From the NCBI RefSeq assembly GCF_021869535.1, contig NW_026262615.1:19096001-19160000 (forward strand): DNA of 64,000 nucleotides. Reading direction: 5' to 3'. Of this stretch, positions 1-64,000 are shown in pieces. This DNA is from Mytilus californianus (taxonomy: Eukaryota). The notes beneath the pieces were generated by a model, which was not told where the DNA came from, searched no databases, and was given only the letters and a program-made list of their open reading frames with translations. Made by a program: the position numbers and the translations under genes. Position 1 is the stretch's first letter, and every line of letters begins with the position of its first letter.

Positions 1-620
1 AATAAGCTGCAAACTGAAATACCACAGCAAATTGACAAAATATATTCATTATGATTCTAAGGCTTATATCGGGTTTAAAAATACGGTTCCATAGAAAGTT
101 CATTATCTTGTTTCATTTCTGTTAATGTGGTAAACTTGTCGCAACTCGATATGAGGTTTAGATCTCGATGGAAAGAATTTCTATTGACAGTTTTCAAAAT
201 GTCGTAATGAGATATGGATTTATTTCCCTTTTTGTGATTTTGGAGGGCAAACTGAATGGTTTTCTTATTTGACTAAACATTTAAAATATGTGATACAAAA
301 AAAAAACAGACTGCAGGTAAGATTAGACAATAGATCGTTGTGATATATTTAACAAGGCTTACAGACTACTCAGAAACATCTTTTTAATACGTCGAGTGGT
401 CAGTTTTACAAGTTGAATTTGGTTAATTTTTAAGAAATTTGAGTACGATGACTTCCAATATAGCTGCAAACGGAAATATTACGTCAATCAAAAAACGATA
501 TAAGTACATAAATGACTGAAAGATCTCTTATCCAGTTAAATAGGTAGGAACTGTTTCTGCTGTATTTGTGTCAATCACAGAGTCGAAATAAAAACATTTT
601 GAAATCAAACTGGAATTTGA
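1..620 (+). repeat. Dispersed direct repeat (copy 1, truncated by window start); copy 2 at 3633-4220
   Basis: AATAAGCTG...GATTCTAAGGCTTATATCGG.TTTAAAAATACGGTTCCATAGAAA...GTCGAGTGGTCAGTT...TAAATAGGTAGGAAC are colinear in both copies. Confidence 0.85.
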
Positions 621-1367
621 AAATAAAAGTTTATATCAAAACACATTTCATCAATTTATAAAAGATTTATTGCATGTTCGACTCATCAGTTTTGTTTCTC
701 CATTTGGTATCTTAAGACGCTTTTCGAGTATTAATTCATCTTGAAATATTAGAACTATCGAACGTATATATATGAATTGTCTTCAACTTAATAGATTGTA
801 GTAACGAATGCCCTTCAACGCAAAAACATGTGAAATTTGAGGAAATTTGCAGTATGAAATCAAAATTATCTGGTCTTCAGTAGCGCTGAAAAACAAATTA
901 GATTTTGTGTAATTACGCTACATAGGTGAAATCCTATAAGTCATTTCAATTAGAATCTTTTATATTAAATTTCCTTCAACTTTCTAATTTTAACTCCACA
1001 AATGATACAAATTCAGGGGACATTGTCCATAGATCTTTTATCATGCCTGTTTTATTTCCAGAAAATTTATGATTTACCTTTAACGAGATAAATGTAATCC
1101 GTATATTCACAAATAGGATTCGGCTCTGAAAATATATTTTCAGATGAAAAAACATCAGAAACTATACAATAAACATAAATCATTGATTTTTATTTAACGG
1201 TAACTGGGCATATACAAAAGGTTAAACTGAGTATCTGTTGCAATAGTTATACATCAATGCCGGATTCAAGATCAAACCAAAAGAAGCCGTAATCTGTAGA
1301 ACTTACAGGACGTTGCCATGATATATATGTCCGCAATGAAATGAAATTAACATGTTATAAATTTGAT

Positions 1368-1410
1368 ACGTTCGATGCGCATTTCTGAATTTACCTTCAA
1401 CAGGAATGCT
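1368..1410 (-). ncRNA. Degenerate hammerhead ribozyme, family C (A6U)
   Basis: Minus strand AGCATTC CTGTTGA AGGTAAATTCA GAAA TGCGCA T C GAACGT; palindromic stem III ATGCGCAT; core A6 mutated. Confidence 0.65.
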
Positions 1411-1713
1411 GAAACCAAATGATTTGAAAGCCAAGGATGTATAAATATTTGTATACTTGAGGAGCTACATGATAAGAATGGACAAAAAAATTATAATTGT
1501 AATAGTTTTCCACAAGCAAATAATAGATAATCTGATCTTCAAAAAAGAACATTACCAATCATGTATGAATTCAAAGAAAATCACAGGTTATCAACTCCCT
1601 AAGGCAAAGTTGATCATAGATGAATTTGGCTATTTGTTTTATGTATTTTTGTCATATAGCTCTTCAACTGTTTCGGTACTTATACATCCCTCGGATTTCA
1701 AATGTTTGGCTTT

Positions 1714-1757
1714 GAGCGTTCCTGATGAAGGTAAATCGAGAAAAGCGCTTCGGATGC
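1714..1757 (+). ncRNA. Minimal type I hammerhead ribozyme, family C (atypical stem II)
   Basis: GAGCGTTC CTGATGA AGGTAAATCGA GAAA AGCGCT T C GGATGC. Core CUGAUGA and GAAA are intact, stem III is the palindrome AAGCGCTT, stem I is GCGUUC/GGAUGC. Predicted cleavage after C1751. Confidence 0.75.
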
Positions 1758-1889
1758 ATGAAATTTTTAAACGTGTTGTTTTTAATTTTTTTATCTTTAT
1801 ATAGGTCAATCCTGACTTTCTTTCGAATAACCTTACAACGTATATTACCTCTCATTACATCATATAACATCATATGATGAGTTTTTTTT

Positions 1890-2185
1890 TCTGTCATGAG
1901 TTAAAGATTGGACTTTTGTTTATGTTCTCCCATTGATCTGGAAGTCAAACTATACTCACAGAATACGTCCGTTTGGGTGTGTGGGGTATATACATACCCA
2001 AACCACATTCCGTTGGAATGGGGACGTTACTCCGATGATAACAAAGGGAGCGTCTGTACTGTACTTTAGTCATCCCGCTTGACCAGCTTTGTATAACCTA
2101 CCTATTTGATTTAATGCTCTAGCCCTGAATATGCATGAAATATTTGCCACTTAATATATATTAATTAAACAATAATCAATCAATA
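1890..2185 (+). mobile_element. Probable retroposon 3' end
   Basis: Ends CCCTGAATATGCATGAAATATTTGCCAC...AACAATAATCAATCAAT with a simple-repeat tail; two short hairpins at ~1971-2023. Confidence 0.35.
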
Positions 2186-3119
2186 TTTCTTTGATAAACA
2201 TACTCGCTAACGTTAAAGAACAACAAAAACAACTTACGAACTGATATGGATTCACAACCGGAATATGGGATTGACATACTTGTTTTAGAGTTTAAGATAA
2301 GCAATAAGTGAATATATTAAAAAATAATAGGAATTACACATATGTAACACAACATCCTTCTATTTTGTCCGGCTTTTCATAACAAAAAATATCAAATTCA
2401 TATGAATGAATTATTTATAACACAAATGAACCAGCTATGGAACCAAACAATAACGAAGTTATCTGACCTTACACTTAATCCAAGTCAGACTCAATTTGAC
2501 ACAGTAGTCAAATGGTAAATTATTAACGAGATGAATGTCAGATACCGAAATGATCAAAGATCTAAAAACACCCCTCAATTAAAAAATCGCTTAAAAGGCA
2601 GTTTTCAGATCAGAATATGGTCACGTATGTATCGCCAATGACAGTTAAAACTTAGACTTATATACAATACACGTTTAAGTAATTTTCTACCATGTCAACA
2701 CAAATGGAAGCGTTATTGAAATGTCATTGAGTAAATTACGAATATAGCAAAATACGATTAACTCGTAGCTCTTAAATGGTTTGCGATCAATTTGCCATTG
2801 AATATTATTGGAATCAACTAATTAGGTCATTCTATTAAAATCATATACAGTTTGATAAGTAGAAAAGAACACTATAAGTTTAAACATATTTAGATATTAA
2901 ATGAGTTTGAGAAAGGGTACCAGATTCGTAAAAAAGATTATCAAAGATTGACATGTTTATCCAGGATACAGTGACATTATGAAAATCAGAGAAGAAAAAA
3001 GAAAAAAGAAAAAAAAGCTAAAAATATCTACTTTCGGACGTTTTTATTTTAGTATTTTAACATTACTGCTACACGTAATTACAATTTTATTCGATGATAC
3101 AAAGGGGCAGATCACGAGA

Positions 3120-3290
3120 TTTTAAAGAAGTTCAAAGAAGTCAAATGAGTCCTCATTTCTCTTCAACTTCTTATATCATTTGGCCTTTTTAACTTTTTTG
3201 ATTCGGGTGTCACTGATCAACCTTTTTGTTATACAAAATGCGATTCTTGCGTACATAATTTTAGTCCTGTTATTTATGGTGAGTTTATGT
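3120..3290 (+). mobile_element. Decayed family A retrozyme fragment
   Basis: GGGTGTCA CTGATCA ACCTTTTTGTTATAC AAAA TGCGATTC TTGCGT at 3205-3252, followed by the family tail ...TTTTAGTCCTGTTATTTATGGTGAGTTTA. Confidence 0.6.
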
Positions 3291-3632
3291 TGGACAAGCA
3301 AGTCTTATTCGCTAATGGACTTAGAAAATACAACTGCTTGTATTAAAACATATTCATAACTTCGACTTTAATGTATGCGATATATGACTTTACATGTCGT
3401 TTTACAAGGCAATAGCTTGCAAGGAAACATATTTGAAGCATATTTCGACTAATCCATAGGGAACTCGACTTCACGCTCGTCAGCAATAAAAATACTAGCT
3501 ACATATGAAATTTTGTATCGATCCTTTATTTGTCGAGTTTGTCACCTTTTTGGTAACCGAGCGTATAACTTTTCTAGAAATGTACTCTTGCTAAATAGGT
3601 AGATGACTATTGACAGCTATGGAATATAACTA

Positions 3633-4220
3633 ATAAGCTGTAGACTGAAATACCACATCAAATTGACAAAACATATTCAGTGTGATTCTAAGGCTTATAT
3701 CGGATTTAAAAATACGGTTCCATAGAAATTACAGTATCTCGTCGCATTCCTGTACGTGTGGTATCCTTGTTGCAACTCGTTCTGAGGTTTAGATCTTGAT
3801 TGAAAGAATTTCCATAAGCAGTTTCCAAAATGACATAATATGAGTTGGATTTATTTCCCTTTTAGTGATTTTGGAGGGAAAACTGGTTGATTTTCTTATT
3901 TGACTAACAGATTTTAAAACCTGTGGTACAAACAGGCTGCAGGTAAGATCAGAGAACGTTAATAGATCGTAGTGATATATCTTACAAGGCTTACACAAAC
4001 TAAGACAGTTCAGAATCAACTTTTTAATAAGTCGAGTGGTCAGTTCAACAAGTTGAATTTGGTTAATTTATTAGAAATATTACGTCAATCAAAAACGATA
4101 TTATTACATAATTGACTGAAAGATCTATTATCGAGTTAAATAGGTAGGAACTAATTCACCTGCATTTGTTACACTCACAGGGTCGAAATATAAACATTTT
4201 CAAATCTACTGGAATTTAAT
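3633..4220 (+). repeat. Dispersed direct repeat, copy 2 (probable DNA transposon remnant)
   Basis: Colinear with 1-620, with moderate divergence and small indels. Confidence 0.85.
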
Positions 4221-6934
4221 TCCATCAGATCAATATGTTATTCAACGCTACATGTTACTGTTGAAGGCAATTTTCTACGTCATTGCACATATAACAAGTT
4301 TTTAAAAAGAATTTGCAGCAAACGACGTCTCTAACCAACATGAATTGATGTACTTCCGATAGACAATTTACACTTACTTCCAATATAATTTTGGTTTTGT
4401 TTAAGCATGTCTTTTTCTTACATTTTCTTTTATAAGTACTAAAGACAATACCAACATCTGTCAAATATGCGGTTTAGGGCTATCCTCAGGCTTTTATAAA
4501 TTCTTCACCTGCTTAGAAAGAAGTCAATATATCTTACCGTTAGAACCTCAAAGTACATACAGGAAGTTGTGATACACCTTTGTTTTTAAAGATATAAACC
4601 GGAATTGATTGTACATGCGAATGTTATGCCATAGAAAATATAAATTATATTTAACTTGGGGGCATATCTTTTGGTAAAAATATCATATCTGCAGCAATGT
4701 AAATGAGTTCATACAAGGGCTTTAAATTTACTTGCAATCGTATTTACAAGTTTGCTGTCATATTTTGGAGTTATGTCATATTTTGTGAACAAGTACATAG
4801 CCACATTTTCTTTCGGTTTATTCGGTAGAACAAATAGGCAAGTGTTTTTAAAACATGTTAATGTAAAAATACCGTTACTAAACAATAAACAAAAAAAGAT
4901 AATTAAAGAATTCTATCAGCGTTTTAAAAAATCACTAAATGCACATTAAAAGCTTGGACAAATACATTGTTTAAAGTAAACAGTTTTGAAAATGGTTCTG
5001 ATGTTAAATACATTCTGGAGTAATTGTACAGAATTGAGAATGTTTTTATTCAGATTTCTGAAATTAAGACTTTTTAACAGAAACAACGATACGTGTATTG
5101 CATTAATGTGATTAGATAACTGTTCAAAGAACACAAGGTCAATAGTTCATATAATAACGTTCAATTCTGAACAGTTTATGAAAAAAGTAAGTTTTTCCAG
5201 CAAGGTATCGGTTAAACACTGTTTATTTGTATGTAAAAAATCTAAGTTTTCATTTAATAGTCTTATAGCATTTTCCATTTTATTGTATTTGCATTTCAAT
5301 TAATTGCTTATACACTGTTCTGTATTAAAAATAGACTAAATACATTCAACTTATTTTAGGATGTCTGTAGAAGGTCATACATATTTTTTAAGGTAATTAG
5401 GAAAAGAAGTATGTAATACTTTTGAAATCCATTCTTATTCATAGTAATGACGTGAACGTTCAATTCCACATTTCAAAGCTCAGATATAATGTAGGTTGAT
5501 ATTTGTTTACCCAACCGAAATACTTGATTTTAGCTCCAATATTTTATCAAGATAAACCATTGCGTATCCGTTTTTGTCTGACTACCCTGTTACACTCTTG
5601 CTTCAAGCTTGGATACGAAATACAATGTTAAGCATATTCAATTTGATTACAAAATGCTAATACATCATGGTTTTGTATTTGTATAGAAAGGTACGTGATT
5701 ATACGCTAGTCCCCATTAGGTGGTGGAGCTGCAAGGTGAAATAATTCCAAACCATGTACTAAATACAACATTTGCGTTTGACTAATTGCTTAAAATAATT
5801 GTAACAGTAGGCCTTTGAGTAAACGACCTGAAACTCTAATTAACATCCAATAATATCATCAATTATCACTTCGCCAGACATATATCTTAAATAACATGAT
5901 ACAAAAAAATGTTTTAAATTAAAAAATGACCTTGAACTTTAAATAATGACTCTATAATTTCAATTTAAACATCATATTCCGAATGCATATTGCTTAATAT
6001 ACCGTATACCACTTGATAAAGAATCATTACCGTCGACTAGGGAGTATAGTGTAGTGTCATTGATTACCGTATAAATGACAAACAATGAGAAGAGAGTTTC
6101 AATTAATGGTTATCTTGTATTTACCATACCGTAATGGAATAAGTACTAGAATCAATGATTCTAAATTAAAAGTTATCGAGACTAGGGGAATTGTTTGTTT
6201 GCTATGTCATTTATTATAAGTGTCACTACTGTCGATACAATATAGAGTTATGTCCCTTGGCGCGGCGGCTAACAAGTAAGTAGTATCTTTTTTCTATATC
6301 AATACTGTTTTAGCCTTACACAATTTAATTATTTTACAGTTAACTTGCGAACTAGTTATTTGGACTTCACATTGTACAGTGATATTGTCCAAATTTCATC
6401 AAAAGAAAAAAAATCGTCAGAAAATTTCTTTGAAAAGAAGACTGCCTTCAAGAGATTAAGAACTGTAAACGGATAAAAACACTAAACGATTTGTGTTAGA
6501 CATAAGAAAATAAACGATAAAAATACATATTGAAAAGTTAGCTTGAAATGAAAAAATCTGTTTTAAGAATAAAAAAAAAAAGGTTAGACAAAATTTGTAA
6601 GAGAAGGAGGGTAAACGACAAAGTTAATATGTCAAACTCCAAAACAAATCAAGGTGAGATTCATCTGCAGTGGAATTTGATTCCAGCTCAAGAACTTTTA
6701 ATGTTTCTTGTAATGGTTAGAAAATACATTAAATAACACAATTACAACAAACCCAATTTTATATTCAATTTTTAGAAATTTACCTGTGACGTTACTTTTT
6801 GTGGCGTTGATACACTCGTGTGACGCACAGTTCATAATTTTATTGTGGATTACTGGTGTACTATCGTAAACAAATGGGAGGTGTCTATTGTTATTCTGTG
6901 GTTTACATGTTGTTATGTACTATTATATTATTTA

Positions 6935-7312
6935 CTTTTGTATTTCACTGTCCTGAGTGTTCTTGCGTTTATTTGTACTGTATTCCTGTCACGTAATGTT
7001 GTCATTTTAGCGGTATTTGTAACATTGCCATATAAGCGGGAGGTTAAGCTAGCCATAAAACCAGATTCAACCCACCATTTTTTTCTTAAAATGTCCTGTT
7101 CCAAGTCAGGAATATGGCTGTTGTTATCAAATAGTCCGTTTCTATGTATGTTGGCGTTTGTTTTTGTAGCAGTTCGGTGTTTCTGTTGTTCTGTTGTTTT
7201 CATCTTATAGGTGATGTGTTTCTCTCGGTTTTGATTTGTGACCCGGATTTGTTTTTGCTTAATCGATTTATGACTATTGAACAGCGGTAAACTACTGCTG
7301 CGTTTATTCATA
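6935..7312. repeat. Interspersed repeat family F; inverted partial copy at 38140-38350
   Basis: GAACAGCGGTA(A/T)ACTACTG(C/T)TGC(G/C)TTTATT terminus and ACCCGGATTTGTTTT shared; contains CAACCCACCATT...CCAAGTCAGGAA. Confidence 0.75.
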
Positions 7313-8787
7313 GTAAGCTTCACCAGTACGTCGTGGTTTCAAATCAAGTACGAACATCCTTATATGTTCAAAACAAAATTCAGCCGCAGTAGAATTGAAT
7401 TGAAAATTAAGAATAAAATTGAGAATGGAAATGGGGAATGTGTCAAAGAGACAACAACCCGACCATAATTGAAAATTAAGAACACTGTTTAATGCTAGAT
7501 TATTTAAAATCATATACACATTGAATACGGAACTTCTGATCAAAGTAATATCAAATCAATCTTGTTAATGTCTTTGTATAAAAGACATAATTTATTCAAT
7601 TCAGAAAAACTGATAACCCAATCGATCCCGAGGTTGAACCAGAATAAAGAAATATTTTTGCCTGGACCTCCGACCTAGTACTCAAACCAATGATGTTTTT
7701 CGTTAATCTGTAGTAGGATGTTAAAATACGCTACCATTACCATTCGGAATAGGGGTTGAAATACAATACACCCTGTAGGAAAAGTGTTACGTTTTCTGGG
7801 CTTTAAAGATTTTAAAAAAAAAATCGCTGCCAAAATAGTCTGCTTCTATCCAACTCTATCACCTGTGTTTGTCGAAATTTACCGTCTCTTTTCACGGTCC
7901 AACTACTTCAAAGAGTCATGCATCTACCTATTGAATACCGTAATCGTAAATAAAAAAAGAAATCCTTTTTAGTATACTTGCATTTTTGTTAAACCTTTTT
8001 AATCACATAAAGGAACTATTATGTCAAAGGCGTCTGCTTACTTGTACTTAACCTTTGAAGAGATTCAATTCAGAAAGCTTGTACGAAACGGCTACAAGGT
8101 ATCAATTTGATGATATTGAAGTCTAATTACTTTTTCTAGGAGTAATTCAATTTCCGTTCTGTGTAGCACGTCAGTTTTCTGTCAACGCTGTCGTCAACAC
8201 TACTACCAAAATCCTTCTAATAAGATTAAGTAAAATCAGGCAATCTACAGACATACAGCAGCAGAAATGCGATTTTCATTAAGAAAAAAAGAAGCCAGTT
8301 TTAAGTAAAGGCATAGGATACAATAGCGTATTATTATTTTTCAAGATTCCGTCTTGAATAACAAATTTGTAGATATCCATAAAACCTTTTGAAAGTCAGT
8401 ATAATATATAAATCAATTCTTAGTGAACCTCCAAATGCTTTTTTTAATTGATAGTATATATGGTTTAAAATGTTGACAAATTACTTTTTTTCAAGGTAAT
8501 GCGATTGAACTCTTTTTTAAAAGATTAGCGCGAAGACATCAAATATATACAATATTTTACATTTGAATAGAATTAACATATTGAACATTTTAAGCATTTT
8601 ATTTTTGTTCTACTCAAGGCCACTGATTGAACATTTTTCCATATTTGATTTGGCTTATGAATAATGTTTCATTGAAAAGTATTGGAAGTAAGACATTGTT
8701 TTAATGTATGTAAATAGGGTAATGCAATATACAACTAATTGTCATGAATAAAATTAGATGTAGCGACAACAACCAAACGATGCACAT

Positions 8788-9116
8788 AAGATGGTCTGTA
8801 TGGGGATCCTTAATGGCTATTCTTTAAATTTTTAGAGCATTTTTCTTTATGTTTAAAAATAAAGCTTATTCTGTAAATTTCTCATGAAAATGATTTTACT
8901 GTTGATTTTTTTCTGTGGTTATAAGATGTTTTAATCTGTACATCATTCATTTCTGTAATCTGTAATTTTATTACCTTATTCTTTTATTTTCCACAGTATT
9001 CTTTATAATTTTGCATTCCAATATTTTCTATTCTTATTTTTTTGCTCATTTTTCTTCACTCATTTTTTTTTTTGCCATTATTGTCTTTTCTGTAAACCTC
9101 AACCAGACCCTCATAT
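8788..9116. mobile_element. Decayed copy of the 23955 MITE family (opposite orientation); further decayed copies at ~11012-11197 and ~57010-57196
   Basis: Ends ATGGTCTGTATGGGG...CCAGACCCTCATAT; internal TATTCT/TTTTCT-rich repeats. Confidence 0.55.
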
Positions 9117-10124
9117 AAACGATAGACACTTAAAAGTCAACAATAGACAGATGTCCTTATAATATGGTACTAGTGAACACGTAAATTGACTTCTATATGT
9201 CGTTGGGTTATTGTCTTGCTTATGTATACCAAACTGAGCATTTTATTCTATAAGGTGTAAGTAGAAAAGAGCCCAAAAGAACCAAGAGGACATTCAAAAT
9301 TCATAAGTAAAAGAAAAACAAACAACGGCTTGAGTAAAGGGAAACTGACAACGGCATGAGTAAAAAACGAAAAATGACGAAAAAACAAACAAGCCCATTA
9401 AACATTACAAAGAAATCTAAAGAGTGAGCAATACGAACCCCACTAAAAAACTGAGTTATCTACCGAGGTCCGTGATGATTAGCAGATTCTGCTCAAAATG
9501 TGTAATATTGGAACCATGTACAAAAGAGTTCTATGGAATAACATTAAAATTTGCTATCTTGTCTTCATTTGATTTTCTTGACTTATTTATTGTTAAATAT
9601 CAATTTCAGAGATATCATAATTTATTCTCAAGTGGAATATGTCTATTATTTTTTGCCAGTTATAGATTATTACTAATGAATATAGAAAGCTTCGCAAAAA
9701 GAATCGTGGAGTACCCTTCTGGCTGCTTTAATACTGTTACGACATGTGTTGAAGTCATTATGAACTGTTTGGACTTCTCTACTCTGTATACTGCCCGACC
9801 ACATATTGTTTCTATTAAAATGGTCTTTTGATGTAACAGTATCTGTTGAAGACGTTACAATTTTGTTTAAGAATATGTAATATAAAACATTTTGGAGTAA
9901 ACCGTTAAGTTAAAGGTATTCCAATTGGGACTATAACTGTTGCCATTCTATCGTAGAGTTGTTCCTTTACTGTGTGTATTTCCAGTTTATCTCATATAGG
10001 TCCAACGAAACACAACGTGACATTGAATAATACCTTCAGACGTTTAGGCATTATTATTATTCTTTGTTAACAAGCCATAATTTTTCTAAATATAAAGCGC
10101 TCGACTGCAATCTTAATTGACTAA

Positions 10125-10260
10125 GAATGTCAGTTTTCCTACCGAAGGTCGTTGGTTCTCTCCGGGTACTCCGGCATTCTTCAACAATAAAAACTGACCG
10201 CCACGAAATAGCACAATAGTGTTGAAAGTGGCGTTAAGCACAAAATAATCAATATCAATC
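10125..10260 (+). mobile_element. SINE remnant (conserved central domain and 3' tail)
   Basis: GGTTCTCTCCGGGTACTCCGG...AATAAAAACTGACCGCCACGA...TTGAAAGTGGCGTTAA followed by a (CAAT)-like tail. Resembles metazoan Meta/V-domain SINEs, recognised from memory. Confidence 0.55.
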
Positions 10261-10932
10261 TACATATGAAATTGATACATACTATCTATCCTCCATATAT
10301 ACCAAAGCGTACGCTAAGTTCTCGGGAGGCCTCTATCAGACTTTAAAATTAGATTAGCATTTCTTTTATTTTCGTCCCAGTTTTCTCTACAATCTATCCA
10401 CTGAAGAGCCGTCAATTTAGGTCAGATTAATTGAGTAATATCATTAATACAGTGTCACGCGATAAAATGTCATGTAAATTTGTCTGTTTATTGACATTAT
10501 TACAAACTATAACACAGCTCAGAGTATTAATTAAACATACTATATGTCATAAATCACTGTGAGAAGATTCATATTATGTAAATGATTATTTCTGCTTTAA
10601 TATGAAAAACAAGCAATGCAAATACTGTCAAAACATTAAAACAAACTAACCAACTTTAGTAAAAACATAGAATTGTTGTGCACAGGGATTTTGTTATGTG
10701 GGGTATACATTAATGAAACTGCAAACAAAACCCCACAATAGACATATAGCTAGTTGCTGACACGATATTTCAAAATTAAACTAAAAACACTGTTCTTTCA
10801 TTAAATAAAAGAACATTTTTGGAACATGCTTTAAGTGTTAAATACGGTAGTTGCATGCAAAGCAGTATTCGTTACCCTCTTTAACTTTCAGTTTAAATAA
10901 ACTCATCATAGATACCAGGATTGAAAATGTGT

Positions 10933-10977
10933 ACGCCAGACGCGCGTTTCGTCTACAAAAGACTCATCAGTGACGCT
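10933..10977 (-). ncRNA. Intact minimal type I hammerhead ribozyme, family A
   Basis: Minus strand AGCGTCA CTGATGA GTCT-TTTGT-AGAC GAAA CGCGCG T C TGGCGT. Perfect core, 4-bp stem II, palindromic stem III ACGCGCGT, 6-bp stem I, GUC triplet. Predicted cleavage between 10939 and 10938. Confidence 0.88.
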
Positions 10978-13788
10978 GGAAGCAAAAAATTTAAAAAATT
11001 CGAAAGAGTATTTATGGGTTCTGGAAAAAGGGAGAACGGATCATTATATCTGTATGATGACATTTTCTCTATTGTATATATTTTGCAAATGATTTTTTTT
11101 TTATTTTAACATCCCCATTATTCTCTATTACCTATTTTCGTTGCCCATTTTAATTTTATTTTCATCATTCTCATTTCTGAAAAGCCTATCATGACCCTGT
11201 TATTTAAGACTTTGAATTGCGAAAGATTTATTTGATCAACAAAGATGTCAAATAGGCAACACAAAAGCGACATGAAAATTTGAAGACATCTAGAGGTCAA
11301 CCTACAACCATCGGCAAAAGACAAGAGTATACAATATGCCAAATCGTTCGTACCTATGTAGACCCTTTTGCCAGTTTGTCTCTATAGCTTTTTGTTGCTT
11401 TTGATGTTTGTAATTTGTGTATTGCTTCATATATATAAATGTATATAAGATTTTATTCCTAAAAGGAAATTAGTTGGTTTAGTATATATTTGTGGGTTTA
11501 ACTAGAGGTGCAGGAACTGACGGCTCTTACTAAGCTCCTGAGGTCACATCGGTTTATGATAGGTACATGTTGCTCAATCTTTAGTATTCTGTGTAATGTT
11601 TTTTTTTTTGTCGTTTTTTTCTTTTGGTCATTACGTCGTCTGTTATTTTTATCGTTATTTCTTTTGACCATTATGCTGTCTGTTTTGTTTTCGTCGTTTT
11701 TTTCTTTTTGCCATTATGTTGTCAGCTTTGTTTTCGATCTAATAGTTTTAAACGCCCCCTTAGTGTCCCGCCTCTTTACATTGGAATCAAATTGAAATCA
11801 GCTATATGCAAAGTACAAACAGGGTATTCTCTGCTTCTCAAATTGATCTATAGATGAGGTGTAAACAAGAATTTGAATTTTATCATAATGCAATAAGCGA
11901 ATGGAATAGGTTACCTGATGCCTTAAAAGAAAATGAGAGTCTAATGTCTTTTAACAGGGAAAAAGAATTTCTAGACGAAACAGGCAAAAACGATTCCATC
12001 ACGGATGTATACTTTATTAGTATATTGATACTTATAATGTGATTGATGTAGTCTGTCAGTTCTGTTCGTTTTTAGTAGACTAAAACCTTTAAGTCATGCA
12101 AATCTTAATTGAAAATAAAACCACAGGCGACTTAAAAATATACGTTATCCTTAGGAAATAAATTAAGATATAACGTATACATAAGGGAATGAAAGTTATC
12201 TTTCTTCCAACAGGAAATCTGATAATACCGTGTATAATCAGACACTAATGTACATATATAGATAACGTAAAATGATTAAAACCACCAATTCATGGCCCTT
12301 TGCTTTCTATGTAAAATTCTGCTATTACAAGAATTCACAGCTATTTTGTCTTAAAAGTTTAAATAAAGTGACAGTCATTAAATGTTAAAACTATACTTTT
12401 CCTAAATGTAGCCCGCTTAAGAAATATATTGAACATACTTTTAATTGCATTTAGGATAGCACTGGTTCCTGAAATTTTAGTTATACAGAAACAGTAGCAT
12501 TTGATCCGAGCAACAGGCAAACTATGCCCTCCTATTTCAGTTAAGTTTATTTTTTATGATTGAAAATGGACTGTAAACAATGCGTCTACAATGATTTGAA
12601 GTCACCATTCTTTCGTTTGATATGAAAAAATAACCATATATATTACTTATTTACAAAGTTACAGGAACTACTCTGTGTACGCCGTGTTCTACTATGTACT
12701 CCTTTCGTACAAGTTTCTTTTGACCGGGCCAGAACTAATGGTTCTTTACCATAAAATGACCTAAGTGAGAACTGAAAAACTCTTCCATGGAGGTTTGCCG
12801 TCATGGAATTTAACGAGATACTTCCGTTAAGCATCAATGAGAATAAAATGGAGCTAATTCTTCTAGTATACATTAGAGTTTTGTTTTTTTTTTCGAATTG
12901 TGTAAAACACCTGTAGTTGAACGTTAGTTTTGTCAAACCGCTTGTTAAACCACTTGTCCAATCATCTTTACAAATGGTGTATAAATCGCTTAATAAGAGC
13001 CTGTAGATACTAAAGATGACATTCAAAATCATAAATCGGAGAGAAACTGACAACCCCATGTAAAAAAAGAAAGACGAACACAAGTCCACAAAACACTGCA
13101 TATAAAACTAAAGACTGAACAATACGAACCCCACCAAAAGCTGAGGGTTATCTCAGATGATATCATACTGTATACGCCCACTTGCATTTATACATATATA
13201 TAACATTAACGGGTTAAAATCTAAGCAAAATTTATTCAAAATAGATATCAACACTTTGGAAAGAATTTATGATTTAGGAACATTGTATATATATATAAAT
13301 AACCCTTTGACATATCACCTGATAATCAAATTCTTTGAAATATTTGGCTTTTTATTGCAAGATAAGATCGATTCTATCTGTATATCTCTCGCCGTTCAAG
13401 GATTCAAAACATGATGGTATCGATGTACATGTAGCTGTTTGACTCAGACGAGACGTTGACCATCATCAACCAATCGGTCAAACTATATGATAAAAGATGC
13501 CATTTTAATTGTATTAATGTAATTGTCCCGTTTAGAGCAGGAACATGCAAGCATCCCAATCGTTACTTGTATTTGTGTGTCAATTCTTTTGTACACAAAT
13601 ATATTACCAGATCATTAGGCAGCTAGAAGATGTTGGTTGACATAACATCAGTATTTGGCAGATAATATTATGCTTAGCCCCTAGAAAATGCTTGGTCTGA
13701 AACTGAATAGGTAATTTTATTATTAATCTCTCGCGTATTCCGACGCGACATTAATTGTCAAAATGCGCATCTTTTGCAGTGAAAAGAG

Positions 13789-14080
13789 TAACATGTTTAA
13801 CCCCGCCGCATTTTTGCGTCTGTCTTAAGTCAGGAGTCTCTGGCCTTTGTTAGTCTTGTGTGTTTTTTAATTTTAGTTCATTTATATGTTTTGGAGTTTA
13901 GTGTGACGTCCATTTCCACTGAACTAGTACACATTTTTATGTAGGGGCGGCTGAGGCCCGCCTCTGGGCGCGGGATTTTCTCGCTGTGTTGAAGACCCAT
14001 TGGTGGCCTTCGGCTGTTTTCTGCTCTTTGGTCGGGTTGTTTTCCCTTTGACACATTCCTCATTTCCATTTTCAATTTTA
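13789..14080. repeat. Interspersed repeat family D, near full length; partial copies at 42121-42295 and 7414-7466
   Basis: TTTAACCCCGCCGCATTTTTGCG...AAGTCAGGAG...TTTGACACATTCC(C/T)CATTTCCATT(C/T)TCAATTTTA shared between copies. Confidence 0.8.
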
Positions 14081-15224
14081 CCGTTAATGTTATTCTTAAC
14101 ATTTTATTTCCACTTTTGCATTTTGATTATGAGTCTCAAATTTGAAAGTTACCTTGACGTTTTTTTTTCTTTTAATATGTAATTTGTTAACTTTCATGCA
14201 TTTAAAATACAATATGCAATTTAATATTTTGGTTGATATGATTCATATTGTAATTTAAGAAATAACTCCTTCATGTCAACTCTATGCTCATTTTTAAAAT
14301 GGGTAGGCATTTTATTTGTCGATATTTTATCTTATAGCAGGTTGAATATATATTGTTATTATATATAATACATTTTTGAAGCTACTAAAATATATATATT
14401 TTATTAGGATAAAAATGAAAATAACGAGAATGTAAACAGTCAGTTTGTGCGCATGTGGCAAACATATTTGTGTTTATTAGAAAACGGCTTTGTTTACAAA
14501 GCGTAATAAGGACGTCATATTAGAATAATCTGTACATGATTGAACTGATAGCCTCTTTTTTGTAATTTGCAAAAACTTTATAATATCAATGTGTGGCTGA
14601 ATTTGTAAATGAAGACGTCGCGAAAACTAATTGACTTTAAAATTAATCTGTTTTCTCCATGATAATTGTTTTATCTCAATATTCCTCGGACAGCTGAGAC
14701 TAATCGAATCTTGAAATGTCAAATAACATGGTACCAATGTTGTTTTTTTCATGGCGTTTTCAGTTTATTTTGGACTTATAAGTTTGAAAATCCTTTTGAT
14801 ATCTTTCGACTCCCTTGTTTGACTGTACTAATTCTCTTTAATTTGCAAGATCATCTACATCTTTTCATTGAATAGGATTCCTAGTTTAAGTAAAACTAAT
14901 AGCACACGATACAAGATTTTTGTCCCAAGTCAAGGAAAATCAAACTCTTTTACCAATCTTAATGATTCTATTAACCAATTCATTTAAAATTATCTTTTGA
15001 TCGACAACATAGTCATTTGATTTGGAAGTTTGATTATTCAAATTGTACAATCCTGCATCAAACTTTTTCTGGTACTCATTCGTATGATAATTTTATATCT
15101 GCATTTTTTAAGAAAGGCGGAATAAATCTGGTCAAATTCCATTTAGATAGCCTTTATACAAAGATGAACTTCAGATGACTTTTTTTTATGTCCCATTTTG
15201 TTTTAAAGCTATGTACATGTTTTG

Positions 15225-15505
15225 GTTCTAATGCAGGAATCTGATGTTCAGTAGTTGTCGTTTGTTGATGTGGTTCATAAGTGTTTCTCGTTTCTTGTTT
15301 TTTATATAGATTAGACCGTTGGTTTTCCCGTTTGAATGGTTTTACACTAGTAATTTTTGGGGCCCTTTATAGCTTACTGTTCGGTGAGAGCCAAGGCTCC
15401 GTGTTGAAGACCGTACTGTGACCTATAATGGTTTACTTTTATAAATTTTGACTTGGATGGAGAGTTGTCTCATTGGCACTCATACCACATCTTCTTATAT
15501 CTATT
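15225..15505. repeat. Interspersed repeat family E; related copies at 30322, 32012, 35140, 36998-37370, 42820-42940, 45345-45505, 63925-64000
   Basis: Shared terminal motif AAGATGTGGTAYGA(T/G)TGCCAATGAGACAAC in either orientation. Confidence 0.8.
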
Positions 15506-16814
15506 GACTTTCAAATGTTTGGGTTTGAGAATTCCTGTATCCAAACAAACGATTCTGACGCACAAAATTGATAAAGTGTTATTTTTCTTTCATACTACTT
15601 GATATTGATAATCCTTTTCAATCAATAATCGTTCTATCACACCAATGGTATACCCACGTGAACATAAAATTAAGACAAATACAGAGACAAGAGGGTAGAA
15701 CTTAATCTAAAAGTGATACTGATGGACAAATGAAAATTAAACTTTATTTCATTACTGCGATTATAGTAACTTAGATATACATTTAACTTAAAAACTACTC
15801 GTGCAACGATATGTGAATGCGCGACTAGAAGAGAAGCGAATGATACCACAGAGGCATTCAAACTCATAAGTCGAAAATAAACTGACAACGCCATGGTTAA
15901 AAAAGAAAAACAGACAAACAGACAAACAACAGTACACAAAACAAATGAAATTGTCACTTCACAAACTCCGCGATTACAATTATTTATTGTATTGTAGTTA
16001 CATTGTCTCGACTTCGTAAGTCAGAATAGAAAAGTTTTAACTCGATCATAGATCCCACGTTATATCAACCTGATATTGTGATTGTTTTGTAAAGTGTTTT
16101 GATTTGACTTGGTTGGGCCTTGCAGTAGTGTGACGGGTGAAGTATGAATATCTTATTATGATTATCCTGTCGATTCTTTTCACTTCCTTTGAGGTTCATT
16201 CGATGCCGTTGATATTACTATAATATCTTGCTGTTTTAAACCTGATATCGGTTAAGAAATCCTAGTTTCATGATTGTATCACCGAGGGATTTATTGAAAT
16301 ATTAGTTTTCCATTTGTAGCCGATTATTAAAAATCAAGTGGAAATGATAATTTATAAGGCAGATCTAAAAAGTTATTTTTGGAGTTATTTTTAAATAGAG
16401 TCTATCATGTTTCTCGTCCCTTTTTCTCATGGGACAACTGATAGCATTCGGAAAAGGATTGACACTGATAATGCATGAATATAACAGTTTTAACTTCTTG
16501 GTTCTATCAAACAAAATCTTTGGATCTGGTCTAGAGCAAAGTTTTAAACTACTTTTGCTTTATATTGTGCTGACCAACCTAAATTTTAATTTACCAAATA
16601 CCCCTTATCGCTAATTATCGAATATCACAGGTGTTATCTACAAAATTGTTTACGTTGTCAAAAGAGAAATGTCTTAAAACAAAGTGTAGAAATGGTTGTT
16701 AATAATAGGTCAAGTGAAACAAATTTCTGGTCAAATGTGACAGAAACCCAAACAAAACAATGTGTTTAAAATATCTAGCTATTTACCTTTATCACAATGA
16801 CGATTTAAGAACAC

Positions 16815-17390
16815 TTTAACGTACAAATTTAAGTGCACTAGATGCACATTTCGACAATTAATGTCTTTCAGTGATGCTCGAGGGCAGAATATTAGAAAGT
16901 TCGAAATCTAATACAAACATTGAAGAGCTGATAAAACAAGAAAAGGACCAAAGTAAAGCCAAACCCGGAATAGAAATCAGTGAACAAAATCCGTATTTTT
17001 ATGCCAGTAAAGAAGTGTTGGCAACTGGGTTGGTTATAATCTCGGGGACTAACAATCAACAAATTTTATTTTAAGTTAAGGGGTATCATATTGGAGTATT
17101 TATGCCTCGTACCATTAGGAATTATTCCCTATTTGTACCGATTCACTTTCATAAAGTGGGAAGATGGCGTTATACCACTAACTAATAATTACATTAAATG
17201 GTACCAATGTTATTGCACCAGATACGCATTTCGACAAATAATGTCTTTTGAGTGACTCTCAAAGCTAAAATGTTTGAAACATTCAAGAAAAACCGTCAAG
17301 AAATCAGAGTTTTGCATGAGAAAGATACATCCCGTAGTGTCAAATGATTTCCTGCTTTTATAACAGTAAATGTCAATCATATAATATCCG
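16815..17390 (-). mobile_element. Decayed family B retrozyme, ~380-nt period, two inactive HHRs (16835-16879, 17215-17260)
   Basis: Two copies of the GACA/TGTC-GAAA-TG(C/T)GYATC motif lie 380 nt apart, with cores CTGAAAG (1-nt deletion) and CTCAAAA. The internal sequence is homologous to 54906-55310. Confidence 0.7.
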
Positions 17391-19959
17391 TACTATCATA
17401 TAATGACGTAAAAAGATCGCCTGTAATTCAAGATTTTCGGTGAAGGACATTGTATTAATAACTTTTTTTGTTGGAGTGACCATCACAGCTGTTATGGAAA
17501 TCTGTCAATTATTTATCCGTATGTCCATCATGTGTACACTTTATAATAAGTGTTGCATGCGAAAAACGTATCTTCCATTACAGCAGCGACTCTATTTGCT
17601 AAGAGTATCATCGCATTTTGTTCCGACATTTATTAGTTTTATAAATTAACTTAATGTCTGACTGAGCACGATTAATGTCACAGAAAACTTCGTAGCCTAG
17701 ACAGAAATTGTATGGTGGACAGCTGTTGAAAGATTGTCTTCCCAGCAGTTGAAAATATATGTCCATAAATTACACTGGATCTCTAATTTGATTTAATACC
17801 TTTGGGTTTTAAAAATGGGACAGATACTGCATTTTTCGGGGAGGGGAGCATTTAAAGCTGCCAATGTTTATTAGAATACATTTTTTCGGTGATTTAATTG
17901 TAAAATATACAACTTCTACAGAAATATACAATAACAACAAAATATTTACAAGTCTGATATGAGTAGGGAAACGCCCATCGCATAAACGACTGGGTAATGT
18001 GTGCAGACTACAAAAATGAAGGGCATTATAAAATCATCTTTGAAATTATATGGCAAAATGTGTTAGTTCAAAATATTGCAGGATTATGGAAGTGTATCAA
18101 TTAATAACTCAACTGAGTAAAATATGTGACTGACGTTAAGATCGGAGGAAGGAGAAGTATTTACGAAATAATTTAAATACTATAATGCAGAACGATATGT
18201 TTCTGAGGAACTTTTTTAGAATAAAAAGTATTACATATATATATATGAAAAACTTGTAAATTGGATGGCTCCCCTTTATCCAAATTTTAAGGTTGTGAAA
18301 ACATTAACGTTACCATCTTTACTGGACTGTAAATTATATATCTTACGTGGAAAATACGTCATAGCATAATGACGTCACGAATGTAAACTTTTTCGTATAA
18401 AAAAAACGTATTAATTTATCGACTTTGATAAACTTAGTCTTGGACGTTTGTTTTATTTTTCAAATCAAATAACATATATATAACAAATAAAGCATTCATG
18501 TTAAATAGTTTATACTTTATTTTCAAAAATCAACACACGAAGAACCTGAAAAAATTACACAACACATTGTGGAATTATATAACTTGCAATATTGAATGCA
18601 AGCAGTCCGTTAAAGATGGTTATAAGCTTTCTATTTGTCAAAGTTGTTAAATAGGAAAAATGCAATAGTATTAAATCAATATTAACGGAAATGCTTTTTT
18701 TTCAAATGTAAAAAATGCAAAAAAAATTAAAAAAATGGCGAGAGAAGCTGACTTTGTTTTTTTCACACTACAGCAAAAATATAGACAAATTGGACCATAG
18801 CTGTGGAAGACATATTTAGTTTTCTCAAAACTTATCATTATTAAAATTTTTTATGAACATATTCATAATACTTGCATACGTACACTTTAAGTTTAAAGAA
18901 TAACGAAATTAAATCGCAATTTTATGAGGAAAAACGACTGAAATCGATATAACGGTCTTAATCACAGATTGGCTGACCGACACGATAGGTCTGTGTCTCA
19001 ACTCACAAGTGACATGTTTCGTGGCAGTAGATCTTCAGATACCAGAATCGTCGTCTTATTTGACAATTTTTCTATTTCGTACTCTTTGCGCTGTAAAATG
19101 TTTTGTAGTTTCGTTTGGTAGGATACGCTATTCCGTCAATGCACCCGATCTTGTTTCTTTTGCAATTCGTGCGATTCCTTCAATTTTTATATATACGTTG
19201 ATATTTTTCTTCTGAATGAATTTATGAAAATGGAACATTGTTAAAGTACTGTTGCCTCCTAATTTGGATTCCTTTTTTTTCTAAATCTTACTCAACGGAT
19301 ACATTTTTATGAGCAGTATGTCGTTATTTTATGCTAAAATGGATTTAATAATTAAAAAACAACACTTATTGGCAACCGTTTTTTGATCCATTAGCAGTGA
19401 ATTGAAATCTAGGTCACTTTATAGATTTTCGTCCTGAACCATTATGAATTAGATAATAACTTTTGTCAGTACATGTATATATAAGAATATGAAGATGCAG
19501 TTTGATTGCCAATACAAAATCTATAATCCATAAACCATAAACCAAATGGACAGTGGTGTTTATAACTTCAGGTCATTGCATGCCCCTTTTACAAAAGGAT
19601 AAATCGTACCATATACATATATATATATATACAAGTCTAAATTGAAAACATCGTTCAAACCTATGATTGCGTTGGATAAAAACCGCAATTTTTATACGTG
19701 TGCATGCAAAACAAAACAGCACAAACAACATTTTCCAAAAGACCAAAAATGTAAAAAAGTATATTTTAACAAAACGCATTTGACTAACAGTTCGAACAAC
19801 AAATGTTCTTAAACCCTGCTGACTGCCATTGGCGATTGCCAAATAAACGGATCACCGATGTAATAAATGGATCTTAATTATAAATTTAATACTAAACAGA
19901 AAACAATAAACTTGCGGAAAAGATGGTATACCGCAAACAAAAGGTGCAAAGGTTTTTGT

Positions 19960-20004
19960 ACACCATATCCGGATTTCGACAATTAATGTCTCTTCAGTGA
20001 TGTT
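19960..20004 (-). ncRNA. Intact minimal type I hammerhead ribozyme, family B variant
   Basis: Minus strand AACATCA CTGAAGA GACA-TTAAT-TGTC GAAA TCCGGA T A TGGTGT. Core intact, stem III palindrome ATCCGGAT, 6-bp stem I, AUA triplet. Confidence 0.82.
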
Positions 20005-20229
20005 AGGAATCGAAACGGTATTTGGAAAGCCATACAATTTACCTCAATTTATATATAAAGCACGAAAAACCTATCAAAATTACAAAGTTACGAAAGAAAC
20101 GTATTTATGAAGCCCAAATTAACTTAACCATGTTTCCCAAGACAAAAATATGAATTAGTTCCCCTCCAATGGATTTGGAAAAACACGTTCTAAGCAGTCT
20201 GAGAAAAGTATGATCTTGCCAATGCGAAA

Positions 20230-20650
20230 ACTATGAGTTTTCAAATTTGTGACTTTGAGCGTTCTTGGTAAAAAAACTAGGAGGCAACTAGTATTTAAAG
20301 TATTATTTTTCATTTACTTAAACTGGGTCAATTTCGCTGTTGGTGGACTATAAGTCCCCTATTGTATCATCAGCTCAGGTATGGCACTGACATGATTTAT
20401 AAAATACCTAGTTTTCAAATTCTCTGATAATTAACAAATTTGGAAATTATAAAGAAACTAAGTTTCAAACTCCCTCGTGAACATTTGTTTTTTTAATGGA
20501 TTTGGCTATTCATTGGGTGTCCAATTTGGTCATGTAGCCTCACACGTTTCCAAGTACTTATACATTGTTGGCTTTCCATGTTTTGGTTTTGCACATTCCA
20601 GATGAAGGTCCATAAAAACGTTTCAAACAGAATTACTTTATGAAGTGTTA
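20230..20650 (+). mobile_element. Decayed family C retrozyme (about one monomer between two degenerate HHRs at ~20257 and ~20592)
   Basis: GAGCGTTCTTGGTAA... and CACATTC CAGATGA AGGT... lie ~335 nt apart. The internal CTGGGTC...GGTGGACTATAAGTCCCC...GACATGA is homologous to the core of families A and B. Confidence 0.6.
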
Positions 20651-21488
20651 TTTTTTAGTCACATCAGTCATTTCAATACAAATATATGATGTTCATTGCT
20701 TTTAAGCAATTTACAAATACCATAGTTGTGATGAAAACAATTTCATGTCTAAGATTTACTAGCTTACAATGCAAAATAGGCGGTTATTATAAAATTATTT
20801 GTTAGATAAATACATAAGTGGCCTGCGTTTCACAAATAGAATCTTACGACCAATTTAACTGAAATGTTCATTAGTATTTGTTCATAAGATGTTTGTGAAA
20901 ATTGATTAATGAACCCAACAAATAAACTAGGTCGAAGTGCATTACTTTAGATATCTATGATTAGATGTAATGATTTGTGAAGTATATAAATAGTCGACAC
21001 CAAAAGTTTCTCTTGATAAATTTCGTAATACATCTCGTATTCAAGAACTATCATGGTCTGTAATACTAATTAAAAGTCATCGACCAAAAGATAGAGTCAA
21101 TAACATTTGACTGGTAGAATTCTTATCTGTACTTTGTATCATATTGCTAGCATGTTTTAATTATAAAACTTTACACATGATTTTTTTTCATACTTGTCGG
21201 ATTTGCTTGAGTAATTTAATATAGCACCAGTAACAAAAATGTTTAAAGATAATTATAATGTTCTAAATGTTATGAACAAATGTTTCTTTCTTATAATGTT
21301 TTGCTTATCCAATGAAAAAAAACCCATTAGGGTGGTAAATCATCATATAAGAATATGCATTTAATCACAAATGCATTAAATTTTGAATGATAACGATAAT
21401 GAATGTCATAAATTAATTTCAAAAGAATAATTTGTATTAGAATTGCTCTTATAAACCTTTTCCTCTTGTTAATCAAAAAAAATTTTTT

Positions 21489-21556
21489 CACTTTGACCGC
21501 ATGTTGAACTTTGACCCACCTGAACTTTCATTGCTTTACTTCACATTCTGATTGGT
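21489..21556. promoter_or_regulatory. Candidate cluster of nuclear-receptor DR1 (HNF4/COUP-type) sites plus CCAAT box
   Basis: Minus strand GGGTCAAAGTTCA (21505-21517), two partial neighbours, and ATTGG at 21551-21555. Motif match only. Confidence 0.3.
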
Positions 21557-22374
21557 CATTTTTATTTGTAAACGAAGACCTTTTTTTCATTGCATTTAGA
21601 ACTTAGTTTTGTTGGCAGAAACACATACGGACATGCATGTAGTTTATTATCACCATAGATCATATTAAAGTAAATTTCCACGCATATGTATAGTGAGGGA
21701 GAGCATGACTAGTTTTAAGCGATAAAATTCTCATATAAGACTAAACTTAGGGTTTGTTAAAATCCTTATAAAACTCGCCTTGTAAATTTAAAGCAGATGG
21801 TAATCTGTTAAAGTGTCTCATCATCAGTATGACATATTATAATAATTAATGTATAAGAATTCCATTAATATCACTTACGGGATAAAATCATGGTAAACTA
21901 CTTCTATTGACCCAGTTTATTGATATAGATTAAGTAGATGTCTGAGAATTTTATGGATGATTTCCCTCTCTTAATAAGATGAGATTGAAAAATGAAGGTC
22001 ACCTGCCTACTTTTACCATTTATTTATTGCAGACCAATTTGTCATCACATCAAAAACAAATGTGTTGCTTAGAAATGTGCGCTTGGCAGGGATCTTATTT
22101 AGTCTTTGTACTTATCTGGACCACCTTAAATCAGCTGTAGAGTTTGATACACGAACACAAACAAATACTACCTATGATGTATAATGACATATTTGTTTGT
22201 ATTGGTCTACCTCTTTTTTGTGCGAACAAGGATTTGGTTTGATGTTTTTAATTGGTTGTTTTTGTCCTTTAGTTTTTTAGGTACCAATTATCGGAGAATA
22301 CATCTTGTCTTGATCAACACAATATAGCTTCAGCTTTTGTTTACCGAGCTAAATGCAGTAATTCTTGAGTTTAG

Positions 22375-22379
<5 letters not shown>

Positions 22380-22433
<54 letters not shown>
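22380..22433 (+). repeat. (TC)n/(TG)n microsatellite
   Basis: About 22 TC units followed by a short TG run. Confidence 0.95.
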
Positions 22434-22889
22434 ATGTGAGCCAACCTTTGTATCTAGAATCCTACATTTCAATTTCATACGTATTTATGATATGTATGTA
22501 CTCATTACAAAGTTGATTAATCAAAAATGCTCTGGTTGTTTAAACATTTAAATCAAAAACTAAACATTAATTAATCTATTTTGATTTTAATTGAATTTGT
22601 ATTTTAGACAAAACGCAACAATACAATATGATGCTTGTGCGCTGAGCCTTGTTGGTTTTGTGTTTGAATTTTGTGTCATGGTGCAATACACTTATATCCT
22701 TTTCATCAAGCTTTTAGCAAAGTAAGTCTAAGAAATTTATGAAATTATAAATAAATTGATTGTCCAGCATTTTGATAGTTAAAAAACGATTTCAGACAAG
22801 TTCGGCAAATTCAAATAAAACACATATTTGTGACAGAATAATTGAGTAATCCTTGATTAAACTCGATCTAGATAAAGTAAAAAATAATA

Positions 22890-23290
22890 AAACAACACAA
22901 TTGCATGCGTCCTAAACTCTTTACTAGATGTACCTTCATCAGAAACTCTCAAAGCCGAATATTTGAGAGCCAAGGATGTATAAGAACCGAAACAATTGAA
23001 GAGCTATATATCAAATTAATTCGTAAAGAAATACATGAAAAGCAACGAAATAGTTATGCAATGTTTCTACCTTTAGTGTGTTTTTCTTTAGGCAAACCCC
23101 TTTTTACCCTTAATGTAGTCATAAATGAAATTTGTAGAAACAAGGAAAAAAAAGCATACAATTTAAAATCATGCTTATAAATTAAATTAACTTTTTATAA
23201 TTAAATTTGTTTCGTTCGACATGTTTTTGGATTTACCTTTATCAGGAACACTCAAAGCCATACATTTAAAACTAGGAGGTATAAATAATT
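22890..23290 (-). mobile_element. Decayed family C retrozyme dimer (~300-nt period)
   Basis: TACCTTCATCAGAAACTCTCAAAGCC at 22931 and TACCTTTATCAGGAACACTCAAAGCC at 23234, i.e. minus-strand CTGAT(G/A)AAGGTA cores. Confidence 0.6.
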
Positions 23291-23299
23291 ATAAAAAAA

Positions 23300-23410
23300 A
23301 TCAAAGATACCATGCATTTCATTTTGAACGCAAGAAGCGAATCTCTTCTACAAAGAACTCATCAGTGACACTCGAATGAAAAATGTTGAAAGGCCAAAAA
23401 AAATATGAAA
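23300..23410 (-). mobile_element. Decayed family A HHR fragment
   Basis: Minus strand GAGTGTCA CTGATGA GTTCTTTGTAGAA GAGA TTCGCTTC TTGCGT at 23328-23373. Confidence 0.55.
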
Positions 23411-23954
23411 AATAAACGTGTGCTACAAATGTCAGTAATATGCATATTCATCCAAATCAATACATCAAATGTCTTGGTTAAACAGTTTTAAATGATTAAA
23501 TATCTCGTTCCATTGTATTCCAAGCTAAGGGTTTGTTATATTTTCAAAAGCAAGTCATACAAAGACTTCTTAAGCAACGTATAGATTTTCAATTTGTTAA
23601 ACATGGTCTTGAATGTTTGTTATCAATTTTGAACATGAAGGATAAATCTGATAGAATATGCTTAGATACCTAATTGTATATTGAATGTCAACTATTATTG
23701 CAATATTAATGTGTCATATTTAATTGCTCCCATGAAGCTTTCTTCATTTTGGTAATAAACAATGGCGGATTGTTTCACCATGAACGCATGTTGGAATGTT
23801 ATCTCATCTTTACGTATATTGCCACACCCGACATATTGATAAGTAATCTTATTAAGGTAAACTTAAGTTTACGAATTAAACTTCCACACATAAATATAGG
23901 GAGGAAAAGAATTATTTAGCAATACAATTTCCATGTAGGACTAACTTTAATCTT

Positions 23955-24174
23955 TGAGGGTCTTGATGGGTGTTACAGAGTAGAGAATAATGGGCGAAAA
24001 AAAAATAAAGAATAAAGAAAATTGGGGTGCTAAAATATAAAGAATAGAGAATAATGAGGTGCTAAAATATAAAGAATAGAGAATAATGGGCAAAATGAAT
24101 AAAAAATAGAATAAAATAGCCTAAAAAAATAAAGAATACTGAAAAAAGGACCCCCACCCCCATCCAGACCCTCA
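23955..24174. mobile_element. MITE with TGAGGGTCT(G/T)GATGGG TIRs and internal ~33-bp purine-rich repeats
   Basis: TGAGGGTCTTGATGGG...CCCATCCAGACCCTCA (16-bp TIR, 1 mismatch); internal AAAGAATAGAGAATAATGRGGTGCTAAAATAT repeats. Confidence 0.75.
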
Positions 24175-26160
24175 TGTCTGTTAAACTCTGTGAAATTCCT
24201 GCTTGTAAAATCAAAACGGTTACATATTTGTGAAGTGTTTTATCCTCAACATGACATATAATGTATTTCCATGTTATGCAAAAAAGAATGATTCCATGAT
24301 ATCGCTTATCTGATAAAATTCATCGTCACGTGAAATTGCTTCTGATGACCCAATTTATGGAAATAAACTTAGTAGATGCCTGATAGTTTAAAGGATGATA
24401 TTATGCTCTCATTTAAAAGAAATTTTTAAAATTCAAGGTCATTTGTCTTCATTTACCTTTTTTTTTTAAGAATAGCTTGTTCATCATATTAAAAACCGAT
24501 TTGGTTCTAAGAAATATGCGAGTTGCAAATAATTAGGCCTTTGCAAAGGATAAAGTATTTCGTTAATCTCAGTCAAACTTTGTAATTAGGTAGACCAACT
24601 TACATTGTTAATCAGCTAGATGTGTGATATGATACACACAGATATTTGTAATGCTATTTATTTGAGTTTTTATTACCCAGTATCAAAGTATTTGAGCAGC
24701 ATAATAAAGCTTGAACCTTTTTCTCATTTGGAGCATATCAACTTGTTTCATTTAAAACCCGGTTTGTGGTGAATATGTGGTTTTTTTTTTATCTTTAGTT
24801 TTCTGATTTTGATATTTCATTTAGTATCTTAATACTTTATATACTAGTAAGTTATATTTATCCATCCTTTTGTTTCAAAAATGTAAGAAATCGAGGATTT
24901 CAAAGCCACATCATGCAAGTAGCATCCAAGTCAGGTCTGGTACATGTAAACATCTGCTGTATCACTTATGTTTACAACAGTGATTTTAATAGGGGTTTTG
25001 AGACACGTACAGAAAAATAAACCAATGATAGCCAGTAAACACCTTACAAATGCTTGACAAGTGATAATTTTAGACGCTCTTCCTCATAACCATGATGCAG
25101 TAGTTTTTGAGTTGAAAAACAAACTTTATATTATTAAAATAGCCATATACACAAACAGATAATGTAGAGTTATGGCAAATCCATGGGGTAATTGGATCAT
25201 TCTGCACAAGAATCTAAAGTTGAAAATAGGAAAAATGGAATCATAACGCCATAGATCAAACTTTTGTATTATCTTTTTTAAAAAATGGACATTTTACGCT
25301 CAGCAAGCTTCCAACTAAACCTGGACTACAAAAACCGCTTTTTGATACTTTCAATAGTGTTTGCAGTGCTGCCAATTCGCTGTGCATTGGCTTGTTTAAA
25401 CTTGATTTAGATAAAGTAACTTAATTCGTTAAAAAAATACACGAAAGCCAACGAAAAATTAACCGGATGCCTCAGTCTTTTAAAATCCCTCTTCCCTTAC
25501 ACAAAGAACGAGAAAATCATCATAAAAAAATATCAGTACTATGAATATTTAATTTTTTTTATGAAAATTAATATATCATATAAATTAACATTTTTTTTTG
25601 TAAGACTTGGTTTCCATGTTTTATTATTCACAAAATTAATGCTACGTGTTTAAATCAGTTTGCGGGGGCGTCATAAGAACAAAAATTACGTATGCAAGTT
25701 GGACAAAGACTTCTAAGAAATGTATAGCTTTTCAATTTGTTAAAACATGGTGTTGAATATTAGTTATCAATTACAAATATGAAGGATTGATGATGATAGC
25801 ATAGCATATGATTACACACATAAAAGTGCATTGACATATCAACTGTTATTCAAATGTTCGAAACGGAAACTGTGACATTTATTTTCAAAGTGTTAAATTA
25901 TTCTGTTTTAATTTCCGGAAATTGAACGAAACCGTAGTTCCAGATTTCATTACATTTACAAATAGAAAATAAAATCATATCATTTTATCCGTTTAGTCGT
26001 TTACAGTTGACCTTTAAAATCATGCGGCTTTAAGTGTTCAATGAAAAGATTAAAGATGAAAGAAACGAATTGAATGTTCCGGTTTGTAGATTGCAGTGAC
26101 TTTGAGTTGAAACATAGTGTTTATTTCTAAATGTTTAAGTGTTATAAATTAAAGATTTCA

Positions 26161-26181
26161 TCTCTCTCTCTCTCTCTCTCT
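26161..26181 (+). repeat. (TC)10 microsatellite
   Basis: Direct reading. Confidence 0.9.
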
Positions 26182-27610
26182 TTGTATATATTTTAATAGC
26201 AATGGGACAATAAAAACAAACTTAACATTTATCGACTTTTTACTTTATGTTGTTCATTGCCATTTAGAGCTGCTATGTAGTCCAAAATCAGATCAGACAC
26301 TACATCAATAGCTCATGTTTTAATGAATGGCTCACCGTCGTGAGATGTGAAATCTGCCAAAATCTGCTACACATTACATTTAGATGAAAATTAACGTTAA
26401 AACCAAGAACTTTTTTTCTGTGAAGCTTGCATATGTCTTTTTCTATTATTATATGAATTCATTTCTATTTAAAATATACGGAAATAGGTCGCTGAAAAGT
26501 AGTTTTCATCCTAAAGTTGCATTCGAAGTTCCAAAATGTGCAACACGGAAAACTGAGTTCAGGGTTTTGAGAAATCAGAACACTGTGGACGGCTGATTCT
26601 GTGAGCTTGAAACAGATAAATGTAGCGAAAGAACCTTCCTTGTATACATGTTAGGACATATCTACCTAAATGCAAGCAATAAGTTGGAAGCACTTTTTTC
26701 TTCATGTAACGTTCATTAGGACATATTATAAAAGTATTTATGCGTTTAATTTTCAACTTGTTGCCGGAAAACAATTTTTTGGCGAAAAGACTATCCACGG
26801 AAAGAACAATAATTTGGTTCGACCTTGTAAGCATCATGTGTGTTCAGCATACCAGAAATAACTGAATACCTTATTGAAAAAACAATGCAAAGCTGAAATG
26901 TTTAATTGAAAAAATTGTTATGTCTACGTCATTCCTTATTCAATTTATGACATAAGTAAATGGTCGGTACCTTTGATCCGTCTTGAAGTTTATCATTTTG
27001 TAACAATAAAATTGAAGATGAAGCCGATAAAACATAAAAGAGCATTATATTAGTTCAACAAAATTTCGAAAATACGTTGCATTTGTATTGCATTCTAAAG
27101 CGATAAAACTTTATATGATAGCATGTAAAGCTATAAAACGAACATGTAAAGACAGGTGAACGTCTCGATATCAGTAAGTTATTTTTAGGAAATATTCATC
27201 AAATCATGTTTCGTGCTTGTAAAACTTTAATTATAAAGAAATAGTTTACAATTTAGGACAGTGTCCTTCTCCTGCACCTTTAAGGAAGTCATATCATGGA
27301 TTTGGACAAGGAAAGCCTTAATGTTGCCATAAAATTGACTTTGTGATATAACACATCAACTAACTAATGTTTACAATCTAAGATTTGAAAATTTAGTTTG
27401 TCTGCAGTGTCTTTAAGAGTCAATAGTTTCAAAAATAAAAAATACAACAAAAATACCGAACTCCAAGGTAAATTTAAAAAATCCATAAAAAACTGACAAA
27501 ATCAAACGTTAGATTTTGTCAACGGAACGAACGGAAAACAAATGTCATATTCCTGACTTGGTAAAAGCGTTTTTGTTTCCGAAAATAATGATGGGTTAAA
27601 CGTAGTTTTA

Positions 27611-28102
27611 CCTTTTGGAATTTTGGGTCCTCAATTCTCTTCAACTTTGTACTTGTTTGGCTTTATAACTATTTTGATCTGAGCGTCACTGATGTGTCTT
27701 ATGTAGACGAAACGCGCGTCTGGCGTATTAAATTATAAGCCTGGTACCTTTGATAACTATTAACACCACTGCTGTTGGACGTTTCGTCCCCGAGGGTATC
27801 ACCAGCCCAGTAGTCAGCACTTCGGTGATGACATGAATAACAATTATATGGTCATTTTTATACATTTCCTGTTTACAAAAGTATGAATTTTTCGAAATAC
27901 TAAGGATTTTCTTATCCCAGGCATAGATTACCTTACCGTATTTGGCACAACCTTTTGGAATTTTGGGTCCTCAATGCTCTTCAACTTTGTACTTGTTTGG
28001 CTTTATAACTATTTTGATCTGAGCGTTACTGATGAGTCTTATGTAGACGAAACGCGCGTCTGGTGTATTAAATTATAAGCCTGGTACCTTTGATAACTAT
28101 TT
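27611..28102 (+). mobile_element. Family A non-LTR retrozyme: 340-nt monomer between two tandem HHRs
   Basis: HHRs at 27681-27726 (A9U at 27695) and 28021-28066 (core intact). Predicted cleavage after 27720 and 28060 gives 340 nt. 27611-27761 is directly repeated at ~27951-28101. Inserted at a TTTA site within another repeat. Confidence 0.85.
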
Positions 28103-31100
28103 ATGGATAGCTAAAACTCCCACTAGTATGATATTGTTTTTTTGTGAATACATTTTAAAGGAAGTACATCAAATGAAAGGAAAAAATTATAAATAATTAA
28201 AAAAGTAGTATCCAATTAAAGAAAACAAATAATGCTTTGATCTAGTGAACCAAAACAAATTGTTACTTAAAAATAAGTCATGGTTGACGTCCCAGGGATG
28301 ATTGGTATCAGAAAAAAACAGATGACATCAACACGCATGTCATTAAATCCATTATTTTAAAAAAAAAGTTGTTTTTTTTTTTTTTTTTTTTAAATATCAG
28401 AAGTAATACCAAATGTAATAAAACATAATTTGAAATAGTCTGAAGGGTGTATAAAATTCATTGACGATTTATGAGTTTTAAAAGAAGGTTACTCGAGCAC
28501 TGTATAATAAAATGCAATTGCAACTTTTACAAATGTTTTAGGTACAGTAAATCATTTTGGTGTAAATTTTTAACAGCTAGAAATTCTCAAATTCTATTTT
28601 CCGAAATGAGTCGATTCTCAGCCCTTTTGGAAAAGTATCTGTAAATTTATTGTTTAACCATACGTTTGGTCTAGTAGTCCGTACATATATAGATTCTACA
28701 ACTGCATCGAGTGTGATTCAACATTTCTTCACCCAAGACAGTGACATTTTCAAATATATAACACGAATCTTGCCGAGCATTATATATATTCTTTATATAA
28801 CATTCGAGAGTGAGAAATATCGAATTGCACGAAACTATATAATGGAATCAATTGATGTAAATATTATTAGACGTTATTTCAGCAAACTTTATCTTTCTTT
28901 TTCCATGATCTGGAACACATGTGCTCTTTCTGTTTGACATCATTAGTCATAGTTGCGTTTTTTATGACGTCTTAATAGCATTCAGAGAAAAGCAAGCCTA
29001 GGAAATTTGTCATCTTCAATGAAGAACTGATATCAAACGAATTAAACGTTGATTATCAAAAAATATAAACCGTTCGGGGAAAGTATATTTCTACAAAAAT
29101 TGATTAAGCAAACTCAACATTAGACATTTAGAGTTCAATTTTATATTTTGGCTTCAACAGTCTTTGTTCAAGAGGCTTCTCGGATCTCCTCTAAATCATA
29201 CCAATGAGAACTCAAAGATGTTAATCAAATATGCGTCGTGCGCATTGAAATATGTATAATAAGTACATGCAGCGCAATGTGATTTTTTAAGTCATAACGA
29301 AAAAAACGTGTATAAGGGAAGATCAAAATGATATATGTTTTGGGTTTGATCACTCAGCTTACATCTTTTACTTTGAATCTTTTTCGTTTGAGCCATCCTG
29401 CTTGAAGTTAATCCGTAAAGAGCCTCGGACATAACAAATTTATAAAGCGTTATTTTTGTTTAAAAATAATGGTAAAAAATGTGGAAATTATACAAATAAA
29501 AAAAAAAAAAACTCAAGGAAAAGATGAAGTTTATAACGTGGTAGGATTAGCAAAATTATAAAATGAATAAACTGTACTTTTTAAAATTGTCTTGACTACT
29601 GTACGAATTTTATCGATTTTATTTACAATGATATTAATCAATTGAAAGTAATACTAAATTTAGAGATTCAAATATAATTTCAAGTCTGTTTTTTAAATCT
29701 TCTTTTTTTTGTTTTTATTTGTGGAATTTTTAACAATTTATTTTTTGGTGTTCTTTTAAGTTCAGTTTAGTTTTTATTGTTCTCTTTTCGTTTATCTTTT
29801 TCACAAGAAATGCATTGTCAGATACTTGTAAACACTGAAAGTTTAAACCAAAATGGTGATTGTCATATTTGAAATAATAAAAAACATAATAATGATAATA
29901 ATAATAATGATAGTAACAATAATAATGATAAGGTTTAATAAGATCATCCAATACTGTGGGCCATCAATCATTATCGCTCAGCCATGTTAATATTTTTTGT
30001 TACCAATTATTTAGAAAAAATATATATTTTTTATATTAATAAATATTAAGTTTCTACTTTATTATATTTTTTTTTGCTACCTCAAATAAAAAATATATAT
30101 AAATAAATGATGACTAAAATACAGTATGTTTTTAACCTACAAATTCGTTATGAAAGGCAAATTGATTATCAAAGTATATAGCATTTTTTTTATCAGTTTT
30201 CCGCATTTAAACTATGTTGTCTCACACAATTCTATGGTAGCTGATATCACTATCTGCGTTCAGAGGAATCGATAAGTGTTTTTATCGTACATTTCATGGC
30301 CAAAATTTGGATTGTCCATATAAAACAAGAAGGTGTGGTACGATTGCCAGTCGGACAACTAAACACCAAATGACGTAGATGTCAGCATCCATGGCAAATA
30401 TTTCGACTTTTCATTTCAGAAAGTATTTGTTCTTTTGTGTTTGCTTTCGTGATGTCCAGATATAAACAGATACTTTTTAGGAACTAACATACAATGTATG
30501 TACTAAACATAGTTAATTTAACAAAAAAGATGGTAAATTATTACGCGGAAGATGAATGACAAACCGTCTCTAGAGGAAATTGGAATTCCGAATTCCGATA
30601 ATAATACAGGCAAAAACAAAATCAATAAAAAATTAAAATAACAAAAATACCGAACTGCAAGGAAAATTCAAAACGGAAAGTTTTGAACAAATAAAAGTCG
30701 TTTTGTAAATTAAAAGACAGATTTTAAACCAAATACAGTATAAACTTCAATCGAAACCAGGAGTAATATCAGATACTAGTGAAGTATTAGGTAGTCTAAG
30801 CTAGTACTTGAAATGGAATGAGTTTTGTTTATTTTAATGAGAATTAACATTTGATAGGTAAGTTTGAATAATGTACATTCATATCACAGTACATGTAGAA
30901 AGAAGCTTGTACCATTTCAAACGGCAACGATGACCTTGTGAGTTTACAAAATGCAACGATCCAATTACCCCTGCCCTAAAACGTATAGATAACATCAAAA
31001 TCATCATAATATAAAATAATTTTACTGGTATTTATATGAAACGATCGTTTTAATTTCAATTGTCATTTGGGTCATTGTCGGAACTCTGTTTTTTTTTTTT

Positions 31101-32233
31101 ATTTTGCCATTGTGTTGTCTATTTCATTGGTCTTATGGCTTCATTAATATTTGAGGTATACCAATTCTTGTGGATTTTGTGATGCAGGTGAACCAAAAAT
31201 TTAGATATTCCACATTTTCTACAGGCTTTTGCGCAGACTTTAGCAAAACCCCGAAATCATATATCCATGAAAATGTTTGTTTTCCTCAATCCATGAAAAT
31301 AATACACAGTACTTTAGTTTCCATCCATTGTCCACAATAAGAATCAAGGTCATAACAAGTATGTAATTTGATTTGGTTTTCATTATGTATTGCATGATAG
31401 TTGGAAAAAATACTTTGATGACATTTCTATTTAATTTTCTCATGAGAATTATCGCCGCGTAGTGATATAATCGTTCTTTGTTTATATATCCAGCGCAAAT
31501 TATCATTTCTAAAGGGTTATTATTCTTCGTTATGTACGTACCTGTCACCTAGACATTGTGTTTGCTCAAATTCACAAATGTCAGCCTTCAAGCAAACGTG
31601 CCGTAGTTTATGTAATGCTGTTAATCTCATTTTGCGATCAGAATTGAAAAATGCGGTGAAATAAATTATCTTCACAACAAAAGAATTAATCTAAGTAAAT
31701 ATTTTTTCTAAGATAAATGTCATTGCAGATTAGTTTGAAGGTTTGTCTTAATGTTGACTTTCAAACACCGAAAACCTATCAAATCTCTTATTTCAGACAT
31801 TAAACGAAAAAGTGTTTGCTATTTCTTGAATAAATTAAATAATTTCTCAACAGAACAAAAATGGTGCTAAAATTTCTCCTCACTCGATTGAAAAGTCGCA
31901 TTTCATAAATATCTGAATTTGTAACCTTTTAGATGAAACTATCAATCCAAAAGCGAATAACCCTACATAAGAAGGTTTCCACAATTATGTTATAATCTGA
32001 TTTTTTTGGTTTGAAAAAGGAGATGTGGTACGATTACCAATAAGACAATCCACCAGAGTTCAATTGACGTAGATGTTAGCAACTATAGGCCGTCAAACGG
32101 CCTTCAACAATGAACAACAACTATACCGCATAGAATGTCATACAAGCCTGTAATAACAAAATGTTAAAGAATACAAATGAGACAACCAACGGCCTGATTT
32201 ATGTATACAAGACGAAAAACAAATATGATATAC
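27795..32233 (+). repeat. Tandem segmental duplication, copy 1 (~4.4 kb)
   Basis: Colinear with 32234-37220 throughout; about 11 differences in a ~190-nt block compared by eye. Junction ...TATGATATAC|GGTATACAGCCCAG at 32233/32234. Confidence 0.92.
28021..28066 (+). ncRNA. Minimal type I hammerhead ribozyme, family A (intact core, G-U-rich stem I)
   Basis: GAGCGTTA CTGATGA GTCT-TATGT-AGAC GAAA CGCGCG T C TGGTGT. Confidence 0.8.
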
Positions 32234-32541
32234 GGTATACAGCCCAGTAGTCAGCACTTCGGTGATGACATGAATAACAATTATATGGTCATTTTTAAAC
32301 ATTTCCTGTTTACAAAAGTATGAATTTTTTCGAAATACTAAGGATTTTTTTATCCCAGGCATAGATTACCTTAGCCGTATTTGGCACAACCTTTTGGAAT
32401 TTTGGGTCCTCAATGCTCTTCAACTTTGTACTTGTTTGGCTTTATAACTATTTTGATCTGAGCGTTACTGATGAGTCTTATGTAGACAAAACGCGCGTCT
32501 GGCGTATTAAATTATAAGCCTGGTACCTTTGATAACTATTT
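32234..32541 (+). mobile_element. Duplicated partial family A retrozyme; HHR 32460-32505 carries G12A
   Basis: Near-identical to 27795-28102; GAC-AAAA-CGCGCGTC instead of GAC-GAAA-CGCGCGTC (A at 32488). Confidence 0.8.
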
Positions 32542-34689
32542 ATAGATAGATAAAACTCCTACTAGTATGATATTGTTATTTTGTGAATACATTTTAGATG
32601 AAGTACATCAAATGAAGGGAAAAAATTATAAATAATTGAAAAAGTAGTATCCAATTAAAGAAAACAAATAATACTTTGATCTAGTGAACCAAAACAAATT
32701 GTTACTTAAAAATAAGTCATCGTTGACGTCCAAGGGATGATTGGTATCAGAAAAAAACAGATGACATCTACACGCATGTCATTAAATCCATTATTTTAAA
32801 AAAAAAGTGTTTTTTTTTTTTTTTTTTTTTTTAAATATCAGAAGTAATACCAAATGTAATAAAACATAATTTAGAATAGTCTGAAGGGTGTATAAAATTC
32901 ATTGACGATTTATGAGTTTTAAAAGAAGGTTACTCGAGCACTACTGTATAATGAAATGCAATTGCAACTTTTACAAATGTTTTAGGTACAGTAAATCATT
33001 TTGGTGAAAATTTTTAACAGCTAGAAATTCTCAAATTCTATTTTCCGAAATGAGTCGATTCTCAGCCCTTTTGGAAAAGTATCTGTAAATTTATTGTTTA
33101 ACCATACGTTTGGTCTAGTAGCCCGTACAGATATCGATTCTACAACTGCATCGAGTGTGATTCAACATTTTTACACTCAAGACAGTGACATTTTCAAATA
33201 AATAACACGAATCTTGCCGAGCATTATATATATTCTTTATATAACATTCGAGAGTGAGAAATATCGAATTGCACGAAACTTAATGATGGAATCAATTGAT
33301 GTAAAGATTGTTAGACGTTATTTCAGCAAACTTTATCTTTCTTTTTCAATGATCTGGAAACACATGTGCTCTTTCTGTTTGACATCATTAGTCATAGTTG
33401 CGTTTTTTTATGGCGTTTTAATAGCATTCAGAGAAAAGCAAGCCTAGGAAATTTGTCATCTTCAATGAAGAACTGATATCAAACGAATTAAACGTTGATT
33501 ATCAAAAAATATAAACCGTTCGGGGAAAGTATATTTCTACAAAAATTGATTAAGCAAACTCAACATTAGACGTTTAGAGTTCAAGTTTATATTTTGGATT
33601 CAACAGTCTTTGTTCACGAGGCTTCTCGGATCTCCTCTAAATCATACCAATGAGAACTTTCTAAGAAACTTGTCGCCGCATGGATGCTGAAATTAGTTTC
33701 ACATTCTCTTATGTCTACAAATACATTGTTATTGGTGCTGGTGAACTTAAGTACCCTTAGGTAGCATCAACCCAGGAGGCATTGAGTGCTGCGATATCAA
33801 CTTAATTCAAATGAGACAAAAATTTTCAATAAAATGTATTTGTTACTTGCATGTTCTAAGACTACGGTTTCGACTCTAAGTCAGAATCAAAATTGACTTT
33901 AAGTTGTTTTGAATTATTTGTTAAGACCCATGTTGTACTTATGATTCTAAATAATTTATGCATTTGGCTTACCAAACGTTTGTTCTCAGATGAGAACCTT
34001 TTCAATGATGTTAATCAAATATGCGTCGGTCGCATTGAAATATGTATCATAAGTACATGCAGCGCAATGTGATTTTTTAAGTCATAACGAACAAACGTGT
34101 ATAAGGGAAGATCAAAATGATATATGTTTTGGGTTTGAACACCCAGCTTACATCGTTTGCTTTGAATCTTTTTCGTTTGAGCCATCCTGCTTGAAGTTAA
34201 TCCGTAAAGAGCCTCGGACATACCAAATTTATAAAGCGTTATTTTTGTTTAAAAATAATGGTAAAAAATGTGGATATTATACAAATAAAAAAAAAAAAAA
34301 AAAAATCAAGGAAAAGATGAAGTTTATAACGTGGTAGGATTAGCAAAATTATGAAATTAATAAACTGTACTTTTTAAAATTGTCTTATAAGTTATTGACT
34401 ACTGTACGAATTTTATCGATTTTATTTACAATGATATTAATCAATTGAAAGTAATACTAAATTTAGAGATTCAAACATAGTTTCAAGTTTGGTTTTCAAA
34501 TCTTCTTTGTTTTGTTTTTATTTGTGGAATTTTTAACAATTTATTTTTTGGTGTTCTTTTAAGTTCAGTTTAGTTTTTATTGTTCTCTTTTTGTTTATCT
34601 TTTTCACAAGAAATGCATTGTCAGGTACTTGTAAACACTGAAAGTTTAAATCAAAATGGTGATTTTCATATTTGAAATAATAAAAAAAA

Positions 34690-34724
<35 letters not shown>

Positions 34725-34745
34725 TAGTAACAATAATAATGATAA
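34690..34745 (+). repeat. (TAA)n microsatellite; interrupted counterpart at 29885-29930
   Basis: Direct reading; purer and longer in duplication copy 2. Confidence 0.9.
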
Positions 34746-37700
34746 GGTTTAATAAGATCATCCAATACTGTGGGCCATCAATCATTATCGCTCAGCCATG
34801 TTAATATTTTTCGTTACCAATTATTTAGAAAAAATATATATTTTTTATATAAATAAATATTAAGTTTCTACTTTATTATATACTTTTTTGCTACCTCAAA
34901 TAAAAAATACATACAAATAAATGATGACTAAAATACAGTATGTTTTTAACCTACAAATTCGTTATGAAAGGCAAATTGATTATCAAAGTATATAGCATTT
35001 TTTTTGTATCAGTTTTCCGCATTTAAACTATGTTGTCTCACACAATTCTATGGTAGCTGATATCACTATCTGCGTTCAGAGGAATCGATAAGTGTTTTTA
35101 TCGTACATTTCATGGCCAAAATTTGGATTGTCCATTTAAAACAAGAAGGTGTGGTACGATTGCCAGTCGGACAACTAAACACCAAATGACGTAGATGTCA
35201 ACATCCATGGCAAATATTTCGACTTTCATTTCAGAAAGTATTTGTTCTTTTGTGTTTGCTTTCGTGATGTCCAGATATAAACAGATACTTATTAGGAACT
35301 AACATATGTACTAAACATAGTTAATTTAACAAAAAATATGGTAAATTATTACGCGGAAGATGAATGACAAACCGTCTCTAGAGGAAATTGGAATTCCGAA
35401 TTCCGATAATAATACAGGCAAAAACAAAATCAATAAAAATTGAAATAAAAAAAATACCGAACTACAAGGAAAATTCAAAATGGAAAGTTTTGAACAAATA
35501 AAAGTCGTTTTGTAAATCAAAAGACAGATTTTAAAGCAAATGTAGTATCAACTTCAATCGAAACCAGGAGTTATATCAGATACTAGTGAAGTATTAGGTA
35601 GTCTAAGCTAGTACTTGAAATGGAATGAGTTTTGTTTATTTTAATGAGAATCGTATTTATAGTTAATGATAGAATTAACATTTGATAGGTAAGTTTGAAT
35701 AATGTACATTCATATCACAGTACATGTAGAAAGAAGCTTGTACCATTTCAAACGGCAACGATGACCTTGTGAGTTTACAAAATGCAAAGATCCAATTACC
35801 CCTGCCCTAAAACGTATAGATAACATCAAAATTATCATAATATAAAATAATTTTACTGGTATTTATATGAAACGATCGTTTTAATTTTAATTGTCATTTG
35901 GGTCATTGTCGTAACTCTGTACTTGTGGAGCAGGAGCTGCTGGTCCTTTAATAGCACATGTTGTTTTCATTCCTGGTTTATGACGGGTTCGAGTAACTCA
36001 TTATTAGTTTAATGTGTAGTGTTCAGTTGACTGTTGTTTTAATTTTCATCGTGTTTTTTTTTTTTTTTTTGTATTTTGCAATTGTGTTGTCTATTTCATT
36101 GGTCTTATGGCTTCATTATTATTTCAGGTATACCAATTCTTGTGGATTTTGTGGTGCAGGTGAACCACAAATTTAGATATTCCACATTTTCTACAGGCTT
36201 TTTCGCAGTCTTTAGCAAAACCCCGAAATCATATATCCATGAACATGTTTGTTTTCCTCAATCCATGAAAATAATCCACAGTACTTTATTTTCCACGCAT
36301 TGTCCACAATAAGAATCAAGGTCATAACAAATATGAAATTTGATTTGGTTTTCATTATGTATTGCATGATAGTTGGAAAAAATACTTTGATGACATTTCC
36401 ATTTAATTTTCTCATGAGAATTATCGCGGCGTAGTGTTATAATCGTTCTTTGTTTATATATCCAGTGCAAATTATCATTTCTAAAGGATTATTATTCTTC
36501 GTTATGTACGTACCTGTCACCTAGACATTGTGTTTGCTCAAATTCACAAATGTCAGCCTTCAAGCAAACGTCCCGTAGTTTATGTAATGCTGTTAATCTC
36601 ATTTTGCGATCAGAATTGAAAAATGCGCTGAAATAAATTATCTTCACAACACAAGAATTAATCTAAGTAAATATTTTTTCTAAGATAAATGTCATTGCAG
36701 ATTAGTTTGAAGGTTTGTCTTAATGTTGACTTGCACACACCGAAAACCTATCAAATCTCTTATTTCAGACATTAAACGAAAAAGTGTTTGCTATTTCTTG
36801 AATAAATTAAATAATTTCTCAACAGAACAAAAAAGGTGCTAAAATTTCTCCTCACTCGATTGAAAACTCATCGTTAAGTTGCATTTCATAAATATTTGAA
36901 TTTGAAACCTTTTAGATGAAACAAGCAATCCAAAAGCGAATAACCCTACATAAGACGGTTTCCACAATTATGTTATAATCTGTATTTTTTGGTTTAAAAA
37001 AGGAGATGTGGTACGATTACCAATAAGACAATCCACCAGAGTTCAATTGACGTAGATGATAGCAACTATAGGTCGCCAAACGGCCTTCAACAATGAACAA
37101 CAACCATACCGCATAGAATGCTATACAAGCCTGTAATAACAAAATGTTAAAGAATACAAATGAGACAACCAACGGCCTGATTTATGTATACAACAACGAC
37201 GAAAAACAAATATGATATACAGTAACAAACGATAACCACTGAAAACCTAGCTGCTGACTCAAGACAAGCACAAACATAATGTGGCAAATTAAACATGTTT
37301 ACGGGCACCCAGCCCTGCCTTTAACCCTGGACTGTGGTGATACATGACAACATAACCAACTATAAAAGAGCTGGACTCATAAATTCGATACAAAGCAACC
37401 CAAAGGAAAACAAAGCAAACAATAAATAAAATCACCATGCACATATAGTACGGATCTGAGAGTACTTGCAGTTACTGTCTCATCAAACACGAGGGTTTAG
37501 GGCATACACACAAAGTTTAATACCAAAAAGTCTGTTTCCTAAAAATTTATAAAAACGAAGTAGCATTAATTCTCAAAAAATAAAAAAAGTCTAGTGTTAT
37601 AAATAAATCATAGAAAAGAAAGAAATATTGTAAAATTCCTTCTTAAGATTGTAAGCAATCTGCACATGTGAATCAATCCCTTAAAGCTCCTCCACATTAG

Positions 37701-39049
37701 AATAACATTTATCAGCTTCACATGCATTGAATCGTTTCTTGCTTCTGTTTGACAGTTTTATAAAGAAGTAAATGTTTATTAGAAATATCCTGCCATTAAA
37801 TCAAATTTGTTTTGAACTTGACACAGAAATAACCGTTCAACTCTTATTTTTTAAATTATTTTTTTCTGTCAGATTTGAATGTTGATGTTCTTCATTACTG
37901 ACAAAAACAATGCTGCTAAACCGTACGGTATTAAAGCCGAGAGATTGGCATGTTATGATAAATTTTGTTTTCGTTTTAATGTGAATACTCGTTTATAAGA
38001 GAAATATTTTAAGACATTGTTTATGTTTAGAATATTTAAATATTATTCTATTATTGAAAAGAAGAAAGAATTTTACTAATTTCTTGGACCAAGTTAACTA
38101 TGTAGTTATAACCCGTATAAATGATCGGAAGAGGAGCACTAAATAAAGGCAACAGTAGTATACCGCTGTTCGAAACTCATAAATCGATAGAGATAAAAAC
38201 AAATCCGGGTTACAAACTAAAACTGAGGGAAACGCATCAAATATAAGAGGAGAACAACGACACAACAAAAACACAACATTAAAATGTAACACACACAGAA
38301 ACGAACTATAATATAACAATGGCCATTTTCCTGACTTGGTGCAGGACAGCGTTTATCAATATCAATTTCTCTAGTTCTATGATAAGTTAAATAATTACCA
38401 ATGTGTGTGCCTTTATAAGTAATTATTTTCTGCAAAATCAAATAATTTCATGTAATTACTATTCACAAAGCTAATATTGATGTAGATGACTGATCATGTT
38501 TTGTTTATCTGATAACTAGTATACTCTTTTTAATTAGTAATTATTCTAGGATAATTACACGATCAAATATTTATACTGTTAACGGTTTTGCAGGAGCTGC
38601 AAAATAAAATTGTTATAGCATCAATGCACATTGTTTATTTAATTTGTTACTTAAAGTATAGCGGATTAATATCGAAGAGGTAGTACGTCATTGAACTATG
38701 TATGACCTTAACTTGGGAATACAAAGTTCAATGTTCTTGATAGATTTGTTGGTTAGAAACAGCTTTACACCAATAAGTTTGTTAGTCCGTCAGTAAGACA
38801 TAATTTTAACTTAATACAGGTATTTAGATTTCTAACCTTTCGTAACCCGCTTGTGGATGTGTTGTTAAAGTATAGCAAAATCATGAACAGTCTGGTCTGT
38901 ATTTAATTTTATTTGTCTCCACCGGTTTCATAACTGAAATTAACAGCGTTATTTTACGAAATTGCGCAAATATGTCAGTAAGCCTCATTTTCATAACCCG
39001 GGTCTCACGCACATGTAAAAACATTAGATTCAAGGTCGTAAAAAGTAAG

Positions 39050-39470
39050 TCATTTGTTTTCATTTACATAATGTATTACCTGATTGGTTGGAAAATTCTT
39101 TTCTTAACATTTTTGATTCAATTTTCCTTTTCCATTTATCGCTTCGTAGTGATATAATCGTTTTTTTTCTTAGTATGCGTCCATCGCCAATTATCTATTT
39201 TTGGGGTTATTATTTATCATTATTAACGTTTCTGTCACTCAACAATTTATGACTCACACTCAAAATTGTCTTTAAAGCAAACCTTATTTATTGTTATTTA
39301 TGTAATGTTGTCATAGAAGATGAAAATACTTCATTATGTTAGAGATTTGAATGATGCCATGAAATATTTAATCTTCCCAAGAGAATGGTGTAAACGAAAC
39401 ATTCTTGTAAAATAAATGTCCTAACAGACAAGGTTTTACCAAATGGCTTCTTTGACACACTCAAAATAAT
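39050..39470 (+). repeat. Old diverged third copy of a segment in the duplication (31370-31800, 36345-36770)
   Basis: Colinear motifs ATGTATT..ATG/CTG..GTTGGAAAA, TTATCGC..CGTAGTGATATAATCGTT, GGGTTATTATT, CTGTCAC, AAGCAAAC, AATAAATGTC. Confidence 0.7.
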
Positions 39471-40001
39471 TCTTACTTCAGACAAAGCAAAAAGTATGAT
39501 GAGGCCACTTTTTATCCCTTAAAATCAAAATCATATGTTAATATGAATATTCCAAAAACAAAGATGCCAATCGTTGCTTATATGGTCATATAAGACATAT
39601 TTGTATAATGTTTTGGAGTTTTAAATGGTCTTACATATAAGTAATAGAGTTTCAAACTTCTTCATTTAGTGCATCACAGAAAATTCTTCCAAAATAGCCT
39701 CATTTTGAGAACTTGTAATTGATATTTAGATATGAGCAACAGCTTGCCTATATATATTTTAACAACACAATATGCATAAAATTATAATTTTAGGTCAAAT
39801 ACGTCAATTTTAATATGTTTATACGCGATAGTAAAATCACAAGTGACCTCCTAAAAAAAAGGCTCAAAATTCTGGTCCATGTATCAGTACAAATAAAGTA
39901 TTTTAAACGGTTTCATTGAGTTTATCTTTTTTGGCAATTTCAAGGACCAACAAATCGCTCTTGTCATACCTCCTCCTTTCAGATAAAAATAAATATATCA
40001 A

Positions 40002-40168
40002 TGTGGTTATTACTTGACACTGTGGTTATTTTTTGACACTGTAGTCATTTCTTGACACTGTGGTAATTTCTTGACACTGTGGTTATTTCTTGACACTTTG
40101 ATCGTTTTTGACACTGTGGTCATTTCCAGACACGATGGTTATTTCTTGATACTAGTTATTACTTGAAA
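40002..40168 (+). repeat. 19-bp minisatellite, ~8.5 copies
   Basis: Unit TGTGGTTATTTCTTGACAC. Confidence 0.9.
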
Positions 40169-41050
40169 TAACATGTTAAGTTCACACCATTTTGAATGAA
40201 ACTGTCCAGCAAATATAATATATTTCAATGTAATAAAGAGGTTGGAGTGGTAAATATTTTGATAACATAATTTTTCTCACGAACGCCTATACCAAATCTG
40301 AACCCCCATAACTATGTCCCTAGGTCTTCTGATAGTCATTGTGATTTATGCTACCATTTTCGTCTATTTTATTCGTTTTTGAAAAAAACTTTCACTTCTT
40401 TGGTGGAAATGCCTTGTATTCTGTCTTTCTTTAAGATATCATAGAGCATTAAAACAAAACAAAAAACTGTTCACTAACAAAAAGAAGTAATTATCTGAAA
40501 AATTGTAGACATGTTCAGTGCAAGCAAGTAGAACATTCGAATTTAGTTCAGAATTATATCATATCTCTTATTTACAGGATGATATGGCTAGCTAAGAAGG
40601 ATTCAGTATTCTCTTGCTATTATCAAAGTCTTTCCTTTTACAAAAGGGAAAGACCTTACTGTATTTCTTCTGATTATTATCATTCTTTTTCCGCCAAACT
40701 TTGACGAAGTTAACAGCTTTAACCGTTAGGCATTTCGCTTTAAGGTTTGCACTTTGTATCGGTATCACAAATACCTATCCGGAACTAGCCCTGTGAGTCG
40801 TTACATTTTGTCGGTCCGGAGGTATCTGCCCACTAAAACTCATAAAACCGTATGTCGTAGCCACCTAAGGTTTATACCAATGATCAACAATTCATGTGAC
40901 CTTGTAAAAACTCATGGTCAAATGTTTACGTTGACCTTGACATTTGATCTTACACCTTGTTATGTGATAATCTCAAAACCCATTATACTTACAGAAGTCT
41001 TGAATAGTGGAAAATGTTTTGATCATTGCGGCGCAACTTTGTTACTTTTC

Positions 41051-41603
41051 GACTGAAGAGATTTGACCTTGCCGTAAGGGGCAAAATCCCCGTCAACGGT
41101 TTCCGAAAAGACAAAATTAGCTTTAACTATTAAACCAAAGGTCCTAGACCCATCGGGACATCAGCAATGACATTGTGGACAAAGGTCAAGGTCATGTCCC
41201 AGATAACGAATAATGTGTTTTGACCTTATTTAAAGGGTTTAAAGTGTGTGTAATGCTTTTCAATGCATTTTACATCTATTTAAACTTATATTTTATCTGA
41301 TGTGATAAAGGTTTTGGTCATAAAGGCGCAATGTTGATACATTCTGACCGAAGAGATTTGACCTGTGCGTTAGGGGCATTACCCCGTTAACGATTTCTGA
41401 GAGGACAAAAACTTTCTTTAAAAATAAACAGAACTTCCTACACCTATGGTGTCTTCAGCAAGGACAGTGGGGACCAACGACCTCGACAAAGGTCAAGGTC
41501 ATGACCTAGATCACGAATTTAATGTTTTTGACCATATTTTAAGGGTTTTATGTGTGTTTAATGCTTTTCAATGCATTTTACATCTATTTGCACTTATATT
41601 TTA
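41051..41603 (+). repeat. Diverged ~295-bp tandem dimer of satellite-like unit
   Basis: 41051-41295 and 41346-41603 share GAAGAGATTTGACC, GACAAAGGTCAAGGTCATG and AATGCTTTTCAATGCATTTTACATCTATTT. Confidence 0.8.
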
Positions 41604-41689
41604 CATTACGAAAAGGAAAGACGAACAATTGACATTTAAATTTTCTTTTGCGTTTGTATATTTGTGCACATCAACTTCGTATTTTATTT

Positions 41690-41780
41690 GACCTTTTCAC
41701 CTTTTTGATATGAGTTATTTGTAAACGATACGCGCGTCTGGCGTACGAAATTATCAGCTTGGTATCTTTGGTGAGGTTTG
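41690..41780 (+). mobile_element. Decayed family A HHR fragment
   Basis: GATATGAGTTATTTGTAAAC GATA CGCGCGTC TGGCGTAC followed by the tail CTTGGTATCTTTGGTGAG. Confidence 0.6.
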
Positions 41781-41804
41781 CATAAAGTATAATAACAAGA
41801 ATAC

Positions 41805-42090
41805 CAATTGCAAGGAAAATTCAAAATGGAAAGTCCCTTATGAAATGACAAAATCAAAAGCTCAAAAACACATCAAACGAATAGAAAACAACTGTCATAT
41901 TCCTGAATTGTTACAAGCATTTTCTTATGTAGAAAATGGTGGAGTAAACATGGCTCTCCCTTGTATGACAGTCGCATACAATTCCATTATATTGACAACA
42001 ATGAATGAGTAAAACAAACAGACATAATAGATGAAAATGTCAAGAATTTTGGAACAGCAGTCAACATTGTGTTATAATCTTAATCACTAA
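41805..42090. repeat. Interspersed repeat family G; copies at 27425-27610 (+28103-28135), 30640-30700, 35450-35500
   Basis: AATACC(G/A)A(A/T)CT.CAAGGAAAATTCAAAA(C/T)GGAAAG and TGTCATATTCCTGA(C/A)TTG shared. Confidence 0.7.
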
Positions 42091-44364
42091 AAAGACATAT
42101 AGACACTATCATTATATTATAGTTCATTATCACTGAACTAGTATATATATTTGTTTAAGGGCCAGCTGAAGGACGCCTCCGGGTGCGGGAATTTCTCGCT
42201 GCATTGAAGACCTGTTGGTGGCCTTCTGCTGTTGTCTGTTCTGTGGTCGGGTTGTTGTCTCTTTGACACATTCCCCATTTCCATTCTCAATTTTACTATA
42301 TACACAAAGTACATAAGCAAAAATGAAAGACAAGAATACAAAAATGACCATAGCACAATGCACATGTTATATTTTAATTTGCCTTTCAAAACTTTAATCT
42401 TTGGTAATAACACAAATGTTTAATACAAAAAGAAATTTTCACGCTAAAATATTTATATTTGGTGATCTGAAATGTTTTAATTAAATCAATTCAATCAACT
42501 TAAAAATCATAGAATATAAACCCTTATTGTAAAACTATATAACTTTATAAAGGTTGTTAACCATCACAGAAAAATCGGACAGCGGAAATGTCAATTTTTA
42601 CTAGTTCTCCTTTCTTGAAAGAATTCGTGGATCATCTTCACATGCAATAAATTATTTCTTGTTGCAGATTGGTAGTTAAATGAAGAATTATATGTCACAT
42701 TGAGATATCACGAAACCAAAGAAATTAATCAAATCAACTTTCCAGAAAATTGACAGTAGAAAGATTATTTAAAATTAGTTCCTGGTAGCTCTTGTTTTAT
42801 TTAACCGATTGCAATTATAAAAATGAAGATGTGGTATGATTGCATATGAGACAACTCTCCACAAGAGAACAAATGACACAGAAATTAACAGCTATAGGTC
42901 ACCGTACGGCCTTCAACTATGAGCAAAGCCCATACCATTCTTTGCATTATTTTACGAATCAGTTCTGTAGTTAAATTTCTTTGCTAAATGAAAAGTATCA
43001 TGGATCCTTTGTATACGTTATTTATTTACTGCAAAACAAATAATTATAATTGTAGTTACTTATGTATAGTTATAATATCGATGTAGATAACTCTTCTAAT
43101 CTTATTTATCTGACATTTAGTGTAAGCTTTTCAATGTTAATTATTCTGAGATAGTTACACGATCAAATGTCTAATATGATAAGATTAGTGTAATTATTAC
43201 TACTGTTATCGCCTTTGCAGACGTTACAAAAATAACTATTCTAGCCTTAATGCACATTGGCTTAAGCTTCTAATTGTGTAATTCATAGATACATAAAGTA
43301 CTTAAGATTCACAATGAAAAGGTAATACGTAATTGAACTGTATGTGACCTTACATTTACTGTTGGGGAAAAAGAGAAACAAGATATCTTTGTCAAGTTTT
43401 ATGTTTCTAATCAATATGCTAAGAATCACCCAGACACAAAGGAGTTTTCCGTTTGGCACGATTAACTTACTAGTTGGCACGAGTAACTCACTATGTAACT
43501 GTATTATACCGATATCACAGTACCGCGAAAATTCACAGATATGGGTATAAACACAACCGAATCGAGCGAACCCAAATCTGAGTTATGCAAAGCGCGTTGA
43601 CAGGGTAGTTTTAACCAAGCATTTTCCGGTCAAATTTATCAAGTATTAATACACGTCTTTTCCTGGTCCTGCTCTGGATAACATAAGTTAGGAGCACATC
43701 TTTTTAAAATAATATTAAAATTCATTTTTTTTTCCAAAGAAATAGTTTTCACTGAATTATATGCTGAATGATAAATTTTTAATTGCGTTACGAAACTCCA
43801 TATAGACCGTACAAAGAAAGGATTTATGCATTACGTTAGAATTTTCAAAATGTTAAACTATTTAATAGCAATTGAAAGAAATGTTATGTATCAGAATATA
43901 CAGAGGAGCGGGAGGGGGGGATGGAAGAGGGGGTACTTCTAACCTATTTTCAGAAGTGTCAAAATAAATAGTCTAAGAACTTTTTAAAAACTATTCTAAA
44001 ATAGGTATATCCTAGAATTAGATATCATAGAATTGTCAGAATCTGTAATACTGTTATTAACTGTTGTAAGGTTGATTGTCCAAATCTGTTTTAGAGTAGA
44101 ACTGTCCAAATCTGTTTCAGGGTAGGACATTTCTAAATGGCGTTAGTAATAGTAGATCTCTGATAGTGATTAATAGAAAAAAAACAAAGGATATGGGTAA
44201 ATCAAAATCAATACATGCACACCAAAAAAACACATGAAAAGCTTTTAATGCTGTTCCTCATCTCAACGTCACAGTGAGGCCTTCAATACGGAGGAAACAA
44301 AATCTCACCTCACTGAACTCAAGAACACTTATAATTTTGGAGGAAAGGGGCAGTTAAATGGATT

Positions 44365-44417
44365 TGGATTCGTCATAGATACCAGGATTAACATTGTGTA
44401 CGCAAGACGCACGTTTC
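44365..44417 (-). mobile_element. 3' half of a family A HHR/retrozyme interrupted by nested insertions; remainder at 46208-46380
   Basis: GATACCAGGATTAACATTGTGTACGCAAGACGCACGTTTC stops at the MITE. AAAAGATTCATCAGTGACGCTCAAAT... resumes the family sequence at ~46208. Confidence 0.75.
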
Positions 44418-45924
44418 TACGGAAGCGTATTAGCGCCATACATTTTTTTTTTTAATATTTCTTCCTATGTTTGCGTTATAACGCAAACCTTTGCGTTATA
44501 ACGCAAACATTTGCGAAATAACGCAAACCTTTTGCGTTATAACGCAAACATTTGCGATATAACGTAAACCTTTGCTTTATAACGCAAACCTTTGCGAAAT
44601 AACGCAAACCTTTGCGATATAATGCAAACCGTTGCGTTAAAACGCAAACATCTTGATTTCAATTATTCATTAAGTGTTGTTTATATGTCCGTCTGTCATT
44701 TATTTCGGTTGTGATTTACTGGTAGATAGGAAAAGAACCATAAATACAAGGCCAACTCATTATAATAAATATTCATAGAAATAATGGAATACTTGAAGTG
44801 CAATTATACATAGATTAAGAATGATTTGTGCATCTGAAAAGTATATAATTTAACAAGAAAATAGATATGGTATAGGCATATTTTAATTGAAAGAGCAAAA
44901 CTAATGTCATACATTTGTGAAAATTTCAAGTCAAATAGACAAAATGATCTTTCTGCTTTGAAATGAATTATTAATAAAGAAACAATTTTTTTAATTTTGA
45001 TGCAAGATTTTTTTTAAATCTCAGAATATGATCAAGATTCTTTGATAGAAATTCATGGAATTTTCATTTCAATCTAGTGAAGTAACTTTAAGATACTTGG
45101 GTAGCCATTTAAATTGAGAGAACATAATTTTAATAATAAAACATCTTCATTTTATTGCGAAAAGGTAGCTTGTTTGGTCAATGGATCTAACCAACCTTAC
45201 ACAATCCTCAAACGAGAGCTTACTTTGGAAGTATATTTATATTTTGCTATAGCTATATTAGCAGGGTTGATTTTTTATATTTTTCGATACAACTTCAATT
45301 TACTCAATTGTCTTTGTAATATATATATACATGTATTATCATGTATATATTTTTGGGGCCCTGTATAGCTTGCTGTTCGGTGTGAACCAAGGCTCCGTGT
45401 CGAAGACCGTACTTTGACCTATATTAAATGGTTTGATTTTAGAAATTGTGGCTTGGATGGAGAGTTGTCTCATTGCCATTCATACCGAATCTTCTTATAT
45501 CTATTATCCTATTCATTATTAGTCATATGTTCTAAATGTTCAAGCATTTTTCTTTGTTATGAGTACAAAGGAGGATATATTTTAATGTTTGCAGCCTCCT
45601 CCATTTATAACTGCTGCTTCCTTTGAATCTTTAATAAGAAATAAGATTAAAAAAAAATTTGCGTTATTTTGCAAATGTTTGCGTTATAACGCAAAGGTTT
45701 GCGTTATTTCGCAAAGGTTTGCGTTATAACGCAAAGGTTTGCGTTATTTCTCAAAGGTTTGCGTTATAACGCAAAAGACTTGCGTTATTTTGCAAATGCG
45801 TAATAACGCAAAGGTTTGCGTTAATTCGTAAAGGTTTGCGTTATAACGCAAAAGTTTGCGTTATAACACAATAATAGGAAGAAATATTAAAAAAAAAGTT
45901 GTGTGGCGCTAATACGCTTCCGTA
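44418..45924. mobile_element. Foldback-type non-autonomous DNA transposon (1507 bp) with long repeat-containing TIRs and 6-bp TSD
   Basis: Termini TACGGAAGCGTATTAGCGCCA...TGGCGCTAATACGCTTCCGTA. CGTTTC is duplicated at 44412-44417 and 45925-45930. Subterminal arrays (44468-44650, 45658-45868) have a 20-bp unit containing the perfect palindrome TTTGCGTTATAACGCAAA. Confidence 0.88.
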
Positions 45925-46207
45925 CGTTTCACTTAGACAAGATACTAAAAGAAGGGCGAAAGATACCAAAGGGACATTCAAACTCATAAAATAAATTGAC
46001 AACGCCATGGCTAAAAAAGAAAAAGACAAACAGACAAACAATAGTACACAAAACACAACATAGAAAACTAGAGACTGAGCAACACGAACCCCTCCAAAAA
46101 CTGGGGGTAAGCAGATCCTGCTCCACATGTGGCACCCGTCGTGTTGCTCATGTTAGTACACACACGGTAATAAGTCTAATTCGGTAGATCACATTCGGGA
46201 AAAGGGG

Positions 46208-46380
46208 AAAAGATTCATCAGTGACGCTCAAATAAATCTATTTAAAATGGCCAAATAAGTACTACGTCGAAGAACATTGAGAACTCTACATTCCCAAAGG
46301 TATTGCCAAATACAGCTAAATTATCAATTTCTGGGGTATAAAATCCTTTGTATATCGAAAAGTTCAAAGTTTTGTTTTTT
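46208..46380 (-). mobile_element. 5' part of the split family A retrozyme
   Basis: Contains minus-strand GAGCGTCA CTGATGA and upstream monomer sequence (GCCAAATAAGTAC...GCCAAATACAGCTAA) homologous to 56420-56560. Confidence 0.7.
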
Positions 46381-46990
46381 GACATAATATTTTAGATAAA
46401 AGAATTATATATTAAATTTAAATAAACTAATACAGTCTTCACTTTTTCACCTTTGAAATGCTTTCCTTGACCTTAGCTTTATGACATAGATGGATGCTAG
46501 TTCAGTTATTTTTCCAAATTACTTGCATTTAAATTTAAGAAAAAAATATTTGTGTAAGCAATAGTGCAAATATATCTATATATACATAAATACTTACTCG
46601 GGTAATATATTTGGATTACACATTGACCCTATCATATGGCATGGTTTTATATCTTTGAGAGCGGCAACGAATACCAAAGGTATATTCAGAACGACGAAGA
46701 GACAAAACAGCAGTACACAAAAACTAAAATCTGAGCAACACGAACCCCAACAAGAACCGGGTGTGGTCTCAGGTCCTCAGGAAGGGTAAACAGATCCTGT
46801 TCCTCATATCGCACAAAGTTTACTTTTATTCTGGTATCTATGATGAGTTTATAATTAACCTAATAGCATATTATGACATTGTACAGTCTTATAAAATAAT
46901 GCATTTGCTGTTTATTACTATTTAGTAAGTTTTGAAAAATCAAATAGATTATAAACTGTTCTATGGCAGAACTGTCAGAATTTGGAAGAA

Positions 46991-47280
46991 TACCCTTCCC
47001 TTTTCACGAATGTGACCTACCCAATTAGACTATTTACCGGATAATAACATAAGCAACACGACGGGTTCCACATGTGGAGCAGGATCTGCTTACCCTTCCG
47101 GAGCACCTGAGATCACCCCCAGTTTTTGTAGGGGTTCGTGTTGCTTAGTCTTTAGTTTTCTATTATGTGTCATCTGTACTATTATTTGTCTGTTTGTCTT
47201 TTTACTTTTGGCCATGGCGTTGTCAGTTTGTTTTCGATCTATGAGTTTGACTGTCCCTCTGGTATCTTTCGTCCCTCTTT
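46991..47280. repeat. Interspersed repeat family H, best-preserved copy; others at ~9270-9490, 11500-11720, 13030-13160, 15825-15950, 35920-36110, 45945-46207, 46660-46810, 52990-53130, 58370-58597
   Basis: GTGGAGCAGGATCTGCTTACCCTTCCGGAGCACCTGAGATCACCCCC core and GCCATGGCGTTGTCAG...GGTATCTTTCGTCCCTCTTT terminus. Confidence 0.8.
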
Positions 47281-47536
47281 TACATGGTAGAACTGTCAGA
47301 ATTTGTTACATGGTAGAACTGTCAGAATTTGTTACATGGTAGAACTGTCAGAATGTGTTACATGGTAGAACTGTCAAAATTTATTACATAGTAGAACTGT
47401 CAGAATTTGTTACATGGTAGAACTGCCAGAATTTGTAACATGGTAGAACTGTCAGAATTTGTTACATGGTAGAACTGTCAGGATTTGTTACATGGTAGAA
47501 CTGTCAGAATTTGTAACATGGTAGAACTGCCAGAAT
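47281..47536 (+). repeat. 26-bp minisatellite, ~10 copies
   Basis: Unit TACATGGTAGAACTGTCAGAATTTGT; an isolated unit lies at 46962-46984. Confidence 0.93.
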
Positions 47537-49739
47537 GCGATAGTAGGTTACTGATGTTGAAATATCGATAATCTAATTAGAAGAGACAAATCAAGGCAAC
47601 ATACACAAACCAAGGGAATAATTCTAAAAGGAGCTAGACCGGGTCCGTCGACATGGTAAGCATCTCCTGCTATGCAAGCATCATCCGCCATGCGAATTCA
47701 CATACTTCTATGACAGAAAGTGTAGAACTGTTAAAAAAACTGCGTCTGTCAGCAACTGTTACAAACATGTGGAGGGAATAGATATCAAGTATATTCTAGA
47801 ACAGTTCATGAAAGATTTTAATGTCATTTGATACTTCAAATTGAAACCTCCAAGAAGGTTGAATATGTTTTATATACTTGAATGGCAAAGTTTTACTAAG
47901 TGTACATTGACTTTCTGTTAAAAGAACATCCTTTATTTCATCAAAATCGGCAGAAATTTACCTAAATTAAAATCTTTCCGTATTATGATTAACCAAAAGC
48001 TTTTCCGTATATATGCAGTGATCTTAACCATGACCTATCATAAAACACAGCGCAAAGTTGCAGTTAATCGTGACGAAAGAAAAAGTAAACAATCGTGGAT
48101 AGTATTAATCGATTCTGAAGAAAAAAATAATGCACTAAATCATTGAACAACTGTTATGACAAAGTTCAATTAACAAATAGGTATGCAAGCAAAAATACAA
48201 AAAAGACAAATATACATCGCTCGATCATCTCACTTATTTTTCACGTGCTCAGTATTCTGTGTTGATTATTTATCAAGAGGTAACAATCGGTAAAATTCGG
48301 TAACAGAAGCTGGAAGTTAATATGCAGCTAAAATTGTCGATTTACAATCACAGAATGATTTTTTTTTTGTCGATTATACGTTATGGGTTCGTAATAAATG
48401 TAACCTACATACTTCGTCTAGTATATATGCATGCATTTGTTCAATAATTTCCGTAACATTATAATTACAAGAAACTCGTTTCATATGACTTTAACAGAGG
48501 TCCAATTTGCTAACTGTAACTATGCGCTGTTTGATTTTAATGTTTTTCTATACATTATTGTTTGACCTTATAAACGGAGTTTACTTACTAATATCCTCGT
48601 CGGGTGTATGCCATTTACAATGTTTTTTAATAGAAAAGTAAATCAGAAACCAAAAACTTCAAGCTGCAGAATTGTATTAATATGAAAATAAGACAATAAA
48701 GAGTTGTAATATTTTATTTCCAACGTTAGAATTCATTTCTATACCAGACATATCGATATTGTTTATAATAAGTTAATAGATATGCACATGTTACTAGATA
48801 CCATGGCCATATTCACTGTTCATATGTAAAGATAGTTATCAATAATTAATAGTGACTCAATTGTTTTCTACATATGCTTACTGTTTGGTCTAATTATTGT
48901 ATTATAAACTAGCTCTTGACGACGAACCATACTATTTACGACGGTCTTAGACAATTCTATAACTAAGAGAGACTTACTCTGTCGGCTTCAACCATTAGAA
49001 GTGGTATCACACTTCAAGGGCAAATTATTTTGATTCATAGAATACCGGTCTTTTAAGTAAAAAGTTTTTGGTTTGACACGTCCGGTGATAAAACAAACGA
49101 CCTTTTGTTTAAAAGAGCGAGATATAGTCCTGGATATGGTCAGGAAACAAAATGACGGATATTGCATACAAGGAGTATCCTTTCAATAATTCCTTTTATC
49201 GATATTTTTGGACTTTGTACTGTTTAGTATAGCTTGAAAATGCTACATTACCGACCAACAGCAGTAAATTGAGAGTCTCTGTTGTTTAGAGCACTTTGGT
49301 TGACTTCTGCCATATGGTGAATTAGGTTATATTGCTAGAACTTTGGTAGATTCTAGTTAATTTACTTGCAATTGTCCTTTTCACTCTTCACATATTGTAT
49401 ACAAAAAAAATCTTCAAAGATAACAGATAAGGCATACCATATATTATTTGTATACGCAAAACGCTTATTTCAACTACATTAGACTCACCAGTTACTCTCG
49501 AATCAGCTCGAAAAAAGTTTGAAAGCCCAATTGATAACGAAATTGAAAAGCATTGAAACAAACATACGAAAAAGGTATGTCAGTTCTCGCTAAGGAAGTT
49601 TATGCAAAGTGTTAGTAAAAAACTATGTAATTTGATTGGTTTTAACGTTTTGTAATAGTAAATGTATTTAAACAAATTACCATATTATTGATACTACATT
49701 TCAACACCAGAGCACCAACTATAGGGCTGATAATTTGAT

Positions 49740-49785
49740 ACGCTAGATGCGCGTGTCGTCTTCATAAGACTCATCAATAGCGCTC
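49740..49785 (-). ncRNA. Degenerate family A HHR with compensated stem I
   Basis: Minus strand GAGCGCTA TTGATGA GTCT-TATGA-AGAC GACA CGCGCA T C TAGCGT; core carries C3U and GAAA>GACA. Confidence 0.65.
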
Positions 49786-51204
49786 GAATCAAAACAGTAA
49801 CCGTTCTCTATCCCCGAACTGTATATTGTAAATTCAGAAATGATTGCGATGTATTTATTAATGTGAATAATGCGACTGAGTGCGTTTCGCAATAATAAGT
49901 ACTCGCATTCTGACATCTGATACAAATACCTGTATGTAGAATTTCCTGAAATCGCAATACTTAATTATTTATCTCGAATTTTTCTCAATTCTTCAACAAT
50001 CGTAATAATAAATGCACGCAATAATTTCTGAATTTACAGTATTTCCCTCCAGAATTATTTAGTTATCTATTCAGTATTGATTACAATTAACCTATATCAT
50101 GTCATTATAAATGCATATCAATTTGCAACGATAGTATACTTGTATCCTCAGATCAATTCGGTATAATTTAGATTACAAATACGATTTTCCACTGGATTTA
50201 TTAAACCATTATTTCTCTTATTTCTCTCCACGCGGCATGGCGTGTGTTTAATATTTGTAATCCATTCTATAAATCTGTTCACTATTTATCCAACTTTGCT
50301 CATGCAAATTAATATTGACAAAATAACTTGTTCAGCACTCCCTATCTGATTAATGAGACACACAGTTTCCTACACTTTCAATTATTTTCATATAATGATG
50401 AAAATAGGAATCTAATGAGGATGTAGCACATACAAATAATATACCTGTTGCTTAATTTTCTCTTAGGTGTTGCTTTTATAATACATATAATAGTTATAAA
50501 CAATAATTAAAGCGATTTAAACAAGTATTTCAAAAATCAAAACTATTATCACGTAACTAAGCTCCTTTCAATAATTTATTGTATTGGAAAGTGCAATAAC
50601 AGATGATATTTATCGGAATTTACTGTTCTTTTATATCTAAATAATATCTGCATAACTTCTTTTACTGCCGCATAATTATGGTTCATATTCAAGACATCTA
50701 TTGGACAATTAAAAAGGACTATTTAAAACGTGAAGTGAATGCATTTTTATTATTTTCAAATCGTCATATGATGAATGACGTTGATACTAATCAACGAAGA
50801 TTAACGTTGTATAATTTGGTAGGTGTATACATTACTCGATGGATTATAACAGTTATTTTTGTGGTGCTAAGTTGGTGTCATCCATTTTTTTTTTTTTTTT
50901 TTTTAAAGCAATGTTTGAATTGCCGAATATTTAAATTAAATCTTCTCTCTAAAACATATGAGAATTATTCAGAACTATGCGATATCAAGATATTTCACGT
51001 ATTTCAATGGTAATTATCGATTAACGTTTTCATGTTTTAGAAGATTGAGCGACCGTATCAATTAATATTAGATATGCAAAATGGTATGGGCTCATCATAA
51101 ATATGTTTCAGAGAAATATTTAATCAATTATTTAAAATTTTAGAATCGTTTTAAACAATAAATATGTTACCCTTGGTAGTATTCTTTATGACCATTTGCA
51201 ATAT

Positions 51205-51224
51205 TTTAATTATTTTTCTTTCAG
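51205..51224 (+). promoter_or_regulatory. Candidate splice acceptor upstream of the KCNQ ATG (implies an upstream non-coding exon)
   Basis: Polypyrimidine tract TTATTTTTCTTTCAG ending at 51224, 226 nt before the ATG. An alternative AG lies at 51425-51426. Confidence 0.4.
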
Positions 51225-51450
51225 ATGGATAAACGATTCGATCCATGATCATATGTTGAAAATATTAAAACTGTATCAACTAAAGATATTGAATGGATTT
51301 TCCACAGAATACATGATGACAACAATAACATTATAAATTGATCTGATTTGGAAATGGAGCGATTTGTAAAAGTGTTTATGTTACATCCATTTCTCATTTT
51401 TTATATTGAATTTCCATGATTTATAGTCATTACTCGTTACAAGAGCAGGA

Positions 51451-51872
51451 ATGACTATGACTCGGAAGTCAAACGTTAAACTGACTATTAGCGTGGCGGA
51501 TCAGGGCCATCATGACGACTGTAATGACACTTCAGAATGGAAATTTATTAATCACTCCAGTGATTCGGATGATCTACTCTACTCACCAAAGCACGAACAG
51601 AGTAGGAAATTAAAATTTGATTTCATGGATGTAGACATCGATACAGAAAATAATAGCATTAGCCGAAACGATATAGAAAAGGATCTAAAAGGATTATCGA
51701 AACGCGTTATAGGAAGTAAAAGGTATGCGGAACCACGAATGTCTTTACTCGGAAAACCTCTAAATTACCGTGCTCACAGGAAAGATGCACGAGTTCGAAG
51801 ATTACAAGCACGTATTTATAATTTTCTAGAGAGACCAAAATTATGGGCATCAGTTATTTACCATATAGCTAT
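51451..51872 (+). CDS. KCNQ: First coding exon of a KCNQ/Kv7 voltage-gated potassium channel (cytoplasmic N-terminus to start of S1); rest of gene lies outside the window
   Basis: Translation ends RMSLLGKPLNYRAHRKDARVRRLQARIYNFLERPKLWASVIYHIAM. This matches the KCNQ pre-S1 signature (SLLGKPL, RxQxxxYNFLERP, YH). The ORF runs into the donor AT|GTAAGT at 51873 (phase 2), the same position and phase as intron 1 of vertebrate KCNQ genes. An in-frame TAG at 51424-51426 bounds the ORF upstream. Confidence 0.93.
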
Positions 51873-53797
51873 GTAAGTACTATTATAATTTGCATGAAAT
51901 TAGAAAATTTTCACATTACGTTCCATGTGTCGTTATTGTCATTAAGTCTTCTTTTAGGGAAATGTTACTCAGGTTCCTTTTAATGTCAAAATGATAATGT
52001 TCAGTAACACAGTTAAGTTACCAGTAAAGTTTGTAAAGCGGGTTGCTCATTTAATTGAATTGAAGTAATTTTAAGGCAACTGAAATCGGTTAATTAAGTC
52101 GTTTTCTTAATTTTTCCTTCCATATACATGTATATATTACATTCCCTATAATTAATTTGAAAATATGCACTGTAAAGATCTACTTTTTTCATTACCGAAG
52201 AAACCAAAGAAAAAAGTTAATACAGACAAGAAGATAAAAAATACACATACTGTTGTTAAAAGTTAAGATTGTTTTAATTGCATATTTTCAAACATTTTAT
52301 TTGTAAAGTGTATCACTATTGAAATATACGAAAACTTATCATAGAGTCAGAATATGCCTGAAAGCACAGAAAAAGAGATTAAACATCTAAAGTGTTTGCG
52401 AGAATTTTTTTTTCTTTTTTTTATATTGAATAAATATAACTTAAGATTATCTAGTGCACATTGCTTGAATGCACCAAAATTGTTCTTGAAAAGTAATCAA
52501 GATCCCACATCAGTGCAACTGACTCTTGTGCAATTGAAAGTTGATGTTAAAGTTGCAATGTTAACAATATATTCATTATGATAGGGAGTATAAACATTAA
52601 CGTTTGTAATTCTGAAAAGCTTGAAATATAGATGAGACTGGTCATTACATATCAGCAACAAATGATAACGCTGAGGATTTTGAATGGATCTTAGAACTCA
52701 TTGAATCAAGAAAGGGGTAATGCCCAGCAAGGAATCATACTTGTCGGAGATTCAATGGGTACCAAGAAAACTACGTCTATCGTTATTTTAGGGTTAAGTT
52801 TTTTCCTGTACTGACTTTTATTGTATGTTCATGTATATACAATTTGTTTCTCCGGATGATCATTCTACATGTCCAAAGTCAAGAATCAGAACCTCGTCGT
52901 AAAAGATTTTTACTAATGTCAGGTATCTTGTTGATCTTGAATTTGTCTGTGTTGTCTTTTTTACGCCTTTTCTATATAGATGCACATAATTGATATCATC
53001 ATCTATCATACGTTGTGTTTTGTATACTTTTGTTTTTTTCTTCTTTTTCCTTTTTGCCATGGCGTTCTCAGCTAGTTTGTTTTCGACTTGTAACTTTGAA
53101 AATCACTTTGATATCTTATGCCTCTCTTTTACTTTATAAATTTTACCCCCAGGTATTTCGAATGACGGATACGCTCTTCGACTGCTGCAAAACTGTAAAG
53201 TTAATCATTAAAATGTTCAACCGGGGTCATTACGGTCTGTGCTGAATCTGTTTGTCTTTGAGAGATGAAGAAATCTTGCCGCCCAGAAAGAGAATTGAAT
53301 ATATAAATCTGTTCCTTCAGGCCCGATTGAAACTTTTTCAACCTTATTTCAAAATCTGGTTGCTTTTTAATCAATGAAAAAACTCATATGTATTGCCTAA
53401 TTATAAACTGGGAAACATGAACAATACTGACTTACTGGATTATGGGGAGGTGTGACATGTAAGTGTCACTTTTGGGAAAAGATGTGTAATTTGTTTTACT
53501 TACAATACTGCTGAGAAGCATGGCACTTTGGATTAGTTATAAAAATCTAGCTCCATAACAACATAGACTTAAACATAAATTAAACATGACCTTAATCAAT
53601 TGACGTCTAAAATTGTAAGTTTATCAAATAACATTTGAGCACATAGGACCACATATTCCTTTTAACTGAAATATTAATCGAATTGTCTCTATCTATATTC
53701 ATAACTTTACATATATCAAGTTTTAGGTTCCTTTAGGTATATAGCTCCTCTCGTTTCTACGTATTTATATGTCAATGCTGTCAAATGTTTTAGGTTT

Positions 53798-53841
53798 GAG
53801 CATTCCTGCTGAAGGTAAATCAAGAAAAGCGCTTCAAACGC
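53798..53841 (+). ncRNA. Degenerate family C HHR in the KCNQ intron (sense orientation, A6C)
   Basis: GAGCATTC CTGCTGA AGGTAAATCAA GAAA AGCGCT T C AAACGC. Confidence 0.65.
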
Positions 53842-53940
53842 GTGAAGTTTATCAAGGGTTATTTTCTTACATATTGTTTATTCTACAATCTTCCACAATT
53901 AAAGAAGGTACTCCTATTTTCAGGGGCATAACACCGAAAA

Positions 53941-54159
53941 TTGAAAATGTGTCCATAGGACAACGATGATGCTCCCGCTTGCATAAAACGTTATAAAGTG
54001 GCATAACTCGAGAACGGCAAAAAAAGCATTGTGTATTAGTTTCATAACATGTGTTTAAGGCACACTAAACTTAGATAACGTAAACCTTTTTGGGAGGTAC
54101 GTACGGACGGACAAGGGTAACACTTAATGCTCCCTCTGATGACAGCGGGGGCATAAAAA
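53941..54159 (+). mobile_element. Helentron-associated (HINE/DINE-1/pearl-like) non-autonomous element
   Basis: Subterminal inverted repeat ATGCTCCCGCT / AGCGGGGGCAT, a (GGAC)n-type microsatellite at ~54100, and a 3' stem-loop ATGCTCCC...GGGGGCAT followed by an A-run. Confidence 0.65.
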
Positions 54160-54905
54160 TTACTGATACGTTTTGTCAGTCTTTTCATTAATTTTTGGAA
54201 TCTAGTAACACAGATTACTTTTGTTATTTCTTTACAAGAATGCTAAAAAAGCATTGATGAAACTGATTTTCACAAACGCAGCACCGATTAAAAGATTATC
54301 TCCTACTACCCAAAACTACCCCTTAAACGACAATAACACTTTTTGATATTTCTGTTATAAGTGTGCAATGAAGCTTTTAAGAATTCGAAGTCATCACGAC
54401 ACTTAAAAAATTACATGTTATGTAAAAGCCATACAAATTGACATTTGCTCTGAATACATTTTAAATGCCTCAATTAATTTGAAAAAACACATTCAATTTC
54501 CGGTTACAAGCATCACCAAAGCTCTCGATGTTATATGTAATCTCCGAATGTCACTCTAGCCTTCAAGATATTAGATTAGTTAAAATAATATCGAGTAATG
54601 TTGATATGAATTTTATGAAAAGGGATATAAATTGGCTTAGATTCTTCGAATTTTGACAGCTGCACTAAGATACATTGACGCGTATTTAAATAAATTGTAT
54701 AATTAATTGAACCGATTAATACTAAAACGACAGCATAAGAATAGTATATCATGTGTATGTAAATATTAGAATTAGAAATTATTACCAAGCGAAATTTACA
54801 CTGTCCTAGAACATCGATAAACTACAGTGTCTCCTTAGATTGAATTGGTGGATGATTACTGAAATTTTTGCTAATATACAATAAAATTGTATTTGTCCTT
54901 TGCTT

Positions 54906-55310
54906 TAATAACATAAACGGTACCAATTTTTCTGCACCAGATGCGCATTTCGACAATAAATGTCTCTTCAGTGATGCTCGAGGCCAAAATATTTGAAAAT
55001 TCAAAGCATATTAAAAAGATGAAGAGCTATAAACTAAAAGGGACAAACAAGTAAAGCCAAAGCCGGGCAAGGAATCAGAGCTTTGCATGAGGGAGATACA
55101 TTCCTTAATTTTAAATAATTTTCAAAATTTTGTAACAGCAAATTTTAATAACACAAAATCCGTGTTTTCATGCCAGTACCGAAGTACTGGCTACTGGGCT
55201 AGTGATACCCTCGGGGACTATCAGTTCACCAGCAGAGGCATCGACCCAGTGGTAGCAATAACAAAAACGGTACCATTTGTTCTGCACCAGATGCGCATTT
55301 CGACAATAAA
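54906..55310 (-). mobile_element. Family B non-LTR retrozyme, 350-nt period, one complete and one 5'-truncated HHR
   Basis: AACGGTACCA...TCTGCACCAGATGCGCATTTCGACAATAAA occurs at ~54916-54960 and ~55266-55310 (offset 350). Confidence 0.85.
54934..54979 (-). ncRNA. Intact minimal type I hammerhead ribozyme, family B
   Basis: Minus strand GAGCATCA CTGAAGA GACA-TTTAT-TGTC GAAA TGCGCA T C TGGTGC. Core intact, stem III ATGCGCAT, 6-bp stem I, AUC triplet. Predicted cleavage between 54940 and 54939. Confidence 0.88.
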
Positions 55311-56349
55311 ACTTTTCTAATATAATATTAGAGCATAAAACATATGTATTGTCTATATCAAAGAGGTACATTTTTAGCTTAACAGCAATATACAGTTTAT
55401 GGTACTTTACCTAGTCTTTCTACGATATCACTGTAGGTGGGTCTGATTTCACGGTAAAAAACTGGTGATTGAGTGTTGTTCGCAATAAATAAAACCAATG
55501 GTGGGACATCAGCCTTTTCATTTGCAATTGTTTACTTTTTAAGAATCAATGCTTCCTGAATCCATCGCGGAAATGAATTCACTAAATGATGTTTAATTGT
55601 TTCCTTATTTTGCTTAATTTTATAAAGTTTGAATTGGCTATTTTGTGTTAATTCTTTGCATTGACGGAATTAATTTGACAACCTACCTTCGGCTTTTGTC
55701 GGTTTTTTTGCCATCACTTATATGATATATCATAATGTTCAAAATATTTCATTTTATATGAGGACAAAAACTGGATTCTATTAAAGAAGGACTTCTAATG
55801 TGCCGTCAGTTATCATTTCTAAGAACATATATGTTAGTTTTAAAAATAAACTATACATATTCTAATGAATCGCGCTGCTAGCTCATGGTATCTTTTTAAC
55901 GAACCAACGCTTATCCATCGTTTCTCCTTTATAAATTCTATAGATATAAAATTCCAGTCGCAGGGTAAAGTGTTCACCAGCAATTAATCTGTTTCCCTGT
56001 TGTTCACTCCATCCCAATATAATTATATTACTAGAACATAGTTCAAGATATTATATATCATAATGAATAGCTCATTCAATATATTTACTAATTAATAGAG
56101 CAAACAATGATCTTATCAATAATTTAATTAACATATACCGAGTATAAATGATTACTCATCAAACCAGATCAAACAATAGCTACATTTGTATCGTAAAGAA
56201 AATACTTATATACCGAGGCGTAATGATTAGAATTCACTGATGCGATCTCGAGAAAATACATTTAATGAAAAGATGAAGAAGACAATATTCAAAACGGAAA
56301 CTGATGAGTCGATTATCGTTTTGTTATTTGATACTCGGTAAATTACAGA

Positions 56350-56560
56350 TAAATTCATCATAGATACCAGGATTAAAATGTTGTACGGCAGACGCGCGTT
56401 TCGTATACAAAAGACTCGTCAGTGACGCTCGATTGAAAAAAAGGCCAAATTAAGTACGAAGTAAAACATTGAAGACTCAAAATTTCGAAAGGTTTTGCCA
56501 AATACAGCTAACTTAAAGTAATATATTTCTTGGGTAGACAATCTTTAGTATTTCGAATAA
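56350..56560 (-). mobile_element. Family A retrozyme fragment with HHR 56385-56430 (core intact, stems with single mismatches)
   Basis: Minus strand GAGCGTCA CTGACGA GTCT-TTTGT-ATAC GAAA CGCGCG T C TGCCGT, plus the tail CCTGGTATCTATGATGA. Confidence 0.75.
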
Positions 56561-57294
56561 TTTAAATTTAATAAAAAGAAAGAGGCATTAACAGCGAATA
56601 GCATTCCTAGATGGAACCTCAGAATGTAGGTAAAAAGAAAAAAAAAGATTGATGAATGTTACATGCAAGTTATTACGTAATTTAAATTTTTTTTTGTAAT
56701 TTTCTTATAATATATTAATACTTCAATAACAGCACATGTTCATATATTCATGGATAATTAAAACGTCAAAATGGAATCTGCTTTAGGATTAATGCGATGA
56801 TGTAAGCAATATTTGCGTGCAAAGATATGTTGTATCATTGCTCTCTTTTAATTTAATGGCCGTAGTTCATGTTATTTAAAGGTCAGTTTAAGTTTAACGA
56901 TTGCTGGGAAACAAATTTGAAAACAATAGTGCTTTACACTTTGGTTAAAAATTGGTCCTTTTTAAAAAAACTTTTTTCAAAATTATATACTACGATCAGG
57001 ATCTAGTTTACATAACAGGGAAACTATGAAAAATTAGAAAGAATAGAGAATAATTGAGTGATAAACAATAGATATTAGGGAATGATGGGGTGATAACACA
57101 TGAACATAATATAATTGGCAGAAAAAAAAAAGATTGAGAGACAATTTCCTAAAATATTAAAAAATACAGAAAACGATCCCCTATCTAAACCCTCGCATAC
57201 TGACAAAGATCTAATTTCACAGTAGTCGAAAATGAATTTAAAAGATTTTTTTAAGCTACCTTATCTATGGAAAATCATATTTGCAGTCAATTAA

Positions 57295-57576
57295 GGTGGT
57301 ATATAACACTACAGCGAGATAACTCTGTAAAAATCAGCTGAACGTTTTAATCACGTTCTATAGTTAAGGAAATATTAAGCTTCTCAATGATCGAAATAAG
57401 TGTTTGTCAAACTGCTATATATGCAATGAAATATTTCGGTTAAAGTGTGTGGTTCAAGTTTTTTGAAATTTTTATATTTTTATATTTTTATTAAAGGGTC
57501 AAAGTAAATATTTTGTCAAATTTTTATGAAAATTAAAGGAGCCCAATTAATTTTAGTCAAGGTGTTTGGTACCACC
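57295..57576. mobile_element. Kolobok-like MITE (282 bp, TTAA TSD)
   Basis: TTAA|GGTGGTATATAACAC...GTGTTTGGTACCACC|TTAA. Imperfect 15-bp TIR. GG...CC termini with TTAA TSD fit Kolobok rather than piggyBac. Confidence 0.75.
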
Positions 57577-58599
57577 TTAAGGTCTGATCAGTTTATTTAT
57601 GGACTGTTCAGAAGGTGTAACGTACCTGTTCAAGTCAACAACATACTGAATTTGTTTTAAAAGCTACGTATTAAACAGCGCTTGATTTACTGATAGCATA
57701 ATGTCTGAACAATACTGAATGTACTACAAGAAATTATCTGAATATTACCTAAACTATAAATAAACACGACTTCGCATTTTCAAATTCAAACTTTTCTTAC
57801 GATTTTAAGATCAAAATGGACGTTTCTCATTGGTCATTTGTTAATGTTAGCTACCGCTCCGCTATATAAATAATGTTTCTAATTTGGGGGAAAATATTTC
57901 AACACAACTTAAAAAATGATATTACTTAGTTCCGAATCATACATTAATGTACAACAAGGTCTTGACGGGGATAGTTGATTGGGAGGTAAACTAAATGCGA
58001 ACAAATAAATGACGTCAAATCTCCTATGGTGAACGATCTATGTTTATATTTTACTTTGCAAGATTAAATAAACTTCTGCATATGGAGTATCCAAGTTGAT
58101 ATGATATTCCAAGGCTTACTTTTCCTATCAACGATTTTTTAGATAGATAGTTTTCACTTACAAAGAAGCTACTTACCCTAGGTGTCAAAACGGTAGAGTT
58201 ATGTGTCATCTCTTCCAAAGTAATAAATATTTTTTTAACCGACCGTGCAAGACCCTCATGGGTAGTGAATGTCGTTAGAAACCCTGTTTTTTCATAGATG
58301 ACGATGGATATGTTAAATTTGTCGTAGTTACCATCACATCCCCCTTTCATCGATAATCATCGCATGCACAAGCAACACGACGGATGCCAGACGCCAAGCA
58401 GGATCTGCTCATCCTTCCGGAGCACTTGAGATTGTCACCGGTGTTTTTGGTTGGTGTTTGTTTTAATCAGTCTTTAGTTTTCTATATTGAGTGTTTAGTC
58501 TATTATTTATCTTCTGGTCGGTTTTCGTTTTTTGCCATGTGGTTGTCAGTTTGTCTTCCTCTAATGAGTTTTAATATTCCTTTGATATCTTCTTTTAGA

Positions 58600-59405
58600 A
58601 CTACAGCTACTGTAGAAACTATTTGTTAGTAACTGTCGACACTACAGCTACTGTAGAAACTATTTGTTTGTAACTGTCGACACTACAGCTACTGTAGAAA
58701 CTATTTGTTTGTAACTGTCGACACTACAGCTACTGTAGAAACTATTTGTTTGTAACTGCCGACACTACAGCTACTGTAGAAACTATTTGTTAGTAACTGT
58801 CGACACTACAGCTACTGTAGAAACTATTTGTTAGTAACTGTCGACACTACAGCTACTGTAGAAACTATTTGTTAGTAACTTTCGACACTACAGCTACTGT
58901 AGAAACTATTTGTTAGTAACTTTCGACACTTCAGCTACTGTAGAAACTATTTTTTAGTAACTGTCGACACTACAGCTACTGTAGAAACTATTTGTTAGTA
59001 AGCGTCGACACTACAGCTACTGTAGAAACTATTTGTTAGTAATTTTTGACACTACAGCTACTGTAGAAACTATTTGTTAGTAACTTTCGACACTACAGCT
59101 ACTGTAGAAACTATTTGTTAGTAACTTTCGACGCTACAGCTACTGTAGAAACTATTTGTTAGTAACTTTCGACACTACAGTTACTGTAGAAAATATTTGT
59201 CAGTAAATTTCGACACTACAGCTACTGTAGAAACTATTTGTTAGTAACTTTCGACACTACAGCTACTGTAGAAACTATTTGTTTGTAACTTTCGACACTA
59301 CAGCTACTGTAGAAACTTTTTGTTAGTAACTTTCGACACTTCAGCTACTGTAGAAACTTCGACACTACAGCTCCTATAGAAACTATTTGTTAATAACTTT
59401 CGACA
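58600..59405 (+). repeat. 41-bp minisatellite, ~20 copies
   Basis: Unit ACTACAGCTACTGTAGAAACTATTTGTTAGTAAC(T/G)TCGAC; one shortened unit near 59340. Confidence 0.95.
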
Positions 59406-59994
59406 CCAGAGCACGTACCAAATGTTTAGCTTACAAAGAATAAAACTAGAAAGTTGTTCAACAACTAAATAGTTGATTATTAATGCATGAATTTTTAAAA
59501 TCCAAATCAATCTGGGTAATATTTTCAAAACCGTACAACCATATTGTGATTGGTTTTATGTTATAAACAGTGAATATTTAAACAAGCGTGCTATTATTTT
59601 CTGTTTGTGTAACGGAACACCATAAACCTTTAGAGTTTGAAACCTGGTCATAAATATCATATGAAACAACGTTTTGCATAATAATTATTATACTTCTCCG
59701 TAGTAAAATGTTATGATGTAATTTTCGCATGTAGTTTGAAGCTATTGTCAAGCGTAGCTATCACAAAGATGATCTGTTAATGTCAGAAGAATTTGTCTGA
59801 CTTGCAACGGCGTATTTGAAATATTAACTGATTTACCTGTAAGATATATCCAAATGCTAACATGTAATAGCGTGACTGAAAATTTTAAATGCATGTTTTA
59901 TGTTTTTGCTTATATATAATGATCTCAACTATATCGAGGTCAAGGATTTTTTGTAAACTGTCATCACATAATGCTACGAGGAGTTAGAATTTTT

Positions 59995-60230
59995 GGGGGC
60001 CTCAGTGGTCGCGTGGTACAAATGTAAAAAAATAAAATAGCAACGGTTACTGAAAGTGACTTTAAACACATTAAAACAAAAACAAAGTGGCAGAAAGGGG
60101 CATTAAAGACCTCTGTATAAGATTGCTGAAAGGGGAATTAAACATTCCAAATAGAGTGGTCGATAGTGTCATTAAAAACAACCAAATAGGTTGCTGAAAG
60201 TAGCATTAAACATCACCAAAATAAACAATA
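59995..60230 (+). mobile_element. SINE remnant with tRNA-like head and tandemly repeated tail motif
   Basis: GGGGCCTCAGTGGTCGCGTGGT (A-box-like), then about 5 degenerate GTTGCTGAAAGTGGCATTAAAC units. Confidence 0.45.
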
Positions 60231-61905
60231 AAATAAAACAAACTCCGTATTTTGAATCCTTCGAAATGTTTTAAAATTAACTGTATGGTTCTCTGTCATT
60301 GAGCTGTCACTTCCGATATTTCGTCTGTACAAAACAGTTAACGTTTTTAATTGAAAAGCTTAGTTTTGATTGATTTTCCCTGATGTTGTTTAAGACATAA
60401 ACCGTATTTTTTTTGCTGATAAAATGATAATTTGGTATTCATAGGAATAAAAAGATATGTTGGGTAAACGTCGATGAGATAATAATTAGTCGATGTAAAT
60501 CACCAATAGACATAAGGAGGTAAACAAATAATACAGTCTGCAAACAGATCTTTAGATAATATTGAGAATAAATTAAGGATTTCAACATGAATTCGGGTCC
60601 GGTCAGAAAGAGCATACCGAAATGTAGTGTTTATTCAAAACAAAATAGTTCCTACGCATGTGTGTGTGGTATTCAACTTTTGAAATAAGTAACTTTTGTA
60701 TCAAATGATGGCTGTTTGACTGATGATCATTGTAGAACAATTTTTGACAAATAATTTTAAATAATACAACAATTGCATGAAATTGAAAAAAGAGGCTACC
60801 TGTTTCTCAGATCTGATGTACCTGTTGTGGTACTACCTAACTTCCGGGAACCAGTAGGCTCTTATATGCAATTAAAAGTATGTTGATGTTTTCAGTACAT
60901 TACAAGCTAAGGTAGCGTTTTGACATCAAATGGTTGCCTCCTGAAAAAGAAACTATGAAAGATTTGACATCAACATCAAAGTCTTAAACTTTTAAACACC
61001 GATTAAGATATGACATAAGTCAATAACTGACTGTGACATTACTGATCATAACCGGAATTCTTATCCATATTTGTTCCGGTCTTTGTTGATGTATTGGCTT
61101 TGATCTGTATCATTACTGTGTTTTTGGTTAATGAGTAACCATGTCGTTAGTTGAACGTTGTTTCTTTGACTTGAATCAGCCTGATTTTACAATTTAGCAA
61201 CCCATAGATTCAGCACACCACTGTTGAGAGTCCTGACTTGGCACAGATACAGTCCATTTTACAAAAGGTACTACATCTTAATCGAAGAACATACGAACTT
61301 TTACAAATCTTATCATCCAAACATCAATTTGTTTTTTAGTTACATTATAGGGATATGAAACATGGGACAAGTAACATATTTAGTAATCTTGATAATACTT
61401 TATAAATATAGTGCGTCAAAAATGATCAAAACCAAAATTTTGAAAACTCAGGATGTATAATTACTAAAAAAAACACGAGGAACTATATAACCAAATAGGA
61501 ACATAATAAGAGTAGCCAAATCCATCTAAGTTCAACTTTGCCTGAGGGATTTGGAACCTTATTTTTCTAAACATTTCGAAATTTATCAACAGAGAATTTA
61601 TCAAGGTATGTTATAAATCATGTAAATGCCAATGTACTGACTTTTAGTGTAAATATGTTTTATTAAAGAATTAGTCATGAATCGCTACAGTTTGTACAGG
61701 AGTAAAAATATACGAAATTTACAAGTTCTTTAAAAAATTGTCAGGAAACACCATCAGTGCTCTTATATAAATCAACCTCCGCATAGTACAGACTATTGGA
61801 AAGATGATACCACCGGAAACTTACAGCACACTAGCAGCTGTATCGGATTTTCTACTGTCATTGATAAGTTGTATATAAACGTTCAACTCGAATATCAATG
61901 ACCTA

Positions 61906-62042
61906 GCCTTGCGGTCATAAACATTTCGAGCACGATTATCATACTCAGACTCCAAATTCAACCAATCAAAATACTGGATTTGGTGTTTCGAGCACAAATT
62001 TTGTACTCCGAGTACTGAGTAAAGTTTTATGACCGAGGGCCC
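61906..62042. mobile_element. Small MITE (~140 bp)
   Basis: GCCTTGCGGTCATAAAC...TTTATGACCGAGGGC imperfect TIRs. Confidence 0.6.
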
Positions 62043-64000
62043 TAATCTCGGAATAGTATAAGTTATATATATATGAAAATTTAAGGTTCAACTCCAATAC
62101 CAATGACCTCATGCCTGATTTTTATGCTCATTTGAAATAAGACAATAACAACAGACGTGTATAAATCCTAATATAATCTTTATGTAATAATCCCTTTATA
62201 ACACCTGAAATACATATTCTAATTAGTTTTGATTTCATTATTAATTTTGAAAGTCATGTATTAAGGATAACGACAGCTATTTTATCCGGAATGTATATTT
62301 ATGTAGCTCCTATGGATTGTATTATTACGTTCTTATATTCATATTTACGTAAACATATTTGTTATTCTAAGAGCTGAACTTAATCCTTGATATTATATAT
62401 AATCTTAAGTTGTAAGTACGATGGTATTAACCTTATACTCTATAAACGAATGAATGACCTGCGTATGCATTGTTACATGTTAATGACTTTGTCTTCTTGA
62501 ACTATAGATATGCAAAACATCTTTTAAAGACGCCATCACAAGTTTGTTGACCACAACATGAGAGACAAATTTTCCGAATATAACTATGGAAAAGAAAGAT
62601 ATGGCATATAAATTCATGACGCACAATAAGTATTACTACCGTACGTGAAAAAAGCAAAAACAAATTATGCTTTTATTACTGTTCTTCGTCTCAATTGATT
62701 GCATTCTTTAATACCTCGGGTAAGACTCCTTTAGCTTGGTCTTTTTTTTTAAACATGTACGGTGTCAAATGCATTGTCATTGATATTTTTAAAATCCTTA
62801 ATCAAGTAGCCAATAGAGTACTTTTACATATGAATAGGATATTCTTATCAACCTCGCCGACGTGCCGCATAATATTGTCAATTTTTCTTAATTAAACAAA
62901 TGGGATGGGGTCGTGGAGACTTCACGTGGCATCGCTCGATTAGTACCGAATTTGTAGTTTCAAAATGATCGGATCCTTTTTCATTTATTCTTAATACTCA
63001 TGCACTACATCCATTAGTAAATGATTTTTTTTAAAGATATAATAAAACAAAGTGAACTCAAGTGATCGGAAAAGGATTAGCATGTTTTGGGATTTTTTAG
63101 AATTTAGAAATCAAGAGATCAGTCGAATTCGGTGGTCTCATAAACAGGATAGGAACGACGGGTTCATAGGTACGACAAATAGAATAACAAACTTCAAAGA
63201 CATTTATAAAAATATGGTTTTGCAATTACGTTCAATGAAACTATTTGCTTTTATCTTTAATGAAGATAGACTTTCATATAAGTTACACAAGAAAGATAAA
63301 TAGTGAATTTAAATTTACAACTGGCAAGCTGATTAATCAAAACAGAAAACGTAATAGACTATGTAGCAACTCAATAAACATATCAGTTAAAACAGATGTA
63401 ACTAGAAGATGCATCCTTTGAATACGTTTCTATTTACAATTTTTAAAAGTGGTTTTGTACAATAGTTTAGCATACTGTGGACATGCGTGATTCGCAATTA
63501 CATTTTTATCTATTTCACAGAGAGTATCTAAAATAAGCAGAACAAGTGATTTTTCCGTTTCGCTTGTTTCATATAAAAGTTCCATATAACAACCTGGTTT
63601 TACAAATATATAACTGGTTACTCAAAACGACAAGGCTTAAAAGTACCGAATTATTTATATAAAACTCAGATTTGGAACAGTATGGTGTTTTTTCTCATTG
63701 TTGAAAGCTGTGCGTACACCTTTAGATGTATACATCCTTATGACATGGTCTCTGGTAGATGGAACCCCCTTTTTTATGATCAATGCTTTTGAATGGGGAC
63801 ATATGGTTGGAACCCCTTCCCTTTTAAAAATCCGCCCCTGAAAATATTTTTTTTTGTTTGTAAGTCCATGTGTAATAAAACACGCTAGGGAGTGAAACAA
63901 CCAGTAGACAAGGAATTTCCGTCTATAGATATAAGAAGATGTGGTATGAGTGCCAATGAGGCAACTCTCCATCCAAGACACAATTTGTTAAAGTAAACCA

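What the first reader, a model, noticed from the sequence alone, without database searches (positions are those of the whole stretch)
1368..56430. Dense population of minimal hammerhead ribozymes (retrozyme system) in three covarying families
About 20 motifs read as type I HHRs: stem I, CUGANGA, stem II, GAAA, palindromic stem III, NUH, stem I. Between families the unpaired core is conserved while all three stems change compensatorily. Stem II is GUCU/AGAC vs GACA/UGUC; stem III is ACGCGCGU, AUGCGCAU, AUCCGGAU or AAGCGCUU; stem I is GCGUCA/UGGCGU vs GCAUCA/UGGUGC. This pattern indicates selection on RNA catalysis and is invisible to the ORF track. Established knowledge: minimal HHRs with palindromic stem III occur in Penelope-like elements and non-LTR retrozymes, cleave as dimers, and have been reported to give abundant circRNAs in metazoans including mussels. 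Three distinct families co-occurring at about one motif per 3 kb is what merits follow-up; whether families B and C are catalogued is unknown to me.
Basis: partly seen in the sequence, partly recalled or inferred. Interest (0 to 1): 0.88.

Follow-up and report, generated by a model that had tools for sequence, protein, structure and literature searches.

The report
Hammerhead retrozyme relics in mussel
The window holds about twenty, mostly decayed, copies of small non-coding mussel jumping elements (retrozymes) that each carry a self-cutting hammerhead RNA motif; one family is already proven to cut and form RNA circles in mussels, and the other three are relatives I could not find described, one with an unusual second stem.

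Summary
A covariance model finds 13 full-length hammerhead (HHR) motifs (E <= 2e-6) and 2 partial ones, and BLAST adds 5 relics, all between 1368 and 56428. None is expected by chance, and the density is about 9 times the genome average.

They are insertion copies of non-LTR retrozymes of a Mytilus genome. There are four families, not three.
- **A:** its 44-nt HHR is identical to the published M. galloprovincialis retrozyme Mg353, which self-cleaves and gives circRNA.
- **B and C:** about 350-nt sister families of A, homologous over the whole unit (62-65% identity).
- **D:** the 'AUCCGGAU variant' belongs to a separate, far more abundant ~539-nt family, which this scan has already met on other DNA.

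The unpaired core is invariant across families, while 7 of 14 stem pairs changed on both sides and stayed paired.

Only 4 of the 20 motifs are fully intact, and no locus has two intact ribozymes. The window is therefore a graveyard of 5'-truncated insertions, not a circRNA factory.

Family C replaces the G10.1-C11.1 pair with A.A and has a 2-bp helix II; whether it cleaves is untested. The one RNA run showed A and C sequences in RNA but no cleavage ends, even for A.

Verdict: a known kind of element, with new members.

The parts
1368..1409 (-). Family C relic; core CUGUUGA (A6 to U), stem III of B type (AUGCGCAU)
   Evidence: CM 38.6 bits, E 8e-8; sequence; 77% identical to the C unit over 1374-1479
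1591..1791 (+). Family C insertion copy (unit positions 193-353 plus 1-40). Its HHR at 1716-1757 has an intact core, but stem II reads AGG/CGA, a single pair.
   Evidence: 94% identical to the C unit; CM 52.3 bits; parse
10894..10995 (-). Family A insertion copy, 102 nt. Its HHR at 10933-10976 is fully intact and identical to the published Mg353 HHR.
   Evidence: Rfam 32.5 bits; CM 68.8 bits; parse; published sequence
13734..13777 (+). B-type relic: stems II and III present, 5' core lost, G12 to A
   Evidence: Partial CM hit 13747-13771, E 0.003
16835..16877 (-). Family B HHR with a 1-nt deletion in CUGANGA; dead
   Evidence: CM 40.9 bits; 80% identical to the B unit
17215..17258 (-). Family B HHR with core CUCAAAA; dead. 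It lies 381 nt from the previous motif, in an old partial dimer.
   Evidence: CM 35.7 bits
19625..20049 (-). Family D (~539-nt unit) insertion copy (unit positions 454-537 plus 1-364), flanked by (TA)n. Its HHR at 19960-20003 is fully intact, with stem III AUCCGGAU and cleavage triplet AUA.
   Evidence: 84-96% identical to the D unit; CM 62.2 bits; flanks
22907..22948 (-). Family C relic (GUA in place of GAA, stem III decayed)
   Evidence: CM 15.5 bits
23210..23251 (-). Family C relic (core CUGAUAA, 3' half lost)
23328..23371 (-). Family A relic, heavily decayed
27610..28102 (+). Family A copy of about 1.4 units. The upstream HHR 27683-27726 is dead (A9 to U). The downstream HHR 28023-28066 is intact, with a wobble-rich stem I.
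   Evidence: 152-nt direct repeat at 97%, 340 nt apart; Rfam 29 and 28.3 bits; CM 61.3 and 65.2 bits
32240..32541 (+). Family A copy produced by the tandem segmental duplication of 27803-32200. Its HHR 32462-32505 is dead (G12 to A).
41701..41744 (+). Family A relic: 5' half degenerate, GAU in place of GAA
   Evidence: Partial CM hit
46184..46227 (-). Family A relic: stem I and core kept, 3' half replaced. The copy body lies at 46208-46375.
49740..49783 (-). Family A HHR, dead (C3 to U, A14 to C)
   Evidence: CM 37.8 bits
53800..53841 (+). Family C HHR, dead (A6 to C; stem II AGG/CAA)
   Evidence: CM 33.3 bits
54906..55310 (-). Young family B copy (95% identical to the B unit): 27 nt of an upstream HHR, one full 350-nt unit and a 34-nt tail. 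HHR 54934-54977 is fully intact. The upstream motif (55284-55310) is 5'-truncated and dead.
   Evidence: CM 67.4 bits
56349..56566 (-). Family A copy (unit positions 185-362 plus 17-45). HHR 56385-56428 has an intact core and one mismatch each in stems I and II.
   Evidence: CM 60.2 bits

Best explanation
The motifs are the hammerhead ribozymes of non-autonomous, non-coding non-LTR retrozymes of a Mytilus genome. They are present in this window as about 19 independent insertion copies of four families, most of them old and 5'-truncated. Family units are A 354-369 nt, B about 349 nt, C about 353 nt and D about 539 nt.

The life cycle below is known for family A from the literature and is inferred for B, C and D. 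Tandem master arrays elsewhere in the genome are transcribed. Each hammerhead cuts after its NUH triplet (GUC, AUC, UUC or AUA), possibly helped by pairing of two motifs through the 8-nt palindromic helix III. The unit-length RNA is closed into a circle by a host tRNA-type ligase. A Penelope-like reverse transcriptase then copies the circular or multimeric RNA from a fixed start and often stops early.

That fixed start lies about 34-48 nt past the cleavage site in A, B and C, and about 364 nt past it in D. The result is exactly what lies in the window: copies that contain the uncut junction, share a 3' end and differ in their 5' end. Once inserted the copies decay neutrally. Four of 20 still have an intact ribozyme, and no locus has two, so none can release a monomer on its own. 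Selection for the ribozyme fold acts on the master lineages, which is why families differ by compensatory stem changes around an invariant core.
For: Shown here:
- Motifs are real and non-random.
- Family A's 44-nt HHR is identical to the published, self-cleaving, circRNA-forming Mg353 retrozyme. The published primers also match family A.
- Exact-pattern copies in the genome: A 3,437, B 873, C 2,352 (3,020 with stem II left free), D about 13,000. Reversed-pattern controls gave 0.
- Tandem periods are A 362-369, B 348-350, C 351-356 and D 536-541 nt. The TTATG-loop half of A has a period of 354-358 nt.
- A, B and C units align over their whole length at 62-65% identity, and 93-95% within a family.
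- Units have 34-40% GC and no ORF above 80 aa.
- On 16 sequences, 95.8% of cells are paired against 78.4% in shuffles (0 of 500 shuffles reach it). Seven of 14 pairs changed on both sides. Slid controls give 20-46% paired.
- All unpaired core positions are invariant.
- Copy ends: A at unit positions 42-48, B at 34, C at 37-40, D at 364, with variable 5' ends and some copies longer than one unit.
- The window has no RT or endonuclease ORF.
- RNA reads of run X21 cover an A copy and a C copy at 50-185x per orientation, against 0-2x on most unique flanks.

From the literature:
- Cleavage and circRNA for family A, ligation by RtcB-type ligase, and PLEs as the proposed mobiliser (PMC7229834, PMC7761336).
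- Derivation of vertebrate retrozymes from PLE pseudo-LTRs (bioRxiv 10.64898/2026.07.22.740005).
Against: - No cleavage or circularity was shown here for any family. The single true RNA run showed no pile-up of read ends at either predicted site. RNA depth scaled roughly with genomic copy number, and another repeat in the same stretch was covered as deeply. The proven family A was equally silent, so the run (an RNA-Seq cDNA library) is uninformative rather than negative.
- Family C lacks the G10.1-C11.1 pair (A.A instead) and has only two G-C pairs in helix II, so it may be inactive.
- Within families no compensatory variation was seen, only one-sided changes.
- The reverse transcriptase partner is not identified for A, B or C, and no clear target-site duplications were found.
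- Rfam's own threshold is narrowly missed (32.5 against 34 bits).
Confidence: 0.85

Rival explanations
1. The motifs are the minimal hammerheads of the pseudo-LTRs of autonomous Penelope-like elements (PLEs). On this reading the window holds broken PLE copies rather than retrozymes.
For: PLEs carry type I hammerheads in tandem pseudo-LTRs and co-exist with retrozymes in mussels (PMC7229834, PMC7761336). GIY-YIG endonuclease elements are abundant in this genome (1,480 candidates). Retrozyme copies lie beside some of them.
Against: The window has no ORF above 152 aa and no RT or endonuclease domain. BLAST of 30 endonuclease loci against the window returns only their retrozyme passengers. The motifs sit in 350- or 539-nt non-coding units that form their own tandem arrays. 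Family A is the published retrozyme. Helix III here has 2 bp plus a tetraloop, unlike the PLE-type motifs described as lacking helix III.
Confidence: 0.05
2. Only family A is a working ribozyme. On this reading B, C and D are retrozyme-derived satellites or SINE-like repeats whose hammerhead is a catalytically dead passenger. Their sequence uniformity would reflect recent amplification rather than selection for catalysis.
For: Family C has A.A in place of G10.1-C11.1 and a 2-bp helix II. Within-family variants are all one-sided. No read ends fall at the predicted C site. The monomeric hammerhead fold is not the predicted minimum-energy structure for any family.
Against: A, B and C bodies differ by 35-38%, yet all ten unpaired core positions are unchanged. 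Every stem change between family masters is compensated, apart from the A.A of family C. That outcome is unlikely without selection on the fold in each lineage. B and D have fully canonical cores and 4-bp helix II. For B and D the predicted dimer minimum-energy structure is exactly the double hammerhead. The axolotl HHR_Amex2 has a U.U mismatch at the base of helix II and still cleaves, efficiently as a dimer (PMC7229834). The read test was equally silent for the proven family A.
Confidence: 0.1
3. The motifs are chance matches to a short degenerate consensus in AT-rich DNA.
For: The loosest pattern (CTGANGA, 6-30 nt, GAAA) gives 10 hits against 3.6 expected, and one shuffle in 100 reaches 10.
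Against: With stem III included, shuffles give 0.00 expected against 5 observed. The CM E-values reach 1e-15. The flanks are homologous to 350- or 539-nt repeat units.
Confidence: 0

Closest known systems
Mytilus galloprovincialis non-LTR retrozyme (construct Mg353; 'HHR A' and 'HHR B' of Cervera & de la Pena, Nucleic Acids Res 2020, PMC7229834)
   Same: Family A's 44-nt hammerhead is identical to that of Mg353. Unit size of about 350-370 nt, low GC, tandem arrays and thousands of copies all match. The published divergent primers match the family A ribozyme and tail. Their two variants are described as differing only in loops 1 and 2 and in upper helix I. That fits the two loop-2 subfamilies of A seen here (UUUUG, and UUAUG with 1,507 of 3,437 copies).
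   Different: Families B (stem II GACA/UGUC, stem III AUGCGCAU), C and D have different stems. They do not fit the published description of two near-identical variants. The published circRNA cloning used family A-specific primers, so these three families are untested. The window copies are truncated insertions, not arrays.
Axolotl retrozyme hammerhead HHR_Amex2 (same paper)
   Same: It has a mismatch at the base of helix II (U.U there, A.A in family C) and a 2-bp helix III capped by a tetraloop. It self-cleaves weakly as a monomer and efficiently as a dimer.
   Different: It is from a different phylum and has a different sequence. Amex2 keeps three G-C pairs in helix II, while family C keeps two. 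Activity of family C is unknown.
Minimal type I hammerheads of Penelope-like elements and Terminons (Cervera & de la Pena 2014; Lunse, Weinberg & Breaker 2017; cited in PMC7761336)
   Same: Type I topology, tandem arrangement, proposed action as dimers, and association with PLE machinery.
   Different: Those motifs lack helix III beyond the conserved nucleotides and sit in pseudo-LTRs of coding elements. Here helix III is an 8-nt palindrome (2 bp plus tetraloop as a monomer) and the elements are non-coding.
Rfam Hammerhead_1 (RF00163)
   Same: Family A aligns end to end with the consensus, including GUC...GAC for helix II and ACGCGCGU for helix III.
   Different: The best score is 32.5 bits against a gathering score of 34. 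Families B, C and D are not detected at all by the Rfam model.

Membership tests
Hammerhead ribozyme, type I | Conserved core: CUGANGA, GAAA, and an NUH cleavage triplet with H not G | tested here: met
   Present in the family forms of A, B, C and D. In the window it is intact in 6 of 20 motifs and mutated or truncated in 14.
Hammerhead ribozyme, type I | Three helices around the core with helix I open, supported by covariation | tested here: met
   95.8% of cells paired against 78.4% in shuffles (0 of 500). Seven of 14 pairs changed on both sides. Slid controls give 20-46%. Exception: family C helix II is A.A plus two G-C pairs.
Hammerhead ribozyme, type I | Score at or above the Rfam RF00163 gathering threshold (34 bits) | tested here: not met
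   Best score is 32.5 bits, for the copy identical to an experimentally active ribozyme. The threshold is therefore too strict for this lineage and is not evidence against membership.
Hammerhead ribozyme, type I | Site-specific self-cleavage | not testable with these tools
   For family A it is published for the identical sequence, at about 0.1 per min (PMC7229834). For B, C and D there are no data. Laid reads showed no ends at the A or C sites.
Metazoan non-LTR retrozymes | Short tandem repeats (about 170-400 bp), each with a type I hammerhead | tested here: met
   Genome arrays have periods A 354-369, B 348-350 and C 351-356 nt. D at 536-541 nt exceeds the published size range. The window holds only partial dimers (27610-28102, 54906-55310, 16835-17279).
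Metazoan non-LTR retrozymes | Non-coding, low GC (below 45-50%), no LTR, PBS or PPT | tested here: met
   GC is 34-40%. The longest ORF in a trimer of any unit is 80 aa. PBS and PPT were not searched for.
Metazoan non-LTR retrozymes | Expressed as unit-length linear and circular RNA | tested here: inconclusive
   A and C sequences are covered 50-185x per orientation in RNA run X21, against 0-2x on most unique flanks. Depth is in proportion to DNA copy number, and there are no ends or back-joints. For B, only runs guessed to be RNA hold 10-26% of its words. CircRNA is published for family A only.
Penelope-like element (autonomous) | RT plus GIY-YIG endonuclease ORF next to hammerhead-bearing pseudo-LTRs | tested here: not met
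   The window has no such ORF or domain.
Dimer-dependent (double) hammerhead | Weak helix III whose loop is self-complementary, so that two motifs form one extended helix III | tested here: inconclusive
   All four families have an 8-nt palindrome (ACGCGCGU, AUGCGCAU, AAGCGCUU, AUCCGGAU). Positions 15.2/16.2 and 15.3/16.3 covary. The double hammerhead is the predicted dimer minimum-energy structure for B and D. It lies within 1.4 kcal/mol of that minimum for C and 5.1 kcal/mol for A. Against this, a single-repeat family A construct is reported to cleave.

The most novel reading that the evidence does not exclude
Family C (about 3,000 copies, with its own 353-nt arrays) may be a working natural hammerhead in which the near-universal G10.1-C11.1 pair is replaced by an A.A mismatch and helix II is cut to two G-C pairs. 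It would be active only as a double hammerhead, held together by the 8-bp palindromic helix III that all four mussel families preserve. That palindrome is kept even through the two-sided GCGC to CCGG change in family D. Families B and D also share one ~90-nt ribozyme cassette on unrelated bodies, so the ribozyme module may move between retrozyme lineages.
Probability: 0.4. Interest if true: 0.5.

Novelty: new member of a known kind. Interest (0 to 1): 0.35.

Why it matters
Retrozymes are the main known source of ribozyme-made circular RNA in animals, and the mussel is one of the three species in which they were demonstrated. This window shows that the mussel repertoire is wider than the single sequence family characterised so far.

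Two ~350-nt sister families (B and C) and a much more abundant ~539-nt family (D) carry hammerheads with fully re-paired stems. Such a set is a natural mutagenesis series for the hammerhead fold. It also offers a direct test of two questions: whether a hammerhead without the G10.1-C11.1 pair works in vivo, and whether the palindromic helix III means obligatory dimer cleavage.

The result also corrects expectations. A dense field of hammerhead motifs in an intron-like region is mostly dead insertions. Counts of 'ribozymes' taken from motif searches therefore overstate the number of active loci.

Tried and rejected
- **Rfam at gathering thresholds:** no hit. The family sits just under the threshold.
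- **Fuzzy-regex scan:** timed out and was replaced by blastn-short and a covariance model.
- **RNA evidence:** the run search found only one run on record as RNA, X21. Reads laid on L011:1200-3700 gave coverage of an A copy and a C copy, but no begin or end pile-up at positions 1972/1973 or 2777/2778 and no back-joints. Both orientations were equal, and another repeat at 1284-1535 was covered as deeply. This gives no support for cleavage or circles. Because the proven family A behaved the same way, it is not evidence against them either.
- **Target-site duplications** around seven window copies: none convincing, apart from (TA)n on both sides of the D copy.
- **tRNA-like origin of the conserved central block:** ARAGORN finds nothing in A, B, C or D arrays. 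Rfam in E-value mode finds nothing there.
- **fold_alignment of the central block**: I used badly chosen coordinates, so the result is uninformative and is not used.
- **Autonomous partner:** 30 GIY-YIG loci were scanned. D copies abut the 3' end of two different endonuclease-bearing element families. Both D and one of those families end in (TA)n, which suggests a shared target preference. No partner was found for A, B or C.

Full report

Rfam with curated thresholds reports nothing in the window. With E-value reporting, the type I hammerhead model RF00163 hits four places. The best is 10933-10976(-) at 32.5 bits, just under the 34-bit gathering score. blastn-short with the three consensus motifs and inspection of the oriented sequences recover about 20 sites between 1368 and 56428.

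I built a covariance model from 16 intact copies and ran it unfiltered over the window.
- It gives 13 full-length matches with E <= 2e-6, seven of which were not in the training set.
- It gives two partial matches.
- Five more relics are recognisable only by homology to the repeat units.

A stricter core pattern matches 5 times, against 0.00 in shuffles. The same pattern occurs 14,480 times in the 1.65-Gb genome, with 4 in the reversed control. That is 0.56 per 64 kb, so the window is about 9-fold enriched.

**2. State of the copies**

Parsing each motif into core and stems gives these classes.

| Class | Motifs |
|---|---|
| Fully intact | 10976 (A), 28023 (A, wobble-rich stem I), 54977 (B), 20003 (D) |
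| Core intact, stems broken | 1716 (C), 56428 (A) |
| Core mutated or truncated | the other fourteen |

Examples of the damage are A9 to U at 27683, G12 to A at 32462, a 1-nt deletion at 16877, and a 5' truncation at 55284-55310.

The two loci that look like complete units are 27610-28102 and 54906-55310. Each has a dead upstream ribozyme, so no locus in the window can release a monomer by double self-cleavage.

The motif at 32462 lies in a tandem segmental duplication (27803-32200 against 32240-37183, 94-96.5% identical). It is a copy of 28023, not a separate insertion.

**3. What the elements are**

Earlier notes of this scan say the genome is a Mytilus mussel. Supplementary Table 2 of Cervera & de la Pena 2020 (PMC7229834) gives the cloned genomic retrozyme Mg353 of M. 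galloprovincialis.
- Its hammerhead and cleavage site are identical over all 44 nt to family A.
- The rest of the construct visibly matches the family A unit.
- That construct self-cleaves at about 0.1 per min.
- The family gives abundant circRNA on northern blots.

Exact-pattern searches of the window's own genome give the following counts, with 0 in all reversed controls.

| Family | Copies | Tandem period (nt) |
|---|---|---|
| A | 3,437 (1,507 with loop 2 UUAUG) | 362-369; 354-358 for the UUAUG half |
| B | 873 | 348-350 |
| C | 2,352 (3,020 with stem II left free) | 351-356 |

Units cut from arrays align over their whole length. Identity is 93-95% within a family and 62-65% between A, B and C. 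A central block of about 100 nt is much better conserved. Units are 34-40% GC and have no ORF above 80 aa. A, B and C are therefore sister families of one retrozyme lineage.

**4. A fourth family**

The 'family B variant' with stem III AUCCGGAU at 19960-20003 is not a B copy. Leaving the four inner bases of the stem III palindrome free (G or C) raises the genome count from 873 to 13,935. Nearly all the additional matches read AUCCGGAU followed by A, with a tandem period of 536-541 nt.
- The body of this family D does not align with A, B or C.
- Only about 90 nt around the ribozyme resemble B.
- The window copy spans 19625-20049 and ends at unit position 364, as do two other D copies.

Earlier follow-ups of this scan described the same ~537-544-nt family on other pieces of the genome. 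This part has therefore been found before by the scan.

**5. Covariation**

I tested the three-helix structure on 16 distinct sequences of the four families.
- 95.8% of cells form standard pairs, against 78.4% in column shuffles (0 of 500 shuffles reach this).
- Slid controls give 20-46%.
- Seven of 14 pairs carry changes on both sides: three in stem I, two in stem II and two in stem III.
- Most unpaired cells come from a MAFFT misalignment of the shorter family C stem II.

The unpaired core (CUGA-GA, GAA, and the A15.1-U16.1 pair) is invariant. The hammerhead is not more conserved in sequence than the rest of the unit: by my count A and B differ at about 13 of 44 positions. The differences fall in stems, where they are compensated, and in loops. 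That is the signature of selection on fold.

Few lineages are involved, so the number of independent events is small. Within family C the variants are all one-sided, as expected for neutral decay after insertion.

**6. Helix III and dimers**

All four families keep an 8-nt palindrome. As a monomer this can only form 2 bp plus a tetraloop, which is how the published work draws invertebrate helix III. Two observations hint that two motifs pair.
- The change GCGC to CCGG in family D alters both partners of a pair that cannot form within one hairpin.
- ViennaRNA predicts the double hammerhead as the dimer minimum-energy structure for B and D. It lies within 1.4 kcal/mol of that minimum for C and 5.1 kcal/mol for A. 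The monomeric hammerhead fold is never the minimum-energy structure.

Against an obligatory dimer, a single-repeat family A construct is reported to cleave, and the review states that invertebrate motifs cleave as monomers. Dimer action is therefore an inference.

**7. Family C**

Its genome-wide form is CUGAUGA, then A-GG-UAAAU-CC-A, then GAAA. This means A.A where almost all hammerheads have G10.1-C11.1, followed by two G-C pairs.
- The window copy at 1716 has lost one of those two pairs.
- The closest precedent is axolotl HHR_Amex2, with U.U at the base of helix II. It is weak as a monomer and efficient as a dimer.
- Family C kept every core nucleotide and compensated its stem I and stem III changes while its body diverged by about 37% from A and B. 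I therefore think it is more likely active than not, but this is untested.

**8. How the copies arose**

Window and genome copies end at a fixed unit position and begin at variable positions. Some exceed one unit: 493 nt at 27610-28102 and 405 nt at 54906-55310.

| Family | Fixed 3' end (unit position) |
|---|---|
| A | 42-48 |
| B | 34 (one exception at 112) |
| C | 37-40 |
| D | 364 |

Every copy contains the uncut or religated cleavage junction. This fits reverse transcription of a circular or multimeric RNA from a defined start with frequent early termination. It is the model proposed in the literature with Penelope-like elements as the likely enzyme source.

The window has no RT or endonuclease ORF. 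In a sample of 30 GIY-YIG loci, D copies abut the 3' end of two different endonuclease-bearing element families. One of those families and the D copies both end in (TA)n. This suggests a shared target preference. No partner was found for A, B or C.

**9. RNA**

Only one run on record as RNA was available. Laid on a stretch holding one A and one C copy, its reads cover both at 50-185x per orientation, against 0-2x on most unique flanks. Three things limit the result.
- Depth tracks DNA copy number.
- An unrelated repeat in the same stretch is covered as deeply.
- There is no pile-up of ends at either predicted site.

The proven family A is equally silent, so the run cannot decide. Contigs of runs with another species label also hold A and C sequences, so both families are shared within the genus.

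**10. Verdict**

- there are four families;
- family A is already published;
- family D was already met by this scan;
- most copies are dead;
- the label 'minimal, dimer-cleaving' is not established for these motifs.

B and C are new members of a known kind, and C is a moderately interesting structural variant. I built no consensus of whole elements and used individual genomic copies throughout.

Noticed in passing
window 27803-32200 and 32240-37183: Tandem segmental duplication of about 4.4-4.9 kb (94-96.5% identical). Its junction lies inside a family A retrozyme copy, so the hammerhead at 32462 is a duplicate of the one at 28023.
   Followed up: partly
units of A, B, C (e.g. window 27766-27843, 55150-55250; unit positions about 45-140): A central block of about 100 nt is much better conserved between A, B and C than the rest of the unit. 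It includes a hairpin capped by UUCG, with changes on both sides of the stem between families. It starts right after the fixed 3' end of insertion copies, so it may be the site recognised by the reverse transcriptase. It is not tRNA-like by ARAGORN, and Rfam finds no family there.
   Followed up: partly
L022 / L058 and L047 (own genome, C110:18.35 Mb and C121:97.87 Mb): Family D copies lie directly after the 3' end of two different GIY-YIG endonuclease-bearing element families. One of these, a very young family (about 99.6% identical copies, about 3.9-kb tandem period), ends in (TA)n at several insertion sites. The window's D copy ends in (TA)n too.
   Followed up: partly
window 44470-44649 and 45658-45871: Two arrays of a palindromic 20-bp unit (TTTGCGTTATAACGCAAACC and its variant), about 1 kb apart. 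They cause spurious microRNA-like Rfam hits, and another note on this window calls them a foldback-like transposon.
   Followed up: no
window 58600-59358: A 41-bp tandem repeat with 18.5 copies at 95% identity. Window 47280-47536 holds a further 26-bp tandem repeat (9.9 copies, 93%).
   Followed up: no
L011:1200-1535 (own genome, C1:20.77 Mb): An unrelated high-copy repeat is covered by RNA reads as deeply as the retrozyme copies, with consistent loose ends at 1330/1332, 1391 and 1501. It is probably another abundant transposon.
   Followed up: no
own genome C35:19226789-19226968 (+), 67 kb beyond the window end: An exon encoding the KCNQ channel C-terminal domain (92.7 bits).
   Followed up: partly
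window 1368-1791: Two family C copies lie in inverted orientation about 300 nt apart (1374-1479 minus, 1591-1791 plus). The older one carries a B-type stem III (AUGCGCAU) on a C-type stem II.
   Followed up: no
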